Shown one piece after another: positions 1 through 64,000 of a DNA stretch of 64,000 nucleotides. The position numbers were made by a program, and so were the translations under genes. The notes under the pieces are model-generated. The model had not been told where the DNA came from and ran no database searches. It saw nothing but the letters and a program-made list of their open reading frames with translations. This DNA is from Candidatus Shapirobacteria bacterium. GTDB taxonomy: Bacteria > Patescibacteriota > Microgenomatia > UBA12405. The stretch lies in NCBI GenBank assembly GCA_028704885.1, contig JAQWEN010000001.1:651203-715202 (forward strand), read 5' to 3'. The first letter of the stretch is position 1. Each line of letters opens with the position of its first letter.

Positions 1-1475
1 TTAATATACAACACGTCAGCTTCACTATTGTGAAAATTACGAAAAGCATCTTCTATTGAATCAACAATAGGTTCCCCTGCAATATTTAAAGAACTATTCA
101 TAAGTATTGGAACTCCAGTGATCTTACCAATCTCAACGAGAAGCTCATGAAGTACCGGATTGTCTGATTTGCTAATTGTTTGTATTCTTGATGTGTCATC
201 ATAATGAACAATTGCTGGGGCTATTTTTTTTAAAACCTGATTTATTTTTGGCGAAAAAGTCATAAAAGGTGATGGGTGATTGATTTTGAAAAATTTTGAT
301 AAATTTTCTTCGGTTGTTATTGGTGATATTGGACGATAAGGTTCTCTTTTTTTTATATCTATACTAAGTTTATCTTTTAATTTAATAGTTGATGGAAGAC
401 CTAAAAAACTTCTATGACCTAACGCTCTCGGACCAATTTCACTTTTTCCTTGATACCAAGCAATAATTTTTTTATCAACTAAATCTTGAATTAGTCTATT
501 TGGAATCTTTTTAATATCATCACCAAAATGTCTACCTAAAAATGGATACTTGCAAATAGTGTTTGGATATCTATACATAATTGCACCTAATGATTGTCCA
601 CAATCACTAGCTATCGGAGTTGTAATTATTTTTTTAAAAATTTTTAAATCATCTAAGGCTGATATTAAAGAAACATTTAAAGCACAACCTCCGACTAAGG
701 CTATATTTTTACTAATATTGCTATGTTTTAATATTTTTTCTATAAAATTATTTTGCCAGTACAGCTGAGCTGTAAATGCTAAATCACATCTTTTTTCATC
801 TCGCCATGGTTTTGAATAATCATTGGATAAACCGAATATTTTATTAAGATTTTCAACACCATCATTATGAAGTTTATTTATCTCTTTGCCATTTTTTTCT
901 AATAAATTATTATAATTTACTGAATATTTACCTAATCCAGCAAGACCCATGGTTTTTCCTGGATAAGTATCGTGTGCTCGACCAACGTTTGGATCAATAA
1001 CCATCTGTGTTATAGTTCCATAGAATTTTCCAGTAATAACTTCACTATCATAATCTGCTATTAAAGAAATATTGTTGTTATTGTCTTTATAATAAAATTT
1101 AGTGGTTCCATCTTCTGACCCACCATCGGCACAAACAATTAAACAATCAGATTTGTGAATAGGAAAAATTGTACCAATATGATTATTGTGATGTCCTGTT
1201 TCTATTAGATTAAAATTCTTACCATTTATTGTTTCGTTTGAATTAAATTGATTGTTCCACTTTGCTACCAAAACTTCTTTTACTTGTTTTATATCTATAT
1301 TTAAATAGTGAAGTGAATAATTTATTAACTCGAACATTTGTTCTTTGTTTAAATGAATGTGTTTTTTTCTAAAATATCTTTCTGCTTCTAAATGAAGAAT
1401 TATTTCTTTGTCGTCGGCGAAGGTAATAGATGAATCATGGTAACCAAAATATACTGAAAGTATGTAATTTTTCAT
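1..1475 (-). CDS. NodU/CmcH/TobZ-family carbamoyltransferase (3'-partial; C-terminus runs off the window start)
   Basis: Not in the ORF track because no stop lies in the window. Start ATG = revcomp of cat at 1473-1475. The N-terminus MKNYILSVYFGYHDSSITFADDKEIILHLEAERYFRKKH matches the carbamoyltransferase N-terminal signature (YHDS...EERF.R.KH). The Kae1-like core has LVGGCALNVSL (GGVALN motif) and SDCGQSLGA. The C-terminal YrdC-like carbamoyltransferase domain has RSFLG...REPYRPISP...PAIVHYDDTSRIQT...PILMNSSLNIAGEPIV. It lies 9 nt downstream of the viperin-like gene. Confidence 0.85.
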   Translation of the reverse strand, partial: MKNYILSVYFGYHDSSITFADDKEIILHLEAERYFRKKHIHLNKEQMFELINYSLHYLNIDIKQVKEVLVAKWNNQFNSNETINGKNFNLIETGHHNNHIGTIFPIHKSDCLIVCADGGSEDGTTKFYYKDNNNNISLIADYDSEVITGKFYGTITQMVIDPNVGRAHDTYPGKTMGLAGLGKYSVNYNNLLEKNGKEINKLHNDGVENLNKIFGLSNDYSKPWRDEKRCDLAFTAQLYWQNNFIEKILKHSNISKNIALVGGCALNVSLISALDDLKIFKKIITTPIASDCGQSLGAIMYRYPNTICKYPFLGRHFGDDIKKIPNRLIQDLVDKKIIAWYQGKSEIGPRALGHRSFLGLPSTIKLKDKLSIDIKKREPYRPISPITTEENLSKFFKINHPSPFMTFSPKINQVLKKIAPAIVHYDDTSRIQTISKSDNPVLHELLVEIGKITGVPILMNSSLNIAGEPIVDSIEDAFRNFHNSEADVLYI

Positions 1476-1484
1476 ATTTTTTAA

Positions 1485-2456
1485 TTACTTTATTGTCCAC
1501 TCTCTATTATTGATTGTTTTTTTAATTGTTTTTTGAAATTTGGTTATCGTTTCATATATATCTTCTTTGTTTGCATTGTTAGTATCTAAAATACTTCTAT
1601 GTTTATTATCTACCAACTGAAGCATTCCATCTGGAGAAACAAAAAAATAAGCATTATTGTGATCTGAGTTTGCACGAGGAGCTATATTTGCCTGAGGAAA
1701 TCTTTTTTTTAGATGATTAATAACTGACCAAAATTTTTGATCGTCAATTTCGTATCGTTTAGCATTATTTTCTCCCCTTTCTATTTTTTCAAATTGATAA
1801 ATTCGCCAAATGTCGGGATGAGATATCCCTGGTGTTTCATATAATAAGACTCCTATATTTTCAATATCATCAATATTTATTTTTGAAACTATTGTCCCAA
1901 TTTTAATTTTATGGTCTGGTTTTTCTTTATCTAAATAAACAAGTATAGATTTTACATTATCAATCATATAAGAAGCCCTTCCCATCAAATTGTTCATTTT
2001 TTTATTTGATCCATCAAGAGGTAACCCTAAAACTTTGATATTATCTTTAATTTCTTTATATCTTGTAGAGAGATATGTACCATTTGTCGATAAATATACT
2101 GAAATATCTAAATTATTTGCAATTTTTATAATTTCTGGAGTATCTTTTCTAAGAAGCGGTTCCCCACCACCAATATTAATCTTTTTTAATCCTAACTCAG
2201 CAAATGTTATTAATAATTTTGTAATTTGATCAAATGTTAATTCAGGTCTAGATTCATTTAATCCAGTTATATTTATAGTTTCAATACTAGGTTTGTATAA
2301 AAAGACCTCTTGTGAATTTATCTCTTTAATATTTTGATTATCTATTGGATTATCAGCACCATAACAAAAAGGACATTTCATATCACACCTACCAGTTATA
2401 AAAAAATCGATTATAAGATCTGGACTTAATTTATTATTTTTATTTTTTTTTATCAT
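1485..2456 (-). CDS. radical SAM enzyme, viperin-like (prokaryotic viperin/pVip candidate; predicted ddhNTP synthase)
   Basis: CxxxCxxC motif in ITGRCDMKCPFCYG. The SAM-binding motif INIGGGEPLL is present. Blocks resemble animal viperin: KINIGGGEPLL vs KINFSGGEPFL; YLSTNGTYL vs SIVSNGSLI; PLDGSNKKMNNLMGRAS vs SCDSFDEEVNVLIGRGQG; and the viperin-specific C-terminal block DIWRIYQFEKIERGENN vs VRWKVFQCLLIEGENCG. Its 323 aa matches the viperin core length. It is adjacent to a P-loop nucleotide kinase, as for described pVips. Confidence 0.65.
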   Translation of the reverse strand: MIKKNKNNKLSPDLIIDFFITGRCDMKCPFCYGADNPIDNQNIKEINSQEVFLYKPSIETINITGLNESRPELTFDQITKLLITFAELGLKKINIGGGEPLLRKDTPEIIKIANNLDISVYLSTNGTYLSTRYKEIKDNIKVLGLPLDGSNKKMNNLMGRASYMIDNVKSILVYLDKEKPDHKIKIGTIVSKINIDDIENIGVLLYETPGISHPDIWRIYQFEKIERGENNAKRYEIDDQKFWSVINHLKKRFPQANIAPRANSDHNNAYFFVSPDGMLQLVDNKHRSILDTNNANKEDIYETITKFQKTIKKTINNREWTIK

Positions 2457-2465
2457 TTTAAATGA

Positions 2466-3296
2466 TTAAATTATGTGTGATTTGATTATTGAAACAATAT
2501 CATCTATTGGCTTGTCTGTTTCTATCACAATATATTCAAGACCAATTTCTTGTTTGGCTATTTCCAAGGCTTGATGAAAACCTCTTGATTCATTTACAAT
2601 TACATTATAACTACTATAATCCCAGAGACTAATTTCTTTTTTAAGTAAATTGGGATTTTTTTCAATAATTTTTTTTGTATTTAAAATGATTTTTTCTCTT
2701 ACATCTGAAGGAGGCTGGATAATATCTAATGCATTATTTATCATTGAATCTTGATTTTCGACGCCAATAGTAGATCTTGCTAATTGTCTAGATATAGAAA
2801 TAACAGGATCAATATCAAGTAAAAATATTTTCTTAATATTAAGAAGTTTTGTGAGCTTTAAGGCTTCTTCTTTAATTTCATCTATATAGGGATTATTAGG
2901 ATCTTCAGAAAGACAAAAGGCTAAAGTCATTAGTGGAGTGCGATCTAAAAGATGATAGGTATTTTCATTATATGAATCAAGACTTTTTAAAAATAAATTT
3001 GTTTGATATTTTGTGGCAAGTCTAAACAATTTTTGTTTTTTATGATCTTCAAGTTGGCGTTCGGTTTGATTACCTTGTTTTCTTTGTTCTTCTCTGGCAT
3101 ATAAAATTTTTTTTAATGTACCTACTCTTTCGGAATTTCCCATTCCAGCAATTTTAGAAATTACAACCTCATTTTCATTAGATTTAAGAGATTCACTAAG
3201 TTTTATTAACGAATGGCTTTTTCCAGAACCGCCTATACCATCAATAGCGTATATTTTTCTATTAAATATTTCCCTATGTTCACATTCAATATTCAC
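2466..3296 (-). CDS. thymidylate-kinase-family P-loop nucleoside-monophosphate kinase (Tmk-like, divergent)
   Basis: P-loop IYAIDGIGGSGKSHS matches Tmk G-x-DG-xGKST. A DR motif is present (LLDRTPLMTLAF). An insertion rich in charged residues is present. The start is GTG. It ends 10 nt upstream of the viperin-like gene. Confidence 0.65.
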   Translation of the reverse strand: MNIECEHREIFNRKIYAIDGIGGSGKSHSLIKLSESLKSNENEVVISKIAGMGNSERVGTLKKILYAREEQRKQGNQTERQLEDHKKQKLFRLATKYQTNLFLKSLDSYNENTYHLLDRTPLMTLAFCLSEDPNNPYIDEIKEEALKLTKLLNIKKIFLLDIDPVISISRQLARSTIGVENQDSMINNALDIIQPPSDVREKIILNTKKIIEKNPNLLKKEISLWDYSSYNVIVNESRGFHQALEIAKQEIGLEYIVIETDKPIDDIVSIIKSHII

Positions 3297-3357
3297 ATTT
3301 TGTATTATATCAGGTAATTTTTTTTATTGTTTATTTGATAATAAACCGCAAATAAAA

Positions 3358-3864
3358 TTAAAATTCCTTATTCGGTTGAGAGATATCTATTAATTTAATT
3401 TTTGTTTTGTTCATCATTGTTTCGTCACCAGGTTTCAATTTATTTAATCTACTAATAATGGGTGCTTGAAAAGATATTGTTTCTGAATTATTTTCTACTT
3501 CTGTTGAGATTGTTGCATCCCATGGAGTACCGATTTTAAGAATTGTATTTTTATCTTCATTTTCAAATCTAATAACTAATTTTCTGCCAATAATAAAACC
3601 TTCTACAGATTCACCTTCTCTAATTATCACTGCATTATTCAATGCTTTTGTTCTTCTCGAGATTTCATCTTCAATACTATTCCAACCACCTAAAGCATCT
3701 AAAACTGTAGCTGATTGTCTAAAAGTACCGAGATCATAAGATTCATTAACAGTTGTTAGTTCTGCTTCTCTTTTTTTTTCTAGAGTTTCAATGCTGACTT
3801 TTAATAAATCTCTAGTTTTTTGTGTCATATAATCAGATATTTTTTCCATATGGTATTTTATCAT
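3358..3864 (-). CDS. greA: GreA/GreB-family transcription elongation factor
   Basis: N-terminal coiled-coil region. The C-terminal FKBP-like block IIGRKLVIRFE...ISFQAPIISRLNKLKPGDE matches the GreA ISxxSPxGxALxGKxVGD region. Size is 168 aa. Confidence 0.65.
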   Translation of the reverse strand: MIKYHMEKISDYMTQKTRDLLKVSIETLEKKREAELTTVNESYDLGTFRQSATVLDALGGWNSIEDEISRRTKALNNAVIIREGESVEGFIIGRKLVIRFENEDKNTILKIGTPWDATISTEVENNSETISFQAPIISRLNKLKPGDETMMNKTKIKLIDISQPNKEF

Positions 3865-3912
3865 TTAAAATTATTACTTTAAAAGTAAATAAATCTTGAT
3901 TATTAAGATAAT

Positions 3913-3949
3913 TTGTAACCAAAAACCCTCCGATGTTTTTCGGAGGGTT
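3913..3949 (-). terminator. rho-independent terminator downstream of pnp
   Basis: Hairpin aaccctccg-N8-cggagggtt (3924-3949) followed on the minus strand by a T-run (revcomp of ttgtaaccaaaaa). Confidence 0.6.
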
Positions 3950-3971
3950 AAAATTTTAATTTAAATTTTAT

Positions 3972-6179
3972 TTATCTTCGAGGGCGGAAGCCACCAGAGC
4001 GATTATCGTCTCGGCGAGGTGGAGTGAAATTTCGGAAACCACCAGTGCGATTATCTTGACCTTGGCCTTCTTCGCGAGGTTGGCCTGGGTGAGCGGCTTT
4101 AAACTCTGGAGAAGCTAATTTAATTTGATGGTTGTCATTGAATCCGGCAATTTTGACGTTTAGATGATCACCAACTTTAATAATAGAAGATGGATCAGAT
4201 AAAAATCCGCCTGACATTTCAGAGACATGAAGCAAAGCTTCACGACCTGGTAAGAATTCAACAAAAGCACCATAGGCTTCGACTCGGGTAACAATACCTT
4301 CATAGTCTTCACCAATTTCAACTTCTTTAATCATGGATTCAATTTCGTAAGCAGCTTTGTCAATATTTTCCTGATTTTGGGAAGAAATTGAAGCTTTTCC
4401 AAAATCATCAATGTCGATTTGGACATCGTATTTTTCCATGAGAGCTTTGATGGTTTTACCACCGCTGCCGATAACTTCACCGATTTTGTCTTCTGGAAGA
4501 GCAACCATTTTAATTTTTGGAGCAAATTCAGAAAGTTGGGCTCGTGGAGCAGCCAAAACTGATTCCATTTTGTCTAAAATTTGAAGTCTGGCTTTAGTTG
4601 AAGCGACAAAAGTGTCGGTGATCATTTTTAAAGTAAGACCGGCTCTTTTGATGTCTAATTGAATAGCAGTGATGCCATTTCTGGTTCCAGTGATTTTGAA
4701 ATCCATGTCACCATTATGATCTTCGGTTCCAGCAATGTCGGTTAAAAGAACATAGTTATCGTCAGTTTCAGCAACTAGACCGATGGAAATTCCAGCGACT
4801 TTGTCTTTGATGGGAACACCAGCGTCCATAAGGGACATAGTGGATCCACAAGTTGAAGCCATAGAAGATGAACCGTTTTGAGATAAAACTTCAGAGGTTA
4901 AAACAATAGTATAGGGAAATTCTTCTTCAGTAGGAATGACCGGAATTAAGGCTTTTTCAGCAAGAGCACCATGACCGATTTCGCGACGACCTGGACGACC
5001 AACTCGACCGGTTTGACCAGTGGAGAAAGGTTGAGCAGAATAATAATGAAGATATCTTTTGGTGGTTTCACCGCTGGAATCTTCGAGATATTGTTTTTCA
5101 GATAAAGGAGCAAGGGTGGTAACCGTAATAGCTTGAGTTAAACCTCTTTGGAAAAAAGCTGAACCATGAACACAAGGAAGAACACCAACTTCGATAGTCA
5201 AAGGACGGATTTCGTCCATTTTTCGATGATCAAAACGAATGCCTTTTAAAGTTCGAATACGAAGAGTAGTTCTAATAACTGAATCAACAGCCGCAATTAA
5301 ATGATTTTTAGAAATTTCTTCAGATTCAATTTTGGCTTCATAAGCCTCTAAAACTTGATCAACAATTTTTTCTTGACCAGCCATATGAGAACCATCAACA
5401 CCAGCTTCTAAAAAGGCCTCAACATCGGCTTTAATTTTAGATTCGATTTCTTTAATCAAATCAGCGGATGGACCAGCTGATTCATATTTGATCTTTTCCT
5501 TACCGCATTCTTTGGCCCAGGCAGTGATTTCTTTATTAACTTCATCACTAGTAGTTTTAGCTAATTCAATACCTTTTAGGGCAATATCATTGGCAACGAT
5601 ATTAGCGTCACATTCAATCATATTGACGCCAGCAGGGCTAGTACAAACTAAAAGATCCATATTGGATTTTTCTAATTCTTTGGATGAGGGATTTAAAGTT
5701 AATTGATCATTAATATAACCAACACGGACAGCGGAAACTGGACCGTTAAATGGGATATCAGAGATGGCTAAAGCGGCAGCAGCGGCAGTGAAGGCAGGAA
5801 TAACAACATCATTATCTTTATCATTACTTAGAACAGTAGCGATAATTTGAACTTCGTTCATAAAATCACTAGGGAAAAGAGGGCGAAGAGATCGGTCGAT
5901 AATTCGGCCAAAAAGGACAGCACTATCAGAAGGACCACCATCGCGTTTAATCCATTTTCCACCTTTAACGATGCCGCCAGCATAAAGCTTGTCGACAAAT
6001 TCGATAGACAAAGGAAAATAATCCTTAGAATCGTCGGTTTTACCCATAATAACGGTGGCTAAAACAGTAGTATTGCCGTATTGAGCCACGACTGAGGCAT
6101 TGGTTTGAGGAGCGAGTTTACCAGTTTGGAGAGTAATCTTTTTGCCGCCCACTAGAATATCTTTTGTATACATTTCCAT
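3972..6179 (-). CDS. pnp: polynucleotide phosphorylase (PNPase) with Gly/Arg-rich C-terminal tail
   Basis: Two RNase PH-like domains plus KH and S1 domains (IGSGGKTIKAL...; GIVTRVEAYGAFVEF). The C-terminal tail is EEGQGQDNRTGGFRNFTPPRRDDNRSGGFRPRR. Conserved rpsO-pnp pair. Confidence 0.95.
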   Translation of the reverse strand: MEMYTKDILVGGKKITLQTGKLAPQTNASVVAQYGNTTVLATVIMGKTDDSKDYFPLSIEFVDKLYAGGIVKGGKWIKRDGGPSDSAVLFGRIIDRSLRPLFPSDFMNEVQIIATVLSNDKDNDVVIPAFTAAAAALAISDIPFNGPVSAVRVGYINDQLTLNPSSKELEKSNMDLLVCTSPAGVNMIECDANIVANDIALKGIELAKTTSDEVNKEITAWAKECGKEKIKYESAGPSADLIKEIESKIKADVEAFLEAGVDGSHMAGQEKIVDQVLEAYEAKIESEEISKNHLIAAVDSVIRTTLRIRTLKGIRFDHRKMDEIRPLTIEVGVLPCVHGSAFFQRGLTQAITVTTLAPLSEKQYLEDSSGETTKRYLHYYSAQPFSTGQTGRVGRPGRREIGHGALAEKALIPVIPTEEEFPYTIVLTSEVLSQNGSSSMASTCGSTMSLMDAGVPIKDKVAGISIGLVAETDDNYVLLTDIAGTEDHNGDMDFKITGTRNGITAIQLDIKRAGLTLKMITDTFVASTKARLQILDKMESVLAAPRAQLSEFAPKIKMVALPEDKIGEVIGSGGKTIKALMEKYDVQIDIDDFGKASISSQNQENIDKAAYEIESMIKEVEIGEDYEGIVTRVEAYGAFVEFLPGREALLHVSEMSGGFLSDPSSIIKVGDHLNVKIAGFNDNHQIKLASPEFKAAHPGQPREEGQGQDNRTGGFRNFTPPRRDDNRSGGFRPRR

Positions 6180-6201
6180 AATTAATTATAAACGAACAGA
6201 A

Positions 6202-6471
6202 TTATTTTTTAAGACCAAGAGCTTTGGTTATTGCGGTATATCTATCAGCATTGTGAGCCGAGACATAACGAAGTAGACGTCGTCTTTTGGAAATCTTGCT
6301 TAAAATACCGCGTTTAGCAGGAGAATCGTGTTTGTTTTCGGTTAAATGACCTTGAAGCTTGTCGATTTCTTTGGTTAAAATAGCGATTTGAACTTCTGGA
6401 GAACCAGTATCACCCTTATCTTGAGCAAACTTAGTAATAATTTCTTGTTTTTCTTCTTTGGTTAATGCCAT
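6202..6471 (-). CDS. rpsO: 30S ribosomal protein S15
   Basis: 89 aa. MALTKEEKQEII...HLTENKHDSPAKRGIL...RRLLRY is a typical S15. Immediately upstream of pnp. Confidence 0.95.
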   Translation of the reverse strand: MALTKEEKQEIITKFAQDKGDTGSPEVQIAILTKEIDKLQGHLTENKHDSPAKRGILSKISKRRRLLRYVSAHNADRYTAITKALGLKK

Positions 6472-6652
6472 AGAATTATGCGGCTATTATCGGTTAAAAA
6501 TTAATATTTTGGAATGGCTACCAAAAGACCGAATATAGTCAGAAACGATTATAACATGAAGGAAGAAAAAAAGAACAGGTGTGAAGAATGGGGTTGGGTG
6601 GTGCTGAAGAGCAATAAATGCTTTATTTTTTGTTTCAACACCACCCGGATTA

Positions 6653-7006
6653 TCAAGTTTTTTCAAGATCAGACTGAAGCTTTTCATAAAGATGGAGGGA
6701 TTTTTGAATTATTTTGCTATTCGATTTGTTATCAACAAAAAATCTCTTTGTTGCTTCCGTTAACAGATTTACGTCTGTTAATGTAATATTGTTCTCGGAA
6801 GTTAGTATACCGGCAATCCCCCTAAATAACTTATAAGAAATCACGAGAGATTCACGATCAAGATCACTATTGATATAGTAATTCTTGATTTTGTCGGCAA
6901 TTACTGATCGAACTTCTGGATCGAGGATTTCATTTAATTCTTTGACTTTAATTGTAATACTAGTGATGATGTTAAAAATTTTTACGAGATCATTGCCATC
7001 TTTCAC
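6653..7006 (-). CDS. hypothetical protein (weak resemblance to DUF503/YlxP-like proteins found near infB)
   Basis: 117 aa with a GTG start. The block LFRGIAGILTSEN...LLTEATKRFFVDN loosely fits the YlxP pattern (LW..A.LGVAVVSNS...ML.AV.RFVESH). Position is between infB and rpsO. Confidence 0.35.
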   Translation of the reverse strand: MKDGNDLVKIFNIITSITIKVKELNEILDPEVRSVIADKIKNYYINSDLDRESLVISYKLFRGIAGILTSENNITLTDVNLLTEATKRFFVDNKSNSKIIQKSLHLYEKLQSDLEKT

Positions 7007-7082
7007 AAAAACCGCCTCCTTTCCTTATTTTTCACACCTGTTTTTAAAGAACTGGGGAATTTTATCATAAATAGGTTCAAAC

Positions 7083-7108
7083 ATCAAAAAACCCCGCAGC
7101 AGCGGGGT
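7083..7108 (-). terminator. rho-independent terminator downstream of the 7130-7825 gene
   Basis: GC hairpin ccccgc-agca-gcgggg (7092-7107) followed by a T-run on the minus strand. Confidence 0.55.
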
Positions 7109-7129
7109 TTAAAAAGACTTTTTTAAAAA

Positions 7130-7825
7130 TTAGATTTGAGTGGCGCGGAGACAAACAGCACCAGCTTCAAATGTTTCAGGAGAAACATTGACTGAGAAAG
7201 ATTGAGTGGCAACTCGAAGGGCAATTAAAAGGTTTTTAGCTGAATCTGGGGTTAATTCCAAACCAAGCATAGGCAATAAGAAAGTTAAGATTTCAGAAAA
7301 AGGAGCATCTTGATCGATGATATTAGCCTTAGCCCAAGATTTTTCAACATTGGTTGGAGAAATATTAATCCAAGCACCTTTATCAACGATGTTGGAGTGA
7401 GCACCTAAAAGGGTTTCATCACCAAAGACAAAATTAATATCAGCAGTGCTGGCTTGATTACTAATTAAGATTTGATTTTCAGCAACTTTTGGAGAACCAT
7501 CTTTGGTTTGAACAACCAAATTTAATTTTCCGCCGTCTTGATTATAAGTAACTTTTTCAATTTGATCTAAAGGATAATCCAAAGTGACAATTAAGTCGTT
7601 TGGATTATAAATATCGGTTAAAAGTTCAAGTCCACTTAATTTAGTGTAATTGGCATCAGTTTTTTGAGGACAAAAAACTTTGGTAGTAATATTGGATTTT
7701 TTTAAAAGCAAAGCTAAAGCTAGAGCTGAACCGATGGAATCAACATTGAGTTGAGGCACAGCGATTAAAGCTGTTTTAGCGGTAGAAAGTAAATTTTTGA
7801 CTTCAGAAACGTTATAGTTTTTCAT
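7130..7825 (-). CDS. DHH-superfamily-like protein with degenerate catalytic motifs
   Basis: The N-terminus TALIAVPQLNVDSIGSALALALLL fits the DHH motif-I region (H..PDGDAIGS) but lacks the Asp/His residues. Located directly downstream of infB, as DHH phosphoesterases are in Actinobacteria (infB-rbfA-nrnA). Confidence 0.4.
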   Translation of the reverse strand: MKNYNVSEVKNLLSTAKTALIAVPQLNVDSIGSALALALLLKKSNITTKVFCPQKTDANYTKLSGLELLTDIYNPNDLIVTLDYPLDQIEKVTYNQDGGKLNLVVQTKDGSPKVAENQILISNQASTADINFVFGDETLLGAHSNIVDKGAWINISPTNVEKSWAKANIIDQDAPFSEILTFLLPMLGLELTPDSAKNLLIALRVATQSFSVNVSPETFEAGAVCLRATQI

Positions 7826-7842
7826 AAAAATCCTGCTTATTT

Positions 7843-9276
7843 TTAATTCTTATAGGCTATTATAGCATCCCCTACCTTAAAGTCAACATAAGGCTTAAAA
7901 GTCATACCACAATCGTTACCTGACTTTAATTTATCGATGATATTTTTACCTTGGTGAATACCTTCAACTTTAGTATCTTTAATGATTTTGCCATCGCGTT
8001 TGAGATGAATTAAATCACCTTTTGAAATTTCACCTTTAATACATTGCACTCCAGAAATACGAACTTTATCAATTTTAAATTCAGCTTTAATTAGGCCTTC
8101 ACCAACGATGGTTTCATCAATAGTTGGTTCAAGTAAATGAAGAACTTGATTTTGAATATCTTCAATAATTTCGTAAATAATTCGGGATTCAAAAATTCTG
8201 ACTTTCGAAGCTTCAGCAATTTGTTGAATATGTTTAGGAGTAGAGACATTAAAGGCAAAAATTTGAGCTTTGGCGGCTTCGGCCATAAAAACGTCATTAT
8301 CACTAACAGCACCAATGCCACAGGAAATAACAATAACATCATCATTGAAACTGTTCTCTAGAGCTTCTAAAGTGCCCTTAACATCGGCTTTTAAAATCAC
8401 TTTTAATTTTGGATTTTCTTCGGTTGATTCCAATAAAACTTTATGTTCTTTATTGGCAGTAGAGGCGGTTTTAACTGAAGTAACGAGACTGCTAACAGAA
8501 GGCACTTTTTCAAAACCTAAAACTTCAACTGGGGTACTGGGACTAGCTTCTTTTAATTGTTGACCGTTACAATCAATAAGAGCCTTGACTTTACAAGAAA
8601 TATCTTCGGAATAAACAATATCTCCAGGTTTAAGAGTGCCATTAATGACGATCAAAGAAGCAACTGGACCACGACTTTTATCAAGGCGAGATTCAATAAT
8701 AACAGCTTCTAAAGGACCATTAGGATCGGCAGTTAATTCTAAAATTTCAGCATTTAAAAGGATCATTTCCAAAAGATCATCAATACCTTTGCCGGTTTTA
8801 GCCGAAACAGGGATAACGGCCAATTGACCGCCGTATTCTTCTGGAGTAAAACCTAATTCAACCAATTGACCTTTAACTTTATCAGGAGCAGCATTTTCGA
8901 GATCCATTTTATTCAAGGCAACAATGAAAGGTAATTCGCATTTTTTGATATGTTCAAGACATTCTTTGGTTTGAGGCATAACGCCTTCAACAGCCGAGAT
9001 AACTAAAATCACCATATCAGTGGCTTTGGCACCGCAGGCACGCATATTGATAAAGGCAGCATGGCCAGGGGTATCAATGAAGGTGATAAGTTTAGTTTGA
9101 CCATTCTTTTCGGTAACTTTGGCTTGATAAGAAGCAATATGTTGAGTAATGCCACCAGCTTCCTTTTTCAAGACATTAGTAGAACGGATTTTATCTAAAA
9201 GAGAAGTTTTACCGTGATCGATATGACCCATAACAGCCACAATTGGCGGACGAGTTAATTTTATATTAGTAGTCAT
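7843..9276 (-). CDS. infB: translation initiation factor IF-2 (short form lacking N-terminal domains)
   Basis: The G domain starts near the N-terminus with [28 protein letters not shown] and NKMD. Domain II and the C-terminal domains are present. 477 aa. Confidence 0.9.
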
Positions 9277-9327
9277 ATTTGATTTTAAGGAATAAATCCC
9301 TCTAAATCTCCCTTTGATAAGGAAGAT

Positions 9328-10308
9328 TTATTCTTGGGTTAATTTAATTTCGAGACCAACCAATTGACCAGCCAAGCGAACGTTTTCGCCACCGCCACCA
9401 ATAGCCAAAGCTAATTGGGATTCGGGAACTGTAACGTTGGCATAATTCTTACCGACTTCAATAACTTTGACGTTTTGAGCTGGAGAAAGAGCTTGAGCAA
9501 TAAATTGATTTAAATTTTGAGAGAAAGCGACCACATCGACTTTTTCGTCGGTGGGCAATTCGCTTAAAATGGCCTGGATTCGAGAACCTTTTTGGCCAAT
9601 ACAAGAACCGACAGGATCAATACCCGGCTGATTTGAAGAAACGGCAACTTTGCTTCTTTCACCAGCAGTTCGAGCTATTCTTTCAAGGACGACTGAACCG
9701 TTGGCAACTTCTGGAACTTCACGAGAAAATAATTCAGAAATAAAAGCATTGTCGCGTCGAGATAAAATGATTTCACTGCGACCAGTTTCGTCTCGAATAA
9801 TTTCTTTTAATAAAAATAATTTTTTAGCGCCAAGAGGAATAATTTCATTTCGAATTTGTTCATCTTTAGGGCAGATACCTTCGGTTTTACCAACACCAAC
9901 AACCATTTTATAGGGATCATTTTTGAGAACAATACAGGGAATAAGAGTGCCTATTTTTTTGGCAAATTCAGCGACAACAGTTTCTTTTTCGACTTCATGA
10001 ATTCTCTGATCGATAACTTGTTTAGCGGTCTGAGCAGCAATTCGACCAAAACCAGGAGGAGTGACGTCGGTCTTTTTTTCACCATCAATTTTATAGACTT
10101 TAAAAGAACCATTTTCTGGGGCTAATTCGGCAGTAAATTGATCTTCTTCAGAAACTTCAATACCATGTTCTTTTTGGTCACGTTTGTAGGCAGAGATAAG
10201 ACCAAACTCAATTGAGTCCAAGATAGATTGAACTTCAATGTTTCTTTCACCAGCAATTTGAGCCACAGCTGCGGCAAATTCTGTTTTAGGTAGTTTTTTT
10301 AAGTCCAT
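9328..10308 (-). CDS. nusA: transcription termination/antitermination factor NusA
   Basis: N-terminal domain plus S1 and two KH domains (IGQKGSRIQAI..., IGGGGENVRLAGQL). Upstream of infB. Confidence 0.9.
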   Translation of the reverse strand: MDLKKLPKTEFAAAVAQIAGERNIEVQSILDSIEFGLISAYKRDQKEHGIEVSEEDQFTAELAPENGSFKVYKIDGEKKTDVTPPGFGRIAAQTAKQVIDQRIHEVEKETVVAEFAKKIGTLIPCIVLKNDPYKMVVGVGKTEGICPKDEQIRNEIIPLGAKKLFLLKEIIRDETGRSEIILSRRDNAFISELFSREVPEVANGSVVLERIARTAGERSKVAVSSNQPGIDPVGSCIGQKGSRIQAILSELPTDEKVDVVAFSQNLNQFIAQALSPAQNVKVIEVGKNYANVTVPESQLALAIGGGGENVRLAGQLVGLEIKLTQE

Positions 10309-10331
10309 TTTGATCCTTTAAATATGCAGGA

Positions 10332-10356
10332 TTAAAAAAGGGGCTTTGTTAGCCCC
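10332..10356 (-). terminator. rho-independent terminator downstream of the dnaJ-like gene
   Basis: Hairpin ggggc-tttgtta-gcccc followed on the minus strand by tttttt. Confidence 0.55.
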
Positions 10357-10404
10357 AGGGTTTAAACACTGCAAAATTATTATGAGTAGATTATACCAGA
10401 AAAA

Positions 10405-11262
10405 TTACAAATCGAGCTGTTTTAGAAGGTCTTTTTGGTGAGAATTTAGTTTGGTTGGAATTTCGACGAAAAGGCGGATATAGAAATCGCCCTGGCCATA
10501 ACCATTGACATCTTTAATTCCCTGACCTCGCAATCTGACTAAAGTATTGGGTTGAGTGCCTGGTTTAACTCGGACTTTTAAAGGATCTTTTAAGGTTGGA
10601 ACTTCGATAGTATCACCAAAAATGGCTTGAGTTAGACTAATATTGAAATTAATATAAACATCATTGCCTTCGCGTTTAAAAACTTTATCTGGTTGAACAT
10701 CAATATAGAGAACAAATTCAGAAAAACGGATTTTTTGACCATCATCAACACCAGCGGGAATTTTGATGGTTCTTTTGTGGCCATCAATAGAAACTTCTTT
10801 TTGACAACCATTGGCAGCATCTAAAAAAGAAATAGAAATTTTATAGGTTTCGAGACGTTTACTTTGTCTTTGTTGACCGCCAAAAGAGGCACCAAAAAAT
10901 TGTTCAAAAATATCAAAAGGATTAGAAAAACCACCAAAATCAAAATCGGCACCACCAAAAGGATTGCCACCAGTCTGGGTGTAAGTAAAATTGGGACCAT
11001 TTTGCTGAGTGTAAGTATGACCGCCAAAACCGCCTGAAGATGGGTCAAAAGCTGCATGGCCATATTGGTCATAAGCGGCTTTTTTTTGATCATTACTTAA
11101 AACTTCGTAAGCTTCATTAATTTCTTTAAAATGTTCTTCAGCATCAGGGGCCTTATTACGATCGGGATGAAATTTAAGAGCAGACTTTCGATAAGCGCTT
11201 TTTATTTCATCCTTACTGGCATCTTTGGAGACGCCTAATAACTCGTAAAAATCTTTTTTCAT
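10405..11262 (-). CDS. dnaJ: DnaJ-domain co-chaperone (J domain + G/F region + C-terminal substrate domains, no zinc finger; CbpA/class-B-like)
   Basis: J domain DFYELLGVSKDASKDEIKSAYRKSALKFHPDRN with the HPD motif. Gly/Phe-rich linker. No CxxCxGxG repeats. Last gene of the hrcA-grpE-dnaK-dnaJ operon. Confidence 0.85.
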   Translation of the reverse strand: MKKDFYELLGVSKDASKDEIKSAYRKSALKFHPDRNKAPDAEEHFKEINEAYEVLSNDQKKAAYDQYGHAAFDPSSGGFGGHTYTQQNGPNFTYTQTGGNPFGGADFDFGGFSNPFDIFEQFFGASFGGQQRQSKRLETYKISISFLDAANGCQKEVSIDGHKRTIKIPAGVDDGQKIRFSEFVLYIDVQPDKVFKREGNDVYINFNISLTQAIFGDTIEVPTLKDPLKVRVKPGTQPNTLVRLRGQGIKDVNGYGQGDFYIRLFVEIPTKLNSHQKDLLKQLDL

Positions 11263-11318
11263 GACTCTTATTATACACAGACATCCCGCGCCTGCGGGAT
11301 GTCTGAATTAATTAATTT

Positions 11319-13232
11319 TTATTGTACAACTTCCCCTTCTTCGGCTTCTTTTTTAGAGTCGTCGGATTTTTTGGGTTCTTCAGCATTTGGCTGTTCAGTT
11401 TGAGCTTCTGGACCTGGTTGACCAGGTTGTTGCTGTTGATAAATAGCAGCGCCAACAGTTTGAAGAATTTGATTTAAATCTTCAGAGGCTTTATCAAGTT
11501 CATCTTTTTTAACATCAGTTTTAGTCAAAATTTCACGAGCTGTTTTTAATTGAGCTTCAATTTTTTCCTTATCTTCTGGTTTAACTTTATCAGCAAAATC
11601 TTTTAAAGTTTTTTCACCAGAAAAAATGGCACCATCTAATTTATTTCGACTTTCAGCTAAACCTTTCTTTTCTTCGTCTTCACGAGCATGAGCTTCAGCT
11701 TCTTTTTTCATTTGCTCGATTTCTTCTTCTTTAAGGTTGGTAGCATTTTGAATGGTAATCTTTTGTTCTTTATTTGTACCCTTATCTTTGGCAGAAACAG
11801 AAAGAATACCGTTACTGTCGATGTCGAAAGTAACTTCGATTTGAGGAGTGCCACGAGGTGCTGGTGGAATGCCATCTAAAACGAAACGGCCAAGAGATTT
11901 ATTGTCATTAGCCATTGGCCTTTCACCTTGAAGAACATTGATCTCCACTTGAGGCTGACTGTCAGCATAGGTAGTGAAAACTTGAGATTTCTTGGTAGGA
12001 ACGGTAGTATTTCGTTCAATTAAAGGAGTACGAACACCACCAGCGGTTTCAATACCAAGAGTTAATGGAGTGACATCCAAAAGAACGACATCTTTAACTT
12101 CACCGGTTAAAACAGCACCTTGGACAGCAGCACCGATAGCGACGACTTCATCTGGATTGACAGTGTTATTTAATTCTTTGCCAAAAAAGTTTTTGACGAC
12201 TTCTTGAACTTTTGGCATACGAGTCATACCGCCGACCATGATGATTTCTTTAATATCAGCTTTGGTGACTTTAGCGTCTTTAAGAGCTTTTTCGACTGGA
12301 GCAATAGTTTTTTGAATTAAATCATCAACTAATTTTTCCAATTCAGATCGAGTTAACTTTTTGGTTAAATGAAGAGGCTGACCATCTTTTTGGGTAATAA
12401 ATGGCAAATTAATTTCGGTTTCAGCAGCCGAGCTTAATTCAATCTTGGCTTTTTCAGCAGCTTCACGAACACGCTGTAAAGCTTGAGAATCTTTACTGAG
12501 ATCGACACCATTTTGCTTTTGAAAATCGTCAGTGATCCAGTTAATAATCTTTTGATCAAAATCATCGCCACCAAGGAAAGTATCACCGTTGGTAGATTTA
12601 ACTTCGAAAATGCCACCACCGATTTCGAGAATGGAAATATCAAAAGTACCGCCACCTAAATCGTAGACAGCAACTAATTCATTACCTTTTTTATCCAAAC
12701 CATAGGCTAAAGCAGCAGCAGTTGGTTCGTTGACAATTCTTTGAACATTAAGACCAGCGATTTCACCGGCTTGTTTAGTAGCTTGGCGTTGAGCGTCGTC
12801 AAAATATGCAGGAACAGTAACGACGGCATCGGTAACTTTTTCACCTAAATATTTTTCAGCATCGGCTTTACATTTCTGTAAAATCATAGCGGAAATTTCT
12901 TGAGGAGTGTAGGCTTTACCATTAATTTCAACCGAGGCAGTATTATCTTTACCGGCGACAATTTTATAAGCAGCAACACCTTGAGTTTTTTTAACCTCTG
13001 GATCGTCCATGCGTCGACCCATTAAACGTTTGACACTATAGATAGTGTTTTGAGAGTTAAGAACCATTTGACGCTTGGCTAAATCGCCGACCAATTTTTT
13101 GACTGGTTCAACAACTGAAGGAATAGTATTGCGGCCTTCAGCGCTGATGATAACTTTTGGTTTACCACCTTCCATAACAGCAACGCAGGAGTTGGTAGTA
13201 CCTAAATCGATTCCGATTATTTTGTTTGACAT
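11319..13232 (-). CDS. dnaK: molecular chaperone DnaK (Hsp70)
   Basis: [22 protein letters not shown] and the full Hsp70 architecture with an acidic C-terminus. 637 aa. Confidence 0.97.
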
Positions 13233-13285
13233 AATATTTAGTTCGCTAGAGCGTTAGAACGCTAGAGCTTTAGATAAAATAATAA

Positions 13286-13750
13286 TTAATTAGTAATTTG
13301 GTCAGCGGTTTTTCCGACTGTTACTTGGGCCGGTCGGATGACATGACCATTTAATTTGTAACCTAGTTTTTTGACTTCAATAACAAAGTTCTCTTGGCCG
13401 TCGACTGCCTGGATACACTCCATTGATTGAGGATCAAATTCTAAATTAACAGGATTAATTTCTTCGAGTCCTTCGGTTTTTAAAACCGAATTGAATTTAT
13501 CGATGGCCATTTTTAGACCAGGATCATTAAGATGTTTTTGGGCTAAATAAAAATCATCTAAAACTTCGACCATTTTACTTAAAATGGAAGTAGTAGCCAA
13601 GGTGACAAATAATTGACGTTGAGATTCAATTCTTTTTTCTAAATTAGAATAATCAGCTAATGATCGGGCTAATTTATCTTCAAGTGAATTTACTTTATCT
13701 AGTAATTCAGAGGTTTTAATATTGATGTTTTTAGTTTTTTTGTCTGTCAT
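13286..13750 (-). CDS. grpE: nucleotide exchange factor GrpE
   Basis: 154 aa with a coiled-coil N-terminus and the GrpE C-terminal block (GLEEINPVNLEFDPQSMECIQ...). Sits between hrcA and dnaK. Confidence 0.88.
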   Translation of the reverse strand: MTDKKTKNINIKTSELLDKVNSLEDKLARSLADYSNLEKRIESQRQLFVTLATTSILSKMVEVLDDFYLAQKHLNDPGLKMAIDKFNSVLKTEGLEEINPVNLEFDPQSMECIQAVDGQENFVIEVKKLGYKLNGHVIRPAQVTVGKTADQITN

Positions 13751-13758
13751 AATTTTGA

Positions 13759-14496
13759 TTAACGACTAATAGTTGAAAGAAGCTCGGCAAAGTAATCGAC
13801 AACGGGAACGACGTAGGGATAATGACAACGAGCTGGACCGATAACACCAACGATACCTCGATGAGGGCCGGCTTCGTAGTTTTGATAGACAAAACCACAA
13901 GGTTCAAGGTGTTCAAGACCTAAGTCTTCACCAATTAAAAGATGAACAATTTCGGCAGATTCGGGATTAAGATTACCGGCCTTACTGATAATTTCAAACC
14001 AAAAAGTGGCATTATCAATTAAAGAAAGAACGGTTTTAGTAACATCGATGTTGAAAAATTCTGGTTCTTCCAATAAATTGGAAGCACCATAGCTGTAAAT
14101 TGTGCCATGGTCAGTAGTAGCGATGGCCATGGAACGAGTGCGTTGAGCCAATTCTTTAGTAGTTTCACGAAGTAAACGGTCGAATTCATTTCTAAATTCC
14201 CAAATTTTTTCTTTGGCGCCAATTTCGTCACTGACAGATAAATTTTTGGGAGTCATTAAATTACGAACGTAATATTTGAGACCCATGGAAGTTGGAGTGC
14301 GACCAGAAGAAAGATGACCTTTTTTTAAAAATCCAAGCTGAGTAAGAGCCATCATTTCGTTTCTGATAGTGGCGGAAGAAATACCTAAAGAATATTTTTT
14401 TTCGAGGGTTTCTGAACCGACAGCATTGGCGGTTTCAATAAATTCCTCGGCAATACATTTAAGTATTTTTATTTGTCTTTGAGTTAAATCTGACAT
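13759..14496 (-). CDS. hrcA: heat-inducible transcription repressor HrcA (short form)
   Basis: N-terminal winged helix MSDLTQRQIKILKCIAEEF...GSETL...LGISSATIRNEM..L. First gene of the chaperone operon. Confidence 0.85.
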   Translation of the reverse strand: MSDLTQRQIKILKCIAEEFIETANAVGSETLEKKYSLGISSATIRNEMMALTQLGFLKKGHLSSGRTPTSMGLKYYVRNLMTPKNLSVSDEIGAKEKIWEFRNEFDRLLRETTKELAQRTRSMAIATTDHGTIYSYGASNLLEEPEFFNIDVTKTVLSLIDNATFWFEIISKAGNLNPESAEIVHLLIGEDLGLEHLEPCGFVYQNYEAGPHRGIVGVIGPARCHYPYVVPVVDYFAELLSTISR

Positions 14497-14497
14497 A

Positions 14498-14524
14498 TTA
14501 GCAATATAATAGGACGACTGCTAA
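14498..14524. promoter_or_regulatory. degenerate CIRCE-like inverted repeat (TTAGCA-N15-TGCTAA) immediately upstream of hrcA
   Basis: The outer arms match CIRCE (TTAGCACTC-N9-GAGTGCTAA) with the correct 15-nt inner spacing. The inner CTC/GAG arms are not conserved. It abuts the hrcA start codon. Confidence 0.3.
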
Positions 14525-14632
14525 ACAGTGTCAAGGGGTAAAATTGGGGCCGACTAAATATTTGTGCAAAAAGCACTGAATACCTGTCGGCCCTGTTGCT
14601 TGTGCCCATAATGTCATTTGTTTTTCCTTTCT

Positions 14633-14887
14633 TTAATCGTTATGGTAACTCTTGGCCAGTTCTTGGAATTTCTTCTGATATTTCGAAGAGCAGATACCCT
14701 TATTCTTGATACAAGTATCACAATACCCAGAGTTACCTGTGAGAAGGCTATCAACAAGAGTATCGACGATGTTGCTGATTTTGCCTTTTTCTTCTTCGGT
14801 AAACATATCGAGAAACTCTTTTTTAAGTTCTTCTCTGGCCTTTGCGGCTGATTTTGCCTGAGATCCTTTTTTGAAAAATGAAAACAT
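14633..14887 (-). CDS. hypothetical small Cys-containing protein
   Basis: 84-aa ORF with a CDTC...C motif. No recognisable family. Confidence 0.35.
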   Translation of the reverse strand: MFSFFKKGSQAKSAAKAREELKKEFLDMFTEEEKGKISNIVDTLVDSLLTGNSGYCDTCIKNKGICSSKYQKKFQELAKSYHND

Positions 14888-15046
14888 ATTTTTTCTCCCT
14901 TCTTTTGAAATAAGACATAAAATATATAAAACCCTTAAAAAGGGATTATTTTCATGACATTATGGGTGAATTATCAAAGAACAAGATTTAGATATCGCAA
15001 ATTAATATAAATCTTTATCTAGGCCTATTATATACCCCAAAAACAG

Positions 15047-15364
15047 TTAATGACCAAGACGAGTGTCTTTTTTATTTGTCTTAGTTAAAAATATTATAGT
15101 GACTAACAATGCGGTTAAAATAAGGGAATTTAGCCAATTAAACTGATTGAAAAATAATAATAAAATTAAAGAAATTAAATAAATTGAAAGTATTAGATTC
15201 AAAAAATGTTTTTTGGAAAAGATATATAAAACAGAAATTAAAAAACAAAAAATGGTGAAAAAGAAAACAATTTTTGACCAAAGAAATACAGGAGAAACTA
15301 AATTAACAAAAATTAAAAAAACAGAGGCAAGAGTTAATGAATAGTAGAAAAACTTTTTATTCAT
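15047..15364 (-). CDS. hypothetical small membrane protein (3 predicted TM helices)
   Basis: 105 aa, highly hydrophobic. Overlaps the rmuC start by 8 nt. Confidence 0.4.
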   Translation of the reverse strand: MNKKFFYYSLTLASVFLIFVNLVSPVFLWSKIVFFFTIFCFLISVLYIFSKKHFLNLILSIYLISLILLLFFNQFNWLNSLILTALLVTIIFLTKTNKKDTRLGH

Positions 15365-16442
15365 GAAGCTTTAGATCGGAATCTGGTTCTTCGGTTTTAA
15401 TTTTGTTAACAATTTTAACTAATTGGTTGGTACGAGTGGTGTCGACAGCGGTGTATCTCTTTTGAAGAGATTCAATACCAGCTCCAATATCCTTGAAACC
15501 TTTATTATAATTGTCGAATTCTTCGGCAAATTTTTTAATATAACCAATGATAGTGGCAACATTTTTTTGATAACGGAAATTGTCGTAAGCTTGATGGACC
15601 ATTCTTAAAATAGCAGTGAAGCTAAAAGGGCCGGCTAAAATAACTTTTTTAGCCATAGCGTCTTGCCAGATTTCCGGAAAACGATCGTAAATAAAACTGA
15701 AAATCATTTCGTTGGGAATAAAAAGAATGACAAAATCGACAGTATTTTCTTCGGGATTAATATATTCACGACTAGTCACCTCTTTAACTTTAGTTTTAAT
15801 ATCTTGTTCAAATAATTTTTTAAATCTTTCCTTATCTTCTTTGTTGTCGGTTTCGGACATTTTAACTAAATTTTGATAGGGGAATTTGGAGTCAATATTA
15901 ATCTTCATGCGATCGGGCATATAGACAGTAAAATCGGGGCGAGAAGAGTCACCTGATAGTTGTTTATCATAACTGACACCACTGACAAAGCCGGACATTT
16001 TTAATAAATCCTCAGCCACTTGTTCACCAAAAGCTCCACGCATTTGGTTATTACTCAAAACGTTTTTAAGACCTTCGGTGGTGACTCGAAGTTGATGAGT
16101 GAGAGTTTTTTGTTCTTCCATTTTTTCGGTTAAAGCGGAAAAGGAACCAATACGACTTTTCTCAACTTCTTCCATTTTGGCGTTATTTTTGGTTATTTCC
16201 AGTAGAGCTCGGTTGACTAATTCTTCAATCGCCTGCTTTTTATTATTTAAATCGGTGCCGATTTTTTGATCGGCCATGGTGATTAATTGCTGGTTGGCGT
16301 TTTTCAAAACTTCAGGAAAAATTTGATTTAAACTATTGGAAATTTCTTTATTTAAATCTTCGGAACTAGATTTTTTGGATTTGAAAATTAAAAAAAGTAG
16401 AGTGGCGAGAATTAGAAGTAAGAGAACATAAACAAAGGTCAT
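15357..16442 (-). CDS. rmuC: DNA recombination protein RmuC
   Basis: N-terminal TM segment, a long coiled coil and the RmuC signature NNQMRGAFGEQVAEDLLKMSGF. Confidence 0.85.
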   Translation of the reverse strand: MTFVYVLLLLILATLLFLIFKSKKSSSEDLNKEISNSLNQIFPEVLKNANQQLITMADQKIGTDLNNKKQAIEELVNRALLEITKNNAKMEEVEKSRIGSFSALTEKMEEQKTLTHQLRVTTEGLKNVLSNNQMRGAFGEQVAEDLLKMSGFVSGVSYDKQLSGDSSRPDFTVYMPDRMKINIDSKFPYQNLVKMSETDNKEDKERFKKLFEQDIKTKVKEVTSREYINPEENTVDFVILFIPNEMIFSFIYDRFPEIWQDAMAKKVILAGPFSFTAILRMVHQAYDNFRYQKNVATIIGYIKKFAEEFDNYNKGFKDIGAGIESLQKRYTAVDTTRTNQLVKIVNKIKTEEPDSDLKLHE

Positions 16443-16445
16443 GGT

Positions 16446-16871
16446 CTATTTTACTGTTTTTAATGCCTCTTCGTCAAAGCCATCTTTGGCAACATTAAAA
16501 TGAAACTCAATATTGGAGTAATTTTCTTTTATATAATCAACAATTTGGGGAATAACTGCACTATTATTTATTCCAACCCACGATCCATCACCTAGTAATG
16601 AATGAAAGCCTTTTTCTTCTTCCACAAAAGTAGCTAAATTATTTTTAGGAAAATATTGGTCAAATTCAGTATTAATACTCGCAATCATATCTATTAATTG
16701 ATGCTGGAGTTTTTGTCTGTTTTCGGCTGAATATTTTTTTGAGCCTTTAATATCAAATAAAAATAAACAGGCGCCATTTTTTTTGATAAAAGAGTCAGCT
16801 TTTTTAACACATTCTTCAATAGATATTCCTTTTGTTGGTTTATTTTCTATATTTTTTAAATTTTCTTTCAT
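16446..16871 (-). CDS. hypothetical protein
   Basis: 141-aa ORF tightly packed between dut and rmuC. No confident family. Confidence 0.45.
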   Translation of the reverse strand: MKENLKNIENKPTKGISIEECVKKADSFIKKNGACLFLFDIKGSKKYSAENRQKLQHQLIDMIASINTEFDQYFPKNNLATFVEEEKGFHSLLGDGSWVGINNSAVIPQIVDYIKENYSNIEFHFNVAKDGFDEEALKTVK

Positions 16872-16874
16872 AAA

Positions 16875-17306
16875 TTATTTTATCCCAGTAGAACCGAAAC
16901 CGCCGCGACTAACTTCATCCATTTTGTCGACTTCGTCGAATTCAAAATTTTCACACTTAATTAAAACTAGTTGAGAAAGACGAGTGCCTTTTTTAATTGA
17001 AATTGTTTTGTCAGTAAAGTTGTAGGCTGGAAAAAGATATTCATCGTCGTTGCCACAATAATCACGATCAATAATACCAACGCTATTGACAGCAATTACG
17101 CCTAATTTATGAGTGGAACTACGAGGAACTTGCATAATAAAATAAGCATCGGGAATTTTTATGGCCACATTCATGGGAATATAAGCAATTTCTTTGGCTT
17201 TAATTTCAACATCGAGGCGAGAATATAAATCAACGGCGACTGACCCACTGGTTTTATGAACCGGTAAGGGTAAAGTTTTGTCGAAGCGTTTTATTTTTAA
17301 TTTCAC
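16875..17306 (-). CDS. dut: dUTP diphosphatase (dUTPase)
   Basis: Motifs GIIDRDYCG and RGGFGSTG. 143 aa. GTG start. Confidence 0.9.
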   Translation of the reverse strand: MKLKIKRFDKTLPLPVHKTSGSVAVDLYSRLDVEIKAKEIAYIPMNVAIKIPDAYFIMQVPRSSTHKLGVIAVNSVGIIDRDYCGNDDEYLFPAYNFTDKTISIKKGTRLSQLVLIKCENFEFDEVDKMDEVSRGGFGSTGIK

Positions 17307-17309
17307 GCG

Positions 17310-20300
17310 TTATTTTAATAAATAATGTAAATGGTCTTTGTCTTTACAGTCTTTACCGATTTCAAAGAATTCTAAATTCAAGATTTTTTGATAGACATCT
17401 TCAATTTGAGTTTTTAATTTATTTAAATCCTCATCGGCAACACTTATTTCTTTTCTGATAAAACTCTTTTTTAATTTGCTTTTTTCAATAAAATCAATGA
17501 TACCTTGATTAAATTTAAAACGAGAATCGTTTTTAATATCTAGTAATAATTTATAAAAAACAATTTGGCGATAGTAATCTCCATCGGAAGAAAGTTCTTT
17601 ATATTTATTATCAGAATTACCGGTTTTAAAATCGATAACATTGATTTTACCGTTGGCTTCTTTTTCAATTAAATCGATTTTTCCGGTTAAAGGAATATTT
17701 TTGTAAACAATATTTTCAGCGGCGAAATTATATTCAGAAATGTTGTCGTCTTTGACAGAATTCACATATTGATCATAATATTGCGTCAAAATTTTGTGGC
17801 CGTTTTCCAAACACCATTGATAATCTGCCTTGGGTAATCTTTCATTTTTTAAACTTTGTTCAAAAGTTTTTAAAATTTCTTCTTGAGATTTTTTTTGATA
17901 AAAAACGGAAAGAGCGGTATGAATAGCAGTGCCAAAACTACTAAATTTTTCCTTGTTTTGGGGAATTCTTAAAATAGTTTTGTAATAAAAACAGAGCGGA
18001 CAACGAAGGTAGGAATTTAAATGGCTGACATTAAATTTATAATGATTGGTTAAATAATCTTTTAAATATTCTGATAAATCTGGTTTTAGGTCGTGAGAAA
18101 CGTCAGTAAACTGGTAATAAGTTTTGAGAGCAGCGGTTTTGTCATTAAACTTAATATTTTCGATTAATTTAGAATCGATTTCAGAAACAAAGATGGAGGG
18201 ATTTTGATTTTTACCATTTTCTTTATATTGGGAATAAGAAAGATAAATTTGTTTTTTGGCACGAGTAAGAGCCACATAAAAAAGACGACGGTCTTCTTCG
18301 TAATCATCTTCGATACTTTTGGTAATTTCACTTCTTAGAATTCCAAAAGGTAGTTTTAATTTATTAAAATCGCGTTGTTTTTCCCAAGAATCTTCAAGGA
18401 GCCGATAAATAAAAACATGATCAAATTCTAAACCTTTAGCCCCATGGACAGTTAATATTTTTATAGAATCAGAGGAATCATAAGTGATGGATGGAGAAGA
18501 AACGGAAATTTTATTTTCATCATATAAATGAATTCGGTCAATAAATTCTTTTAGAGAGAGATCTTTTTTAGCGACAGTGTCTTTTAAAAGTTTATAAAAA
18601 GAATGAACTTGGTTAAGAGATTCAATATCGTTTTTTGATAAGCAATATTTTAAAATTCTAAATCTTTTTAGAATTTTATTTAAAACTTTTTCTAAAGGAT
18701 AATTTTCCAAATCAACCTTAGTTTTGGCAATTCTTTTACCAAATTTAGAAATTATTTGCTTTGATTTATCTGAGACGTTAAGTTTGTCAATTTCTTTCTC
18801 GTCAAAAATTAAATTACAAAGGATAGTTTTTGATTTTAAAATTTTTACTAAATCAAGAGAATTTAATTTAATAAAAGGGGCAGCCAAAATGTGATAAACC
18901 GATTCATTAAGATTGGGATTATCAACAAATTCTAATAATTTGATTATTTGAATAATGAGAGGATTTTTTAAAAGGTTAGAATCGGAAGGAAGAAAAAATT
19001 TAATATTAAAAGCCGATAACATTTTAGTTAATTCCTCAGCATCACGATTTTTACGAAGTAAAATAGCAATTTCACTCGGGCTTTGACCAGATTTAATTAG
19101 ATCAGAAATTTTTTGAGCGACATAATAATCTTCTTCAATATTTGAATTTAGAGTAATTAAATTAATCGGGTCGGGATCATAATTTTTGTTGGCAATTAGA
19201 GTTTTGTCAATGTCGGTAATTAAGTTGGCAATGCGATTTTTATTATGAGAAATGACACTGTCAGAAGAATCCAAAATAAGTTTATGACTACGATAATTAT
19301 TTTTTAAAACAATTTTTTTAGGATTATATTTTTGATAAAAATTGTAAATATTTTCAATAGAAGCACCTTGAAATCTAAAAATTGATTGGTCGTCATCCCC
19401 AACCACAAAAATATTAGGGTTATCGTAATAACTTCCCAATAAATCGATTATTTGGCTTTGGCTGGAGTTAGTGTCCTGATATTCATCGACGAGAATATAT
19501 TGGTATTTTTCCTGAAAATTGAGTAAAAGATCAGGATTGTCATTGAAAGCTTTGATAACAAATAAAATCATATCTTCGTAATCATAAAGGGCTCTTTTTT
19601 GAAGTTCTTGTTGATATTGATCAAAGATTTTGACAAATTCCTTTTGTTTAGGAATATTTTTTTCGAAATCTTGATAGAACTTGCGAACTTCATTTTTTAC
19701 TTGGCTTAAGTTTTCATTACCGCTTCTAATTATTTGCAGATGACTTTTGAGATTGAGGGAAATAAATTTAGAATTTTCTAATTCATCAAATATTTTATTT
19801 ATTTCTGAATAATTATTTTTAGTCGCCCGAATATTACTAAGTTGATTAATAAAATCGCCTGAATTTTGGAAAAAATTTTCCTCATCTTTAATTAAATCTA
19901 ATAGAGTTTCTTTTGAGATATTTTCTCTTTTGGCTAAATGAAGACAATCGAGAATACTTCTTTGATAACAATAACGATCACCCCAAGTAATTAATGGCGA
20001 AGAATTGTCTAAATGATCGATAATATTTTTAATTATTTCGATGGTTTCAAGGTCATCAATGGCTTTTAAACTAGACGAAGCGAAAGGAAAATATTGAGGA
20101 TTTGAAGAAATAATGTCGTTGCAAAAAGCATGGAAGGTACAAATTTTAACTTTGTAAGCGTCGGGGCCAATCATATCCAGTAAACGATTTCTCATATTGT
20201 TGGCGGCAACATCGGTGTAAGTTAAACATAAAACGGAACTAGGTTTAGTGTCGGTTTTGTCCAAAATATTGGCGATACGAAGGGCAATGGTTTGAGTTTT

Positions 20301-20405
20301 ACCAGTGCCGGCACCAGCAATAACCATAACTGGACCTTCAATGGTATTGACGGCCAGTTTTTGTTCGAGATTTAGTTTTTGGTATTCGTTTTGGAAATTG
20401 GTCAC
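17310..20405 (-). CDS. UvrD/Rep-family ATP-dependent DNA helicase fused to a C-terminal PD-(D/E)xK (RecB/Cas4-like) nuclease domain
   Basis: Walker A AGAGTGKTQT. Helicase motifs VDEYQDTNSSQ and VHGAKGLEFDHVFIY. The C-terminal 250 aa have a CPLCFYY... Cys cluster and a nuclease-like fold. 1031 aa. GTG start. Confidence 0.85.
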   Translation of the reverse strand: MTNFQNEYQKLNLEQKLAVNTIEGPVMVIAGAGTGKTQTIALRIANILDKTDTKPSSVLCLTYTDVAANNMRNRLLDMIGPDAYKVKICTFHAFCNDIISSNPQYFPFASSSLKAIDDLETIEIIKNIIDHLDNSSPLITWGDRYCYQRSILDCLHLAKRENISKETLLDLIKDEENFFQNSGDFINQLSNIRATKNNYSEINKIFDELENSKFISLNLKSHLQIIRSGNENLSQVKNEVRKFYQDFEKNIPKQKEFVKIFDQYQQELQKRALYDYEDMILFVIKAFNDNPDLLLNFQEKYQYILVDEYQDTNSSQSQIIDLLGSYYDNPNIFVVGDDDQSIFRFQGASIENIYNFYQKYNPKKIVLKNNYRSHKLILDSSDSVISHNKNRIANLITDIDKTLIANKNYDPDPINLITLNSNIEEDYYVAQKISDLIKSGQSPSEIAILLRKNRDAEELTKMLSAFNIKFFLPSDSNLLKNPLIIQIIKLLEFVDNPNLNESVYHILAAPFIKLNSLDLVKILKSKTILCNLIFDEKEIDKLNVSDKSKQIISKFGKRIAKTKVDLENYPLEKVLNKILKRFRILKYCLSKNDIESLNQVHSFYKLLKDTVAKKDLSLKEFIDRIHLYDENKISVSSPSITYDSSDSIKILTVHGAKGLEFDHVFIYRLLEDSWEKQRDFNKLKLPFGILRSEITKSIEDDYEEDRRLFYVALTRAKKQIYLSYSQYKENGKNQNPSIFVSEIDSKLIENIKFNDKTAALKTYYQFTDVSHDLKPDLSEYLKDYLTNHYKFNVSHLNSYLRCPLCFYYKTILRIPQNKEKFSSFGTAIHTALSVFYQKKSQEEILKTFEQSLKNERLPKADYQWCLENGHKILTQYYDQYVNSVKDDNISEYNFAAENIVYKNIPLTGKIDLIEKEANGKINVIDFKTGNSDNKYKELSSDGDYYRQIVFYKLLLDIKNDSRFKFNQGIIDFIEKSKLKKSFIRKEISVADEDLNKLKTQIEDVYQKILNLEFFEIGKDCKDKDHLHYLLK

Positions 20406-20479
20406 TAAGCTAGTTTATCAAAGAAAAAGCCCCGAGGTTTGATAATGAATATCAAAAGCCTTGAGGCTTAATCACAGTA

Positions 20480-20824
20480 CTAAAAATCAACCAAATCAGG
20501 TGGAAGTTCAACTATAATCAATTCTGCTTTAGAATCTTTTTTAATTTTAATATTGAACCCCCTCATCACGCTGATAATGTTCCATTCTGTAGTAAACGGA
20601 AGATTGGTAATGTTATTTAATTTCAAAATATCCTTGAAGCGGTAGATCATTTGATTATCCTTCTTGAGGCAATGGAGACAACCATTACAAATATCTTGGA
20701 TAATAAAAAGAGAGATTTTCTGTTCAGTCATTATTAGAGAAACGACATTACTGTGACGTTCGACTTCGTCGTTGATTTTGCCTTGGAAAAAATTATTGAT
20801 GAAAGAATTAAAGTCATAAGACAT
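20480..20824 (-). CDS. hypothetical protein (orphan small gene A)
   Basis: 114 aa. Strong SD (AGAGGGGG) and a strong promoter upstream. Contains CNGCLHC. Confidence 0.5.
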   Translation of the reverse strand: MSYDFNSFINNFFQGKINDEVERHSNVVSLIMTEQKISLFIIQDICNGCLHCLKKDNQMIYRFKDILKLNNITNLPFTTEWNIISVMRGFNIKIKKDSKAELIIVELPPDLVDF

Positions 20825-20914
20825 GATGAAGGACCCCCTCTTATTTAATTTGGATATAGCTGTGATTTAAAAGAACTTTACCGTTACAAACAAGATGTTT
20901 TTTAACGTGGGTGG

Positions 20915-20942
20915 ATTTTACCTAATTTTAGGGAAAAGTCAA
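20915..20942 (-). promoter_or_regulatory. sigma70-like promoter for small gene A (-35 TTGACT, 16-nt spacer, -10 TAAAAT)
   Basis: The minus strand reads TTGACTtttccctaaaattaggTAAAAT. A nearly identical module lies at 21487-21514. Confidence 0.6.
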
Positions 20943-21040
20943 TAAAAAGCCCCGAAAAAAGAAAAATGATAATAAATTATCATTAATCCTCTTTTGAGGC
21001 TTTAATTACATCGCTGCTGACGATTTAGGTGTTCAAGTTG

Positions 21041-21397
21041 TTATTGAGGGTATTTAATTTTGATAGTATGGGTATAGGATTCAAGTAGAGTTGAGACATA
21101 ACTTTTTTCGGCTATGATATTAAAAACTTTCAAATCATCACAAGCATGGCTGGCTTGAAGTGAAAATCTATCCGTATTATCAATATTAATAGCTTTAAAA
21201 AGGTTTTTGTCAAACTTAAATTGAATATGTTCGGCATCGATTTTTTTGCCAAAATTAAGACCATTTTCAATTTCATTAACAATGAAAGAGACAATGGCTT
21301 TGATGGCTTCAAAATCAGAGAACTCGTTATTAAATTTTGATTCGAGTTCGTTTTTCTTGTTAGTGTAGTATTTATTGACAAAATCTTTCATTTCCAT
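21041..21397 (-). CDS. hypothetical protein (orphan small gene B)
   Basis: 118 aa. SD GGAGGA. Preceded by a duplicated promoter and bounded by 15-bp perfect inverted repeats. Confidence 0.5.
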   Translation of the reverse strand: MEMKDFVNKYYTNKKNELESKFNNEFSDFEAIKAIVSFIVNEIENGLNFGKKIDAEHIQFKFDKNLFKAINIDNTDRFSLQASHACDDLKVFNIIAEKSYVSTLLESYTHTIKIKYPQ

Positions 21398-21486
21398 TTA
21401 TTATTTCCTCCAATATTGGGAATGTCAGCAGCGATGTAAAGGTGCTTTTTTTATGTTACAAAACGCGACGTTTTGAACATGGGTAT

Positions 21487-21514
21487 ATTTTACCTAATTA
21501 TAGGTGAAAGTCAA
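21487..21514 (-). promoter_or_regulatory. sigma70-like promoter for small gene B (-35 TTGACT, 16-nt spacer, -10 TAAAAT)
   Basis: The minus strand reads TTGACTttcacctataattaggTAAAAT. Downstream leader carries the 7-3-7 palindrome caaaacg-tcg-cgttttg. Confidence 0.6.
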
Positions 21515-21543
21515 GAAATGATAAATTGTCGAAATAATTTTTT

Positions 21544-21696
21544 TTAAAGAAACTTAAATAAAAAGGCAAAGGCGATAATAGAACTGGCAAGTAAAATTAC
21601 AAGAAAATTTGGATTTTCGGTGAAACATTTGTGATTTTTGCAGCAAACAGATTTTTTAGAAACTATTTTTTTTGGAGCAGATTTTTTCTTGGTCAT
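21544..21696 (-). CDS. possible small Lys-rich protein with C-terminal TM segment (50 aa)
   Basis: Manual translation gives MTKKKSAPKKIVSKKSVCCKNHKCFTENPNFLVILLASSIIAFAFLFKFL. Below the ORF-track size cutoff. No clear SD. Confidence 0.2.
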   Translation of the reverse strand: MTKKKSAPKKIVSKKSVCCKNHKCFTENPNFLVILLASSIIAFAFLFKFL

Positions 21697-21726
21697 ATTA
21701 ATTAATACTAGCAGATTTTAGAAAAA

Positions 21727-23175
21727 TTAATTTAATAATTTTTCTAAAATTTCTTTGGCGAGTTTGGGATTGGCGGAACCTTTGGAGGCTTGCATTAATT
21801 TGCCAATTAAAAAGCCAATAGAAGCGGGATTTTTGAGATAGTCGGAAACTGCTTTTGAATTAGCGGCGATGACTTCTTTAGCTAATTTTTCAATTTCACC
21901 AGAATCGGAAACTTGAATTAATCCACTATTTTTGGCAATAACAACGGGATCTTGGCCAATATGATAACTTTCAATAATCACCTGCTTGGCCACGGTGGCA
22001 GAAATTTCGGATTTAGTAACTGAGTCAAAAAGATTTTTGAAATATTCAGGATTAATTTTATTAATATCTAAACTTTCTTGAGATTCATTTAGATAAGTTT
22101 TGATGGCACCTAAAAATAAATTAGCGGTAAATTTAGCCATTTCTGGAGTAGGATTTTGACCGATGGCTTTTTCAAATATTTGAGAAAAATTAATATCGGA
22201 AACTAACAAATTGGCATCGTAATCATTTAATCCAAAATCTTTTTGATATCGAGAAAATTTTTGGTCTGGTAATTCAGGAATAGATTTTCTGATCGCTTCA
22301 ATTTCGGCTTTAGTAAATTCAATATGAGGAATATCGGGTTCGGGAAAATAGCGATAATCGGAGGAGCCTTCTTTTTCGCGTTGTAAAAAGGTTTGATTCT
22401 TGTCAGCATCCCAACCAAAAGTATTTTTGTTGTTTTTTGATTTGACTTCACCAGTTTGTTTAAAAGCTTCAGTTTGACGTTTGATTTCAAAATCAATGGC
22501 GGTTTGGACGCCAGTTAATGAAGCCACATTTTTAATTTCGACTAGTGGAGTATAAAAAACCTGATCGTTGTCTTCGATTTTTAAATTGACAGTTGGCTCA
22601 CAACGCATACTGCCTTTTTCAATATCAGCATCAGAAATGCCTATATATCGGATAATTTGCTGCATTTTAAGTAAATAATCTTTGGCCATTTGAGCTGAAG
22701 TGATGTCTGGCTCAGAAACAATTTCGACAAGGGGAACGCCACAGCGGTTGTAATCGATTAGAGTTAATTCTTGACCATTGTCTTTGATATGAACCGATTT
22801 GCCGGTGTCCTCTTCCATATGGGCGCGATTAATTCGGACTTCTTGATCGCCGATTTTGATTTTGCCATTAATGACAAATGGTTTTTCGTATTGAGTAAGC
22901 TGATAACCTTTGGCTAAATCGGGATAAAAATAATTTTTTCTTTCAAAAAAACTGGATTCATTGGGAGTACAGCCAAGAGCAAGACCTAATTTAATACACC
23001 ATTCACAAGCAGTTTTATTTGGCACTGGCAGAGCACCTGGAAGACCCAAACAAGTTGGACAAGTGTGAGTATTTGGATCAACATGAAAATGTTCGGCTGA
23101 ACAAGAACAAAACATTTTTGATTTAGTGTTTAATTCGACGTGAACTTCGAGACCGATAATAGGAGTTATTTTCAT
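21727..23175 (-). CDS. gatB: aspartyl/glutamyl-tRNA(Asn/Gln) amidotransferase subunit B
   Basis: MKITPIIGLEVHVELNTKSKMFCSCS...CPTCLGLPGALP and the full GatB length of 482 aa. Confidence 0.95.
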   Translation of the reverse strand: MKITPIIGLEVHVELNTKSKMFCSCSAEHFHVDPNTHTCPTCLGLPGALPVPNKTACEWCIKLGLALGCTPNESSFFERKNYFYPDLAKGYQLTQYEKPFVINGKIKIGDQEVRINRAHMEEDTGKSVHIKDNGQELTLIDYNRCGVPLVEIVSEPDITSAQMAKDYLLKMQQIIRYIGISDADIEKGSMRCEPTVNLKIEDNDQVFYTPLVEIKNVASLTGVQTAIDFEIKRQTEAFKQTGEVKSKNNKNTFGWDADKNQTFLQREKEGSSDYRYFPEPDIPHIEFTKAEIEAIRKSIPELPDQKFSRYQKDFGLNDYDANLLVSDINFSQIFEKAIGQNPTPEMAKFTANLFLGAIKTYLNESQESLDINKINPEYFKNLFDSVTKSEISATVAKQVIIESYHIGQDPVVIAKNSGLIQVSDSGEIEKLAKEVIAANSKAVSDYLKNPASIGFLIGKLMQASKGSANPKLAKEILEKLLN

Positions 23176-23180
23176 AGAAA

Positions 23181-23222
23181 CCCCTCCGCCCTGCGGGCAC
23201 TTCCCCTTGATGAAAGGGAGGA
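23181..23222 (+). repeat. GC-rich double-hairpin repeat element, copy R1 (gatA-gatB spacer; supplies the gatB SD)
   Basis: Sequence acccctccgccctgcgggcacttccccttgatgaaagggagg, with hairpins gccc-tgc-gggc and tcccctt-gatgaa-agggagg. Related copies lie at 29654, 43359 and 43676. Confidence 0.6.
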
Positions 23223-23253
23223 ATTAATTTTTTTTAAAATATTTTTTTTCATT

Positions 23254-24717
23254 TTATATTTTTGGGGTTTGAAGATGATAATCGGTAAATTGCTGATATT
23301 GATTAGCAATCGAAAGAATCTTTGATTCTTCAAAGAAATTTCCGATTAATTGAAAACCAATGGGAAGATTTTCTTGATTAAAACCACAAGGAAGAGCAAC
23401 TGAGGGAACCCCGGCAACATTGATACAAACAGTAAAAGCATCAACCAAATACATTTGAAGCGGATCATTGGCTTTGGCACCAATATCCCAAGCAACGGTC
23501 GGAGAAACAGGAGCCAAAATAACATCGACTTCTTTTAGGGCATTAGTAAATTCATTTTTAATAAGAGTGCGGACTTTTGAAGCTTTGGTGTAATAGGCAT
23601 CATAATAGCCAGAAGATAGGGCATATGTACCAATTAAAATTCGACGTTTGACTTCGGCTTCCATATATTGACCACGAGTATTCATATAATAAGAAGTGAT
23701 GTCAGGATTATTATCGGTGTTGCGACCAAAACGAATACCATCATAACGAGCCATGTTAGCGGAAATTTCGGAAGGAACCAAAATATAATAAACAGCAATA
23801 CCAAGATTGGTGTTGGGCAAGGAAATATCGACCAAAATGGCACCTTTGCTTTGAAAAAGTTTGGCGGCGGCCATGACTTTTTCTTTAACTTCGGTATTAA
23901 TCGGATCAATAAAATATTCTTTTGGTAAGCCAATTTTTAGGCCTTTTAAATCAACATTATTTAAAATTTCTGAATAATCTGGGACTGGATTATCAATGGT
24001 GGTGGCATCTTTTGGATCAACTCCGGCAGTAATTTTAGTAAGTAAAGCTAAATCGGCGACATTTTTGGCGAAAACACCAGGACAATCGAAAGATGAAGCC
24101 ATGGCGGTGATACCGTAACGAGAATTTAATCCGTAAGTTGGTTTTAAACCACTGATATTGCATAATGAAGCCGGTAAACGAATGGAACCACCAGTGTCAG
24201 TACCGAGGGCAAATTGACAAAGATCGGCCGCTACAGCGGCAGCAGAACCACCAGAAGAACCACCGGGTACCTTAGATAAATTCCAGGGATTTTTGGTGGT
24301 GAAAAAACCAGAATTTTCAGTTGAACCACCGAAAGCAAAAGGATCAGTATTGGTTTTGCCAATAATTATGGCATCTTCGTCAATCAATTTTTGATAAATA
24401 GTAGAAGAATATTGAGGAAGGTAATCTTTTAGAACCTGAGAACTGGCAGTAGTTTGAATATCTTTGGTAAGAAAAATATCTTTAACAGCCATGACAGCAC
24501 CGGCTAACTTACCAACTGATTCCCCCTTTTTAATTTTTGAATCTATAATTTCTGCCTGTTTTAAGGCTTCTTTTTCAGTAATTGTAATAAAGGCTTTGAT
24601 CTGAGGATCGATTTTTTTTATTCTTTGCAAATAAAATTTAACAATATCGACGGCAGAAATTTGCTTTGAAAAAAGCAATTCTTGAATTTGAGAAATAGTT
24701 AAACTTTTTAAATCCAT
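23254..24717 (-). CDS. gatA: glutamyl-tRNA(Gln) amidotransferase subunit A
   Basis: Amidase signature GGSSGGSAAAVAA and conserved K...S. The start is chosen at MDLKSL (24717), which abuts the gatC stop. The 34-aa upstream extension in the ORF track is not conserved-looking. Confidence 0.93.
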   Translation of the reverse strand: MDLKSLTISQIQELLFSKQISAVDIVKFYLQRIKKIDPQIKAFITITEKEALKQAEIIDSKIKKGESVGKLAGAVMAVKDIFLTKDIQTTASSQVLKDYLPQYSSTIYQKLIDEDAIIIGKTNTDPFAFGGSTENSGFFTTKNPWNLSKVPGGSSGGSAAAVAADLCQFALGTDTGGSIRLPASLCNISGLKPTYGLNSRYGITAMASSFDCPGVFAKNVADLALLTKITAGVDPKDATTIDNPVPDYSEILNNVDLKGLKIGLPKEYFIDPINTEVKEKVMAAAKLFQSKGAILVDISLPNTNLGIAVYYILVPSEISANMARYDGIRFGRNTDNNPDITSYYMNTRGQYMEAEVKRRILIGTYALSSGYYDAYYTKASKVRTLIKNEFTNALKEVDVILAPVSPTVAWDIGAKANDPLQMYLVDAFTVCINVAGVPSVALPCGFNQENLPIGFQLIGNFFEESKILSIANQYQQFTDYHLQTPKI

Positions 24718-24718
24718 A

Positions 24719-25018
24719 TTATTTTCGAATAGTCCCAGGAACAACAAAATAACCGTCTTGAGTTTTTGGAGCGGTGGAAAGAGCTGTTTTTTGATCAAAA
24801 GATTCGACAACCTCATCATTTCTTAAGACATTTTTTTGGTCGTTAACGCGATAAGTAGGCTCAATATTATCAACATTGGCCTGATTTAAAACATCGAGAT
24901 ATTCTAAAACAGACTCGAGTTGAGGCAAAAAGGTGGTTTTTTCGGATTCGGATAAGTTGATGCGGGCTAATTTGGCAATATGTTCCAAATCGGCCATAGA
25001 AATCTTTGGTTCAGACAT
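24719..25018 (-). CDS. gatC: aspartyl/glutamyl-tRNA amidotransferase subunit C
   Basis: 99 aa with a GatC-like N-terminus (ISMADLEHIAKLARINLSESE). Confidence 0.85.
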   Translation of the reverse strand: MSEPKISMADLEHIAKLARINLSESEKTTFLPQLESVLEYLDVLNQANVDNIEPTYRVNDQKNVLRNDEVVESFDQKTALSTAPKTQDGYFVVPGTIRK

Positions 25019-25031
25019 AATGTATTTTACC

Positions 25032-26075
25032 TTATTTTCTTAAAATTGAAGCTTTGAGACGAAGAATTTTCCAGCGGATTTTATCAACAGAATTGTAGGC
25101 TTGGTATAAAAGTGGATTGATGACTAAATCATAGGTGCCGACATACTCGACTAACTGACCACCATAACCTTGTTTAAAACGATGGAAACCGTAACCATTT
25201 TCCCCTTCTTTGGCATGAGGGCCAAGGCAACCCCACATATCAAAAGTGGTACATTTTAATTTTTGACCAAGTTTTATTACTTCCCACATTAAAAGAGTTG
25301 GAGCCATGACTTGACGATTAATATCGAGAGAGGCACCATAAGGATAAAATAATTTATCTTTAATATTAAAAATCATAAAAGCGGAAAGAACTTGGTTTTG
25401 ATAAGAAGACAACATAATGTGAATCATGCCGGTATCTTTTAGTTTTTTCCATAAATCACGATGATATTTTTCACTGTGAAGATAAAATCCTTGGCGTTTG
25501 GTGGTATCAAAAAGTAACTCTAAATAAATTTCAAAACCTTTATCGTCGGTTTGTTCTTTAACTTCGACACCATAACGATTGGCAACCCGAATGTTGTAAC
25601 GAGTTTTAGGATGCATTGATTCTAAAAGCTGGTCTTCGGTTTTATTTAAATCAACTAAATAAGTAAAAGGATAAAAGGCAACCTTGGGGGATTTTTTAAG
25701 ATGATTAAACTGTGGCTTTGGATTTAAATTAGTTTCATTACCAAAACTATCAATATTTTTATGAATTATATTGGGTTCGAATTTGACAAAAATAGCATTT
25801 TCTTTTTTGGCAATTTCGGTGATTTTTTCAATCATAAAATCATCAATATTTGGACCCCGAAGTGAAGTACCAATGGAAAATTTGGTTTTAGGAATTTTAT
25901 GAAAACTGACAGAATAGGCAGAAATCATTTTATCGTTATCATCGAAAACACCAAAACGATAAACAGTGTGGCCTTGAGTTATTTGAAAATCGCCCCAATC
26001 CCAAGTCTGAACTGGATGAACAATTAATGAGTCATATTTTTCTTTATCTTTATCGGTAAGAATTCGGGTAATCAT
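25032..26075 (-). CDS. FemAB-family aminoacyl-tRNA-dependent peptidoglycan peptide-bridge transferase
   Basis: 347 aa with FemX/FemA-like blocks (HPKTRYNIR, KLFYPYGASLD, MWG, GYGFHRFKQGYGG). Confidence 0.7.
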   Translation of the reverse strand: MITRILTDKDKEKYDSLIVHPVQTWDWGDFQITQGHTVYRFGVFDDNDKMISAYSVSFHKIPKTKFSIGTSLRGPNIDDFMIEKITEIAKKENAIFVKFEPNIIHKNIDSFGNETNLNPKPQFNHLKKSPKVAFYPFTYLVDLNKTEDQLLESMHPKTRYNIRVANRYGVEVKEQTDDKGFEIYLELLFDTTKRQGFYLHSEKYHRDLWKKLKDTGMIHIMLSSYQNQVLSAFMIFNIKDKLFYPYGASLDINRQVMAPTLLMWEVIKLGQKLKCTTFDMWGCLGPHAKEGENGYGFHRFKQGYGGQLVEYVGTYDLVINPLLYQAYNSVDKIRWKILRLKASILRK

Positions 26076-26084
26076 AATAGTAGT

Positions 26085-27980
26085 TTAGTATATATCAGGA
26101 TCGTAGATGAGATCATCGTCATTTTTGGAATTTTTTCCATGACGATAATCGTGAATAATTTCTAAACTTTCTTCAAATTCAACTAATTCTGGTGGAATAT
26201 CAGCTAAAAATCGACTTGGTTCATTTAAACTGCTTTTGCCAAAAAATAAACGACGAGTGGCATAGGAAATATAAAGATAATCTTTGGCGCGAGTAATGCC
26301 AACATAACAAAGACGACGTTCTTCTTCTATTTCTGATTCATTAATTAAACACCTAGAATGAGGCAAAATTCCCTCTTCAAAACCAACCATAAAAACAACT
26401 TCAAATTCCAAACCTTTAGCACTGTGGAGGGTCATTAATTTTACACCGTCTCTGTTTTCTTTTTTCTTATTTTTTTCCTGGAGGGAATATTCTTGTTGAA
26501 CTAAAGTAATGTTTTCCAAAAATCCAATAAGACTAGGATGAGCGGCGGCAACCGATTTTAATTCCTTAATGTTTTCAATTCTTTTTTGATCCTCTTCATC
26601 TTTGGCATCAAATTTATCAAGATAGCCAGAATTAACAACTAATGATTCTAAAATTTGAAGAGAAGTGAGATTTTCTAAATCCATACTTTTAAGATGTTCA
26701 AGAAGAACGGCTTTTTTGCGTTTACCTAAAGCTTTTTCGATTCTTTCTTCAGAAATATGGTCAGAATCATTACTGGCAAAACGAAGCATAGATAAAATAT
26801 CTTTGATTTCGGCACGTTCATAAAAACGAATACCGCCCAATAAAACATAAGGAATACTAAGACGTAAAAAGGCTTCTTCGAGAACACGGGACTGAGCATT
26901 CATGCGGTAAAGAACGGCTATATTTCGAAGAGGAATTTTTAAATTGTCATTTATAAATTTAACTTTTTGAGCAATAAAATCAGCTTCGGCAACTTCTGAT
27001 TCGGCTTCAAAAATTTTTATTTTATCTTCTGAAATTTTTTTGGTAAATAATTTTAAAATAGGATGAGAATTATTTTTGGAAATAACAGCATTAGCAGCAT
27101 CAAGAATAATTTGAGTAGAGCGATAATTTTCCTCAAGATTAATAACTTTAGTATTTTTAAAATCGGCGGTAAAACTGACAAGGTTTCGGTAATCAGCTCC
27201 GCGCCAGCCATAGATAGCTTGAGAGGCATCACCAACAACAGTGATTTGATTGTATTTTTTGGCGAGAAGTTTAGTGAGAAGATATTGGATTTGGTTAGTA
27301 TCCTGATATTCGTCAACCATAATAAATTTATATATTTCTTGGTATTTAGCCAAAACATCGGGATATCCTAATAATAATTCGGCGGTTTTAAAAAGAAGAT
27401 CATTAAAATCGAGAGCATGAAATTCAAATAATTTTTTTTGATAAAGTGAATAAATTTTGACAGCATAATCTTGCCAAAAACCATGACTTTGGGCACTCAT
27501 TTCTTTTGGAGTTTGAAAAGAATTTTTGGCGGCTTCGATAAAATATAAGACACTAGATGGTTTAAATTCTTTAGTAGTTAAACCTAATTCATGAAGAATA
27601 TTCTTAATTAAATTCTCTTGATCATTGGTGTCATAGATAACAAATTTGGAAGGGATGCCAATATTGTGACCATCGACACGTAAAACCCGACAACAAAAAG
27701 AATGGAAAGTCCCAGCAAAAAAGGAATTAGGTTGGAGATCTTTGATCGTAGATAGGAGTTTGTTAGTACGGGTTTTCATCTCTTCAGCGGCCTTGTTGGT
27801 AAAAGTGAGAAGTAAAATTTCTGATGGTTTAGCGATTTTTTGTTGAATAAAATAAGCAACCCGATGAGTTAGAACCCGAGTTTTACCAGAACCGGCACCG
27901 GCTAATAGAAGAAGCGGCGAGCCAACATGGGTGACGGCTTCTTTTTGAGGTGGATTTAATCCTTCTAAAATATCTTGCAT
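26085..27980 (-). CDS. uvrD: UvrD/PcrA-family ATP-dependent DNA helicase
   Basis: LNPPQKEAV...AGAGSGKTRVLTHRVAYFI, VDEYQDTNQIQ and LMTLHSAKGLEFEVVFMVG. The ATG at 27980 is preferred over the TTG at 27986. Confidence 0.9.
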   Translation of the reverse strand: MQDILEGLNPPQKEAVTHVGSPLLLLAGAGSGKTRVLTHRVAYFIQQKIAKPSEILLLTFTNKAAEEMKTRTNKLLSTIKDLQPNSFFAGTFHSFCCRVLRVDGHNIGIPSKFVIYDTNDQENLIKNILHELGLTTKEFKPSSVLYFIEAAKNSFQTPKEMSAQSHGFWQDYAVKIYSLYQKKLFEFHALDFNDLLFKTAELLLGYPDVLAKYQEIYKFIMVDEYQDTNQIQYLLTKLLAKKYNQITVVGDASQAIYGWRGADYRNLVSFTADFKNTKVINLEENYRSTQIILDAANAVISKNNSHPILKLFTKKISEDKIKIFEAESEVAEADFIAQKVKFINDNLKIPLRNIAVLYRMNAQSRVLEEAFLRLSIPYVLLGGIRFYERAEIKDILSMLRFASNDSDHISEERIEKALGKRKKAVLLEHLKSMDLENLTSLQILESLVVNSGYLDKFDAKDEEDQKRIENIKELKSVAAAHPSLIGFLENITLVQQEYSLQEKNKKKENRDGVKLMTLHSAKGLEFEVVFMVGFEEGILPHSRCLINESEIEEERRLCYVGITRAKDYLYISYATRRLFFGKSSLNEPSRFLADIPPELVEFEESLEIIHDYRHGKNSKNDDDLIYDPDIY

Positions 27981-27992
27981 GGACAAAATTAA

Positions 27993-30335
27993 CTATAGTT
28001 GGTAAATCTTAGTTTTACCAGACTGAAATATAATTTGCCCACCAATTTTTATAAAATTATCTTCATTTAATTCAGGATATTTTTCGTATTCTTTGGTACC
28101 AACAAAAATATATTGAATATTATATTTTTGAATTAATTTTTTTAATCGATTAAGATCTGAACTTGATGATTCGTTTTTAGTTTCTGGAATTTCGGCATAC
28201 AGAATTAATTTTTGATTTGGATGAATTAATGAGGGATTTTCTAAATTATTAAGCGATGCAATTTCTTTCCATAAATATTCATTTTTAAGTTGTTCTTTTG
28301 AAATTTTCCAAAGTGTATCTCCAGAAGAAACAGTATATTCAATATTTTTATTATTTTCTAATGGTTCATTGTTTTTAGTTGATGATTCATAGATGGCTTG
28401 AACGTCGTCTTGGCGTTGTTTTGGTTTATCGTAACCTCCACGCCAAAGCCATTCATGAACTATCCAACCTTCAACAGTTGGAAGGCCGGTAGCGACAGAA
28501 ATTTGATTGAAAGTAGTATAACTATCACCTACTGCTTCAAGCATGACTGGTTGACCGGAAATATTTTTGTTAATCCAATCAATCGCTTTAAAATTATCAG
28601 AATAACCGTCTTTTAAGTAATTTAAACCCCACAATCCTTGATAAGTTTTTGAGCCGTAAAATGATTTAATGGCAAAATAGGGATAAATTAAATGGATTGA
28701 AAAAATTAAAGTAAAAAGAATACCATATAAAATATTTGGAATTTTGGATTTTAATAATAATCTGGTTTTGTAAAAAACATAGCCGGAAACTAGGGCATAC
28801 ATCATGAAGGCCTGATAAACTAATTTGAACATGGTGTTGGCGCGACGGTGTTCGTAAATATAAATATCCTTTAAGTAAACTAATTCGGGAATAATAATCA
28901 AAATAGTGGCGGTAATGATCAGAGCAAAAACAAAAAGATCAGAATTTGAATTATAATTTTTAATTTTTAATTTGAAATTTTTAATAAACGATAATATCAG
29001 GGGTAAAACAATTAACCAAAAACCACCATATAAAATAAACAATTGATAAAAAGCACTGTGACCATCAGAAATTCTGATACCATTAGTCATGGGAACAAAA
29101 TTTGAAGAGAAGGGAATACTAAAAATAAACCAAGCTGCAATTGTTAAGACTCCATTGATTAAAGTTTTTTTAATAGCTGATTTTCGATCATTTTTAAGAT
29201 TCAAAAAGAAAGTAAAAACAGCAAAAAGAAGACCATAAATAGCAAAATCCCAAGCATTGGTCATATAAGCAATTGACAAAACAAAACCGGAAATAATAAT
29301 AACAGGATAGTTAATTAAAGCAGAAGAAAAAAAACTTGAAGCTAATAAAAAAGCCATAAAAAATAAGACAATAGGAATGTCATTCATATGACCATGAAGG
29401 TCAGCAACGACAAAACTATAAAGTGGAAACTCGTGAATAGTTTTATCTTTAATATCAGGGTCGTGACCAATAAAACGAGTGGCGTCTGGATACCAATATT
29501 TATCGGCTGACTCACTAATAGCTTTTTTTGATAAAACTAATTTGCCATTATCTTGAATATCTATTTTGGCAATTTTATAAACTGAATGAAGATTGCCACC
29601 AAAAGTTAGAAGAAGAGCTGAAATTAAACCAGCGATGATAATTTTTGGAACAAACCCACCCGCCCTATGGGCACCCTCCCTTGACAAGGAGGGCTTTATT
29701 GTTAAAAAAACTAGATTTGAAGCAATAGAAAAAGTAAAAGAAAAGGTAAAAGCACAAACAGTGGCTATAGATAAATTGTAAGTAATAGCCGAACTAATGG
29801 TGCTTAATTTAGTTAAAACAGCAAAAATTATATGACCAAAATAATAATAATTAATAATTTCACCAGAAAACCACATGTCTTGGGGAGGTAAAAATTTAGA
29901 ACGTAGGGCTGAATTAATAAAACCCCAATCCATATATTTTTCCAAACCTTCAATATCTGAGGCAAAACCCCTAACAAAAGACCAAACAACTAGAATTGAA
30001 AGAAATAAAATTTCTTGAAAAATGAAAACCTTATAATTTTCTTTAATAATTTTTAAAAATAGAGATAAATTATTTTTGTATCTAAGAAATAAAATATTTA
30101 GTAATAAAATTAGGGCTAAGATTAAAAATAAATTTAAATTACTAAAAACTAAAATTTTAAAAACACCACCGACTAAAATTAGATAAGTTGAAAAAACAAT
30201 ACAAATAATTTTGGAAAAAATATAACCCTTATCCCAAAATTTTTTAAATAGGAAAACAGTTATTGGCAAAGTTAAAAGACCTAAAGAAAAAATCAAAAAC
30301 CACCAAGAAATAATTGGAGTTAGATCGGACAACAT
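27993..30335 (-). CDS. large polytopic membrane protein (about 13+ TM helices) with C-terminal LysM domain
   Basis: Hydrophobic N-terminal 500 aa with the YWYPDATRFIGHDPD...HEFPLYSFVVADLHGH block. The C-terminal LysM is YTVSSGDTLWKISKEQLKNEYLWKEIASLNNLENPSLIHPNQKLIL. Contains the in-frame GC-rich element R2. Confidence 0.6.
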   Translation of the reverse strand: MLSDLTPIISWWFLIFSLGLLTLPITVFLFKKFWDKGYIFSKIICIVFSTYLILVGGVFKILVFSNLNLFLILALILLLNILFLRYKNNLSLFLKIIKENYKVFIFQEILFLSILVVWSFVRGFASDIEGLEKYMDWGFINSALRSKFLPPQDMWFSGEIINYYYFGHIIFAVLTKLSTISSAITYNLSIATVCAFTFSFTFSIASNLVFLTIKPSLSREGAHRAGGFVPKIIIAGLISALLLTFGGNLHSVYKIAKIDIQDNGKLVLSKKAISESADKYWYPDATRFIGHDPDIKDKTIHEFPLYSFVVADLHGHMNDIPIVLFFMAFLLASSFFSSALINYPVIIISGFVLSIAYMTNAWDFAIYGLLFAVFTFFLNLKNDRKSAIKKTLINGVLTIAAWFIFSIPFSSNFVPMTNGIRISDGHSAFYQLFILYGGFWLIVLPLILSFIKNFKLKIKNYNSNSDLFVFALIITATILIIIPELVYLKDIYIYEHRRANTMFKLVYQAFMMYALVSGYVFYKTRLLLKSKIPNILYGILFTLIFSIHLIYPYFAIKSFYGSKTYQGLWGLNYLKDGYSDNFKAIDWINKNISGQPVMLEAVGDSYTTFNQISVATGLPTVEGWIVHEWLWRGGYDKPKQRQDDVQAIYESSTKNNEPLENNKNIEYTVSSGDTLWKISKEQLKNEYLWKEIASLNNLENPSLIHPNQKLILYAEIPETKNESSSSDLNRLKKLIQKYNIQYIFVGTKEYEKYPELNEDNFIKIGGQIIFQSGKTKIYQL
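29654..29693 (+). repeat. GC-rich double-hairpin repeat element, copy R2, located in-frame inside the 27993-30335 CDS
   Basis: Sequence acccacccgccctatgggcaccctcccttgacaaggaggg. It encodes KPSLSREGAHRAGG in a loop between TM helices. Confidence 0.55.
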
Positions 30336-30337
30336 AA

Positions 30338-30910
30338 CTATTTAATAAAGAAAACAAAATTAAAAATCGTTCTGATTATTTCAGTAAGAAAAACTGGTAA
30401 AACAATCCATTTTGAAAGTAGCCAAATAAGGCTACCAGCAATTATTCCACCAAACATATCGATTGGATAATGAAAACCAATAAAAATACGGAAAAACAAA
30501 AGGGGTGAAACTATTGATAAAAATAAAGGAACTGAAAAAACTTGATATTGGATAATAAACAAAAGAAAATAAAGACTTTTAATGGTGTGACCAGAAGGGA
30601 AGGAACCAGTTTTATACCATTTTTTAACTAAACCTGGAGGAAGATTATCATTTTTCTCAAAAAGTGGTCGACGCCAATAAATTTTGCTTTTTAAAAAACG
30701 TTCAAAAAATTCAGCAATAATTGTAGCAATAAGAATCTGCCAAAAAATATTGGCATCTTTTCTGATTAAGAGATAAGAAACATAAAAGAAAAAAAACCAG
30801 ATTATATAATTAAGAATAATTAAGATTTTTTTTCTTAATAAGTTTTGTTCAAACCAGAGTAGCCAATCTTTTTTAGGCTGCCAAAATAAAAGCGATTTTA
30901 AAAAACTCAT
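30338..30910 (-). CDS. PAP2-family lipid phosphate phosphatase
   Basis: Motifs KSKIYWRRP (KxxxxxxRP), FPSGHT (PSGH) and FRIFIGFHYPIDM (SRxxxxxHxxxD-like). Six TM helices. Confidence 0.8.
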   Translation of the reverse strand: MSFLKSLLFWQPKKDWLLWFEQNLLRKKILIILNYIIWFFFFYVSYLLIRKDANIFWQILIATIIAEFFERFLKSKIYWRRPLFEKNDNLPPGLVKKWYKTGSFPSGHTIKSLYFLLFIIQYQVFSVPLFLSIVSPLLFFRIFIGFHYPIDMFGGIIAGSLIWLLSKWIVLPVFLTEIIRTIFNFVFFIK

Positions 30911-30953
30911 TCATTTATTATAAAACCTTTTTGAATATTGTTATAATTCAGTT

Positions 30954-32102
30954 GTGAAAATATTAATTTCAACACCTTATTATTTGCCTAATGTTTCGGG
31001 AATTACAGTTTATATTAATGTATTGGCAGAAGAACTGGTAAAAAGAGGACATAAAGTAACAATTTTAACCAGCAGACATGATTTAACGACAAAAAAGGAA
31101 GAAACTGTAAATGGAGTAAAAATAAGACGGTTAAAAATTGCTTTCAAAATAGGTAAAGGGTCGATTGTTCCCTCTTTTTTATTTGAATCAATAAAAGAAA
31201 TTAAAAAGCATGATGTAATTGACTGCCAACTTCCTCAGCCAGAATCTTTATGGATAGCAATTGTAGGAAAATTTTTAGGTAAAAAAGTATTTTTGACTCA
31301 TCATACTGATTTAAGTTTTTGGAAAGGATTTAAAAATAAAATAATTGACGGGGGAGTTTTTATTTGTCAATATTTAGCGGCATTATTATCAACTAAAATA
31401 ATCCCCTATACTGATGATTATGCTAAGAATTCATATTTCTTAAAAAGATTTTTTGATAAAACAGTGGCGATTTATCCACCAATCAAATTTGAGGAAAAAG
31501 AAGATTTTAATCTAGAAGTAAAGATTAATACATTGGTTAAAAATAAAAAATATGTGATTGGATTTTGCGGTCGAATTGCTAAACAAAAAGGAATTGAATT
31601 ATTAATAAAATCGAGTAAGTTATTGGATAAAAAATTAGGAAAAGATAATTATGTGATTCTGATGGTAGGACCAATAACGGTAATTGGAGAAAATTATTAT
31701 GATTATTTACAAAATAAATATAAATCAATCTTGAAAGAAAGATTTATTTTTATGGACAATATTGAAAGAAAATTTCTTTCTACTTTTTACAAAAAAATTG
31801 ATTTATTGGTTTTACCAAGTGACGACAGATTAGAATCTTTTGGTTGGGTGCAAATTGAAGCAATGAAATGTGGAACGCCATGCGTGGCGACAAATTTACC
31901 AGGAATGAGAATTCCTGTTTTAGAAAGTAAATTTGGGGAATTATTTGAAAATAAAAACGAGATTGATTTGGCTAATAAAATAGAATTGGTTTTGAAAAAT
32001 GGAAAAAAATATTACCAAAATAAATTTATTAAAAATATCGATATTTTTAATTACGAAAAAAGTTTAGATGATTACGAAAAATTATTTTCAGAAAGAGTTT
32101 AA
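30954..32102 (+). CDS. GT4-family glycosyltransferase (GT-B fold)
   Basis: 382 aa with a GTG start. C-terminal EAMKCGTPCVATNLPGM matches the GT4 E-x7-E region. The N-terminus ISTPYYLPNVSGITVY is typical of GT4. Confidence 0.85.
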   Translation: MKILISTPYYLPNVSGITVYINVLAEELVKRGHKVTILTSRHDLTTKKEETVNGVKIRRLKIAFKIGKGSIVPSFLFESIKEIKKHDVIDCQLPQPESLWIAIVGKFLGKKVFLTHHTDLSFWKGFKNKIIDGGVFICQYLAALLSTKIIPYTDDYAKNSYFLKRFFDKTVAIYPPIKFEEKEDFNLEVKINTLVKNKKYVIGFCGRIAKQKGIELLIKSSKLLDKKLGKDNYVILMVGPITVIGENYYDYLQNKYKSILKERFIFMDNIERKFLSTFYKKIDLLVLPSDDRLESFGWVQIEAMKCGTPCVATNLPGMRIPVLESKFGELFENKNEIDLANKIELVLKNGKKYYQNKFIKNIDIFNYEKSLDDYEKLFSERV

Positions 32103-33758
32103 ACTAAAAGCTGAGGTTTTTTGAAATATTAAGACTTTAGGATGATCATAAACAGTAAAAGCTTCTTCGGCAGAAGTGTCATTAAAGACAGGATAAGAAG
32201 TGAATTCGGCAACTTGTTTGAAACCCAAAGAACCATCAAAAAGTGATTGATAATATTTAGCGGTTAAGGGATAAATATTTGAATTTCTGGGAATGGGTAA
32301 ATAAAAACGATTTGAAGAAATAATAATATAATCTGATTTGATTAATTGGTCTTTTATAATAGAAATCTTTTCTTGGCTGTCTGAATCTGCAATAGCAAGA
32401 CTTTGGTATTGGTAATCATAAATAGATTTATTTTTCAAAAACAAAGGCAAGGAATCATCCCAATATTCAGTTGCTAAAGTTGAACCAATTGGAATATTTT
32501 GATAAATCCACTTGGAGGCAGTTACTCGGGTGTGATCTTTTAAATAAATAGAGATAAAACAAATTGGATAAATTAATAAAATTATAAAAAAGAAAATTTT
32601 TACTAATTTTAAATTTAATAGTTTTGTTTGATGAATAAAAAAAGCAGAACTAATACAAAGAAAAGGATAAATTGGTAAAAAGTAACGCATGGTGGTAACG
32701 TGTTGAATTCCCTGATAAAAAAATAGAAGTAATATCCAGAAAATGATAATTAATAATTCATAATTTTTAATTTTTGATTTGAAATTTTTAATGATTGAAT
32801 AAAAAATGGAGAGGATAAAAATAATTCCTAAAGGTAATCCGGCACCCCAAAGGATAATATTTTTAAGAGGAAAAATTAGAGGAATAGTTTTTAACCATTG
32901 AATCCCCGGTGGATAATAAGACATTTGATTGTAGCTTTGAAGTTCTTTTAAATTAGAAATAAATTGAGGATTAAGATTCCAATTTATTAAATTACCTGAA
33001 GAAAAAGCTTGAGGTTGATTAAACCTGAAAATTAATGAAGTAAATAAAACAAAAATTAGACCATAAAAAATTAGTAATTTGGGGTTTTTATAAAAAATAA
33101 ACAAAAAATAAATAAAGATTACCGGCAAAAAATAAATGGCAGAAATTTTGCAAGATAAAGCAATTCCAAAAGATAAAGATAATAAAAAAACTTTTTTAAA
33201 TATATTTTTTTTGTCTTTAATTATGACTAAAAAATAAAAGGAGAGAACTATAAATAAATTTAAAAATGGATCGACAGTATAGAAATGAGATAGCTGAATT
33301 GGCAAAACACAAATGGAATAAAAGAAAGAAGATAGCAGAGCAATTTTTTGATTAAATATTTTTTGAGAAATTAAATAAATTAATAAAACAATTAAAACAT
33401 CAGCTAAGATAGTTAAGCCACGGCCAACAAAATGAATTTGATCGTAAGTTATTTTATTTAAAAATTCGCCTGCTATCTTAACTAAATTTAAAGGAAAAGC
33501 ACCATAAACAAAAAAAGAAAAATTATTATTGTAGGGATTCAATGTTGAAGTTTGAGGATTTAGATATTGACTAAGAGAAGTTGGTATTTTAATAGTAGTT
33601 AAAACCATGGTTAAAAATCTTTCATCTGGATGGAGATGTTGATTTTGATCCCAATTAAAACCAATAGTTCTAAAAAAAAGAGCTATAGATAAAATCGATA
33701 ATAGCAAAAAAATATTTTTTTTAGATTTAATTAGATAGAAGCAATTCTTGATAGTCAT
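32088..33758 (-). CDS. GT-C-fold polyprenyl-phosphate-dependent membrane glycosyltransferase (ArnT/PMT-like), paralog 1
   Basis: N-terminal loop motif HPDERF (the DE motif of GT-C enzymes). About 12 TM helices and a C-terminal soluble domain shared with the neighbouring paralog (YYQSLFDGSLGF...VYDHPKVLIFQK). Confidence 0.6.
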   Translation of the reverse strand: MTIKNCFYLIKSKKNIFLLLSILSIALFFRTIGFNWDQNQHLHPDERFLTMVLTTIKIPTSLSQYLNPQTSTLNPYNNNFSFFVYGAFPLNLVKIAGEFLNKITYDQIHFVGRGLTILADVLIVLLIYLISQKIFNQKIALLSSFFYSICVLPIQLSHFYTVDPFLNLFIVLSFYFLVIIKDKKNIFKKVFLLSLSFGIALSCKISAIYFLPVIFIYFLFIFYKNPKLLIFYGLIFVLFTSLIFRFNQPQAFSSGNLINWNLNPQFISNLKELQSYNQMSYYPPGIQWLKTIPLIFPLKNIILWGAGLPLGIIFILSIFYSIIKNFKSKIKNYELLIIIFWILLLFFYQGIQHVTTMRYFLPIYPFLCISSAFFIHQTKLLNLKLVKIFFFIILLIYPICFISIYLKDHTRVTASKWIYQNIPIGSTLATEYWDDSLPLFLKNKSIYDYQYQSLAIADSDSQEKISIIKDQLIKSDYIIISSNRFYLPIPRNSNIYPLTAKYYQSLFDGSLGFKQVAEFTSYPVFNDTSAEEAFTVYDHPKVLIFQKTSAFSLNSF

Positions 33759-35301
33759 CTGGACTTAGATTATTAACTTTTTTATAAATTCTAATAGTTG
33801 GTTGATCAAAAACAGACCAAGTTTCTTCAGCGTTTTCAGAATTTAAAAATAAATCCTTTTGATTACTAATTTTGATTATTTCCGAAAATCCAAGGTTTTG
33901 AGAAAATAAATTTCGATAATATTTTTGAGATAAGGGATAGTTTTCATTATTTTGATTTTTAAAAACTCGACGAGAAGGAATAAAAATATAATCGGCTGAA
34001 GTTAAAGCATCGGCTAGTTTGTTTAGATTATTTTTATCTGAATCCAATTCATAAAAATTAAAATTATCAACCTGAAGACTAGGGTAAGAAACTGGAAAGT
34101 TAACAACATTCCCCGATTCAGATAAAATAAAGGAATTGGATGGAATGTTGGATTTAACTAAATTTGAGGCATAAATTCTAACGTCAGGTGAAAAATATTT
34201 TTTGAAAAAATAAATACCTGGACTAATCATTAATAAAAGCAAAATAATAGTTAATATTTTATTGTTAATTTTTTTAAAAAGATAAAGACAAAAAAATGGA
34301 CCGATAAAAAAGAGGGGGGACATAAAACGAGTCCATTTTACAAATAGCTGACCAGCGTACAAAAAATAAATTATTGCTGGAACAAAAATTAATAATAATT
34401 CTTTTTTTAATTTGGTTTTTATAAAAAAGAAAAAACCAATAAAAGAGAAAATAAAAATAAATATTCCATTAGCATAGGGAAAAATATTTTTAAGCTGAAA
34501 AATATACGGCAGGGAATTTTCAAATTGACGGGTATAAAAAACTCTTAATTTACCGGTGGCAACTGCTGTTTCGTAAATCATTGATGATTTAAAATCTGAA
34601 AATTTGATTAGGTTAAAAGGAGAAAAAATAATTGCTAGTAATAAAAATATAATAGTAAATATTAAAGAGGTTAAAATAAATTTTGATATTTTTTTGTCTT
34701 TTAGAAAAAGCAAAAAGAAACAAAGATAAGTTGGTAAGACAAAAAAAATGGCGGTTATCTTCGAAGCCAGACCAACAGCACTAATTAAAATTAGAAATAA
34801 TAAATATTTCTTTTTTTGGTGTTGAAAATATTTTAAAGATAGGAGGATGTTGGCCGAAAAAACAAAGGTGAGAATTGATTCAGTGGTGCCAAAATGGGCA
34901 GATTGAATGAGACCAGGAGTAAAAATAAGAAGCAAAATGAATAAATAACTTATTTTTCTTGATTTAAAAATTATTTTGGAAATTAAATAAAAACAATAAA
35001 TCGAGAGACAGGAAAAGGTAGCTGACCAAAAACGCAAAGTCAAAATTATGGTGGAAAAATTATGTAAAGGGGTGGTTAGAAAGGTTAAAAAGAGAGGAAA
35101 TTGGCCGTAAGCAAAAAAATTGGGATTAAGGTTTTTAAAATTCATTTGAGCCACTGATGTGGCCATATTGTTTTCATCGGGATTAAAAAAATAACCATTA
35201 CCCCAATTTAGAAAACAAAAACGAGTAATAAGAGTAATTATCAATAAAAACAGCGGAAACAATATTTTTTTGACTTGATTAAATTGCATAAACAATACCA
35301 A
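33727..35301 (-). CDS. GT-C-fold polyprenyl-phosphate-dependent membrane glycosyltransferase (ArnT/PMT-like), paralog 2
   Basis: N-terminal NPDENN motif. Polytopic. The C-terminal domain YYRNLFSQNLGF...VFDQPTIRIYKK is paralogous to the 32088-33758 protein. Confidence 0.6.
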   Translation of the reverse strand: MVLFMQFNQVKKILFPLFLLIITLITRFCFLNWGNGYFFNPDENNMATSVAQMNFKNLNPNFFAYGQFPLFLTFLTTPLHNFSTIILTLRFWSATFSCLSIYCFYLISKIIFKSRKISYLFILLLIFTPGLIQSAHFGTTESILTFVFSANILLSLKYFQHQKKKYLLFLILISAVGLASKITAIFFVLPTYLCFFLLFLKDKKISKFILTSLIFTIIFLLLAIIFSPFNLIKFSDFKSSMIYETAVATGKLRVFYTRQFENSLPYIFQLKNIFPYANGIFIFIFSFIGFFFFIKTKLKKELLLIFVPAIIYFLYAGQLFVKWTRFMSPLFFIGPFFCLYLFKKINNKILTIILLLLMISPGIYFFKKYFSPDVRIYASNLVKSNIPSNSFILSESGNVVNFPVSYPSLQVDNFNFYELDSDKNNLNKLADALTSADYIFIPSRRVFKNQNNENYPLSQKYYRNLFSQNLGFSEIIKISNQKDLFLNSENAEETWSVFDQPTIRIYKKVNNLSPDDYQELLLSN

Positions 35302-36208
35302 TTATCATCAGTCCCCAAGTTAGAACTGAAATCAAAAGAGGTATATCGGTAGCAATTATTCTCTCTGGTCGCTCGCCTTCCTGCATCTCAAAAATTATTT
35401 GACCATAACGCATCATGCCAAAAATTACCGGTAAAAGAGTGATCATATACCATTTTCGATTTAAAGCATTAGGGATGTTTTCCAAAAGAAAACGATGCAG
35501 AAGACCTGATCCGGTAAAAGCAACTGATTCTTCAAAAAAAGTGAACATGGCGTAAGTAATTAGAGTACAAACGGCAAACATGGTGGTGTAAAAATTTAGT
35601 AAATTTTTGCCGTAACCAGCAAGAGCAGAGCGAGTTTTAATTCCACTATTAACTAATTCACTGCGACGTTTACCACTAGCAATAAATAAAGATAAAAAGA
35701 TTACAGCTAACATAATCCAAATTGGAAGATGATATCCAGTAACAATTTCTCCAGCATAGGCGCGAATTATAAAAAATAAAGCAATACCAACAATATCGAT
35801 GATGGCTTTTTTCTTAAGGAATAAAGAATAAGCATATTGCAGTAAAATAAAAAACAAAGAGATTATAAAAAATCCGTAACTAGTGAAAAGAGCAATTGTT
35901 AAACCTAAAATAAGGAGGATTATAGCGATAAAAGCAGCTAAATATTCAGGAATATCGCCCCTGGCAATTGGTCGATTTTTTTTAACTGGATGAAGACGAT
36001 CTTTATTTACATCAAGAAGGTCATTTATTATGTAAGAAGAAGAAGATAGTAAACAAAAAGTTATAAAAGCAAAAATACTTTTAATAAATAATTCTTTGTT
36101 AAACAATTGGCCATTTAAAATTATGGCAGCAAAGATAGCTAAGTTTTTTATCCATTGAATAGGACGAAGTTCTTCTAATATAGAATTTAATTTGACGGTT
36201 CTTAACAT
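35279..36208 (-). CDS. UbiA-family prenyltransferase, decaprenyl-phosphate phosphoribosyltransferase-like
   Basis: NDLLDVNKD (NDxxDxxxD) and a second Asp-rich region. 8-9 TM helices. The context (PAP2 + GT-C) parallels mycobacterial Rv3806c-Rv3807c. Confidence 0.75.
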   Translation of the reverse strand: MLRTVKLNSILEELRPIQWIKNLAIFAAIILNGQLFNKELFIKSIFAFITFCLLSSSSYIINDLLDVNKDRLHPVKKNRPIARGDIPEYLAAFIAIILLILGLTIALFTSYGFFIISLFFILLQYAYSLFLKKKAIIDIVGIALFFIIRAYAGEIVTGYHLPIWIMLAVIFLSLFIASGKRRSELVNSGIKTRSALAGYGKNLLNFYTTMFAVCTLITYAMFTFFEESVAFTGSGLLHRFLLENIPNALNRKWYMITLLPVIFGMMRYGQIIFEMQEGERPERIIATDIPLLISVLTWGLMIIGIVYAI

Positions 36209-36254
36209 CGATATACTATCATACCACCAAAAATGTTTAGCTCTAAAAACGAAA

Positions 36255-37589
36255 TTATTTTTTTCTAAAAGAAAAAAGAGAGAAAGTAATAAATGATGAA
36301 GAAATTAAAAGTAAAATGATGGTTGGAGCTAAATTACCAGTAGTTGGAATACCTGAACTGGTACTTGGTTTACTAGTACGAACTGTTGGGACGGAAGTAA
36401 TAGTAGCGGTTTTAGCAGGAGTAATGATGGCTGTAGGGATTGCAGTAACAACAGGAGTGGTAGCGACTGTTGGAGCAATGGTGACTATGGGAGTAACAGT
36501 AGAAGATGCTGATGGTGAAGCTGAATAAGAAAGACTATTGTCGGCAGCCAGAATTGTAAATTTTTTAGAAATAATTTTATCAATACCATTATCTTTCACC
36601 GTAACAGTAATTGTATGTTCGCCTGGAGATAAATCTGCTGGAGGAGACCAATTCCAGGAACCGTCATCGTTAACAGTGACTTCACCAGTATAAACAGTTG
36701 GTGAATGAATTTCTATTTTAATAGTGGCTTTACTTGGGCCAGTACCAAAAAAGTCTGGTTTTTGGGTAGAAATTGATTCACTATCTTTTGGATTCAAAAT
36801 ATCTAATTCTTTAGAATTAGGAACTGGGGTAACTGAGGATAATGAACCAGTATTAGTTGCAGCATCAAAAGTAACTGGCAATGACGAAAATTGGTTTTGA
36901 CCTAAAATTATATCCGGAGTAGGATCATTTTGAGAAGTATTGGCATTAATTTGAGTGGTTTGTTTTTCTTGATCAATGACAATAATTTCCTCTGAAGTAT
37001 TATCAGTCGGAGTGAACCTGTTTGTTTTTGATTCATTGAAACTATTAGCTAAAGAAATATTCCAATTACCGGAAGTGGTTACTAAAGCGGATAAAGGTGA
37101 AGCATTAGGGATATTAATAAACACCATAACTTTACTGGCAGCTTTTAATTCTGGAGTAAAAACTCGACCCCAAGCTAAATTAGAAGAAGGTATCGAACCA
37201 TTTGGATTTGAAGCTGTTTCAAATTGATAAGTGGAACTTTTATATGTTTTTCCATCATTAATAAATGAATAATCATATTTGATTGAATTATCTAAGTTAT
37301 TAACATCAAAATAATGAATTTTACTTTTTTGGTCATTACTTAAAACAGCAGAATTACTGATAGTTTGATTATTTATTAATAAAGATGATAAACAAAATGA
37401 CTCGGTAACAAAGGAAATTGAGGCTGAATTGTTAGTAATATTAGTAACCTGAGGATTTATTGGTTGACAATCACCACTAGCCTTGGAAATAAAATTCGTA
37501 TTTTTATTAGTAAAAACAGCACCAGCAAAAATAGCACCAATTAATATAAAAAGCCCTAGAATAGTTGGTATTTTTTTTTCTTTAAGCAT
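36255..37589 (-). CDS. secreted surface protein with Ig-like domains, Thr/Pro/Val-rich stalk and C-terminal sorting-signal-like tail (IPTTG + TM + RKK)
   Basis: N-terminal signal/anchor. FN3/Ig-like blocks (KATIKIEIHSPTVYTGEVTVNDDGSWNWSPPADLSPGEHTITVTV). The C-terminus is PSTSSGIPTTGNLAPTIILLLISSSFITFSLFSFRKK. Confidence 0.55.
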   Translation of the reverse strand: MLKEKKIPTILGLFILIGAIFAGAVFTNKNTNFISKASGDCQPINPQVTNITNNSASISFVTESFCLSSLLINNQTISNSAVLSNDQKSKIHYFDVNNLDNSIKYDYSFINDGKTYKSSTYQFETASNPNGSIPSSNLAWGRVFTPELKAASKVMVFINIPNASPLSALVTTSGNWNISLANSFNESKTNRFTPTDNTSEEIIVIDQEKQTTQINANTSQNDPTPDIILGQNQFSSLPVTFDAATNTGSLSSVTPVPNSKELDILNPKDSESISTQKPDFFGTGPSKATIKIEIHSPTVYTGEVTVNDDGSWNWSPPADLSPGEHTITVTVKDNGIDKIISKKFTILAADNSLSYSASPSASSTVTPIVTIAPTVATTPVVTAIPTAIITPAKTATITSVPTVRTSKPSTSSGIPTTGNLAPTIILLLISSSFITFSLFSFRKK

Positions 37590-37925
37590 TTATGGTGTGG
37601 TTTTGTTTAATGTACCTGCGGATGTACTTGTAGGTGTGATTATTGGCTCAATTTGAATTGGATTTATAGTATCTTCTGTTGGTTTGAAAGATTTAATAAT
37701 TGAAAAATCAAAAGGTTCTTCTGTATTTTTATTTTTTGATTCAATAGTAGAAATAATAGATAAATCTAGTGTTGGATTAATCTCTTTTAATAAAACATTA
37801 TTTTCAACCAATGTCTGTGGTTTTTTAAAAGAAAAATAACTCTTTTGAACAATAGAGAAAAATATAGTTACAAAAGTAAGAAAAGATATAAAAACAAAAT
37901 AGGAAGTAATTCTATTTTTTTTCAT
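37590..37925 (-). CDS. hypothetical small membrane protein with Pro/Thr-rich tail
   Basis: Start chosen at MKKNRITSYFVFISFLTFV, which overlaps the pilO-like gene by 14 nt. The ORF-track start at 37997 would overlap 86 nt. Confidence 0.3.
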   Translation of the reverse strand: MKKNRITSYFVFISFLTFVTIFFSIVQKSYFSFKKPQTLVENNVLLKEINPTLDLSIISTIESKNKNTEEPFDFSIIKSFKPTEDTINPIQIEPIITPTSTSAGTLNKTTP

Positions 37926-38550
37926 TGTTGTTGGGTAAAAAATATAAATCACTGGAAAGACTAATTTTAATATTTTTTGAATTAGCTTGATTGACACTAT
38001 CTGAATTTATTTGATTAATTTTAATATTGACAGTGTTGGCCAAGCGACGATTATTAAATATTTTCTTTACCATTTCTAAAACTGAAGAATATTGACCTTC
38101 ACCATTTATGTTAACTTGATAAGATTTATAAAATTGATTTTTATTATTTTCTTCTTTGTCTAAATTTAGACTAATTTGATTTATGTCTAATGATGATTCT
38201 TTAAAAATGGTAGCTAAATTAGAAGTACCTTTATAATATTGACCAAGAGTAGGAAAACTGTCTTCAATTAGAGAATATTTTTCCTGCACCTTAGCGTATG
38301 ATTCTTGAGCTTTAATAACATTGGCAATTTTTGAATCAACTTTTTCGATAAAAGCCTCTTTAGACTTTATGTCTCCCATCAAAGAAAAAATAGTAGTCAT
38401 AGTCGGCATGATGGCAAAAAAGAGAAAAATAGCGATTAAAGTGAAAGTACCACCAATTTCCAAATATTTTAAGAATTTCTCATTTTCAGCCTGTTTACGA
38501 ATGTAACTATACATTGGTCGAAGCTGAAACCAGTTTTTAGTGTCGATCAT
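37912..38550 (-). CDS. pilO: type IV pilus assembly protein PilO-like
   Basis: N-terminal cytoplasmic segment, one TM helix (GTFTLIAIFLFFAIMP), a coiled coil and a C-terminal periplasmic domain. Follows the PilN-like gene with a 4-nt overlap. Confidence 0.45.
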   Translation of the reverse strand: MIDTKNWFQLRPMYSYIRKQAENEKFLKYLEIGGTFTLIAIFLFFAIMPTMTTIFSLMGDIKSKEAFIEKVDSKIANVIKAQESYAKVQEKYSLIEDSFPTLGQYYKGTSNLATIFKESSLDINQISLNLDKEENNKNQFYKSYQVNINGEGQYSSVLEMVKKIFNNRRLANTVNIKINQINSDSVNQANSKNIKISLSSDLYFLPNNNEKK

Positions 38551-39125
38551 ATTTTAGTAACTGCCTTGGTTGTTTTAAAAAATAAAGTAAGGGAAATGGA
38601 ATATTTATTTTCTTTTTCTTTCTTTTCTATTTTATTAATATCTACCTGATCAATGTCAGGATTTAGCATAAGGTTAGTAATAAAAGAAACTATACTTTCC
38701 TCTTTATATGCGGTTAAGGAAGTATCAATAACAGTTGATTTTATTTTTTCATCCCTGGAAACTGAAAGACTTTCATAAAATAAATCTTCGGGAGTACTTG
38801 TGATTAGTGAATTGATTTGGTTGCTATATTCTGGTTGATTGGAATAAAAATCCTTGATATAGCTTAGTCTTTGCTGTAATTGGACAAATTCTGTCTCAAA
38901 AGGAACAATGCTTTCCAACACTGCTTGTTTTTGACGAGCAATTTCGGAAAGATCAGAATTTTTACGATCTAACCAAAAACGAGAAATAAAAACAGAAATA
39001 ACAATTAGTTCGGTTAAAATTATAGTGACTCTACCGGTAGTAGTAATCCATTTGAAAAAACGAGCCCCAAATGATCTTGGGTTTTCGGATTCAGGTAAAA
39101 GAGAAATCTCTTTTTTTACAGCCAT
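38547..39125 (-). CDS. pilN: type IV pilus assembly protein PilN-like
   Basis: N-terminal ISLLPE (the INLLP-type motif), one TM helix and a coiled coil. 192 aa. Confidence 0.5.
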   Translation of the reverse strand: MAVKKEISLLPESENPRSFGARFFKWITTTGRVTIILTELIVISVFISRFWLDRKNSDLSEIARQKQAVLESIVPFETEFVQLQQRLSYIKDFYSNQPEYSNQINSLITSTPEDLFYESLSVSRDEKIKSTVIDTSLTAYKEESIVSFITNLMLNPDIDQVDINKIEKKEKENKYSISLTLFFKTTKAVTKI

Positions 39126-39142
39126 ATATTCAGTATATACGA

Positions 39143-40756
39143 CTATTTGCGGAAAATAAAATCCTTAAATTTAAAATAGTATTTTTGGTAATCTTTAACT
39201 TCTTCCAACTTTAAGAAGTTAACTGAAAATATGTAGGTAATTAAGCCAATAAATGAAGAAATCAGAGTTAAAGTTAGAACTGGAATAACATGGGTAGTAT
39301 CTAAAATAAAAAGATCTAGAAATTTAATAGATAACCAACTGCTAATCCCCATTAAAACTGCTGATATTGATATTTTGTAAAATTTAGTGAACATAGTAAA
39401 CCAATTAAAACCATCCACAATCTTAATAAACATAGTTAATAAACCAAAAAGCTGAATTAAGTTACCAACAGATGCACTAATAGCCAAACCAACAACACCG
39501 AGACTAGTAAAGTTAACAAAATAATAACTGGTAACAATATTTACAGCCAAGGAGATCATGGAGATAAAAAATGGAACTTTAGTATTATGAAGAGCATAAA
39601 ATGCTCTAATTAAAATTTGAATTACGGCTTGACAAATTATGCCGGGAACTAAAAAGGCTAAAATTTTGGAAGTTAAAATAGTGGCTGTCCAGGGAAACTC
39701 ACGAGATCCATAGAGAAGTCTAATAATAGAGACTCTTTCGACTAAAATTAAAATACTAATAGGAACAGCAATAAATAAACTTTGAATTATAATTCGATGG
39801 ACGGTAGTTCTAAAAGTGTTTAATTCATTTCGGGCGATGTTTTTTGAAAGAATTGGTAATGAAGCTTGACCAACAGTAGTACCAAAGATACGACTAGGCA
39901 AATACATAAATTGGAGAGCTAAATTTAGAAGAGAGATAGATCCAGAAGCTAAGGTACTGGCAAAAAAGAGAGTAACAGTATTTTCAATTTCACCCAAACC
40001 TAGGGATAAAATTCTGGGGATCATGAGACGAAAAATTTCTTTAACTCCACTTAATTTTGTCCTGATTATAGGGTAATAAACAAAACCCTGACGGCGGAGG
40101 ACGGGGACTTGAATGGCAAAATGAAAAAAGGCACCAACAACAGCGCCGATGGCAACTCCATAAATACCAAAAATTGGAGCTAGGGTAAAAATACTGATAA
40201 TAATGAAGAGATTGTAAATAATAGGGGTGAGGGCAGGAACAATAAAAACTTGATTAACTTGAAGAATGGCAGTGGCAAAATTACTAAGAAGAAAAAATAT
40301 TTGAGCAATAAGTAAAATTCGACTAAGACTGGCCATTAAAGATAGTTGATCCGGAGAAAAACCAGCAGCGATAAGGCTAGAGATTGGTTTAATAAAAATA
40401 AAAGCAATTATGGAAATAATTGTGAAGGCAATTAAAAGAAGATTAATAACAGTGGAAGCAATTTCGTCGGCAACTTTCTTATTTTTATGTAAATAATTCG
40501 AAAAAACTGGGATAAAAGAGGCTGACAGAACACCGGTAACTAATAATTTAAAAATTAGGTCGGGAAGGCGAAAAGCGGCATTATAAACATCGAGTTGGGC
40601 TAAACAGCAGGAAAAAAACTTAGCATATAAAAAACGATTTCTTAAAAGACCAAGGATTGAAGAAAGACCAAAAGCTATGGCTAAAACTAAAGAAGCTGAC
40701 AAAATGGTACTTTGTTTTTTTTGACTTATTAGCTGAATCCTCTCTTTAAAGGTCAT
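39143..40756 (-). CDS. murJ: lipid II flippase MurJ (MviN family)
   Basis: 537 aa, 14 TM helices. N-terminal LSASLVLAIAFGLSSILGLLRNRFLYAKF and RLPDLIF blocks typical of MurJ. Confidence 0.85.
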   Translation of the reverse strand: MTFKERIQLISQKKQSTILSASLVLAIAFGLSSILGLLRNRFLYAKFFSCCLAQLDVYNAAFRLPDLIFKLLVTGVLSASFIPVFSNYLHKNKKVADEIASTVINLLLIAFTIISIIAFIFIKPISSLIAAGFSPDQLSLMASLSRILLIAQIFFLLSNFATAILQVNQVFIVPALTPIIYNLFIIISIFTLAPIFGIYGVAIGAVVGAFFHFAIQVPVLRRQGFVYYPIIRTKLSGVKEIFRLMIPRILSLGLGEIENTVTLFFASTLASGSISLLNLALQFMYLPSRIFGTTVGQASLPILSKNIARNELNTFRTTVHRIIIQSLFIAVPISILILVERVSIIRLLYGSREFPWTATILTSKILAFLVPGIICQAVIQILIRAFYALHNTKVPFFISMISLAVNIVTSYYFVNFTSLGVVGLAISASVGNLIQLFGLLTMFIKIVDGFNWFTMFTKFYKISISAVLMGISSWLSIKFLDLFILDTTHVIPVLTLTLISSFIGLITYIFSVNFLKLEEVKDYQKYYFKFKDFIFRK

Positions 40757-40832
40757 AATTTGAATTATATCTGATTATTAACTAGATTATATATGGTTGT
40801 AAATAAGGAAAAGATAAGATAAAATATTGCTC

Positions 40833-41153
40833 ATGCCAATCAGTTTATCTGCAAAAAAATCACTAAGAAAGTCCTTAAAAAATCATAAGGATAATGTTTC
40901 TTTTAAAAATACGCTTAAAACTACTGTTAAAAAGTTTTTAGCTAAGCCAACTGCTGAAGGTTTAAAAGAAGTTTATTCTATTTTAGACAAGGCTGTAAAA
41001 AAGAATCTTTTTCACAAAAATAAAAGCGACAGACTTAAGTCTAACTATTCCAAAAAAGTTGGAACCGAAGGGGTTAAGAAAGTTGTAGTTAAAAAAAGAC
41101 CAGCTAAAAAAGTGGTTAAAAAGACAGGTAAAAAGTCTAATAAAAAAATGTAA
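40833..41153 (+). CDS. rpsT: 30S ribosomal protein S20 with Lys-rich C-terminal extension
   Basis: MPISLSAKKSLRKSLKNHKDN...KNLFHKNKSDRLKS matches S20 (SAKKR...; G.IHKNKAAR.KS). The ATG at 40833 is preferred over the TTG at 40827. Confidence 0.75.
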   Translation: MPISLSAKKSLRKSLKNHKDNVSFKNTLKTTVKKFLAKPTAEGLKEVYSILDKAVKKNLFHKNKSDRLKSNYSKKVGTEGVKKVVVKKRPAKKVVKKTGKKSNKKM

Positions 41154-41197
41154 TAGCCACAGAAGTTTGGATTTATCCAAATAATGTGGCAAAATAG

Positions 41198-41228
41198 GAG
41201 TATCGAAAGATACTCTTTTTTGTTTTTT
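41198..41228 (+). terminator. rho-independent terminator after rpsT
   Basis: Hairpin gagtatc-gaaa-gatactc followed by ttttttgtttttt. Confidence 0.65.
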
Positions 41229-41239
41229 AAAGTTAAACT

Positions 41240-42646
41240 ATGAACAAATTTTTTATAACAACCCCAATTTATTACATTAATGATATTCCTCATATCGGTC
41301 ATACCTGTACAACGGTGGCGGCTGATGTGGTGGCCAGACTTCACCGAGCCAAAGGAGAAGAGGTTTTCTTTTTGACCGGAACTGATGAGCATGGACAAAA
41401 AGTGGCGGAAACAGCCCAAAAAGAAGGCTTGGAAGTTAAAGCATATTGCGATAAAATTTCACCAAGATTTGAAGAAGCTTGGAAAAAGTTGGACATTAGT
41501 TTTGATTTTTTTATCAGAACTACTGATCCTCGACATGAAAAAGTGGTAGCCGAAGTTTTGCAAAAAATTTACGATAAAGGTGATGTTTATAAAGCCAAAT
41601 ATGAAGGCTTATATTGTGTCGGCTGTGAAAAATTTTTAACTGAATCAGAATTAGTTGATAATCATTGTGGACTTCATCCACCAGAAAAAACCGTTTTTAA
41701 AAGTGAAGAAAATTGGTTTTTTAAATTGAGTAAATATGTGCCGGAAATTATTAAACTGATTGAAAATGATAAAACTAATTACATCTACCCTATTGGAAAA
41801 AAACTGGAAATATTGGCAAAACTTAAGTCTGGAGTAAAAGATGTTTCGATATCCCGGGAAAATGTGGAATGGGGAATTCCAACCCCTTGGGACAAAAGCC
41901 AAACAGTTTATGTATGGTTTGACGCTTTAATTAATTATTACAGTGCAACACAGTTTGTCGAAGGTAAAAAAGACTTTTGGCCGGCTGATTTACATTTATT
42001 AGGAAAAGAGATTTTATGGTTTCATACTGTTATCTGGCAAGCAATGTTGTTGTCGGCTGAAATTTCGTTACCTAAAAAAACTTATACTCACAGTTTTTAT
42101 ATGATTGATGGTCAAAAAATGTCCAAATCATTGGGAAATGTAATTTCGCCACAACAATTAGTTGATCTGTTTGGAGTAGAGGAGAGTAAATATTTAATTG
42201 TCAGATCTTTTCCGTCAGAAAATGATTCGGATGTGGGTATTAATCGATTTAAAGAAAAATATAATGCAGATTTAGCCAATAATTTGGGAAATTTAGTTTC
42301 TAGAGTAGCTAAATTAGCTGAAGGACAAAAAACAGAAGAAGAGAAAATTGAGTTTGATAATGAATTTGAAGAATTAATTAATAATCTTAAATTAGACGAA
42401 GCATTTGAATTGGTTTTTAATAAATATGTTGATGCTTCAAATTTAAAACTAAATCAAACTAGTCCATGGAAATTGGAAAAAGAAAATCCAGAAAGAATTG
42501 CTGTCTTAAACGAATGTATCAAAAACATTCGAAAAGCTGCCTTTCATCTCCAAATTTTAATGCCAAAAGTGGCAGAAAAAATCGAAAATTGCTTTAAAAA
42601 TGAAGTAAAACCGCTTTCAGAATCTTTATTTCCGAGGATAAAATAA
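41240..42646 (+). CDS. metG: methionine--tRNA ligase (short form, no C-terminal tRNA-binding domain)
   Basis: HIGH motif (DIPHIGHT), KMSKS (KMSKSLGN), zinc knuckle CVGCEKF...HCGLH and YVWFDALINY. 468 aa. Confidence 0.92.
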   Translation: MNKFFITTPIYYINDIPHIGHTCTTVAADVVARLHRAKGEEVFFLTGTDEHGQKVAETAQKEGLEVKAYCDKISPRFEEAWKKLDISFDFFIRTTDPRHEKVVAEVLQKIYDKGDVYKAKYEGLYCVGCEKFLTESELVDNHCGLHPPEKTVFKSEENWFFKLSKYVPEIIKLIENDKTNYIYPIGKKLEILAKLKSGVKDVSISRENVEWGIPTPWDKSQTVYVWFDALINYYSATQFVEGKKDFWPADLHLLGKEILWFHTVIWQAMLLSAEISLPKKTYTHSFYMIDGQKMSKSLGNVISPQQLVDLFGVEESKYLIVRSFPSENDSDVGINRFKEKYNADLANNLGNLVSRVAKLAEGQKTEEEKIEFDNEFEELINNLKLDEAFELVFNKYVDASNLKLNQTSPWKLEKENPERIAVLNECIKNIRKAAFHLQILMPKVAEKIENCFKNEVKPLSESLFPRIK

Positions 42647-42647
42647 G

Positions 42648-43358
42648 ATGATTGATACCCATGCTCACTTGGAAAGATTGTGCGACATTGATAAGGGGAT
42701 TGATAAAATCATTTTGGCGGCATCAGATGTGACTGATTCAAAAAATAACCTATTATTGGGCGAAATATATCCAGATAAATTATTGGTAAGTGTAGGTATT
42801 CACCCAATGGAAAGCCAAGACTCCCCTGCTAAACTTGAAAAAATAGTTGAGGAAAATTATCAAAAAATTGGGGCAATTGGTGAATGTGGATTAGATTTCT
42901 CGGGTGAATTTGATAAAGAGAAGCAGATTATTGTTTTTAAAAAACAAATAGAATTGGCTCAAAAATATAAATTACCCTTAATCATTCATGCCAGAAAAGC
43001 AGTTGATGAAGTAGTGGAAATTTTAAAAGAATATAAGGATTTATCCGGAGTATTTCATTGTTATGCCGGTGGTAATAAAAGAATTAAAAAAATATTAGAT
43101 CTGGGATTTTATTTTGGAATTGACGGAAATTTGACTTATGAAGCGGGGTTGGAAGAAGTTGTGAAAAATATACCTAAAGATAGGCTGGTTTTAGAAACTG
43201 ATTCCCCTTATTTAACACCAGTACCATTTAGAGGTGAAATTAATAGTCCAAAAAATGTGGAATATATTTATAAAAAAGTGGCGGAAATTTGGGATTTAAG
43301 TTTTGAAGAAACAGAAAAAATAGTTGACGGAAATGCAAAAAGATTATTTGGTTTTTAA
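42648..43358 (+). CDS. tatD: TatD-family metal-dependent DNase/hydrolase
   Basis: MIDTHAHLE, GECGLDF and the conserved His/Asp/Glu pattern of TatD. 236 aa. Directly downstream of metG, as in many bacteria. Confidence 0.9.
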   Translation: MIDTHAHLERLCDIDKGIDKIILAASDVTDSKNNLLLGEIYPDKLLVSVGIHPMESQDSPAKLEKIVEENYQKIGAIGECGLDFSGEFDKEKQIIVFKKQIELAQKYKLPLIIHARKAVDEVVEILKEYKDLSGVFHCYAGGNKRIKKILDLGFYFGIDGNLTYEAGLEEVVKNIPKDRLVLETDSPYLTPVPFRGEINSPKNVEYIYKKVAEIWDLSFEETEKIVDGNAKRLFGF

Positions 43359-43403
43359 ACCCCTCTCTGGATAAACCGGCATCTCCCCTTGATAAAGGGG
43401 AAA
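43359..43403 (+). repeat. GC-rich hairpin repeat element, copy R3 (acts as convergent terminator after tatD)
   Basis: Sequence acccctctctggataaaccggcatctccccttgataaaggggaaa followed by a T-run. Hairpin tcccctt-gataa-aggggaa. Confidence 0.6.
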
Positions 43404-43405
43404 TA

Positions 43406-43648
43406 TTATTTTTGAAAGTCGGAAATGATGACTTCGAGCTCTTTAATTGATGGGTAGCGGTCCATAAAAGCAACTTCACCATCGATTAAAAGAATAGTTT
43501 TGCCTTGTAGACCCATACTGATTACTTTTGACATATCTTTGACATATTCCGGATCGTAATCAATTTGAAGACGCTGACAAGCAAGTTCGAGATTGGTAAA
43601 TAATTGCTTGCCTTGTGGAGTACCACGATCAAAAAGTTGAATTTTCAT
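43406..43648 (-). CDS. thioredoxin-fold small protein related to 'redox-active disulfide protein 2' but lacking the CxxC pair
   Basis: 80 aa. MKIQLFDRGTPQGKQ... aligns to the MKI-v-GtGCpkC family N-terminus with Cys replaced by T/Q. The C-terminus ILLIDGEVAFMDRYPSIKEL is conserved. Confidence 0.5.
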   Translation of the reverse strand: MKIQLFDRGTPQGKQLFTNLELACQRLQIDYDPEYVKDMSKVISMGLQGKTILLIDGEVAFMDRYPSIKELEVIISDFQK

Positions 43649-43675
43649 AATCTATTATAACAAAATCTCTCTCGG

Positions 43676-43717
43676 CTTCGCCGCATCTCCCTTTAATAAA
43701 GGGAGAAATTTTTTATT
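43676..43717 (+). repeat. GC-rich double-hairpin repeat element, copy R4
   Basis: Sequence ctctctcggcttcgccgcatctccctttaataaagggagaaa. Hairpins cggc-ttc-gccg and tcccttt-aataa-agggaga, followed by a T-run. Confidence 0.6.
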
Positions 43718-43718
43718 T

Positions 43719-44240
43719 TTACATAAAAAATGAAAATAAATCTGAAATTGTTTGATTTATCTGATTCATTTCTAATTTAAGTTCATCAAGATTAACTTGT
43801 TTATAAGCCGATAAAAAATCAAAATTTTTCCCTCTTTGAAACGCTTTTTGCATATTAGTTTTAGTCGTAGATGGTGAAATTCCTTCTTTGTTATTTCCAA
43901 ATTCTATACTCCATAAAGAATGAGAAATGTCATTCCTAATTTCGCATGCTTTTTTACATTTTATATAAATTTCTTTAAATTCTTCTGCTTTTTCAATTCC
44001 TTTTCTTTCAATAATTAGGGATCTTAATAATTCTAGTTTTTCAATATATTCTAAATTGACAGTAATTCTTTCTCCTATTAATTGGCTTTTATTAGCGTTA
44101 TCAACTTTTGGATTAATTAATTCCCAAATCATAAACTCAATAAAATGCTCTAAATGATTTAAGCAAACAACTATTCCTCCAATAGAAGCTAAATATTCTT
44201 TTGTTTTGGAATTTTCGAAATTAAATAATATTGCTGCCAT
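43719..44240 (-). CDS. hypothetical alpha-helical protein with Rx4H motif (possible HEPN-like)
   Basis: 173 aa. KKACEIRNDISHSLWS contains R-x4-H. No other recognisable family. Confidence 0.4.
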   Translation of the reverse strand: MAAILFNFENSKTKEYLASIGGIVVCLNHLEHFIEFMIWELINPKVDNANKSQLIGERITVNLEYIEKLELLRSLIIERKGIEKAEEFKEIYIKCKKACEIRNDISHSLWSIEFGNNKEGISPSTTKTNMQKAFQRGKNFDFLSAYKQVNLDELKLEMNQINQTISDLFSFFM

Positions 44241-44252
44241 TTCTGGATTATA

Positions 44253-45083
44253 TTAATTTTTTGCAATTTGGACGGTATTGAAAAGAAGAGAAGCAATAGT
44301 CATGGGACCGACACCGCCGGGAACTGGAGTGATAAAACTAGCAATTTTTGAAACTTGGTCAAAATCAAAATCACCGGAAACTTGGCCATTTGAATCGGTG
44401 CCAAAACCAACATCAATAACAACAGCCCCTTCTCTAATAAAATCTTTGGTTAAAAATTTTGGCTTACCGACTGCGGAAATTAAGATATCAGCCTTTTGAC
44501 AAATTTCTTTTAAATTTTGGGTATGAGAATGACAAATAGTTACGGTAGAATTTTTACCTAATAATAGGGCAAATAATGGAATAGAAACTTCAGAACTACG
44601 ACCAATTATTACCGCGTTTTTACCGCTGATATCAATTTTATATTCTTCTAGAAGTTTGATTATTCCACAAGCAGTGGCCGAGGCGATTCCAGTGGAGCCT
44701 TTTTGAAAAAGAAGACCAAGATTAAAAGGGTTAAGGCCATCGGCATCTTTTTTATGATCAATATTAGCTAAAACTTTTTCAGTGTCAATTTGGGAAGGAA
44801 GAGGAAGTTGAACCATAAAAGCAGTAATTGAATCATCTTTATTTAATTTATTTACCAAAGATAAAAGATCGGCGGTAGTTGAAGATTCGCTAAGTTGATG
44901 AACATTACCACTGATACCAATTGATTGAGCTTTTTGCTGTTTTAGAGCCACATATTTTTGACTGGCAGAATCGGTACCAACAATAATTATGTCTAGAGTT
45001 GGTTTTAATTTGAAATTTGAAATTTTTAATTTTAAATCGTCAAGAATTTTTTGAGAAAGAGTTTTGCCATCAAGAATGATCAT
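44253..45083 (-). CDS. folD: bifunctional methylenetetrahydrofolate dehydrogenase/cyclohydrolase
   Basis: MIILDGK...VQLPLP...GKNAVIIGRSSEVSIPL...PVPGGVGPMTIASLL. 276 aa. Confidence 0.92.
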   Translation of the reverse strand: MIILDGKTLSQKILDDLKLKISNFKLKPTLDIIIVGTDSASQKYVALKQQKAQSIGISGNVHQLSESSTTADLLSLVNKLNKDDSITAFMVQLPLPSQIDTEKVLANIDHKKDADGLNPFNLGLLFQKGSTGIASATACGIIKLLEEYKIDISGKNAVIIGRSSEVSIPLFALLLGKNSTVTICHSHTQNLKEICQKADILISAVGKPKFLTKDFIREGAVVIDVGFGTDSNGQVSGDFDFDQVSKIASFITPVPGGVGPMTIASLLFNTVQIAKN

Positions 45084-45835
45084 ATTGTTAGTATCTCATA
45101 ACCAGTTTTAGTAATTAAAACAGTGTGTTCGAATTGGGCTGATAACGATCCATCTAGAGTACGAATAGTCCAACCATCATGTCGATCGAGAGTAACTCTA
45201 TAATTTGTAGAAGCATTAATCATAGGTTCGATAGTAAAAATCATTCCCTCTTTTAAAATAACTTTTTCTTGGTTGGTGTCGAAATGAAAAATAAAAGGAT
45301 CTTCGTGAAAACTAAGGCCAACCCCATGACCACCAAGTTCACGAACTATACTGTAACCTTTTTTATTGGCGATTGGCTCGATTACTTTACCAACACAATT
45401 ATTTAATAATTTGCCTGGTTTAAGGCATTTTATAGATTGATTTAGGGCATATTTTGTGGTCTCAATTAAATCTTGAGCTTTTTTGGTAATTTTACCGACT
45501 GGAAAAGAAGCAGAAACATCGCCATAATAACCATTTAAAATGGTGGTGACATCAAGATTGATAATATCCCCTTCTTTTAAAATTTCATTAGGAGAAGGAA
45601 TACCATGACAAACAACATTATTAATGGAAGTACAGATGCTTTTGGGAAAACCGCTGTAATTTAGAGGAGCTGGAATGGCATCATGGTCGATAATAAATTT
45701 ATGACCAAGTTCATTTAGCTTTTCAGTAGAAATTCCCGGTTTAACAAATCGGGAAAGATACTTTAAAGTGACCGCCGCTAATTTGGACGATTGACGAATA
45801 CCTTCAATTTGAGTTTGATTTTTAATGATAATCAC
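45080..45835 (-). CDS. map: type I methionine aminopeptidase
   Basis: VVCHGIP, metal ligands D...D...H...E...E (DVSASF, HGVGLSFHE, FTIEP and QFEHTVL). 251 aa. Overlaps folD by 4 nt. Confidence 0.92.
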   Translation of the reverse strand: MIIIKNQTQIEGIRQSSKLAAVTLKYLSRFVKPGISTEKLNELGHKFIIDHDAIPAPLNYSGFPKSICTSINNVVCHGIPSPNEILKEGDIINLDVTTILNGYYGDVSASFPVGKITKKAQDLIETTKYALNQSIKCLKPGKLLNNCVGKVIEPIANKKGYSIVRELGGHGVGLSFHEDPFIFHFDTNQEKVILKEGMIFTIEPMINASTNYRVTLDRHDGWTIRTLDGSLSAQFEHTVLITKTGYEILTI

Positions 45836-45867
45836 TGGCTAATTATACCGCATGTTAAAATTCAGTC

Positions 45868-46623
45868 ATGGGAAATAATAGTTCTTGGCAAAAAGTAAGT
45901 AAATGGTACAACAAAAGCGTCGGTGACGAAGGCAATTATTATCATCAACATGTAATAATGCCAAATTTAAAACGAATTTTAAATTTAAAAGAAAATGAAT
46001 CGCTAATCGATTTAGCCTGTGGACAGGGTGTTTTAGAAAGAAACATGAATGAAAAGATTGAATATGTAGGAGTTGATTTGGCAAGCAGTTTAATTAGAGA
46101 GGCAAATGATAAAAAAATAAATTCAAAACATAAATTTATAATTGCGGATGTGAGCAAAGATTTGCCAGTCAGTAAAACTGATTTTGATAATGGAGCAATA
46201 ATTTTGGCACTACAAAATATTAAAAAGGAATTCGGGGTTATTAGAAATTTTGCTAAACATTTAAAAAAAGAGGGAAAATTGGTAATTGTTTTAAATCATC
46301 CAATTTTTAGAATCCCCCGACATAGCAGCTGGGGTGAAGATATTAGTGGTAATAAAATTCAATATCGTCGAATTGATGATTATATGACACCGCAAGAAAT
46401 TCCAATTGTGGCTAATCCTGGAAAAAATATAAGTGAAGAAACTTGGTCGTATCATTATCCCCTATCGGCTTATAGTGAAATGCTTTTTGACAATGGTTTT
46501 GTAATTGAAAAAATTGAAGAATGGATATCTGACAAAATAAGTACTGGATCTAATGCAAAAGTGGAAGACAGAGCCAGAAAAGAATTTCCCTTATTTATGG
46601 CGATAATTGCAAGAAAAAGCTAA
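45868..46623 (+). CDS. class I SAM-dependent methyltransferase
   Basis: Motif I LIDLACGQGVL, an acidic residue after beta-2 (VGVDLASS) and motif II IIADVSKDL. 251 aa. Confidence 0.75.
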   Translation: MGNNSSWQKVSKWYNKSVGDEGNYYHQHVIMPNLKRILNLKENESLIDLACGQGVLERNMNEKIEYVGVDLASSLIREANDKKINSKHKFIIADVSKDLPVSKTDFDNGAIILALQNIKKEFGVIRNFAKHLKKEGKLVIVLNHPIFRIPRHSSWGEDISGNKIQYRRIDDYMTPQEIPIVANPGKNISEETWSYHYPLSAYSEMLFDNGFVIEKIEEWISDKISTGSNAKVEDRARKEFPLFMAIIARKS

Positions 46624-46626
46624 AGA

Positions 46627-46932
46627 TTACCAAGGCTTGTCGTTTTTGACTTTTTTAAATTCAACTAGTTCTTCATCTCTGTGATCAAAACCAAGTCGTT
46701 TTATCAGATCTCTTTCTTTATCAAAATAACGATGATTACCGTCGTAAATATAAAATTTACGAGATTTATCTTCCCGATAAATTTCGATTGGTTCATCTGT
46801 CATCGAGATTTTACCATCATCAACATCAGTGGGGTGGACTATAGAAATTGGTAATTTGACGAGACCATTAATCGGTAATCGATCAAATTGTTCATCAAAA
46901 GTTAAATTAGGTTCTTGGTCTCTTTTTTCCAT
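46627..46932 (-). CDS. small ParB/sulfiredoxin-fold-like protein (DGxHR motif)
   Basis: 101 aa. FYIYDGNHRY resembles the ParB-like nuclease-domain DGxHR motif. It lies 2 nt downstream of the OFOR beta subunit gene. Confidence 0.35.
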   Translation of the reverse strand: MEKRDQEPNLTFDEQFDRLPINGLVKLPISIVHPTDVDDGKISMTDEPIEIYREDKSRKFYIYDGNHRYFDKERDLIKRLGFDHRDEELVEFKKVKNDKPW

Positions 46933-46933
46933 T

Positions 46934-47554
46934 TTATGATTTTAGTTGTTTGCCGAAGGCGACACATTCTTGAAGAGTTTCGACTAGGGCAAAACCTTTA
47001 AATTCAAGAGCTTCTTTGAAATTTTTGGTAACTTCGGCAATGTTTTTGGCATCGACTGATTTAACAAAAACATGAGGATTTACTGCTTTAAGTAGTTCAA
47101 CTATGTTAACTGGTTCGCTGGGATTGCCTAATGGAGTTGATTTGGTACGAGAACCTTTGGGAGTGGTTGGACTAGTTTGACCGGTGGTTAAACTGTAAAG
47201 AAAATTATTGGAAACAAAAACCGTAATATTGATATTGGCACGAGCAGCGGCAATCAAATGATTCAAACCTTCTCCATAAGTGCCACCATCGCCACCAAAA
47301 ACACAAACAGTTAAATTGGGGTTGATCATCTTTTCTCCCATAGCAACGGCAATAGCTCGACCGTGAAGAGTGTGAACACCATAGGTTTTGAAAAAATCAG
47401 CCATATTACCAACACAACCAATATCATAGTTAATAACTAGATCTGATGGTTTTAACTCGAGAGCATTAAAGGCGGCTTGAACAGCAGAAAAAACTAAAAA
47501 ATTATGACAACCGGGACACCAAGTAGGATTGATTTTGGATCGATAATTTATCAT
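46934..47554 (-). CDS. 2-oxoacid:ferredoxin oxidoreductase beta subunit (TPP-binding)
   Basis: WCPGCHN N-terminal motif and GGDGG TPP-binding motif. 206 aa. Confidence 0.9.
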   Translation of the reverse strand: MINYRSKINPTWCPGCHNFLVFSAVQAAFNALELKPSDLVINYDIGCVGNMADFFKTYGVHTLHGRAIAVAMGEKMINPNLTVCVFGGDGGTYGEGLNHLIAAARANINITVFVSNNFLYSLTTGQTSPTTPKGSRTKSTPLGNPSEPVNIVELLKAVNPHVFVKSVDAKNIAEVTKNFKEALEFKGFALVETLQECVAFGKQLKS

Positions 47555-47556
47555 AA

Positions 47557-49245
47557 TTATTTTTTGGTTAATAAATCAATAATTTCTTCTGGAAAGAAAG
47601 GACGGCCATTATTCTTATTAATAATTTTGGTAGGATGAAAATCAAATTGAGATTTCAGGAGAGTGATAAGTTGATTGGTGCCATTATTTTCAATGACAAT
47701 AGTTTCTTTAAAAGCATCAATGATATTTTTGATTTCTGGATTGATTGGCCAGAGAGTTTTTAATTGCAAAAAAGCAAAATCTTCTTTATTGTCCATTAAT
47801 TTTAAGGCCTCTAGAATAGCACCTTTGGGAGATCCCCAACTGATTATTAGTTTTTTGGCATTTTTTGAGCCAAAAAAGTTGGCTTTAGGAGAAATCTTTA
47901 AAGCAGTTTTGACTTTTAACATTCTTTTATTAAACATTTTTTCAGAAAGATCGGCATCTTCGGTAGCAAAACCGTATTCATCATGCTCATAACTGTTGGC
48001 TAAAAATTCACCACCGACAGTGCCTGGAAGAGAAAGTGGCGAAATGCCATCTTTAGTAAAAGCATATCTTTTAAAATCATCGGAATCGATTTCGTTTAGA
48101 ATTTTACCTTTGTTAATTTTTACTTCAATGTCGGGGAAAAATTTAGTACTGGCACTGGATTCACCAATTAATTTATCACTCAAAACAATGACTGGAGTTT
48201 GAAGTTCAGCAGCTAGATCAAGTGCATTGTGGCTTAATTCAAAAGATTCATCAATATCACCTGGGGCAAGAACAACCTTAGGGAATTCACCGTGGCCAGA
48301 ATAAATGGCATGAAAAAGATCACCTTGACTAGTCCAAGTGGGAAGCCCAGTGGCTGGACCAGGACGGGAAACTAGATAATAAACCATACCTATTTCTGCG
48401 ATGCCACAAAAACTGACAGCTTCGTTCATAAGGGCAAAACCACCACCTGAAGTGCCCGTAGCCGATCTGGCACCAGTGAAAGCAGCTCCAGCAGCCATGT
48501 TGGCTGAAGATATCTCATCTTCGGGATGAACTACGGTTAATCTAAATTCAGCTTGTTTACTGGCCAGAAAATGAAGAGCACCAGTAGCTGGAGTCATGGG
48601 ATAAGCGGAATAAAAAACACCACCACCTTTAATGAATCCCCAACCGAAGGCTTCGTTGCCATCATAAAAACCCATTTTAACAATTTTTTTAGATTTGTTT
48701 ATCTTAATTTGAAATTTGGAAAAATTTTCTTTAGCGTAATTATAGGCAATATTAAAGGCATTTAAGTTTAAATCGGCATATTTAACATAGGCTTCACAAA
48801 TAAGATCTTTGGCTAATTTAGTGTCCAAATTATAAAGATAAGCAGCAACACCTAAACAAAGAGTATTGACGACCAATAAGCTGCCAGCTTGAGTGGCCAT
48901 TTCTTTTAGAGGTAAATTTAGAAAATTAGATTTGCTTTTGACTTCGGAGAAATCTTCATCGGAAAATACTAATGTGTTTTTAGTAAATTCTTTGAGATGT
49001 TGCTGCCAATGACCGGGATAAACTGAAAAAAATAAATCAACATTAAAATGAGTAGAAAAAACTTTTTTATCGGAAAAAGTGATTTGATAAGTGTTGTGCC
49101 CGCCTCTAACCAGAGATGGATATTCACCGTAATCAACTAAATTAAAACCGTGATCAATTAATAATTTAGAAAAAAGCTGACCGGCAGATTTGATACCCGA
49201 ACCAGCTGGACCAGCAATTTTAATAGTGGAAGAATTTAAGATCAT
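47557..49245 (-). CDS. 2-oxoacid:ferredoxin oxidoreductase alpha subunit with fused N-terminal gamma domain
   Basis: N-terminal gamma-like domain (IKIAGPAGSGIKSAGQ). Alpha domain GNEAFGWGFIKGGGVFYSAYPMTPATG. 562 aa. Confidence 0.88.
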   Translation of the reverse strand: MILNSSTIKIAGPAGSGIKSAGQLFSKLLIDHGFNLVDYGEYPSLVRGGHNTYQITFSDKKVFSTHFNVDLFFSVYPGHWQQHLKEFTKNTLVFSDEDFSEVKSKSNFLNLPLKEMATQAGSLLVVNTLCLGVAAYLYNLDTKLAKDLICEAYVKYADLNLNAFNIAYNYAKENFSKFQIKINKSKKIVKMGFYDGNEAFGWGFIKGGGVFYSAYPMTPATGALHFLASKQAEFRLTVVHPEDEISSANMAAGAAFTGARSATGTSGGGFALMNEAVSFCGIAEIGMVYYLVSRPGPATGLPTWTSQGDLFHAIYSGHGEFPKVVLAPGDIDESFELSHNALDLAAELQTPVIVLSDKLIGESSASTKFFPDIEVKINKGKILNEIDSDDFKRYAFTKDGISPLSLPGTVGGEFLANSYEHDEYGFATEDADLSEKMFNKRMLKVKTALKISPKANFFGSKNAKKLIISWGSPKGAILEALKLMDNKEDFAFLQLKTLWPINPEIKNIIDAFKETIVIENNGTNQLITLLKSQFDFHPTKIINKNNGRPFFPEEIIDLLTKK

Positions 49246-49318
49246 TGACTATTTTACTATAGAATTAATTACTTTTCTCGTGACTAGATTTAATTTTTAA
49301 AAACAGATATCTTTAAGT

Positions 49319-50593
49319 GTGATATTAAAAAAAGTTAGGAATTTTTTTAAAAGAATTGGACCGGGATTTATTACTGGAGCGGCTGATGATGATCCATCGG
49401 GAATTGCAACTTATTCGATAGCTGGGGCAAAATATGGCTATAAACTGAATTGGACAATGGTGTTTTTGTGGCCAGCAATGATGTCGATTCAGGAAATGTG
49501 CGGCAGAGTCGGAATGGTAAGTGGTAAAGGTTTAGCAACTATTATTAAAAAATATTATTCAAAAAGAATGTTAGTGTTGGCTACTTCCCTGTTGGCAATT
49601 GCTAATATTATTAATATTGGGGCTGATTTGGGAATAATGGCGGCCTCGATGCAAATGTTGTTTGATTTTAATTATTTTTATTGGTTGGCAATTGCGGCAA
49701 TTTTTATTGTGTGGATGCAAATTGCCGTTCCTTACAGAAAATATGTAAAATATTTGCAATGGCAAAGTATGATTTTGGTAGTTTATTTAATTACGGCTTT
49801 TTTGGTTAAACACGATTTTAATAATTTGGTTTGGGATAGTTTTGTGCCACAAGTAGAGATAAATTTGGAATATTTAATGGTGGTTATAGGACTGGTCGGA
49901 ACAACAATTTCACCTTATTTATTTTTTTGGCAAAGCGCTGAAGAAGTGGAAGAAGAAATTGCTGAGGGTAAATTAAAAGATTTTAATTATCATCCAAAAG
50001 TAGTCAAAAAAGACATAAAAAAAATGGAATTTGATACAAAAGCGGGAATGTTGTTTTCTAATTTAATTGCCTTGGCAATTATGTTAACAACAGCCGGAAC
50101 TTTGCATGCTAACGGTATTTTTTCAATTGACACACCTCAACAAGCAGCTCAAGCATTAAGACCATTAGCCGGAAATTTTGCCTATATATTATTTGCCGTG
50201 GGAATTATTGGAATTGGCTGGCAATCGATTCCAGTTTTGGCTGGATCATTGGCCTACGCAATATCGGAAGCTTTTGGATTAAAAGAAGGATTATCTAAAA
50301 AATTTAGTCAAGCTAAGGTATTTTATATAATTATTGCGGTGGCGACTGGAATTGGCTTTTTAATAAATTTATTGGGGATTAATGTGATGGATGCTTTGTA
50401 TTATGCGGCGATTATTAATGGTGTAGCCTCGGTGCCATTGATTGCTATCATTATTAAAATTGCCGATGATGAAAGAGTGGTGGGAAAATTTAAAAGCAAG
50501 AAAAAACATAAATGGGCAGCCTTAATAACTTTATTTTTTATGACAATTGGAGTCGGGATAATGTTGTGGCAAATCGTGGCGAATAAACTATAA
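49319..50593 (+). CDS. mntH: NRAMP-family divalent metal cation transporter (MntH-like)
   Basis: GPGFITGAADDDPSGIATYSIAGAKYGY matches the NRAMP GPGFL..A..DPGN...QAGA.YGY signature. 11-12 TM helices. GTG start. Confidence 0.85.
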   Translation: MILKKVRNFFKRIGPGFITGAADDDPSGIATYSIAGAKYGYKLNWTMVFLWPAMMSIQEMCGRVGMVSGKGLATIIKKYYSKRMLVLATSLLAIANIINIGADLGIMAASMQMLFDFNYFYWLAIAAIFIVWMQIAVPYRKYVKYLQWQSMILVVYLITAFLVKHDFNNLVWDSFVPQVEINLEYLMVVIGLVGTTISPYLFFWQSAEEVEEEIAEGKLKDFNYHPKVVKKDIKKMEFDTKAGMLFSNLIALAIMLTTAGTLHANGIFSIDTPQQAAQALRPLAGNFAYILFAVGIIGIGWQSIPVLAGSLAYAISEAFGLKEGLSKKFSQAKVFYIIIAVATGIGFLINLLGINVMDALYYAAIINGVASVPLIAIIIKIADDERVVGKFKSKKKHKWAALITLFFMTIGVGIMLWQIVANKL

Positions 50594-50722
50594 ATAAATT
50601 TGCAATTGGAAGTAGTTGTGATAAACTACAGACTGATTTGAGCAATTGGTGCGTTAATACTTTGTGGGCACCGCAAGTTTCTAGGCCACGGCCGAAAAAC
50701 AGGTTTGGGTCAACAAAATATT

Positions 50723-51991
50723 ATGTATCAGAATAAATTCACCAATAACATTGGTGGCAGAACTCAACAAAGACCAAGTTTTGGTCGAAATAATTTTTCC
50801 AGCAGAAACAGCGGCGGTAATGGTGGCGGCAGATTTGGAGGTGGAAATAGAAGTGGAGGTGGAAGAAACCGAAGTTTTGAAAGCCGAATAGATATTTCCA
50901 TGTTCATTAAAAAAGCTGAACCAATGGTGAAAATTGAAGATGTCCAAGTTAAAAACAATTTCCAGGATTTTGATTTTAGCCCAATTTTAATGGATAACAT
51001 TAAAGCTAAGGGTTATTTGAAACCAACTCCAATTCAAGATGAAATAATCCCCCATATTTTAGATGGTCGTGATGTTTTGGGAGTTGCTAACACTGGAACT
51101 GGAAAAACAGCTGCTTTCGCCTTACCTTTAATTAATGAAATTCTATTAGATCCTAACAAGAGAATACTTATTATGGCGCCAACTAGAGAATTGGCTCAAC
51201 AAATTAAACAAGATATTAGATCTTTTACTTTTGGAATGAGAGTTTACGTGGCTTTGGCCATTGGCGGAGCTTATATTAGAGAACAAATTATGGATATTAG
51301 ACGAGATCCACACATAATTGTGGGAACTCCAGGCAGAATTAAAGATTTAGCTGAACGCCGAATAATTAATTTTTCAAAAATAAATACGATAGTTTTGGAT
51401 GAAGTTGATCGAATGTTGGATATGGGATTTGTGGCTGACATTAAAGAAATTATTAGTCAAATTCCCTCCCCTCATCAAACATTATTTTTCTCAGCGACAG
51501 TTGATAAAAAAATTGAACACTTAATTGATTCATTTTTAGTTAATCCAGTTAAAATTTCAGTTAAAACTCAAGAAAGTTCTAAAAATGTGGAACAAAATGT
51601 GGTTCGAGTTCGCCGAGAAGATAAAGAAAATATGCTGCATAAATTATTAGGACAAGAAGAATTTAAAAAAGTCTTAGTTTTTGGAGCAACTAAATCGATG
51701 GTAGAAAAAATCTATGTCGGTTTAAATCAAAAAGGATTTAAAGTTGGATCGCTTCACGGTGATAAAGCTCAATTCCAAAGACAAAGAACTTTGAGAGCTT
51801 TTAAAGAAAACGAAATAAATATTTTAGTTGCAACTGACGTAGCTGCCAGAGGCTTAGATGTGGCCGATATTACCCATGTAATTAATTTTGATAAACCAAA
51901 TAATTACGAGGATTATGTTCACCGAATCGGGAGAACTGGTCGAGCTAATAAAACCGGATTTGCGTTGACGTTTGTGGAAAGCCAATATTAA
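50723..51991 (+). CDS. DEAD-box ATP-dependent RNA helicase (DEVD variant) with N-terminal Gly/Arg/Asn-rich tail
   Basis: Q motif. AQTGTGKT-like GVANTGTGKTAAF, PTRELAQQ, DEVDRMLDMGF, SAT and HRIGRTGRA. The ATG at 50723 is preferred over the TTG at 50705. Confidence 0.92.
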   Translation: MYQNKFTNNIGGRTQQRPSFGRNNFSSRNSGGNGGGRFGGGNRSGGGRNRSFESRIDISMFIKKAEPMVKIEDVQVKNNFQDFDFSPILMDNIKAKGYLKPTPIQDEIIPHILDGRDVLGVANTGTGKTAAFALPLINEILLDPNKRILIMAPTRELAQQIKQDIRSFTFGMRVYVALAIGGAYIREQIMDIRRDPHIIVGTPGRIKDLAERRIINFSKINTIVLDEVDRMLDMGFVADIKEIISQIPSPHQTLFFSATVDKKIEHLIDSFLVNPVKISVKTQESSKNVEQNVVRVRREDKENMLHKLLGQEEFKKVLVFGATKSMVEKIYVGLNQKGFKVGSLHGDKAQFQRQRTLRAFKENEINILVATDVAARGLDVADITHVINFDKPNNYEDYVHRIGRTGRANKTGFALTFVESQY

Positions 51992-52006
51992 ATTTTTTGT
52001 GATATT

Positions 52007-52043
52007 GTAGGGGACAGGCATGCCTGTCCCCTACTTTTGTTTT
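52007..52043 (+). terminator. rho-independent terminator after the DEAD-box helicase gene
   Basis: Perfect 28-nt palindrome gtaggggacaggca|tgcctgtcccctac followed by ttttgtttt. Confidence 0.75.
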
Positions 52044-52809
52044 AAAGATTTATTTTTTGTTTTTTGGAATTGTTGTATTTGCGGCCAGTGAGGGCTTTGG
52101 AAAGAGCTTCACGGTATGCAATTTTGGGTAAAGTGTCTTTATTCTTTTCCAAATAATCTAATAGTTCATCTTGGTGAAAAGCGACTAAAGATCGAAGCAA
52201 CCAAGAAACGGCTTTAGTAATTAAAATTTCTTTTTCTGATTTAAGATTCTCAATATTTTGAAAAGCTAATTTGGATAAACGCGGATCGTCAGATTGACGA
52301 AGTGATTTAGTTAATAAAACTAGAGAAGCACGGCGTTTGTTAATATTGCGGTCTTGATTGAATTGTTTTAATATTTTTTGCCAGTTTGACCAATTATTAA
52401 GAATAATTTCACTGGTAAAATTTGATTGGCATAAAACATCATTTTCTGCCCAACCACAGGTGTAATTTAGCCATAAATCTAGATTTTTGGGATCAAAATC
52501 TTTTAGAGTTTCTGAAGATAATGACAAAATCATAGGACCAATAACAATTTCGGTATAACTGGTATTGTTTTGATAAAGAGAATTGAGTAATTCGATAATC
52601 TGATCTTTTTTTAGATTATTTTCGGTGATTATTTTTTTGGCCAAGTCAGATATCTGTTTAGTGGAAAAGCCGTGATAAGTTTTATTGGTTCCAATATATT
52701 TTTGACCAAAAGCAATATTCAATCTCTCTAAATCTCTCTTTAACAAGAGAGATTTTTCAAGTTCAGAAATATCTTTTAGAATTTGAAGATGGATTGGATT
52801 TTTAATCAT
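52042..52809 (-). CDS. DNA alkylation repair protein (AlkD/AlkC-like HEAT-repeat glycosylase family)
   Basis: C-terminal ILITKAVSWLLRSL...LPKIAYREALSKAL resembles AlkD (FYVRKAIGWVLRELS...LSGLSVREASKYL). The W-x4-W...D.L block LDLWLNYTCGWAENDVLCQ is present. The ATG at 52809 is preferred over the TTG at 52830. Confidence 0.6.
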   Translation of the reverse strand: MIKNPIHLQILKDISELEKSLLLKRDLERLNIAFGQKYIGTNKTYHGFSTKQISDLAKKIITENNLKKDQIIELLNSLYQNNTSYTEIVIGPMILSLSSETLKDFDPKNLDLWLNYTCGWAENDVLCQSNFTSEIILNNWSNWQKILKQFNQDRNINKRRASLVLLTKSLRQSDDPRLSKLAFQNIENLKSEKEILITKAVSWLLRSLVAFHQDELLDYLEKNKDTLPKIAYREALSKALTGRKYNNSKKQKINL

Positions 52810-53407
52810 TTTTGAGAGTACTGATAACAACTAAACGTTTTAAAGTGGTTCCTGGAGGCCAACAAGTCATTAAAGTGAGTTGATTTTGGCCGATTTTACT
52901 TGACATATAATTTAATTCATTGCCATTAATAATTTTTGTTTCATTAACAGTGTAAATATATTTTTGAGATTGATAATAAACAATAATTTCATCCCCTGTT
53001 TCTAATTTATTCAAAAGATAAAAGACGGCATTAAATTGATTGGCTTCATACCAATTACCAGCAGAATGGGCAAAAATAAAAGTGTTGCCGGATTTATCAG
53101 GGGTAGAAGTATCTTTGGCATGAGCAACCCCCTGAGTTAGAGCTCGTTGATAAATTTTAGAATTAAAAGGATCAACATTTTTAATAACTTTAGCATTGGC
53201 GTTAATTTTGGGAATAATAATGGAAAAGTCAAGATTAATTGGGACAATTTCAGTAGGTTTATCGGTTTTTTTATCTAGTTGATAAATTATTTCCGATTTT
53301 AATACTGGAGCAAAAGTAGAGACGGGAATTGTTAAAGAAATAAAAATAAAAAGAATTCCAACTAGAATAAATTTATTTCTTTTTATTCCTAATTTTTTTG
53401 ACAACAT
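52802..53407 (-). CDS. sortase (class A/E-like transpeptidase)
   Basis: N-terminal membrane anchor. Catalytic TLxTC as QLTLMTCWPPG, a His region (TFIFAHSAG) and an Arg (TTLKRLVVI). Immediately downstream of the giant surface protein. Confidence 0.72.
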   Translation of the reverse strand: MLSKKLGIKRNKFILVGILFIFISLTIPVSTFAPVLKSEIIYQLDKKTDKPTEIVPINLDFSIIIPKINANAKVIKNVDPFNSKIYQRALTQGVAHAKDTSTPDKSGNTFIFAHSAGNWYEANQFNAVFYLLNKLETGDEIIVYYQSQKYIYTVNETKIINGNELNYMSSKIGQNQLTLMTCWPPGTTLKRLVVISTLKND

Positions 53408-56400
53408 AACCAATTATAAACAAAACCAGAAGAGCTACTAGAGCCGAAGAGAATTTGTGACGGCTAATGAATGACTGGAATTGAGTGGAAAAACTTTTTG
53501 GATTTGGAGTTTCGGTACCTAAAATTGAGCCTTCTTGGTTTTCATCAGAAATGGCTTCTTGATCGATTTCTGACCCGTCTTTAGGAATATTATCGTCGCC
53601 AATAACCGGAATGGCACCGAGTACACTACCGGTAGTGGTTGTGGTTGTAGAAGTATAGACGGTAATAAAATCACCAGCTAGACCGCTGCCGTTGCCTGCT
53701 TCATCAAAGGCACGTATAACGTAATAATAGGTTTTATTACAGTCGGGAACATTAACGTCGGTAAAACTTCCTTTTTGATCGGGACTTATACCAACTTGAC
53801 CAATCTGGGAACCAGAGTCAGCAATAAATTTAGTGACATCAGCGCGATAAATTCTAATTATATTAGTTTTACCGTCATTGCTAGCCTTGAAACTGATTTT
53901 GTAATTACACCCCTCTCTCTCTTTGGAATAATCATTTGGAGTACCAGGACCAGAACTATCATAATCAACAGCCACAGAATCACTGCGATATTCTTCTCCA
54001 CCAGAGGAAGCGATGGCATAGAAATAATAGGTTTTTTCACTTTCAGTGAGCGGATTATTTTCTAAATTACATTCACCGGAATTACCACCAGCTTTGACAT
54101 CAACCGTGCCAATTTGAATTTCACTGGAATCGGGATTGACCTTAAAACATTTGACAGTTAAAGGTCGATTAAGAATATCAAGAGCGGTAAAGCTAAGAGT
54201 AAATTTGTCTTTATTAGTTGGAGAAATTGGATTTTCAACGCTAATAAAAATATTACTACTTTGAACAGCATTGGCAGCCTTGACGGAGAAAAGTGAAACT
54301 AAACTAATGAGGGTAATAATAATTAGACTTTTCATAATATTTTTTTCTTTTTTTAATCCGTAAATTATAAAACCAATGCCCAACAAGGATAAAATACCGA
54401 AGATAATCATCCAAACGGTCTGAGCACCAGTACCAGGCATTTCGGTGGTGGCACCAAGAACTTGGCCTTCTTCTTTGACAATATTAACGTCTTGGCTGGC
54501 AAAAACTGGATCAATTTTAATTTGAGTGCCAACGAAAGTAGAAGCTAAATAACCTGGAGCAATAGCGCTGGCTAAAAGTTTGTCAGAACTTTCAAGTGTA
54601 CATTCTTGGCTGTCTTGACAACCATAAGCCCAAGCGGCGTCTTTGTAGGTGCCAGGGTCGACAGAATTATCGATGGTGGCAACATATTTAAGAGTAACAA
54701 CATCGTCTTTATTAAGATCACCGATTTGCCATTTACCTGGAGAATGATAGACAGGTTCAGGAATCGATCTTTCAGTTCCATTAATTAAAACTTTCCAACT
54801 ACCGGCTTTATAAGTAAAGCCAAATGGTGGCAAATCTATAACTGAAACTCCTTTTATATTATTTTCTTGGACATTAAGAGTAATTGTATATTCAACTTCG
54901 GAACCATTGGTTTGAGCAGTTGGCCAACGATTGTTGGTTTTAGAAATTGTGAGTTTAGCAGGAACTTTCCAATTGATAAAGTTTACTGATTTGGATTCAC
55001 CGCTAGTGACTGTTATTGTAATATCATTATCTGATTTAAGTTTATAAGCAGAGGGAATATTTATTTCTGACAAAGTGTAAGTTCCTGGATTTAGTTTATA
55101 AACAGCTGGAGATAATTCGGAAAAATTACTATTTTCTTGACCCGTAACAGAAGTAGTAAATACATTATTATCTTCAATCTGTTGTCCAAGATTATCTAGA
55201 ACATCTTTATTAACAGTGACGGTAGCTTTTTGATAATTACCGATGTAACAAGTTTTATTTGCTCCAGCACTAATTATTAATCTATTGCTTGGGGATGATT
55301 GAGCTAATACTTCGCCCACTTTAAATATATCTTTTAAATTAAAAGCAGCTTCTCCTGGTGGAGTTGGAGTGGGAGTAGGATTGCTGGAACGATTAGTACA
55401 TTTAATGTCGGTTACACCACTAACACCACACCAATTACCCCAATCCCAATCGATGCTTCCTCTGTTGTAAAACAAATGGCAATTATTAAATTGCGTACAA
55501 GGTCTGTCTTCTCCATATGAAACTAGACTGTCATATCCATTTACTTCGCAAGCCCAAAGAGCACAGGTGGCGGCATCTCCACAACCATTCCAACCTCCGC
55601 AATTTCCGTGATGTCCATAAGCCTCTCCTGTTTTAGTAATTAAAACACCAGGGCCATTATCTTCGCAATATATATTGGATTGATACCAACCTTCCTGCAT
55701 ATTTTCCCCTAGAACATACTCTCCGGGAATTAAGCTAAAGATTGTTTTTCCAGTTTCGTCAGTTTTTTGAGTGGAACCAGTAGTATTCTGATCCATAGTA
55801 ATATCCCAATTTGGCAAATAAGGTTCATTTTTATCATGTTTTCCATTACCGTTAAGATCGTTAAATTTATAGACAACTACTTCACCTTTTTGTTGATTGC
55901 CGAAATTATATTCGTGACCTTCCACATAATTTAAACTTGAAGGAAATTCATTAGAATTATCATCCGGTAAATTTATGACATGACAATTGTCATTTTGATT
56001 TAGTGGATACGTTTGAATCCAACCATTTTGTAAAACTTCACAGACTTTGTATTGTCCAGGCAAAAGATGTTCAAACCAATACCAACCAAAGTGAAATTGG
56101 GTACTATCGGTGGTTGTTGATTTTAAAGGAATTGACTCAAACCCACCATCATCGTTAGATTCATAAAGATTAATGGTCCAATCGGAAAGCAAAGACTCTC
56201 CAATTCCGACAGTTGGCCCACCACTAGCATTCATATCACTCCATTTGTAACCATGAATAGTACCATTGGGAGTATTATAAAAAGTACAAATCGTATTTGT
56301 GTCTTTATAAACATCTACACTATCAACACTATCTGTGTTGTCAAAAGTACCATTTTCAAGACCGCAATTAGCACTGAATAAATCGTAGCCATTTTGTTTT

Positions 56401-59400
56401 GTTTCAATTACAGTGTATTCACCTGTTTTTAAATTTGAGAATATTTTTGTTCCATTGGCATCGGTTACGTCGGCAGAGGCATCGGTTGTATCAGCTCCTG
56501 TGCCATCGACATCAAACTGCCAATTTCCGGCAGATGTTTGATCATTGGTGGTATAAAGATCACCATCTATATCAATAATTTTATTAACAGTAATCGAGCC
56601 GGTGTCGCGGGTGTTGGTGATAGTACAAGTACCGCCTTCAGTATGAACATTTAAAGTAATAACTTTGGTTGATGGGTCCATTGAACAAACACCAGAAGCT
56701 CCGGTTAAAGTATAATTTGAGGCACCAGATTCAGTGACGGTGTAAGAACCAGTATCGTAAGTTTTAGTATCACCATCTTTGGCGGTTTCTTGACCGGAAA
56801 TAGTAAAAGTCCAATCAGTGTCTTGGGCAGAACCACCAAGAACAACTTTATCGAATTTAATATCGCCTGTTTTACGCGTATTAGTGTAGATACAAATAAT
56901 ATGTTGATCTTTGGCAACTGAAACACTATCATTGGCGCCAATGGAAATTACTGGTTCGGTATCGTTTGTGCCATTGTTATTGACATCGTTAAAACAAGAA
57001 AGTGGAGAAGCGGTGTAATTATCTAATCCATTAGTTTCGGATAAATAATAAGTACCAGTAATAACATTATTTTGGCCAGTTGATAAAGGTATAGCTCCGT
57101 TAATTCCGGTTTGTTGAGAATCAATATCACTTCCACCGGAAACTGTACCAATCTTAAGAGTTGTTTGACCACCATTACCTGACCAAGATTTTATTAATTC
57201 GATGGTTCCAGTGTCACGAGCATTAACAAAAGTACAAACTACATTTGCGTTTTCACCGATACCAACTACATGTCCACTAGCAGAATCAAATTCGTATAAA
57301 TCTCCAGTACATGAAATTGATACTTGGTGAAAATTTGTTTTAGGAGTTTCAGAAATAAAATGATTTCCTGTTACTGCTGTTATGGCAGAATCACCAGTAT
57401 AACCAGAATGAGCATATTCAGGAACTCCTAACCAACTAGTTTGCCATTGCCAATCAGTGGCTCCGGTTTCACCAGCATCGGTATAATCACCATCACCGTT
57501 TAAATCGACATTTTTTAAAACTCTTAAAGTGCCTGTCTTTCGGGTATTTGTAATAGTACAAGATTTGACATCTCCGGGAGCCAGAGTAATAGCGCCATTT
57601 GAGGCACAATCACCAGTAATGGCCTTATTATAGTCAGGGAAATTGGCACCAGTATTGTCATATTCAGAAACGACATAGTTTCCGGCATTAAATCCATTTT
57701 GAACGCCGGTTAAAACAGTAGTTGCTCCAACTTTTAGAGTAAATGAAGAAGCGGGCTTTGAATCCCCAACTACAATTTTGGTGACAGTAAGTTTTGGCTG
57801 AATATCATTATTGGTAATTGAACAAACAGTAGTTTGGCCAAGACCAAGTGTTATTTCACTGTTTCCATTTACAATAATTCCATTTGTACAAGTCCAAGCA
57901 CTGGCACTATAACCTGAAGGGCCGGATTCAGATAAAGTATAAGTACCAACTTTAAAGGATGATCCGCTAATAACATCGGTACTTCCAGATGCACCATGAC
58001 CTGATAAAGTACCAGCTGGTCCACCATTGGCAGTCAAAGTCCATGCTGATTCAAGAGCAGTACTTCCATTATCTTTTATTAAAATTTTATTTAAAGTTAA
58101 AGATGGAGCAATATCATCATTAGTGATAGTACAGGTTTTGCTTTGACCTAAACCAACAACAACATTACCTTGAGTATTGCAATCTCCTCCCCAATTACCA
58201 GCAGAATAACCCAAAAGATTGGTTTCGCCGACGAGGTGAGAGCCAGGATTGACAGCATAAGTAACTTCATCAAAAACAGGATTACTATCCACAGTAAGTT
58301 TAAAATCGTTTGGCTCAGCAATACCACCGTTATTATTAATTACAGTTTTATTAACAATGAGATAGGATTGTTGATCATCATTAGTAATGGTACATTTTTT
58401 AGTTTCACCTAATTTAACAGTAACTTTACCATCTAAACCACAATCCATTCCCCAAGTTCCGGCAGTGTAACCGGAAAGATTAATCTCACCGACAGTGTGT
58501 TCACCTGGGTTAACAGCATAAGCAATTTCGTCTAAGACAGCATTACCATCAACAGTTAGTTTAAAATCATCAGGTTTAGCTGATCCACCATTATCATTAA
58601 CAACTGTTTTGTCGACAATAATATAAGACTGCTGATCATCATTAGTAATAGTACAAGTAATATCTTGCCCTTCGCTTAGAGTTACAGTGTCACCTAAATT
58701 AGCAGGACAACCGGTACCACTAATTGAGACAAAGGAATAACCAACTAAACCAGTTTCATTAATAGCATATGGAATATTAGATTTAATAGAATATTTTTGG
58801 CTAGAATTAACTAAGGTTCCATCAATACTTAGTCCAAAGTCGTTAATACCAGCAGTACCACCATTATTGTTAATAACATTTTTGATTAAAGTAATTGAAG
58901 AAGCAATGTCGTCGTTGGTGATTGTACATGATTTATCGTCACCTAAGGCCAGAGTGATGGAACCATCTGGGGCGCAGGCACCACTGATAGTCGAAGAATA
59001 ACCTGGTTGATTAGTTTCGCTAATTTTATAATTACCAACATTAAATCCATTTTCTTGGCCGCTAGTAACTTGAAGGGAACCGACATATAACGGAAAATCA
59101 GAAACAACTTTGGTGCCGCCATTATCATTAACTACAATTTTAGTGACAGTTAGTTTTGGTTGAATTGGGGTATTGGTAATGGTACAAGTTATACTTTGTC
59201 CTAAAGATAGGGTTAAAATATTTCCAGTTGGAGTGGCGCCGCCAGTACAATCCCAAACTGAAGAATTAGTGCCGGTTGGACCACTTTCAGATAAAGTGTA
59301 AGTACCAGCTAAAACATTGCCAGTAACACTGCCCTGCCCTACTAAAGACGAACCGGTGCCAATAGCTGATAGTGTCCAACTACTGGGAGTATATCCACTA

Positions 59401-62400
59401 TTGTAAGTATCAGTCCAGCTTTTGATTAAAGTTAAGGTTGGAGCGATATCATCGTTAGTAATAGTACAAGTCTTATTTTCACCAGCAGCTAAAGAAACAG
59501 TACCGTCGGCAGCACAGTCTCCTCCCCAATTACCAGCAGAATAACCGGTTAAGGTTGTTTCACTGGCGGTGTGAGAAGTTAAAGAAACTGTTTGAGCAAC
59601 TTCCCAAGGAACATTATTACCATCAATTCTGGCTTGAAAATCATTGATAACTGCAGTTCCACCATTATCATTTACAACAGTTTTTACTAAAGTAAGAGTG
59701 GCGTCTTTAGTATTAGTAAAAGTACAAGTAACAGTTTCGCCTGGGTCTACACGGAAGATTGCTGACCTTGTGGGTAAATCAAATAGACTTGGATTTACCG
59801 ATGAGCCATCGTCGCAAGATATATCAGTCAAATTCCAACCTATTTTTAATGATTCTTGTGATGCGTAATCATAATTGGTCAAAGCATTATTTATCTCTAA
59901 ATTTCCATTGTTGGTACTAATAGTACCTGCAACGTCTCCGGTAAAATCAAAACTGTCGGTTCCGCCGACCATCACTTTTTTAACAATAATTTTTCCAAGT
60001 TTAGTATTGGTGATATTGCAATATTTAGTTTCACCGGCGCCAATAACAACATTCTGACAAGTATCGCCAGTTTTAGACCAACCAGTAGGAACGGTTTCGG
60101 TAACAGAATAGGTACCTGGAGTGACTTCATAATCTTTATCAACTGTATTTGATATTGTCTGTTGGGTTGTATCGATGGTTCCGGTTCCGCTTGCTGTAAT
60201 AAAAAATGATGCAGAATCTGCAGGAATAGTGGTTTTCTGAACAATTAAATGACCTTTTTGTTTAGTATTGGTAAAAGTACAAGTAATATTTTCTCCCGGT
60301 TGCAGAGAAATTGCGGTGATTGGGCTGCCGTCACTACAAACGGCGCTGGTTTGAGTCCAACCGGCAACTGCACCTTCTGAGACAGAGAAGGTTCCCGGCA
60401 TTAAGTTACTAAAGACTTTAGTATTTGATAATGTTGCATCAGAATTGTCGTCGAGTGAAAAATTAGACAAACCACTACCGGTGGTGGTGAAACTGAAATC
60501 TTGAGGATCATTGGGAACAGCGTCTTTAATAATAGTTATTGAGCCTTTATTAGTGGTATTGTAAAAGTTACAAGTAATAATACTGTCGGCAGTTACGGCA
60601 ATATCTTTAACACCCGGATTGGTTGGATCTGTTACACCGCTGGTACAAGTGGCATGATCAAAGGAGTAACCAGAGGGAATAGAAACTTCAGAAATAGAAT
60701 GATTGCCAACACTTAATGTTCCACTGGCTACCTGACCATTGGTGTCAGTAGTTAATGTGGTGGTGCCATCAATTTTAAATGACCAAGTTTGACCGTCACT
60801 TTTTTGAACACCATCAACCCATTTATTGACACTTATTTTTCCTCCACAGGTTTGTTTAGCAAAGGTGGCTAATTGGGCGGCGAGACCGGAAAAATCAGTA
60901 GTAATAACATCGGAAGTTAAAACACTACCAGTATTTACATTATGTCCAGAAATGGCTTTTAAATTTTCAACACTTAATTCATTTCCAATACCTAAAGTAA
61001 GAACTCTTCTTCCAGCTGTTTTAGCAATATTAGCTTTACCTACGGCAGCATTTAGAGCGGTTGATTCATTGGCACCACAGCCTGATCCATTAATAATGGT
61101 ATTTGGATTACCATCGGAAGCAAAAAGAATTAAATCTGGTTTATCAGCTCTACCTCCAAAGGTACCATTGGCTTTAAAAATACTATCGTCCCAATTGGTG
61201 CAGTCTCCGCCTCCAGCAGAATTAATTTTAGTTTTAACGGCGGTAAAATCAGAAGTAAAAGGTTGAAGTATGTCTGCGGTCGTGTCAAATTGAGTAACTG
61301 AAAATTGAGTTGGAGTACCATTGAGAGCATCGACGAAACCGGTAAAAGCAGATTTCATTTGATTTAGCTCAGTATTATTAATACTTCCAGAAACATCGAT
61401 AACAATAGCAATATCAAGACCACAGACTTGGGAAAGAGTTGGATTAGTGACAGGAGCTGGAGTAGTTGATTTGACTTCAAAAGTGGCAATACCTGTTTCG
61501 GTTTTACTGGTTGGGGCATTACAATTTGTAAGGCTATCATATTTTGTAATTTCAGCTTTCCAATTAGTGCCAATCGGAGCGGCGCCGTCGAGAGTATAAG
61601 AACCCTTCAGGGAAGTAACCCCGGTGGTACATGGAGCGGATGAATGTCTGGTTGTCCCATTTTGTTCAATAATATCAACACGATAAAATTTGCTCGCTGT
61701 TAGACTAGTAGAATTTATATAGACAGTATCTCCTTGCAGATAAACTGATTCTGATAGAGTTATTCCTAAATCGGCATAAGTAGCGATAAAGATAGTGAAA
61801 TGGTCAATAGAAACGGCTTTGACGGTGTCGCCGGATTGTTCGATTTTGGAATCTTCAATCTTATTAATATCAAAAAAAGATAAATCAGATTTGGCTTCGT
61901 CAATAGATTTTTCGATGTAGGAAATTTCGGCAGTAGAATCGACTGGTTTTGGAAGAGTAACATCGTATTCAAAATCACCGTCTTTCATACCAGTGGTGAT
62001 GTCAAAAGCATATTCACCGACACTACCCATAGTGTCTGGAAGAACTAAATCGGCGGTTTTAATTTTTTGGATTTTTAGCGAGGTGCGCAAAGATTCATCT
62101 TTGGGAAGACATTTAAAAGTAATTGAAACTTTATTTTTTTGAGGATAAATATATTTAACTCCAAGCTGAACCTTGCCTTTGGTTTCAGAAATTCCGGTGG
62201 TGTCATTAATAATCCATTCTTCATTGGTAGTATCTTTTATTTGTTCATCAGTGAGACAAACTTTTTCAAAAACAGTACCTAAAACTGGGGCTTCGGTTGG
62301 AGTGGATTCTGGAGTTGGAGTGTTCTCTGGAACGGTTATTATTTCTGGAGCTGGAGTGATACTAACATCTAAAACTGGAGCAGTCGGTTCTATTACTATG

Positions 62401-62711
62401 ATTGGACTTGGTTCTGGAGTTATTTCGGGAGTGACTTCAAGAGTAACTTCTGGTGTTATTTCAGGGATAATTTCTGGTGTGACTTCAGGAGTTATTTCTG
62501 GACTTGGAATTATTTCTGGGGTTGGGGTTATTTCAACAATAGCTGGGGCTTCGGGGGCTGGAGTTGGTTCAACAATGACTTCTTCGACAGCAGGCGCTTC
62601 TTGGGCATAAACAGGTTGGACGGCCAGCAAAAAAGGCACGAAGGAATTAAAGAGGAGGGAAACATTTGCAAGAATAGCAACAAACTTTCTTGCGACACCT
62701 AATTTGATCAT
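53373..62711 (-). CDS. giant cell-surface protein: signal peptide, Pro/Glu/Thr-rich spacer, vWA domain, about 15 tandem beta-sandwich repeats, Cys-rich module, DUF11-like domain with sorting-signal-like segment, FN3-like C-terminal module with TM anchor
   Basis: About 3112 aa from the ATG at 62711 (MIKLGVARKF...). The ORF-track TTG at 62738 gives 3121 aa. Spacer repeats PEITPEVTPEIIPEITPEV. vWA MIDAS motif IAIVIDVSGSIN...ASDG. Repeats end in C-T-[IF]-T-N. Internal segment TEMPGTGAQTVWMIIFGILSLLGIGFIIYGLKKEKN. Terminal TM SALVALLVLFIIGYVVKKIRNKKK. Confidence 0.8.
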   Translation of the reverse strand: MIKLGVARKFVAILANVSLLFNSFVPFLLAVQPVYAQEAPAVEEVIVEPTPAPEAPAIVEITPTPEIIPSPEITPEVTPEIIPEITPEVTLEVTPEITPEPSPIIVIEPTAPVLDVSITPAPEIITVPENTPTPESTPTEAPVLGTVFEKVCLTDEQIKDTTNEEWIINDTTGISETKGKVQLGVKYIYPQKNKVSITFKCLPKDESLRTSLKIQKIKTADLVLPDTMGSVGEYAFDITTGMKDGDFEYDVTLPKPVDSTAEISYIEKSIDEAKSDLSFFDINKIEDSKIEQSGDTVKAVSIDHFTIFIATYADLGITLSESVYLQGDTVYINSTSLTASKFYRVDIIEQNGTTRHSSAPCTTGVTSLKGSYTLDGAAPIGTNWKAEITKYDSLTNCNAPTSKTETGIATFEVKSTTPAPVTNPTLSQVCGLDIAIVIDVSGSINNTELNQMKSAFTGFVDALNGTPTQFSVTQFDTTADILQPFTSDFTAVKTKINSAGGGDCTNWDDSIFKANGTFGGRADKPDLILFASDGNPNTIINGSGCGANESTALNAAVGKANIAKTAGRRVLTLGIGNELSVENLKAISGHNVNTGSVLTSDVITTDFSGLAAQLATFAKQTCGGKISVNKWVDGVQKSDGQTWSFKIDGTTTLTTDTNGQVASGTLSVGNHSISEVSIPSGYSFDHATCTSGVTDPTNPGVKDIAVTADSIITCNFYNTTNKGSITIIKDAVPNDPQDFSFTTTGSGLSNFSLDDNSDATLSNTKVFSNLMPGTFSVSEGAVAGWTQTSAVCSDGSPITAISLQPGENITCTFTNTKQKGHLIVQKTTIPADSASFFITASGTGTIDTTQQTISNTVDKDYEVTPGTYSVTETVPTGWSKTGDTCQNVVIGAGETKYCNITNTKLGKIIVKKVMVGGTDSFDFTGDVAGTISTNNGNLEINNALTNYDYASQESLKIGWNLTDISCDDGSSVNPSLFDLPTRSAIFRVDPGETVTCTFTNTKDATLTLVKTVVNDNGGTAVINDFQARIDGNNVPWEVAQTVSLTSHTASETTLTGYSAGNWGGDCAADGTVSLAAGENKTCTITNDDIAPTLTLIKSWTDTYNSGYTPSSWTLSAIGTGSSLVGQGSVTGNVLAGTYTLSESGPTGTNSSVWDCTGGATPTGNILTLSLGQSITCTITNTPIQPKLTVTKIVVNDNGGTKVVSDFPLYVGSLQVTSGQENGFNVGNYKISETNQPGYSSTISGACAPDGSITLALGDDKSCTITNDDIASSITLIKNVINNNGGTAGINDFGLSIDGTLVNSSQKYSIKSNIPYAINETGLVGYSFVSISGTGCPANLGDTVTLSEGQDITCTITNDDQQSYIIVDKTVVNDNGGSAKPDDFKLTVDGNAVLDEIAYAVNPGEHTVGEINLSGYTAGTWGMDCGLDGKVTVKLGETKKCTITNDDQQSYLIVNKTVINNNGGIAEPNDFKLTVDSNPVFDEVTYAVNPGSHLVGETNLLGYSAGNWGGDCNTQGNVVVGLGQSKTCTITNDDIAPSLTLNKILIKDNGSTALESAWTLTANGGPAGTLSGHGASGSTDVISGSSFKVGTYTLSESGPSGYSASAWTCTNGIIVNGNSEITLGLGQTTVCSITNNDIQPKLTVTKIVVGDSKPASSFTLKVGATTVLTGVQNGFNAGNYVVSEYDNTGANFPDYNKAITGDCASNGAITLAPGDVKSCTITNTRKTGTLRVLKNVDLNGDGDYTDAGETGATDWQWQTSWLGVPEYAHSGYTGDSAITAVTGNHFISETPKTNFHQVSISCTGDLYEFDSASGHVVGIGENANVVCTFVNARDTGTIELIKSWSGNGGQTTLKIGTVSGGSDIDSQQTGINGAIPLSTGQNNVITGTYYLSETNGLDNYTASPLSCFNDVNNNGTNDTEPVISIGANDSVSVAKDQHIICIYTNTRKTGDIKFDKVVLGGSAQDTDWTFTISGQETAKDGDTKTYDTGSYTVTESGASNYTLTGASGVCSMDPSTKVITLNVHTEGGTCTITNTRDTGSITVNKIIDIDGDLYTTNDQTSAGNWQFDVDGTGADTTDASADVTDANGTKIFSNLKTGEYTVIETKQNGYDLFSANCGLENGTFDNTDSVDSVDVYKDTNTICTFYNTPNGTIHGYKWSDMNASGGPTVGIGESLLSDWTINLYESNDDGGFESIPLKSTTTDSTQFHFGWYWFEHLLPGQYKVCEVLQNGWIQTYPLNQNDNCHVINLPDDNSNEFPSSLNYVEGHEYNFGNQQKGEVVVYKFNDLNGNGKHDKNEPYLPNWDITMDQNTTGSTQKTDETGKTIFSLIPGEYVLGENMQEGWYQSNIYCEDNGPGVLITKTGEAYGHHGNCGGWNGCGDAATCALWACEVNGYDSLVSYGEDRPCTQFNNCHLFYNRGSIDWDWGNWCGVSGVTDIKCTNRSSNPTPTPTPPGEAAFNLKDIFKVGEVLAQSSPSNRLIISAGANKTCYIGNYQKATVTVNKDVLDNLGQQIEDNNVFTTSVTGQENSNFSELSPAVYKLNPGTYTLSEINIPSAYKLKSDNDITITVTSGESKSVNFINWKVPAKLTISKTNNRWPTAQTNGSEVEYTITLNVQENNIKGVSVIDLPPFGFTYKAGSWKVLINGTERSIPEPVYHSPGKWQIGDLNKDDVVTLKYVATIDNSVDPGTYKDAAWAYGCQDSQECTLESSDKLLASAIAPGYLASTFVGTQIKIDPVFASQDVNIVKEEGQVLGATTEMPGTGAQTVWMIIFGILSLLGIGFIIYGLKKEKNIMKSLIIITLISLVSLFSVKAANAVQSSNIFISVENPISPTNKDKFTLSFTALDILNRPLTVKCFKVNPDSSEIQIGTVDVKAGGNSGECNLENNPLTESEKTYYFYAIASSGGEEYRSDSVAVDYDSSGPGTPNDYSKEREGCNYKISFKASNDGKTNIIRIYRADVTKFIADSGSQIGQVGISPDQKGSFTDVNVPDCNKTYYYVIRAFDEAGNGSGLAGDFITVYTSTTTTTTGSVLGAIPVIGDDNIPKDGSEIDQEAISDENQEGSILGTETPNPKSFSTQFQSFISRHKFSSALVALLVLFIIGYVVKKIRNKKK
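56600..60650 (-). repeat. about 15 tandem ~265-bp (about 88-aa) domain repeats inside the giant surface-protein gene
   Basis: Periodic recurrence every 260-275 bp of the antisense motif ...atcatcattagtaatNgtaca... (encoding C-T-I-T-N-D-D). Adjacent units are near-identical, e.g. QSYIIVDKTVVNDNGGSAKPDDFKLTVDGNAV vs QSYLIVNKTVINNNGGIAEPNDFKLTVDSNPV. Confidence 0.7.
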
Positions 62712-62823
62712 ATATAAGATTAATCTTGGGCAGACCAAATTTATAATAGTATCTACAAAGAGTATATTACTTTTTTATAGGAATTCAAGTCGAGCTGAAG
62801 ATAAACTTAATATGTTTTTATTA

Positions 62824-64000
62824 TTAAGCTTTTTTAGATTTTATTTTTATTAATATAGGAATTAATCCAGATAAAATATTACCAATCCAAAAATAATTAC
62901 ATAACCAGCTAGGACCAAAACAGCAGTGAGATTTTAATAAACGACTATCAATAAAATATGTTGTTAAAGAAATTATTATGGGAATTAAAATATCTTTAGT
63001 TGGAAGTCTGAAATAAATTAAATTAATTAAAAAAGCGACAATAAATAAAAGAGGTAACCAATGTTTAGTACAAGAGGAATCTTGAGAACCTAATATTTTT
63101 GGTTCTTCAATTGAATTGTTTTCAGTGGTATCTCCTAAAACATTTGGTTGAAAACCGGTGGGAATGATATTGGTTGGAGTTACAGTGGCACCGGGATTAA
63201 TACAATATTCGGGAGTGCGACCGCCGGGCATACAACCATTTAAACTACGAACATAAAAACAATATTGAGCCCCTGGAGTTAAACTGCCAACGGTGTAAAA
63301 ATCTTCATTACCAACATTAGGATTACCGTAAATATAGTTGTTGGGATTTGGTCCATAAGCAATCAAATAACCAGTATGCGGGGAAGTTGAATGAGTCCAA
63401 TGGAGGGTAATTGACCCAGAAGAATTCGCGACAGCATAAAATCTAGTTGGAGCAGTGGGGACCGAATTAGTACACTCAGCAGTGCCTTGATTTGAAGATG
63501 GATTATCAGAAATACTTGATAAAACATCCCCTGTTTCTTCATCGCATTCGAAATTAAAATTAATGCCAAAATTAGTATTGAGATTTTGATAAACATTAGT
63601 GGCCTCTGAATCGAAAGTTACTGACCATAAATAACTATTTTTTTTATCTTTATTGACATGACCAAGCGAGACTACTGGTTTATTTGGATCTAATAAATCG
63701 CTTAAAGAATAATTTACTAAACTATAATCGTTTTCATTATTAGTGGCTAAAATATTGATAAGAATTTTTTGAGATAAAACATCTGGAATCTGACTACTGG
63801 AAACAGCTTTAAATTTTAATTGACAGGGAGCATTACGATTATTGTCAATATAAAAATTCTGAGATTTAGTAAAGCCTGGATAAATATTGGTTTCGTCAAA
63901 AAGGGGTAATTCTGAACTTTTAGTACATTCTGAACCAGAATTACAAGTAATGGTTATGTCGTTTCCGGCAAAAATTGGTTTAGATAAAAAAAGAGAGAGA
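62824..64000 (-). CDS. FN3-domain-containing membrane-anchored protein (5'-partial; N-terminus lies beyond the window end)
   Basis: The frame is open from 64000 down to the stop at 62824. The ORF track starts it at an internal TTG (63366). The upstream in-frame translation gives a textbook FN3 block ...VPTAPTRFYAVANSSGSITLHWTHSTSPHTGYLIAYGPNP...YTVGSLTPGAQYCFYVRSLNG. The C-terminus has 3 hydrophobic segments. Confidence 0.55.
   Translation of the reverse strand, partial: LSLFLSKPIFAGNDITITCNSGSECTKSSELPLFDETNIYPGFTKSQNFYIDNNRNAPCQLKFKAVSSSQIPDVLSQKILINILATNNENDYSLVNYSLSDLLDPNKPVVSLGHVNKDKKNSYLWSVTFDSEATNVYQNLNTNFGINFNFECDEETGDVLSSISDNPSSNQGTAECTNSVPTAPTRFYAVANSSGSITLHWTHSTSPHTGYLIAYGPNPNNYIYGNPNVGNEDFYTVGSLTPGAQYCFYVRSLNGCMPGGRTPEYCINPGATVTPTNIIPTGFQPNVLGDTTENNSIEEPKILGSQDSSCTKHWLPLLFIVAFLINLIYFRLPTKDILIPIIISLTTYFIDSRLLKSHCCFGPSWLCNYFWIGNILSGLIPILIKIKSKKA

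Follow-up and report, generated by a model that had tools for sequence, protein, structure and literature searches.

A family of double-hairpin repeats in Candidatus Shapirobacteria and its candidate link to DUF559 nuclease genes in relatives

The REP/REPIN-RAYT systems of Proteobacteria combine short, GC-rich, dispersed hairpin repeats with a single small nuclease-type gene lying between inverted copies; solo copies far outnumber gene-linked ones, and the hairpins find secondary use as terminators or mRNA structures. The repeat described here, from a 64-kb stretch of a Candidatus Shapirobacteria genome (hereafter the window) and from related CPR loci, shares these properties. However, the REP partner is an HUH/Y1 transposase, whereas a Vsr-like PD-(D/E)XK nuclease of the DUF559 family is found in all six flanked genes here. 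In place of the 5' GTAG/GTGG tetranucleotide of REPs the present repeat has AAACCCNYC; its two hairpins are unlike, copies occur in frame within coding sequences, and the nuclease gene is multi-copy, with a repeat-encoded C-terminus in five of six units. REPs are dispersed and mostly extragenic; in the loci sampled here the density is about one copy per 13-17 kb, and about eight copies are truly intragenic. Rickettsia palindromic elements (RPE-1 to RPE-8), which Ogata et al. are said to have described in 2000, are reportedly 100-150 bp long and confined to Rickettsia, and we know of no partner enzyme for them. They resemble the present family in their patchiness among relatives and in inserting in frame so that the gene stays intact (DUF2298 and TatD here), but are set apart by description, the modules in Candidatus Shapirobacteria being ~45 bp and DUF559-linked.

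MITEs such as Neisseria Correia, RUP and ERIC are small, non-autonomous and insertion-polymorphic and descend from the ends of a parent that carries a gene, all of which the present modules appear to share, and can supply promoters, terminators or ribosome-binding sites (PMC10969869). Whereas MITEs have terminal inverted repeats, the ends of a solo module are not complementary, and the module would represent a single parent end; inverted repeats appear here only at the level of the DUF559 unit. The MITE parent also encodes a DDE transposase, in contrast to the nuclease of the present parent. The EDxHD/Vsr-like homing endonucleases, such as I-Bth0305I, fall in the same nuclease superfamily clade as DUF559 (PMC3424549), a clade with members proven to be homing endonucleases (PMC3424549, PMC3239194). 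The EDxHD/Vsr-like genes are selfish, standing free or borne by introns or inteins, and their targets are pseudopalindromic (PMC3239194, PMC2677866). Known members carry NUMOD/HTH DNA-binding domains and use a single allelic site with no dispersed hairpin repeat, unlike the DUF559 proteins considered here, which are ~120-aa nuclease domains with a repeat-encoded tail. With IS200/IS605 elements and PATEs the modules share hairpins that are subterminal and not inverted terminal repeats, a short fixed sequence beside which insertion occurs, no evident duplication of the target and a strong single-strand orientation bias, but they combine a hypervariable hairpin 1 with a hairpin 2 unlike it. No earlier description was found in the literature on CPR palindromic elements or MITEs and on DUF559/COG2852/YcjD.

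A sequence-only reading of the window had proposed four copies of a double-hairpin repeat, all in + orientation and alike far above background. The ~45-bp family is real, and was understated. A covariance model built from R1-R4 and seven CPR copies recovered all four at the places proposed (50-67 bits, E 1e-14 to 1e-19, all E ≤ 3e-14), a fit that is partly by construction because R1-R4 were among the training copies. It also detected a partial fifth copy and many further copies in relatives. All five window copies lie on the + strand, and the extents of R1-R4, refined to include an invariant AAA, are given below.

9294-9325, + strand: R5, partial fifth copy without hairpin 1; 16.2 bits, E 0.0035
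23178-23221, + strand: R1, starting AAA-CCCCTCC; 62.8 bits
23181-23187, - strand: GGAGGGG, complementary to the C-tract of R1 and lying 5 nt ahead of the gatB start codon (ATG at 23175)
29652-29694, + strand: R2, starting AAA-CCCACCC; 50.4 bits
43357-43403, + strand: R3, starting AAA-CCCCTCTCT; 67.1 bits
43662-43706, + strand: R4, starting AAAA-TCTCTCTC and followed by a T-run; 53.8 bits, fold z -4.0

Nothing comparable to R1-R4 was found elsewhere in the window: minus-strand model matches were only the palindromic hairpin 2 read in reverse, and a match at 63508-63558 was dismissed as weak and coding-like. Shuffling rules out chance, a degenerate 23-mer of hairpin 2 having three matches against 0.01 expected and a second repeat pattern three against 0.00. 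No Rfam family matched the window or 16 loci at gathering score (matches at E up to 10 were chance-level only), and a tRNA/tmRNA scan showed nothing relevant to the repeat. The layout is AAA, a C-rich tract (CCCCTC/CCCACC), hairpin 1 and hairpin 2, and structure prediction folds both hairpins as the earlier reading described. Hairpin 2 is conserved (YCTCCCYTT-GAYAA-AGGGRG, loop TTGAYA), with a modest covariation signal and Y-run/R-run stems that also pair when slid. Hairpin 1 varies in sequence and length across copies, its pairing being kept by differing sequences (GCCC/GGGC, CUGG/CCGG, CGGC/GCCG). In 43 of 43 copies the C-tract directly follows AAA, within a 5' motif AAA-CC(C/T)(C/A)(C/T)C and commonly at a TTTAAA boundary, and the family divides into subfamilies. 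A switch in which the 5' C-tract would compete with the 5' arm of hairpin 2 was rejected, as subfamily A (CCCACC with CCCTCC/GGAGGG) has a tract that does not complement the 3' arm.

The sites occupied in the window are varied. R1 (hairpin 1 at 23188-23198, GCCC-TGC-GGGC; hairpin 2 at 23200-23221) belongs to an 82-bp insertion, completed by 39 bp of A/T-rich DNA (to about 23260), in the gap between gatA and gatB, genes that overlap (ATGA) in relatives. The earlier proposal that R1 supplies the gatB ribosome-binding site agrees with the placing of GGAGGGG, which by its position may act as the Shine-Dalgarno sequence. R2 (hairpin 1 at 29662-29672, GCCC-TAT-GGGC; hairpin 2 at 29674-29693) is not intergenic, which the earlier inventory had missed, together with the fifth copy and the DUF559 link. 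It lies inside the coding sequence of a DUF2298 membrane protein (27993-30335, minus strand, 780 aa; product 100% identical to the annotated 780-aa protein P0001), and its antisense, translated in the frame of the gene, gives K-PSLSREGAHRAGGF-VPK in a short loop that separates two hydrophobic segments. R3 (hairpin 1 at 43367-43379, CTGG-ATAAA-CCGG with one G.U pair; hairpin 2 at 43384-43401) fills the gap between the convergent stop codons of tatD (+) and an 80-aa thioredoxin-like gene (-), the tatD TAA overlapping its AAA, so the placing at the tatD 3' end holds. R4 (hairpin 1 at 43673-43683, CGGC-TTC-GCCG; hairpin 2 at 43687-43705) is upstream of that 80-aa gene (43406-43648, minus) and antisense to it and to a 173-aa gene (43719-44240, minus); like R1, it thus lies antisense between co-directional minus-strand genes, as had been noted. 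R5, composed of AAATCCCTCT, AAAT and hairpin 2 (CTCCCTTTGATAAGGAAG), occupies the intergenic gap between nusA and infB, antisense to both.

Presence and absence at orthologous sites were seen in related genomes, where R1-R4 each have empty sites at an A-run/T-run junction. The R1 site reads CCAAA^TTTATGA in L002 and L004; the R2 insert is missing from most DUF2298 homologs (KKINFKK at that position) and from L004 DNA; in L028 the TAA at the R3 site is followed directly by TTA; and the R4 site, empty in L024 (..ACAAAA^TTTATTTTTT..), L023, L025, L027 and L028, holds a copy from the same or another subfamily in L031, L033 and L026. The TatD loci that lack R3 and R4 are at 76-88% identity. Insertion was at AAA^TTT in all four compared sites, whose flanks are low-complexity; element boundaries and target duplication cannot be fixed there because the AAA/TTT flanks are ambiguous and the empty and filled alleles have diverged. 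Across 588 kb (the window plus related CPR loci) there were 34 matches at E < 1e-3; in all, about 40 copies beyond those of the window were seen in this related DNA. The family is multi-copy in many Microgenomates/Shapirobacteria contigs, and one and the same subfamily can turn up at unrelated loci and beside DUF559 genes. A hairpin-2 pattern matched 18 loci among GTDB representatives, and no viral contig matched the repeat pattern. Insertion polymorphism, multi-copy contigs and subfamilies support the earlier likening to REP/MITE-like small interspersed elements. Several lineages carry copies at the tatD 3' end and ahead of the thioredoxin-like gene; selection favouring a hairpin at these places, and not insertion time after time, could account for this.

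Copies are found within coding sequences in both orientations. Related inserts are present in 19 of 60 DUF2298 homologs and in DUF2298 of L001/L002, and in-frame inserts in tatD of L056, L033, L042, L048 and L040, that of L056 carrying three. The insert in the DUF2298 protein P0011, PSLSREGARRAGGFN, differs from the R2 peptide by one residue and is identical to the C-terminal end of P0189, a DUF559 homolog.

At the DNA level, inverted family copies bracket all six DUF559 genes examined in relatives (L010, L012, L076, two in L078, L079). The complete unit, seen in relatives only, is ~0.5 kb long and comprises a TTTAAA-CCCNYC tract, hairpin 1, hairpin 2, a spacer, the DUF559 ORF and an inverted module, with TTTAAA at both outer ends in the L076 and L078b units. 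The spacer between upstream module and ORF is conserved at ~25 nt in three of the six units and is 21-23 nt in two; the sixth has 65 nt from the module to the first in-frame start. In five units the ORF reads into the downstream copy, ending at the outer end of the module in four and inside its hairpin 2 in one, and in the remaining unit it stops 7 nt before. Hairpin 2 and its loop are the same or nearly the same at both ends of a unit and differ between units. Even within one unit hairpin 1 is not the same at both ends, which would be unusual in a site recognised by a protein. The loop TTGAYA resembles a -35 box, and in three units a -10 (TAATAT/TAAACT) at suitable spacing closely precedes a GTG start; solo modules were rejected as outward promoters, the solo copies of the window being without a -10 at the right distance.

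The partner gene is assigned to DUF559 (PF04480) at 89-91 bits against a cut-off of 20.6, and its nearest solved structure is 3hrl (E 1e-13). Residues E37, E76, D78, H82 and D89 are invariant and D65 nearly so, a catalytic-type set (E, D, ExD, H, D). Homologs number more than 7,900 among up to 8,000 candidate matches listed, and the gene is multi-copy, often on short broken contigs. Element-derived C-terminal peptides terminate 111 of 120 homologs, and tail class follows the nuclease-core phylogeny, being shared by 88 of 100 nearest neighbours where shuffling predicts 22. No DUF559 gene is present in the window or in the loci anchored on TatD and DUF2298, where most solo copies lie, so the link for this genome is made only through family membership.

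On balance we think it probable that the five copies are solo, non-autonomous ~45-bp end modules of a small DUF559-nuclease selfish element widespread in Microgenomates/Shapirobacteria, the DUF559 gene being the best candidate for the agent that spreads the repeat. Solo modules would insert at A-run/T-run junctions (AAA^TTT), between or inside genes. The antisense frame of a module would remain open because it encodes the nuclease tail, and an insertion into a coding sequence in that frame would therefore add ~11-17 loop residues and leave the gene unbroken, R2 in the DUF2298 gene being a putative case. We suppose that a dimeric nuclease recognises the palindromic hairpin 2, as duplex or extruded hairpin, and cuts at the module boundary, after which host repair or replication would copy modules to new sites. 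A strand-asymmetric step linked to replication is suggested by the same-strand copies across this neighbourhood: 22 matches at at least 12 distinct sites in syntenic loci lie on one strand, independent of gene direction. A tie between copy orientation and transcription was rejected, as independent sites between co-directional genes (orthologous sites collapsed) are antisense in about five cases and sense in three, which is not significant. Wobble pairs did not identify the folding strand: hairpin 2 has 26 T.G against 33 C.A cells, with no asymmetry, and hairpin 1 about five against one towards the + strand, numbers too small to use. RNA folding energies are often better for the minus strand.

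The sequence-only reading had also seen the copies as terminator-like in + orientation, a reading that would hold at most for copies at gene ends and fails as a general function. In + sense, hairpin 2 with a target T-run would resemble an intrinsic terminator, as for R3 after tatD, and a simple terminator scan accepts hairpin 2 of R2, R3 and R4. In relatives, about 11 copies lie in sense directly after stop codons, in convergent gaps. At the 3' end of the helicase gene, L055 and L028 have the family element and the window a canonical terminator unrelated to it (52007-52034). Such evidence, and the retention of pairing in both stems as their sequence changes, is what would be expected if the repeats were ordinary functional RNA hairpins, terminators or mRNA-stabilising or processing structures, alike through shared constraints and local duplication and immobile. 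We judge this very unlikely. Position and shape fit R3 and those 11 or so copies, but a role in termination cannot extend to the family as a whole, since in the window four of five copies run antisense to local genes and one, R2, is translated. In-frame copies in tatD and DUF2298 in both orientations, the AAACCCNYC tract and TTGAYA loop, which termination does not need, identical subfamilies at unrelated loci and by DUF559 genes, and clean empty sites in close relatives also argue against it. A terminator reading is plausible, from sequence, for copies at gene ends. Some copies probably do serve as terminators or supply a ribosome-binding site, the latter where the strand opposite the C-tract can function as a Shine-Dalgarno sequence, as proposed for R1 and gatB; on the favoured reading these would be secondary uses of selfish end modules.

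A different agent of mobility is unlikely, although less so than immobility. Here the modules would be an independent REP-like family moved by another activity, for example a single-strand transposase of RAYT/IS200 type that works on the lagging-strand template, with DUF559 homing-endonuclease genes only targeting the modules or settling beside them, as parasites of the repeats. To our knowledge a PD-(D/E)XK nuclease has no strand-transfer activity of its own. Solo modules far outnumber DUF559-linked ones, with no DUF559 gene in any TatD-anchored locus, and the one-strand orientation, insertion beside a fixed AAA, and the solo module's lack of a terminal inverted repeat and of a clear target duplication are IS200/IS605-like. 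Third-position GC skew places the window on one compositional strand. However, tblastn with approximate IS608 TnpA and E. coli RAYT queries matched nothing in the window or the related loci sampled, a small set, and no Y1 transposase or TnpB was found there. The nuclease ORF enters the downstream module in five of six units, at full length in four, and three units keep the conserved spacer of ~25 nt from upstream module to start codon. Tail class co-diverges with the nuclease, and therefore points to long-term integration, not opportunistic insertion. We give least credence to the modules being sites that a DUF559-based defence or repair system binds or cleaves, a dispersed chromosomal signal of Chi or methylation/Vsr type and not mobile DNA. 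Vsr-family enzymes do act at specific short sequences, the one-strand bias resembles that of polar chromosomal signals, and in Brocadia the DUF559 gene is part of an operon of restriction-modification type (N6_N4 methylase, NTP_transf_2/HEPN, ResIII). But copy density is low (about one per 13-17 kb), copies are patchy among close relatives and present in coding loops, and the nuclease gene, multi-copy and often on short broken contigs, behaves like selfish repeats.

Because CPR/Patescibacteria genomes are small and streamlined, a repeat gained and lost between close relatives and lengthening essential proteins is unexpected. The genes affected are tatD and DUF2298, with further copies in the gatCAB and nusA-infB operons, and the family would be a useful marker of strain-level dynamics. 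For annotation, element-derived peptides inflate ORFs and give spurious tails and N-terminal extensions; the repeats probably also break assemblies. The coupling of nuclease, cognate hairpin and mobilisation forms a testable hypothesis and, if true, would make DUF559, a very large family still lacking an assigned function, the driver of a class of bacterial interspersed repeats. A survey of the bacterial domain found that DUF559 genes stand out as 'inverted-repeat targeted' (PMC9881135), a statistic that such coupling could explain.

More broadly, we tentatively regard this as a REP/RAYT-kind repeat-plus-enzyme system built on a Vsr-like DUF559 nuclease with a repeat-encoded tail and seeding CPR coding loops, which may be a branch of a pan-bacterial association of DUF559 with hairpin repeats; the odds of this wider view seem to us slightly less than even. 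The Brocadia DUF559 gene is flanked by same-sense arrays and not by an inverted pair. Pan-bacterial C-tract/G-tract hairpin repeats would be the source of the DUF559 tails 'PSQEGN / PLPRGD / SLSREG', which were seen in Planctomycetota, KSB1, Nitrospirota, Ignavibacteria and others.

All four of the GC-rich double-hairpin elements described in the sequence-only reading are present in the window, whose G+C content is 33%, and two degenerate patterns gave 3 matches there against 0.01 and 0.00 expected. R1-R4 share one order of parts: AAA, a C-rich tract (C-tract; CCCCTCC, CCCACCC, CCCCTCTCT or TCTCTCTC), hairpin 1 with a 4-bp G+C stem, (G)CAY, hairpin 2 with the consensus YCTCCCYTT-GAYAA-AGGGRG, and A/T-rich DNA with T-runs. 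A covariance model was built from R1-R4 and seven copies from elsewhere in the CPR (Patescibacteria). R1-R4 score 50-67 bits against this model, which was partly built from them, and it recovered a fifth window copy, R5, without hairpin 1. No Rfam family matched the elements in a scan of the window, and no tRNA was found near them. The five copies, and a palindrome discussed with them, are placed as follows:

23178-23221, plus strand: R1, between gatA and gatB, antisense to these co-directional minus-strand genes
29652-29694, plus strand: R2, within the DUF2298 gene, where the element's antisense strand is translated in frame as PSLSREGAHRAGGF
43357-43403, plus strand: R3, where tatD and an 80-aa thioredoxin-like gene converge, placed exactly between their stop codons
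43662-43706, plus strand: R4, between a 173-aa gene and the 80-aa thioredoxin-like gene, antisense to these co-directional minus-strand genes
9294-9325, plus strand: R5, between nusA and infB, antisense to these co-directional minus-strand genes
52007-52034, plus strand: perfect palindrome with a 12-bp stem, GTAGGGGACAGGCATGCCTGTCCCCTAC then TTTTGTTTT, immediately downstream of the DEAD-box helicase gene (50705-51991)

The 780-aa DUF2298 protein is 100% identical to an annotated Candidatus Shapirobacteria (CPR/Patescibacteria) MAG protein. Across 588 kb comprising the window and related loci from other genomes (L numbers, mostly CPR relatives), the covariance model gave 34 matches at E < 1e-3. 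The earlier proposal of a REP/MITE-like interspersed family is confirmed and extended: the repeat is real, differs in presence and absence between relatives, and is tolerated in frame. Hairpin 1 is present in every folded relative copy and varies widely in sequence and length (GTCC-TTC-GGAC, CCGG-ATAAA-CCGG, CCCCGAT-ATTC-ATCGGGG, CTCCGAC-ATAA-GTCGGAG), while hairpin 2 with its TTGAYA loop is conserved and defines subfamilies that pair with particular C-tracts. Between genes that run the same way, copies lie antisense; in gaps where genes converge, they follow stop codons immediately and lie in sense. Sense copies within operons are rare, and further copies sit in frame inside coding sequences, in both orientations. 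The tatD gene of L056 (6883-7731) carries three in-frame inserts and those of L033, L042, L048 and L040 also carry some; the extra TatD segments, one to three per homolog (RQIPLGSAASPFDKGDN, TPLSFGHPPLKKGTKT, NPSKSPFDKGDL, ESPSLKSFGGPR), are family elements translated from the sense strand.

At the 3' end of the helicase gene, L055 and L028 hold family elements where the window has the palindrome, which has the appearance of a canonical terminator with no relation to the family; this argues that a sense copy at the end of a gene can take a terminator's place. The suggestion that the elements are intrinsic terminators is plausible to this extent, and does not reach R1, R4 and R5, which are antisense, or R2, which is coding. 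Sense copies probably do serve as terminators, and R1 probably as the gatB ribosome-binding site.

Comparison with relatives revealed both empty and filled sites. In the syntenic L002 and L004, gatA and gatB overlap by ATGA, and the window carries 82 extra bp at this R1 site, made up of a 43-bp element and 39 bp of A/T-rich DNA. At the R2 position, the 60 closest DUF2298 homologs divide into 41 with K-K-I-N-F-K-K or another loop about as short and 19 with related inserts (PSLSREGARRAGGF, PSLSREGGPKFRTGF, CPVKGRVREGF, SLSKEGVPAKAGAGGF), one with a nested extra hairpin. This is a 24-nt hairpin, TACCCTCTTCGGGGCATCTATGGA, within hairpin 2 of the DUF2298 insert in L002 (10660-10723; L003 is identical), giving the longer peptide PSLSRSIDAPKRVEGARRAGGF, and it indicates that elements can themselves receive further insertions. 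At the R3 site L028 has no element, its TAA running straight into TTA, and L029, L037, L054 and L056 have other variants. At the equivalent site in L035 (~1703-1722) only ACTCCCCTATTTTATAAATA is present, which may be a decayed remnant retaining just the C-tract; in L023 the element is missing together with the final tatD codons, which fits a deletion between ATTATTT repeats. The R4 site is empty in L023, L024, L025, L027 and L028, filled in L031 by the same subfamily, with hairpin 1 almost identical apart from one extra loop base, and filled in L033 and L026 by another subfamily. In all four site comparisons insertion was at an A-run/T-run junction (AAA^TTT), with no target duplication established, and had the same polarity, the C-tract beside the A's and hairpin 2 beside the T's. 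It follows that the 'terminator' T-run is largely target-derived.

The single orientation previously reported holds for the window copies, all plus, with no comparable covariance match on the minus strand. Strand was tallied in loci anchored on tatD or DUF2298, which are therefore oriented like the window, and 22 of 22 matches, at 12 or more distinct sites, lie on the window-plus-equivalent strand. This set spans sense inserts in plus-strand tatD and antisense inserts in minus-strand DUF2298, and transcription direction does not account for the bias. Read on the plus strand, third-codon-position GC skew is above zero whichever way the genes run, at 0.21 for those on the plus strand and 0.44 for those on the minus, which places the window on one compositional (replication-type) strand. 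Wobble-pair counts gave no indication of which strand folds. The minus strand holds 42 of the 49 long ORFs in window 1-64000; the usual skew rule would put most window genes on the lagging strand, unless the skew of this lineage is unusual.

In relatives the family is physically coupled to DUF559 nuclease genes, and this association is robust and long-term. L010 and L012, recovered by DNA pattern only, each contain a small ORF between inverted element copies, and this ORF is a DUF559 protein (PF04480, 89-91 bits). Four more DUF559 genes at the DNA level (L076, two in L078, and L079) share the layout, making 6 of 6 units: TTTAAA-C-tract, hairpin 1, hairpin 2, spacer, ORF and inverted module. 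L076, L078a and L012 have a conserved spacer of ~25 nt, and a -35/-10-like pair immediately precedes their GTG start, with the loop TTGATN and TAATAT/TAAACT set 17 nt apart; L078b and L079 have spacers of 21-23 nt, and in L010 65 nt precede the first in-frame start. Four of the six ORFs read through the downstream inverted module and stop at its outer end (GGGTTT-TAA), the L078b ORF stops inside the downstream hairpin 2, and that of L010 stops 7 nt before the inverted module. The two ends of one unit agree fully or almost fully in hairpin 2 and its loop, and differ in hairpin 1.

Homology searching recovered 175 DUF559 homologs from the CPR, many on short contigs and several contigs with two copies. 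Almost all of their C-termini are antisense translations of the element (LPLIKGRCHEVTEGF, ASLSREVPKGRRV, LPFLRGDV, SLVKGR, PPCQGRG), and a regular expression found an element-type tail in 111 of 120 homologs. The tail of one retrieved protein (P0189), PSLSREGARRAGGFN, is identical to the DUF2298 insert of another (P0011) and one residue off the R2 insert. Tail class follows the nuclease-core phylogeny, being common to 88 of 100 nearest neighbours versus 22 expected. Catalytic-type residues are conserved, and among solved structures 3hrl is the nearest. One PD-(D/E)XK clade holds DUF559, Vsr and the homing endonuclease I-Bth0305I (PMC3424549), and homing endonuclease activity is proven for EDxHD enzymes (PMC3239194). 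In a survey of programmed inversions, 'DUF559 domain-containing protein' was enriched among inverted-repeat-hit CDSs with an odds ratio of 14, uncommented there (PMC9881135). In the literature we found no paper tying DUF559 to a dispersed repeat or describing such repeats in CPR.

The window copies appear to be solo derivatives of the end module of a DUF559 unit. The nuclease may mobilise the modules, and an antisense frame kept open for its tail would allow coding insertions to be tolerated. The element behaves like the selfish repeats of the REP and RPE types, yet by the defining tests of each it is neither, and the enzyme partnered with it, the DUF559 nuclease, is different in kind.

The pattern scan also matched contigs labelled Cyanobacteria, Oscillospiraceae, Ruminococcus, Flavobacteriaceae and Chloroflexi. 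These matches share the layout of C-tract, variable hairpin and hairpin 2, which the pattern itself did not specify. The look-alikes, and a DUF559 gene from a wider search, are:

L011 (Adonisia), L013 (Oscillospiraceae), L016 (Ruminococcus) and L018 (Flavobacteriaceae): non-CPR look-alikes
L007, L009, L014, L019 and L022: non-CPR look-alikes, five matches in one Chloroflexi MAG
L080 9790-10410: DUF559 gene of Candidatus Brocadia pituitae (AP021856), between N6_N4 methylase and NTP_transf_2/HEPN/ResIII genes

The look-alikes consist of CCC[TA]CC, a variable hairpin and GGCACCTCCCTTTGAYAAAGGGAGG, often paired with an inverted GAGGGATT...AATCCCTC, and no DUF559 gene was found within 1.5 kb of them; their resemblance to the family may reflect homology, transfer or convergence. 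The wider search, with an approximate DUF559 query, gave more than 7,900 homologs among the matches listed (KSB1, Brocadiaceae, Nitrospirota, Ignavibacteria and others); among the best 120 of these, 52 have hairpin-type C-terminal peptides (PSQEGN, PLPRGD, PPKRGI) versus 0 in a core-region control. The Brocadia pituitae gene is followed by AACCCACCCCTTGCCCCTCCCAAGAGGGG, similar to the L079 unit's left end, and preceded by an array of same-sense C-tract/hairpin units that forms the methylase 3' end. Its tail, EPTPCPSQEGKI, is one more such unit, and the modules here are direct rather than inverted.

Other repeats were observed in the window. A promoter-like 48-bp sequence, read on the minus strand, occurs in two copies 83% identical (20899-20946 and 21471-21518; TTGACT, 17 nt, TAAAAT, then CCACCCACG), and downstream of each is a small ORF without a Pfam match (20480-20824 and 21041-21397); these ORFs are weakly alike (30% identity over 69 aa). 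A giant 3121-aa ORF (53373-62738, minus strand) with VWA and many SpaA/prealbumin-like domains contains internal 261-nt repeats at 58113-59708 and a 12-nt periodic stretch at 62391-62498. Two UvrD-type helicase paralogs on the minus strand (17310-20405 and 26085-27986) share DNA stretches 70-78% identical, for example 18231-18299 with 26259-26327, which is ordinary paralogy unrelated to the element.

Follow-up and report, generated by a model that had tools for sequence, protein, structure and literature searches.

How does a GC-rich repeat come to lie, in frame, within a gene for a membrane protein? In the window (the whole 64-kb stretch of DNA analyzed here, from a Candidatus Shapirobacteria genome), an intact ORF on the minus strand (27993 to 30335) encodes a 780-residue DUF2298 membrane protein with a C-terminal LysM domain. 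Within this gene, and in its reading frame, lies the full 43-nt element R2 (29652 to 29694, minus strand), which has a GC content of 65% compared with 31% in the 600 flanking bases. A sequence-only reading of this DNA had offered two possibilities, i.e., a mobile mini-element that had inserted in frame into a loop and was tolerated there, or an apparent ORF made of two genes, or a pseudogene, that the element had joined. We suggest, with a probability of roughly 80%, that R2 is a solo copy of a dispersed, mobile, GC-rich repeat of the intrastrand triplex kind that inserted into a loop of the DUF2298 protein and that has DUF559 as its candidate partner.

The host gene has the hallmarks of a single coding unit. 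All 780 codons are free of internal stops, the protein matches the profiles for DUF2298 (E = 5.8e-87) plus LysM, and the best DUF2298 stretch (residues 50 to 451) runs across the R2-encoded insert. The insert comprises residues 215 to 230, PSLSREGAHRAGGF(VP), and reads ...TIK-PSLSREGAHRAGGFVP-KIII... in context, with hydrophobic segments on both sides. In an AlphaFold model with a pTM of 0.84, it is a loop at pLDDT 62 to 65, and the flanking helices (residues 182 to 210 and 228 to 245) have pLDDT 95 to 97; the short Arg/Gly-rich loop between hydrophobic helices that had been proposed from the letters is thus what the model depicts. Because the insert falls in a low-confidence loop between confidently modelled helices, we consider, based on sequence and model, that both a pseudogene and a gene fusion can be dismissed, and the protein presumably keeps its function. 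All that speaks for two genes or a pseudogene is the a priori oddity of a 65%-GC block in a 31%-GC gene. However, filled and empty orthologs align collinearly from end to end, and filled alleles recur in independent assemblies (P0002, P0011, P0012, L119, and L120). As far as sequence can tell, this second possibility is refuted, and we give it virtually no weight.

Comparison of orthologs supports that the loop was entered by an element. Among 120 orthologs, 94 have a short loop, typically SLKKINFKK, that is 10 to 11 residues shorter at exactly the position of R2, while 26 carry an element in the same loop, with strand and frame identical in every case, and in several sub-variants. A gap of about 15 residues had been anticipated here; its position proved correct, but its net size is smaller. 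The DNA of empty sites reads ...AAAAAAAATCAATTTCAAAAAAA..., and filled sites have a 39- to 43-nt element immediately 5' of TTT-AAAAAA. Filled alleles lack approximately 9 nt of the ancestral loop, and the net length change at R2 is +33 nt. At least seven distinct alleles or junctions are present among the filled orthologs, with left junctions including TIK, KKNL, KNKVL, and NIK; element sub-types also differ, with another linker hairpin in L123, P0014, and P0025, and a hairpin-less "PCPVKG" type that reads GGGAAGGG-TTA-GGGAAGGG. The alternative that the Arg/Gly-rich segment is the ancestral loop, and the short-loop orthologs deletion derivatives, would fit the scattering of the 26 filled orthologs over the tree. 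However, the empty loops are near-identical in all clades (SLKKINFKK, 53-residue segment), which independent deletions would not recreate; moreover, the segment shares its nucleotide architecture with intergenic repeats of the window and of other phyla, and filled alleles vary in junction and element sub-type. We therefore regard an origin without insertion as highly improbable.

The loop was probably filled more than once. Fitch parsimony of the filled and empty states on the gene tree gives 21 changes (19 to 22 in bootstraps). The window allele and those of L119 and L120 have in common the 11 nt TAACAATAAAG and the 9-nt deletion directly 5' of the element, although the genes are only 78 to 79% identical overall; therefore, some of the seemingly independent fills may be one allele spread by recombination. 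Repeated occupancy could, accordingly, reflect one or very few old insertions whose allele spread by homologous recombination with very short conversion tracts, and that every fill has the same strand and frame agrees with this. A long gene-conversion tract was ruled out, because the shared stretch is just ~11 nt, and around R2 we found no extended tract in which the window allele is closer to filled than to empty relatives. Together with the at least seven alleles that differ in left junction and element variant, and the different variants that also occupy single sites at gatA|gatB and in a GT4 linker (see below), this makes spread from so few insertions rather unlikely in our view. We favor the explanation that an R2-type element entered DUF2298 where the gene encodes a short, Lys-rich loop. 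Survival of the gene would then be explained by three circumstances: the element is stop-free in four of the six reading frames, the net change of +33 nt is a multiple of three, and the 16-residue Arg/Gly-rich peptide is accommodated in an inter-helix loop.

R2 has a four-part anatomy. Its sequence on the coding (minus) strand is G-CCCTCCT-TGTC-AAGGGAGGG-T-GCCCATAGGGC-GGGTGGGTTT, with the in-frame translation PSLSREGAHRAGGF. The pyrimidine (Y) arm of hairpin 1, CCCTCCT (29687 to 29693), has one C fewer than the family consensus CCCTCCCTT and forms Watson-Crick pairs with the purine (R) arm AAGGGAGGG (29674 to 29682); for hairpin 1 (CCCTCCT-TGTC-AAGGGAGGG), a 9-pair stem is predicted both as RNA and as DNA. 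Next are a linker hairpin, GCCC-ATA-GGGC (29662 to 29672), equivalent to the "second loop" of the triplex motif, and the third-strand tail GGGTGGGTT(T) (29652 to 29661; all on the minus strand), a mirror image of the R arm with T in place of A, so that tail and R arm match as G.G-C and T.A-T triads. The G-rich strand consists of a homopyrimidine arm, a pairing homopurine arm, a compact linker (in R2, a 4-bp hairpin), and a G/T tail mirroring the purine arm. With this mirror layout, the G-rich strand as single-stranded DNA could therefore fold back into a purine-motif triple helix, and this triplex may form in the cell; in R2, it would be imperfect because the pyrimidine arm is one C short. The loop sequence TTGACA was also considered as an outward promoter and, at R2, rejected, as no -10 box lies at a suitable distance.

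R2 is a member of a widespread family. A search with an exact 40-mer of R2 returned only R2 itself in the window (29655 to 29694) at up to three mismatches, with no match in any of 100 shuffles, and neither this search nor generic repeat finding revealed the family, whose copies came to light through GC islands, a core pattern, and a structure-rule scan. The core pattern matches >116 loci in CPR, Bacteroidota, Firmicutes, Proteobacteria, Deinococcota, and Calditrichota, and among the matches listed nearly all have the same architecture, namely, on one strand, pyrimidine arm, loop, purine arm, small hairpin, and a G-rich tail mirroring the purine arm. The linker at other copies is either a short loop (e.g., of 3 nt) or one of many small, perfect hairpins unrelated to that of R2. 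R arms and tails occur in pairs, i.e., GGGGAGG/GGAGGGG (57), GGGAGGG/GGGTGGG (20), GGGAAGG/GGAAGGG (13), and GGGAAGG/GGATGGG (3). Among 514 asymmetric Y/R hairpin registers, 227 have a downstream mirror copy compared with 37 with a direct copy and 8 with an upstream mirror copy; in 583 kb chosen without the pattern, a perfect mirror tail is present in 31/86 registers versus a direct copy in 9, and at least 11 different arm sequences are each paired with their own mirror tail. R2 and its family thus have the Y/R hairpin, the downstream mirror block, and the multicopy dispersal of the intrastrand purine-motif triplex class. For the R2 sub-type, GGG-A-GGG-(12 nt)-GGG-T-GGG is a canonical four-tract G-quadruplex motif with a hairpin in the middle loop, and judged by these four G3 tracts a quadruplex could equally form; the "PCPVKG" variant is also compatible with it. 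However, that a G-quadruplex, or simply two hairpins, is the relevant fold of the family appears quite unlikely. The commonest sub-families (GGGGAGG...GGAGGGG, GGGAAGG...GGAAGGG, and AAGGGGAGA...AGAGGGGTT) have 2-nt tracts, the mirrored position of the A is kept in sub-families although a quadruplex does not require it, and the conserved pyrimidine arm would have no role in a quadruplex.

In the window, the structure-based scan identified five elements, each of them on the minus strand, compared with 0 to 1 matches in 30 block-shuffles. The sequence-only reading had called R2 a copy, implying others; further elements do exist, but R1 is not a copy of R2. R1 (23178 to 23223, minus strand) is a degenerate type-I element, TTCCTCCCTT-TCATC-AAGGGGAAG-T-GCCCGCAGGGC-GGAGGGGTTT, in the 78-nt gatA|gatB spacer, and the two have in common only the 23-nt core GTGCCCnnAGGGCGGnnGGGTTT, i.e., they belong to different sub-families. 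In the closest relatives, gatA and gatB overlap or abut without a spacer; L198 and L201 have no element at this site, and in L199 another variant occupies it. A 7-nt ATGAAAA duplication is present at the gatA|gatB element, while at R2 no target-site duplication is recognizable. R5 (9296 to 9326, minus strand), TCTTCCTT-ATC-AAAGGGAGA-TTT-AGAGGGAT, lies between the nusA stop and the infB start and has a short, TM-ECO-like second loop. R3 (43358 to 43403, minus strand) is directly past the stop codon of an ORF for an 80-residue thioredoxin-like protein (43406 to 43648), and R4 (43665 to 43706, minus strand) is 17 nt upstream of this ORF, with R3 and R4 in direct orientation.

Because all five window elements run in the direction of transcription, a role at the RNA level is conceivable, i.e., the element could be kept as an mRNA hairpin stabilizer, an intercistronic Shine-Dalgarno donor, or a processing site rather than as selfish DNA. 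At unbiased loci, 6/6 copies between co-directional genes are likewise in sense orientation, the RNA fold predicted for R2 has -24.1 kcal/mol (z = -2.4), and in the tails of R1 and the L199 copy, GGAGG and GAGAGG, respectively, lie 7 nt ahead of the gatB ATG. A portable Shine-Dalgarno or translation-coupling device would suit the latter two; however, we rejected it because no ORF starts in the 40 nt downstream of 58/74 copies from low-GC genomes. Copies within coding sequences occur in both orientations, in Watson-Crick terms the mirror rule is meaningless, purine-motif triplexes reportedly do not arise with RNA, and PIT elements showed neither promoter nor terminator activity in E. coli (PMC4666352). 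Rfam in gathering mode gave no match across the window and only tRNAs and one L10 leader at 17 element loci; in E-value mode, only noise (E about 1 or worse) was obtained at the element. Altogether, we consider maintenance for an RNA-level function unlikely.

Rather, we suggest that the family is selfish, mobile DNA: close relatives differ in whether a given site is filled, and the same permissive sites hold different sub-variants. In compact genomes, elements also land in frame in other genes, and in-frame copies are present in genes for PolyA_pol, thioredoxin reductase, FkbM, RimK, GT4, and Wzy_C proteins; the inter-domain linker of GT4 is a second insertion hotspot with different variants at one site. 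No conserved 5' flank or target motif was detected, save an A/T-rich context and a frequent TAG/AAG just ahead of the pyrimidine arm of type-II copies. Carriage by phages was ruled out, as the core pattern has no match in 2.9 million viral contigs. Size, hairpin, dispersal of solo copies, and an enzyme gene between inverted copies all recall REP/RAYT, and the family could be a common REP/REPIN or IS200/IS605-type hairpin repeat that an HUH enzyme (RAYT/TnpA) moves, or a MITE that depends on a DDE transposase. However, the flanks of >100 copies have no GTAG/CGTC tag at the hairpin foot, and solo copies lack terminal inverted repeats apart from hairpin 1 itself; the DUF559 cassette has elements as its terminal inverted repeats, and gatA|gatB carries the ATGAAAA duplication. 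Moreover, no RAYT- or transposase-like family recurs among the 116 element loci listed. Judged by these loci, we hold these known routes to be very unlikely.

The only small protein family that recurs beside elements across phyla, among the element loci listed, is DUF559 (PF04480). When DUF559 loci were chosen by protein only, E. coli ycjD included, elements flanked 10/10, and in several phyla DUF559 genes are bracketed by inverted element copies in a REP/RAYT-like geometry. The flanking of all these loci suggests a putative REP/RAYT-like partnership. The window holds no DUF559 gene, and the source genome appears to have one (protein P0128). On paper, TTGACA in the loop fits an outward promoter at only some DUF559 cassettes. 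Our literature searches on DUF559, ycjD, and Vsr-like nucleases with REP, and on repetitive elements of Patescibacteria, found nothing linking DUF559 to repeats, and a search with the element sequence strings found no paper. To our knowledge, a PD-(D/E)XK nuclease alone is not a transposase, and DUF559 genes could use the elements as landing pads rather than moving them. Based on gene context, we nevertheless tentatively regard this Vsr-like PD-(D/E)XK nuclease, whose gene is bracketed by element copies as RAYT genes are by REPs, as the likely partner enzyme, at somewhat less than even odds. With more reserve, we speculate that DUF559 proteins, including E. coli YcjD, are the trans-acting partners of intrastrand-triplex repeats (BoxC/PIT/TM and their hairpin-linker variants) throughout the Bacteria. 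They would recognize the folded single-stranded triplex, or the duplex, at cassette ends and solo copies, nick it, and drive the copying of the 40-nt elements to new locations, among them permissive loops of coding sequences that are hit recurrently and with strand and frame specificity; nicking and copying would then be the putative chemistry of insertion.

Several known systems invite comparison. Yeast mitochondria have short, mobile, GC-rich, hairpin-forming clusters in very AT-rich DNA, one of which is polymorphic in frame in var1; in contrast to the elements described here, they are organellar, unrelated in sequence, and without a known mirror or triplex rule. The Rickettsia palindromic elements (RPEs), attributed to Ogata et al. 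in 2000, are reportedly small, Rickettsia-specific palindromic repeats of about 100 to 150 bp that encode a conserved peptide. Reviewed in PMC10969869, RPEs resemble R2 in that both occur in reduced, AT-rich genomes, insert in frame into unrelated genes, and add a peptide at structurally permissive places. However, RPEs share the AT-richness of their host and are not known to have a triplex or mirror architecture or a link to DUF559, while R2 has 43 nt, another sequence, and a host in another phylum. In compact genomes, our elements act like RPEs in that they add peptides to loops of real proteins in frame, with particular sites being filled repeatedly. For annotation, they explain many odd Pro/Gly/Arg-rich "hypothetical" peptides and N-terminal extensions of metagenomic proteins.

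The closest relatives in fold are the BoxC/PIT/TM repeats, which were already known from E. coli in the 1990s and for which we know of no established function, origin, or mechanism of mobility. In this class, triplex formation was demonstrated in vitro (CD, NMR, and melting of TM-ECO oligonucleotides), while DMS footprinting in vivo was negative and duplex DNA competes; the TM-ECO consensus is CCCTCNCCC-N3-6-GGGNGAGGG-N3-GGGNGAGGG, with 9-nt stems and a 3-nt second loop, TTA or CCG (PMC4666352). Both families are multicopy, highly conserved, dispersed, and linked to local presence/absence variation, and both have on one strand a C-rich arm, a loop, a G-rich arm, a second loop, and a mirrored G-rich block in which A or T faces A (class II purine motif). 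As in TM-ECO type A, the second loop of R5 and of GGGAAGGG-TTA-GGGAAGGG in L163 is a 3-nt TTA/TTT. However, the arms here are GGGAGGG or GGGGAGG instead of GGGNGAGGG, the core is 7 to 9 nt, and the second loop of R2 (12 nt) and of most copies is a self-folding hairpin of 11 to 20 nt. This linker exceeds the limits of earlier surveys, which, as far as they are quoted in PMC4666352, were 1 to 6 nt (ITxF) and 0 to 10 nt in the work of Hoyne et al. (2000, J Mol Biol 302:797, as cited there) on intrastrand triplex motifs of Enterobacteria. Judged by the TM-ECO consensus, R2 is not a TM-ECO/BoxC member sensu stricto, though the two share the logic of their fold. Holder et al. (2015, NAR 43:10126; PMC4666352) reported TM-ECO as always intergenic and with no mobility gene nearby. 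In contrast, R2 and other copies lie in frame within coding sequences, DUF559 genes are bracketed by elements, and TM-ECO no. 9 of E. coli K-12 itself adjoins the DUF559 gene ycjD. Triplex fold logic with a hairpin linker thereby extends to candidate-phylum bacteria and many other phyla beyond the Proteobacteria. A DUF559 partnership, if true, would account for the "genomic instability" around TM-ECO, and the bracketing of DUF559 genes, ycjD included, makes a long-standing question accessible at the bench in E. coli.

The comparison with REP/REPIN sequences and their RAYT transposases (PMC6006769 and PMC3733652) concerns mobility. Both systems have dispersed solo hairpin repeats of 20 to 45 nt and a single-gene enzyme cassette between inverted repeat copies, and recognition as folded single-stranded DNA is probable in both. 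However, REPs have a GTAG or CGTC tag at the palindrome end, as described in PMC3733652, while the elements here have no such tag and a fold with a third strand, and the enzyme, a candidate by gene context, is a Vsr-like PD-(D/E)XK nuclease instead of an HUH Y1 transposase. The DUF559 partnership, if true, would resemble REP/RAYT as a system but rely on another enzyme fold and on DNA folded into three strands.

R2 is a 43-nt element (29652-29694, minus strand) with 65% GC in surroundings of 31% GC and a window that is AT-rich throughout (25-40% GC). Its host, the minus-strand ORF 27993-30335, encodes 780 aa that are 100% identical to a DUF2298 protein from a MAG of Candidatus Shapirobacteria. 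On the coding strand, R2 reads G-CCCTCCT-TGTC-AAGGGAGGG-T-GCCC-ATA-GGGC-GGGTGGGTTT and in frame encodes PSLSREGAHRAGGF(VP), residues 215-230 of the host protein; four of the six reading frames are open across it. The sequence-only reading correctly described an in-frame GC-rich element here, with ends off by two bases on one side and one on the other, and offered two explanations: a mobile mini-element tolerated in a loop, or two genes or a pseudogene joined by the element. The ORF has no internal stops, and of its Pfam matches (DUF2298, E = 5.8e-87, and LysM) the best DUF2298 stretch, residues 50-451, crosses the insert; the gene is thus intact and the second explanation is not supported.

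The first explanation is borne out by the alignment of the 120 best homologues, 94 of which lack the segment and have a short loop instead, typically SLKKINFKK. The expected gap is therefore present at this site, but it measures 10-11 residues and not the predicted 15 or so. Empty-site DNA reads ...CTAAAAAAAATCAATTTCAAAAAAATT...; at filled sites, the element lies immediately 5' of TTT-AAAAAA, and about 9 nt of the old loop are lost. In an AlphaFold model built on 76 sequences (mean pLDDT 80.8, pTM 0.84), helices 182-210 and 228-245 have a pLDDT of 95-97 and the intervening insert one of 62-65. By the positive-inside rule, a Lys-rich ancestral loop and an insert with net positive charge suggest a cytoplasmic location. 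Filled alleles recur in independent assemblies (P0002, P0011, P0012, L119, and L120), so the insert is no assembly artefact. Altogether, we consider it probable (about 0.8) that a selfish triplex-class repeat is present here as the solo copy R2 and that the gene tolerates it for three reasons: the absence of stops, a length change divisible by three, and a position within a loop.

The 40-mer of R2 occurs once in the window; its 23-nt core, GTGCCCnnAGGGCGGnnGGGTTT, is also present in a second GC island, the gatA-gatB spacer. Scanning one genome per species for the core gave at least 116 loci and, among the matches listed, these are from Shapirobacteria, other candidate-phylum (CPR) bacteria, Bacteroides, other Bacteroidota, Selenomonadaceae, Ruminococcaceae, gammaproteobacterial MAGs, Caldithrix, Deinococcus, Meiothermus, Legionella, and others. 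In almost all listed loci, the core is preceded by a pyrimidine arm, a 4-8-nt loop, and a complementary purine arm. The tail has no complement anywhere; rather, it mirrors the purine arm, and the two covary: GGGGAGG pairs with GGAGGGG (57 distinct copies), GGGAGGG with GGGTGGG (20), GGGAAGG with GGAAGGG (13), and GGGAAGG with GGATGGG (3). When the test was not conditioned on the tail (asymmetric pyrimidine/purine hairpin registers in the collected loci, A read as A or T, 40 nt), 227 of 514 registers had a mirror copy within 40 nt downstream and 37 a direct copy; upstream, the numbers were 8 and 24. Similarly, in 583 kb of Microgenomates DNA chosen without the core pattern, a perfect mirror tail followed 31 of 86 registers versus a direct copy in 9, with matches spanning at least 11 different arm sequences. 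Purine arm and tail are joined by a 3-nt linker (TTT, TTA, TGA, GTA, or CTG) or by one of many unrelated, perfect small hairpins, such as GCCC-GNA-GGGC, GTCGC-TTTA-GCGAC, GCTCCGA-AGAATA-TCGGAGC, GTCCCGC-GACC-GCGGGAC, and CCCCGAT-GAAT-ATCGGGG.

Antiparallel purine-motif triple helices follow the rule G.G-C, A.A-T, and T.A-T. The mirror symmetry of the elements (G versus G, A/T versus A) is exactly this rule; neither Watson-Crick pairing nor binding by a symmetric protein would give it a meaning. For the GGGAGGG sub-type of R2, a G-quadruplex instead of a triplex is an alternative. Rfam held nothing matching the element, and its sequence strings appeared in no paper of our literature search.

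Based on the triplex rule, the window contains five elements, compared with zero to one match in each of thirty block shuffles. All five lie on the minus strand and run in the same direction as the genes around them: R5 (9296-9326) between nusA and infB, R1 (23178-23223) between gatA and gatB, R2 within the DUF2298 gene, R3 (43358-43403) directly past the stop codon of an 80-aa thioredoxin-like ORF, and R4 (43665-43706) 17 nt upstream of the same ORF. R1 is a degenerate GGGGAGG member. R5, with a 3-nt second loop as in TM-ECO, takes up most of the 51 nt between nusA and infB and is sense-oriented. R3 and R4, in direct orientation, bracket the 80-aa ORF (43406-43648, minus strand), which has a Thioredoxin_3 match just under the Pfam cut-off (E = 2.6e-5) and a TATAAT between R4 and its ATG; the arrangement resembles a small gene cassette with the repeats at its borders. 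The tail of R1 places a GGAGG 7 nt before the gatB ATG. Because intergenic copies in the window and in the unbiased loci are uniformly sense-oriented, there is room for a side role at the RNA level, as with this GGAGG.

Other repeats in the window are of different kinds. A perfect GC-rich hairpin (ACAGACATCCCGC-GCC-TGCGGGATGTCTG region, 11276-11305) in the 56-nt spacer between dnaK (11319-13232) and dnaJ (10405-11262) lies outside the triplex rule. The hairpin CCCTCCG-ATGTTTTT-CGGAGGG (3926-3947), followed by a T-run on one strand, is terminator-like; it has no mirror tail and does not belong to the family. Several 40-80-nt direct-repeat matches (65-83% identity) link 18231-20315 with 26156-27899. 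The latter region is the 633-aa ORF 26085-27986, whose orthologues have UvrD-helicase Pfam domains, and the matches are probably due to a pair of paralogous UvrD/PcrA-type helicase genes. At 57768-60374, diverged repeats of ~261-294 nt (60-87% identity) form a long array, the probable coding sequence for tandem domains of a large minus-strand surface protein.

Comparisons of orthologous sites revealed insertion polymorphisms. In the closest relatives, gatA and gatB overlap (ATGA, L198) or abut (L201); in the window, they are separated by a 78-nt spacer containing R1, and in L199 and L200 by 76 nt containing a different variant with a wholly different linker hairpin and a tail that likewise mirrors its own arm. 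ATGAAAA flanks the insert on both sides in the window and in L199/L200. The DUF2298 loop is filled in 26 of 120 orthologues. On a neighbour-joining tree with the loop masked, the filled/empty character requires 21 changes (19-22 across 20 bootstrap trees; average 23.8 for shuffled states), and the fills comprise at least seven alleles by left junction and element variant. The window, L119, and L120 have 11 nt in common beside the element and no longer conversion tract around it. Part of this pattern may be allele transfer; the remainder must be recurrent insertion. All fills use one loop, one strand, and one frame in a protein with many variable loops, which argues for some target specificity; the shared position could reflect a target bias towards the A-tract/TTT context, or strong selection in favour of permissive sites. 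In-frame copies in either orientation also occur in genes for a PolyA_pol/CCA enzyme, thioredoxin reductase, an FkbM methyltransferase, RimK, GT4, and Wzy_C, in which the Pfam matches persist across the insert. A second recurrent site is found in orthologues of the neighbouring GT4 gene, where antisense copies at five loci (L140:851-885, L143:817-856, L150:832-862, L164:851-884, and L188:883-927) lie right after a conserved PPIK motif, in what we read as an inter-domain linker, and translate as NPSALRASPLDKGD and similar peptides; the window's GT4 gene (30954-32102) has no element there.

All-against-all comparison of ORFs across the at least 116 loci revealed that, among the listed loci, one small family (~120-135 aa) recurs beside the element in different phyla and matches Pfam DUF559, with a Vsr-like PD-(D/E)XK fold. 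The typical cassette is [AAACCCACCC-(linker)-CCCTCCC-loop-GGGAGGG]-~15-25 nt-ORF-stop-[CCCTCCC-loop-GGGAGGG-T-hairpin-GGGTGGGTTT], i.e. inverted copies with tails outward, and other polarities occur. As a control for bias, ten DUF559 genes were found by protein alone: L192 (a chance encounter in a DUF2298 locus), L197, L204, L207, and L208 (CPR), L209 (Marivirga), L210 (Vitreoscilla), L211 (within a type I R-M operon), L212 (Tidjanibacter), and E. coli ycjD. A triplex-type element lies near every one of the ten, at a distance of no more than ~200 nt and in most cases no more than 60 nt. Because element density in the unbiased CPR sample is roughly 1 per 20 kb, flanking in five of five is far beyond chance. 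It is plausible, at somewhat less than even odds, that DUF559 acts on the elements in trans, as RAYT does on REPs; alternatively, it may be a homing-type gene for which the elements serve as landing pads, and the data fit both. The literature search found no papers tying DUF559 or ycjD to repeats, and the sole solved relative found is 3HRL, a structural-genomics "endonuclease-like protein".

The source genome appears to hold a DUF559 cassette (protein P0128), and no DUF559 gene lies within the 64-kb window. In L207 (531-1319), from another Patescibacteria genome, a DUF559 cassette with flanking elements is located between dnaJ and nusA; in the window, dnaJ and nusA (9328-10308) are 96 nt apart, and this spacer (10309-10404) holds a terminator-like hairpin, GGGGC-TAACAAA-GCCCC-TTTTTT. 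In L211 (401-775), gene and element lie between hsdR-like and hsdM-like genes. Many DUF559 genes (proteins P0121-P0240 and P0241-P0360) are on very short contigs of 0.5-2 kb, which is what repeats that interrupt assemblies would produce. Several of the predicted proteins have N-terminal extensions that are translated upstream elements, e.g. SSPPGAGGEVRRGGRGG and NSPPSKGGVSLQRRGG; translated elements would explain odd Pro/Gly/Arg-rich "hypothetical" peptides in databases.

In E. coli K-12 (L203, NC_000913.3 1351039-1351830), the end of the ycjD ORF falls in a degenerate BoxC-like hairpin, CCCTCTCCC-TGAAAGA-GCGAGGGGG, and a full TM-ECO lies ~170 nt downstream; between them is a partial duplication of ycjD's own 3' end (GGAGACGGTGCTGGAGAATATTC...). 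Supplementary Table S2 of Holder et al. places TM-ECO no. 9 between fabI and ycjD without comment (PMC4666352). The consistent bracketing of DUF559 nuclease genes by elements, ycjD included, is previously unreported.

By itself, the in-frame insertion of R2 is a fresh example of an already known phenomenon, and in these compact genomes the element family behaves like the Rickettsia RPEs. Interest is raised by the recurrent insertions at one codon position, by the DUF559 bracketing that extends to E. coli ycjD, and by what the element is structurally, namely a BoxC/PIT/TM variant with a hairpin linker that occurs in CPR and many other phyla. Hoyne et al. (2000) rediscovered BoxC under the name "potential intrastrand triplex" (PIT) elements, and Holder et al. 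(2015) studied it as TM-ECO, with the consensus CCCTCNCCC-N3-6-GGGNGAGGG-N3-GGGNGAGGG; E. coli K-12 has 23 copies, and 262 proteobacterial genomes have 3,610 (PMC4666352). The isolated TM-ECO strand forms a stable triplex in vitro, the triplex was not seen in vivo even in E. coli, and RNA is stated to be unable to form purine-motif triplexes; the paper describes the copies as "always located intergenically", reports neither promoter nor terminator activity for them, and found raised local variability between strains (PMC4666352). The R2 family follows the same triplex logic. However, R2 does not match the TM-ECO consensus, and its 12-nt, hairpin-containing second loop exceeds the limits of the published searches (1-6 nt and 0-10 nt); therefore, we file R2 as a new hairpin-linker variant of the BoxC/PIT/TM structural class rather than as a TM-ECO member.

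Follow-up and report, generated by a model that had tools for sequence, protein, structure and literature searches.

A giant adhesin-like gene with an internal LPXTG-type sorting signal, an in-frame membrane module and an overlapping sortase gene in Candidatus Shapirobacteria

The stretch of Candidatus Shapirobacteria DNA analysed here (64,000 nt, the window) carries a giant open reading frame whose 3' end overlaps a sortase gene by 35 nt, as the first-pass annotation had described (Table 1). The protein likely begins with MIKLGVARK, a start shared by the homologue at the related locus L002, and its length agrees with the giant surface protein of about 3100 aa proposed earlier. In NCBI the same 3112-aa protein is present under two accessions, annotated as a single "VWA domain-containing protein".

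Table 1. Features of the sortase locus and of the 444-aa protein gene, in window coordinates
Feature	Position	Strand	Basis or remark
444-aa Ig-like-domain protein	36255..37589	minus	IPTTG at 36336..36350, hydrophobic stretch, RKK
Sortase, 201 aa	52802..53407	minus	PF04203 E=3e-23, LTLMTC motif
Sortase Arg191 (catalytic)	52835..52837	minus	
Sortase Cys182 (catalytic)	52862..52864	minus	
Sortase His114 (catalytic)	53066..53068	minus	
Giant ORF	53373..62738	minus	ORF listing, window
Adhesin precursor with in-frame module, 3112 aa	53373..62711	minus	likely ATG start at 62711
320-aa module, a separate gene in many relatives	53376..54335	minus	homolog search, translation
Module TM3, third TM after sorting-signal start	53400..53453	minus	then tail KKIRNKKK
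Module FN3-like domain 2	53673..53936	minus	
Module beta-sandwich domain 1	53961..54251	minus	
Module TM2, signal-peptide-like, ends ANA	54267..54335	minus	
Basic loop KKEKNI (predicted cytoplasmic), coded by TTAAAAAAAGAAAAAAATATT	54336..54353	minus	translation
TM1, hydrophobic part of sorting signal, QTVWMIIFGILSLLGIGFIIYGL	54354..54422	minus	hydrophobicity
MPGTG, LPXTG-type sortase motif, preceded by conserved EGQVLGATTE	54426..54440	minus	motif search, TIGR01167
DUF11 (PF01345) domain	54630..54953	minus	Pfam scan of segment alone
Cys-rich module GHHGNCGGWNGCGDAATCALWAC...	55386..55616	minus	kept in L002 and L085
About 16 prealbumin-like beta-sandwich domains (SpaA / SpaA_2 / SpaA_4 / SdrD_B)	55662..60914	minus	Pfam and domain-end motif
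VWA domain with MIDAS start DxSxS (DVSGS)	60936..61415	minus	PF00092, PF13519
Pro/Glu/Thr-rich spacer, PE(I/V)TPE-like	62262..62603	minus	read from translation
N-terminal signal peptide MIKLGVARKFVAILANVSLLFNSFVPFLLAVQPVYA	62604..62711	minus	read from translation

The passenger domains described by the first-pass annotation were found again. The signal peptide and the PE(I/V)TPE spacer are both legible in the translation, and the VWA domain is above both Pfam cutoffs (PF00092, 39.5 bits; PF13519, 40 bits) and contains DVSGS, the MIDAS Thr and Asp beyond it being placed by eye only. The array that follows includes Pfam stretches of SpaA_2 (nine), SpaA_4 (three), SpaA (three) and SdrD_B (two); since 17 domain ends of the form C-x-[IFV]-x-N recur with a period of about 87-100 aa, the earlier estimate of about 15 tandem repeats is reasonable. 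The Cys-rich module is present and gave no match in the Pfam scan, and the DUF11-like segment, scanned alone, reaches 29.2 bits against a PF01345 cutoff of 24.6.

The sorting signal is composed of TEMPGTG, a hydrophobic helix and KKEK, and gives 24.8 bits with the standard NCBI model TIGR01167 (LPXTG_anchor, cutoff 15.9), which identifies it as an LPXTG anchor and not as the non-canonical motif first suggested. Sorting-signal tails had been reported for this protein and for the 444-aa protein; both motifs are there, but in the giant protein the signal is at residues 2758-2792 of 3112 and not C-terminal. The junction loop KKEKNI contains no stop codon, and 320 more residues, absent from the earlier domain list, continue in frame (351 counted from the motif). 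Adhesin and module form one reading frame in this genome, and the signal is thus internal. The signal is followed by a short basic loop and by a helix that resembles a signal peptide and bears an AxA site. Next are two FN3/Ig-like domains; a disordered linker leads from domain 2 to the last TM helix, and a basic tail closes the protein. The module had no match in Pfam or NCBIfam and its fold matches only generic FN3/Ig tandems; nearly every one of its 88 homologues is a protein of its own, 305-335 aa long. The internal position of the signal and the conserved membrane module behind it are what the earlier reading missed.

The sortase is the only one encoded in the window. It is 100% identical to a Candidatus Shapirobacteria MAG protein, in keeping with the proposed adhesin locus linked to a sortase, here in a CPR bacterium, and has 2366 homologues, many from Microgenomates MAGs. 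A TM helix is found at its N-terminus, and its domain exceeds the Pfam and TIGR01076 cutoffs, while none of the class-specific NCBIfam sortase models reaches its cutoff (the class C model gives 63.6 bits against 160). The His, Cys and Arg residues align with those of solved sortases and are invariant among 120 members of the family, so that the check for a dead enzyme did not refute the proposal and the catalytic triad is shown, by alignment, to be intact. The fold is supported by an AF2 model and Foldseek; class C sortases match best in both sequence and structure, and the model has neither a lid segment ahead of beta1 nor a C-terminal TM helix.

To collect related loci, mostly from species-representative genomes, a single conserved peptide pattern from the module was used, a choice that biases the cassettes seen. 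Across Microgenomates the module sits between adhesin and sortase, and 76 of 81 loci have an adjacent sortase. Among the 73 classifiable loci the module is fused to the adhesin in 48 and is a separate, overlapping gene in 25. At least six switches between the two states are counted on the module tree, a midpoint-rooted NJ tree on which switch number and direction are rough. The split cassettes of L003, L004 and L006 have 4- or 8-nt overlaps; in L003 the adhesin ends in ...SKKIKL* with an ATGA overlap. Sampling that started from the sortase (L002, L085-L088) gave fused loci only, in which 346-355 residues lie past the motif. The loops between TM1 and TM2 of fused loci measure 3-15 aa and contain two to seven K/R and hardly any D/E, and in 42 of 44 of these loci TM2 is followed by an AxA-like site. 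Such comparisons show, at the level of sequence, that the cassette and both its arrangements are conserved.

Could the fusion be an artefact, an assembly or sequencing error having added one A in the A7GA7 stretch of the junction and so joined two genes overlapping by ATGA? Without one A the adhesin would end in ...KKEKIL* or ...KKKKIL*, its stop overlapping the ATG of the module as in L003, and in L002, too, a change of one A would create an 8-nt overlap. However, an identical in-frame junction is present in the independent ENA assembly of L085 (sortase 90% identical) and under both NCBI accessions, the fused loci come from many projects and include L086-L088, and the junction Met is lost in 20 of 44 fused loci; we give an error hardly any probability, and the fusion is, as these junctions indicate, genuine in this lineage. 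The same A-runs may suggest transcriptional or ribosomal slippage, by which the gene would yield two products: the fusion, and an adhesin that terminates with a canonical C-terminal signal, the module then being translated by coupling from its own ATG. The junction coincides exactly with two A7 runs, a TGA that overlaps the retained ATG ends the +1 frame, and a junction Met survives in 24 of 44 fused loci as well as in the window, L002 and L085. Against this, A7 is short for efficient slippage, Lys codons in a genome of about 30% GC give A-runs anyway, and in many fused loci the Met is missing and the loop sequence differs. Dual expression of this kind appears very improbable.

Another reading, that of the first-pass annotation, is a sortase with lineage-specific non-LPXTG specificity ([IM]PxTG) processing the giant and the 444-aa proteins. 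Outside polytopic proteins these two carry the only xPxTG, hydrophobic and basic signals in the window, the sortase passes no NCBIfam class model, and MPxTG recurs in six related loci and in L085. Yet the orthologous position reads LPxTG in 61 of 67 related loci (LPATG in 32), beside sortases of the same family, and MPxTG in only those six, so that Met at P1 is a minor, subclade-level variant. Nor does the tail of the 444-aa protein, encoded directly downstream of MurJ, PilN, PilO and a 135-aa ORF, match LPXTG_anchor in the TIGR01167 scan. The consensus of its family is PSTxSG-[VI]-P-x-[TS]-G-N-x-x-P-T, with V, I, L, P or T at P1, Thr at P4 in just 35 of 93 members and no basic tail in 35 of 119; its IPTTG is part of a separate conserved motif, [VI]Px[TS]G, and the protein may be a second substrate. 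A private [IM]PxTG specificity is, on balance, improbable. Somewhat less so, though still unlikely, is a pilus-like reaction, in which a sortase closest to class C pilin polymerases would join the adhesin Thr to an amine of the module, e.g. a Lys, the module, anchored by its own TM helix, being the acceptor in place of peptidoglycan. The class C matches, the strict 1:1 coupling of adhesin and module by overlap or fusion beside the sortase, which fits a stoichiometric partner, and a Y-x-K at the start of domain 2 of the module, nearly invariant with its Lys kept in 71 of 73 loci, speak for it. But in L009 and L037 this Lys138 is replaced by Arg, and both loci keep LPxTG and a sortase; a second Lys, K201, shows no exception, but by construction, as the search pattern contains it; the sortase is far under the class C cutoff and has neither lid nor C-terminal TM; the neighbourhood has neither a pilin motif nor an E-box protein; and the module fold is generic.

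With Gram-positive LPXTG proteins and class A-type sortases the locus shares a Sec signal peptide, SpaA/CnaB-like stalk repeats, an adhesive VWA domain, the pentapeptide, hydrophobic and basic signal matching TIGR01167, and a membrane-anchored Cys transpeptidase with a His/Cys/Arg triad, as in housekeeping sortases. It differs in that the signal is internal, 351 residues following the motif, in a sortase gene dedicated to and overlapping a single substrate locus, in a sortase under every NCBIfam class cutoff, and in a CPR host whose envelope is poorly characterised. In class C substrates P1 may vary (I/V/Y-PxTG). The closest class C enzymes in sequence and fold include A. oris SrtC1 (2xwg), GBS SrtC1 (3tbe) and C. 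perfringens SrtC (6ixz), and, as for class C sortases with VWA tip adhesins, the sortase is clustered with a VWA-bearing SpaA-domain protein; in distinction to pilus clusters, there is a single LPXTG substrate and no shaft pilin bearing a pilin motif or E-box. The class GN sortase of marine proteobacteria (TIGR03784) with its VIT/VWA target (TIGR03788) is likewise one sortase with one VWA target, but differs in domain architecture and host lineage and has no intervening module, and its models match weakly here (31.8 against a cutoff of 158, and 14.4 against 551).

The sortase family fam000526 is reported to be near-ubiquitous in Microgenomates (Meheust et al. 2019, PMC6744442). The passages of that paper give presence or absence of the CPR sortase family only; a term search of it finds no mention of LPXTG or adhesins, and neither these passages nor the literature searched describe a substrate, the module or the fused/split cassette.

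We consider it probable that the locus is a dedicated chromosomal sortase cassette, whose precursor would be cut by sortase and signal peptidase. Its three conserved parts are a very large variable adhesin-like passenger with a conserved stalk end (...FVGT...VLGA-S/T-T-x-LPxTG), a 320-aa membrane protein in which a TM helix at the C-terminus follows two FN3/Ig-like ectodomains, and a membrane-anchored sortase. Topology and signal-peptidase cleavage were judged by hydrophobicity, charge and a lenient -3/-1 pattern; from these we infer the following order of events. The passenger would be exported by Sec until TM1 halts transfer, leaving the short Lys-rich loop in the cytoplasm; TM2, the former signal peptide with its AxA site, would resume export, now of the module, which TM3 and the basic tail would hold in the membrane. 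The sortase would cut MPGTG between Thr and Gly and hand the adhesin over to a nucleophilic acceptor. The simplest assumption for this acceptor is lipid II/peptidoglycan, given that the window also encodes MurJ and a LysM protein. Signal peptidase probably cuts after TM2. The module may act as a 1:1 partner of adhesin and sortase or as a scaffold for their reaction, a guess, as its fold matches are generic. Fused and split arrangements would yield identical mature products, which would explain the repeated switching between them by single-base frame changes in the A-rich codons of the basic tail.

The adhesin, a minus-strand surface protein, is the largest member of a cassette that also comprises a 320-aa FN3/Ig-like membrane protein (the module) and a sortase. 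NCBI lists the identical 3112-aa sequence under two accessions and names it a single "VWA domain-containing protein" (Candidatus Shapirobacteria); the contig is up to 735 kb long. Translation and Pfam searches place, from the N-terminus, a signal peptide, a Pro/Glu/Thr-rich spacer, about 280 residues without domain assignment, the VWA domain, about 16 prealbumin-like domains, a Cys-rich region and a DUF11 domain. The inventory of the first-pass annotation, which listed the ORF, signal peptide, spacer, VWA domain, beta-sandwich domains, Cys-rich module, DUF11 and overlapping sortase, is thus essentially correct. The VWA domain scores above the cutoffs of both PF00092 and PF13519 and has the DVSGS motif, with the MIDAS Thr and Asp placed by eye. 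Stalk domains above the Pfam cutoffs are SpaA_2 (307.9 bits, nine stretches), SpaA_4 (115 bits), SpaA (71.5 bits) and SdrD_B (36.4 bits), and C-x-[IFV]-x-N domain ends recur 17 times at a spacing of about 87-100 aa; DUF11 reaches 29.2 bits when its segment is scanned alone. The passenger is modular and variable. The module, the N-terminal 290 aa and the Cys-rich segment gave no match in Pfam, and an NCBIfam scan of the whole ORF returned no model matching any of the three. One Cys-rich block is kept in the related loci L002 and L085, where other passenger domains differ. The L002 adhesin has the same N-terminus and C-terminal stalk as that of the window, and in the middle carries repeated Cys-rich 'CDG...C' units instead of the VWA domain, interrupted by a scaffold gap of Ns.

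Coordinates of the features discussed (window positions unless a related locus is named)
Feature	Position	Strand	Remarks
Sortase gene	52802..53407	minus	201 aa; overlaps the end of the adhesin ORF by 35 nt
Adhesin ORF	53373..62738	minus	3112 aa; start probably the ATG at 62711 (MIKLGVARK...), as in the L002 homolog
SILGTET-PNPK	53472..53500	minus	module; [VI]LG-x(1-3)-T-[TE] motif
A-rich Lys codons, window	54336..54353	minus	A7GA7
MPGTG motif	54426..54440	minus	adhesin; then hydrophobic segment and KKEK, frame open beyond
QVLGATTE-MPGTG	54441..54470	minus	adhesin; [VI]LG-x(1-3)-T-[TE] motif
Cys-rich block	55386..55616	minus	adhesin; GHHGNCxGWNxCGDAxTCALxACxxNGY...PCTQFxNCxLFYN
Upstream FN3-like gene	62824..64000	minus	runs off the window end; NVLGDTTE is its [VI]LG-x(1-3)-T-[TE] motif
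444-aa Ig-like protein	36255..37589	minus	IPTTG, hydrophobic stretch, RKK
Gene run ending in the 444-aa protein	36255..40756	minus	MurJ, PilN, PilO, 135-aa ORF, 444-aa protein
L002, adhesin	2693..10035		
L002, A-rich Lys codons	9075..9095		A7
L003, A-rich Lys codons	390..402		A7
L057 and L075, module	~10001..10700		fused loci

The sorting signal of the adhesin (motif region ATTEMPGTGAQT) had been read as a tail. It is internal: 351 residues, overlooked on first reading, lie between MPGTG and the stop codon, and the signal is therefore not at the extreme C-terminus. Past KKEK the same frame continues with NI-MKSLIIITLISLVSLFSVKAANA, a signal-peptide-like helix ending in AxA. After it come a well-folded stretch of about 200 residues and a disordered linker rich in Thr; a third hydrophobic helix and the tail KKIRNKKK form the end. 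The segment EGQVLGATTEMPGTG...KKEK, composed of pentapeptide, hydrophobic stretch and basic residues, matches TIGR01167 (LPXTG_anchor) with 24.8 bits against a cutoff of 15.9. At the orthologous position LPxTG is found in 61 of 67 related loci (LPATG in 32) and MPxTG in the other six, always preceded by a conserved G-x-VLGA-S/T-T stretch; among four loci retrieved from the sortase side, L085 has MPGTG and L086-L088 have LPATG or LPGTG. Because of the TIGR01167 match and the prevalence of LPxTG in these loci, the Met at P1 is to be regarded as a minor variant of an otherwise ordinary canonical LPXTG motif, and the non-canonical, lineage-specific sorting motif proposed in the first-pass annotation does not hold. 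The interest of the locus is not due to that headline.

In two fused loci, L057 and L075, LTKTG and LAVTG replace LPxTG, and there is no sortase within 10 kb. The reading that the motif decays where the sortase is lost (L057, L075, L076 and L077) was withdrawn, because in L076, L077, L079 and L081 the sortase lies upstream and because LTKTG and LAVTG are LAxTG-like. L057 and L075 may have switched to an LAxTG-type signal served by a sortase encoded elsewhere.

In window ORFs of 100 aa or more there are just three instances of the pattern [VI]LG-x(1-3)-T-[TE], each directly before a membrane anchor, and the three proteins carrying it are adjacent surface proteins. The tail of the module resembles a sorting signal without LPXTG. 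The product of the gene upstream of the adhesin is secreted and combines an FN3-like domain with a hydrophobic, Cys-rich C-terminus of several helices; L002, L087 and L088 lack this gene upstream of their cassettes. The genes flanking the cassette are ordinary chromosomal ones (DNA-alkylation repair, DEAD helicase, Nramp, POR, MurJ, DnaK, GatB and others), and an Rfam scan of both strands of the 64-kb window gave no family at gathering score.

The 444-aa Ig-like protein, previously cited as a second carrier of the motif, lies just downstream of genes for MurJ, PilN, PilO and a 135-aa ORF, all in one direction. With 2240 representatives at E <= 1e-3 its family is large, and at the C-terminus it shows the consensus P-S-T-x-S-G-[VI]-P-x-[TS]-G-N-x-x-P-T ahead of a TM segment. 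At P1, 30 members have V, 23 have I and 12 have L; at P4, 35 of 93 have T, 34 have S and 14 have A; the K/R tail is missing in 35 of 119. The tail of the 444-aa protein matches neither TIGR01167 nor the NCBIfam C-terminal sorting-domain models. This protein is a possible sortase substrate, to be left out of the argument for a shared non-canonical motif; the consensus with its TM segment may be a signal for C-terminal processing or anchoring in CPR bacteria that is so far undescribed.

Homologs of the module are mostly standalone proteins of 305-335 aa. In L003, L004/L005 and L006 a large SpaA-repeat gene, ending in LPxTG, TM, basic tail and stop codon, shares 4 or 8 nt with the module gene, which is followed by the sortase gene. 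A scan of species-representative genomes yielded 78 loci from Shapiro-, Davies-, Gottesman-, Levy-, Collier-, Roizman-, Chisholm- and Woesebacteria, Dojkabacteria and others. Adhesin and module are fused in frame in 48 and split in 25 of the 73 classifiable loci, window included; L085-L088 are all four fused, with 346-355 residues past the motif. Of 81 loci, 76 have an adjoining sortase, which lies downstream in 72 of them and upstream in four. A rough NJ tree built from the module shows at least six switches of arrangement, and the nearest neighbour of the window is L003, which is split. Many of the TPA MAG records bearing the cassette (L009-L011, L015, L018, L020-L022 and others) are titled 'uncultured Gammaproteobacteria', 'Pseudomonadales' or 'Thermococci', and these titles look taxonomically unreliable.

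With one A fewer in the junction DNA of the window (TTAAAAAAAGAAAAAAATATTATGA), the adhesin would end in ...KKEKIL or ...KKKKIL, with a TGA overlapping the ATG of the module. Since the loss of this one base would split adhesin from module, a sequencing error was a serious possibility for the fusion. It is rejected on several grounds: the in-frame junction is identical in L085, which is an independent ENA assembly of a close relative with a 90% identical sortase; the fused protein has two NCBI accessions; fused loci are numerous; and a Met at the junction is missing in 20 of the 44 fused loci examined there. The missing Met also speaks against an independent ATG start for the module, ATG being the start codon to which this comparison refers. 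The fusion is accordingly taken as genuine. A-rich Lys codons sit exactly where fused and split arrangements differ by one base, and are a possible hotspot of slippage or phase variation.

The sortase scores 82.2 bits with PF04203 (cutoff 26.6) and 58.1 bits with TIGR01076 (cutoff 39.35). A catalytically dead enzyme would have undermined the proposed sortase-dependent system; His114 (FAHS), Cys182 (LTLMTC) and Arg191 all align with those of solved sortases and are invariant in 120 homologs. The best of the class-specific NCBIfam models, NF033745 for class C, gives 63.6 bits, below its cutoff of 160, and the class D, E, F and GN models are below cutoff as well. Characteristic of class C sortases are a lid segment that precedes the beta-barrel and bears a DP(F/W/Y) anchor, and a C-terminal TM helix. 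The AF2 model of the sortase (pLDDT 81) has a long N-terminal TM helix (residues 7-46) and then only about 14 residues before beta1; it has no lid segment there and no C-terminal TM, ending right after the Arg strand, and the conserved DPF (79-81) follows beta2, outside the lid position. Foldseek with this model puts class C at the top (E ~1e-11), with classes A and D close behind. To judge from its sequence, the sortase is intact and outside the defined classes, nearest to class C yet failing its defining features.

The pattern of charge and hydrophobicity fits one consistent topology. The passenger would be outside, TM1 would cross from out to in, and the loop between TM1 and TM2, which has 3-15 residues with 2-7 Lys/Arg and almost no acidic residues, would be inside the cell; TM2 would cross back, leaving the module outside and TM3 with the basic tail inside. 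By a lenient regular expression, an AxA-like site follows TM2 in 42 of 44 fused loci. The sortase would cut between T and G and form an acyl-enzyme with the adhesin, which would then pass to a nucleophile. The default candidate for this nucleophile is lipid II/peptidoglycan, since the window encodes MurJ and a LysM protein. Signal peptidase would free the N-terminus of the module. With an internal LPXTG signal, the sortase would thus serve as the processing protease of a two-part precursor. The mature products would be the same whether adhesin and module are fused or split, so that +/-1 frame changes in the A-rich Lys codons would be nearly neutral, in keeping with the repeated switching.

The tight overlap or fusion of adhesin and module beside the sortase suggests a 1:1 functional partnership. 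We consider it improbable that the module goes as far as being an obligate partner of the sortase reaction in Microgenomates, as covalent acceptor or as membrane scaffold receiving the adhesin. In that case the precursor would be a natural polyprotein, cut and re-joined by the sortase in a new topology, and anchoring would differ in kind from that to lipid II/peptidoglycan. Two module lysines were considered in this regard. Lys138 (YSKE, a conserved Y-x-K) as a pilin-like acceptor is weakened because L009 and L037 have Arg at this position and yet retain LPxTG and a sortase, and the full invariance of K201 is an artefact of the peptide search pattern.

The cassette works like classical LPXTG/sortase surface display, except that the sorting signal is internal. 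Like class C pilus loci it has SpaA-type domains and an adhesin resembling a VWA tip protein, but it is without a shaft pilin. It differs from the known systems in the conserved, un-annotated FN3/Ig membrane protein that lies between substrate and sortase or is fused to the substrate, and in a sortase outside the defined classes. It is also distinct from the marine dedicated sortase/target system, the window scoring 31.8 bits with TIGR03784 (cutoff 158.25) and 14.4 with TIGR03788 (cutoff 551.65). The presence of a sortase in a CPR genome is not new, since the part of Meheust et al. (PMC6744442) available to us reports sortases as near-ubiquitous in Microgenomates. Neither that part nor the searched literature describes substrates or anchoring mode of Microgenomates sortases, and searches of it on internal LPXTG or internal sorting signals and on CPR/Microgenomates sortases found no description of the cassette or of an LPXTG signal lying inside a protein.

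Microgenomates are ultra-small and probably host-attached bacteria, for which the locus gives a concrete and widely conserved cassette of substrate, partner and sortase. If the proposed scheme is true, the main sortase-displayed adhesins of a large CPR group would be identified, as candidates for host attachment; the module would add a previously undescribed conserved protein family to sortase biology, and the precursor would be a natural example of an internal, self-splitting sortase tag.
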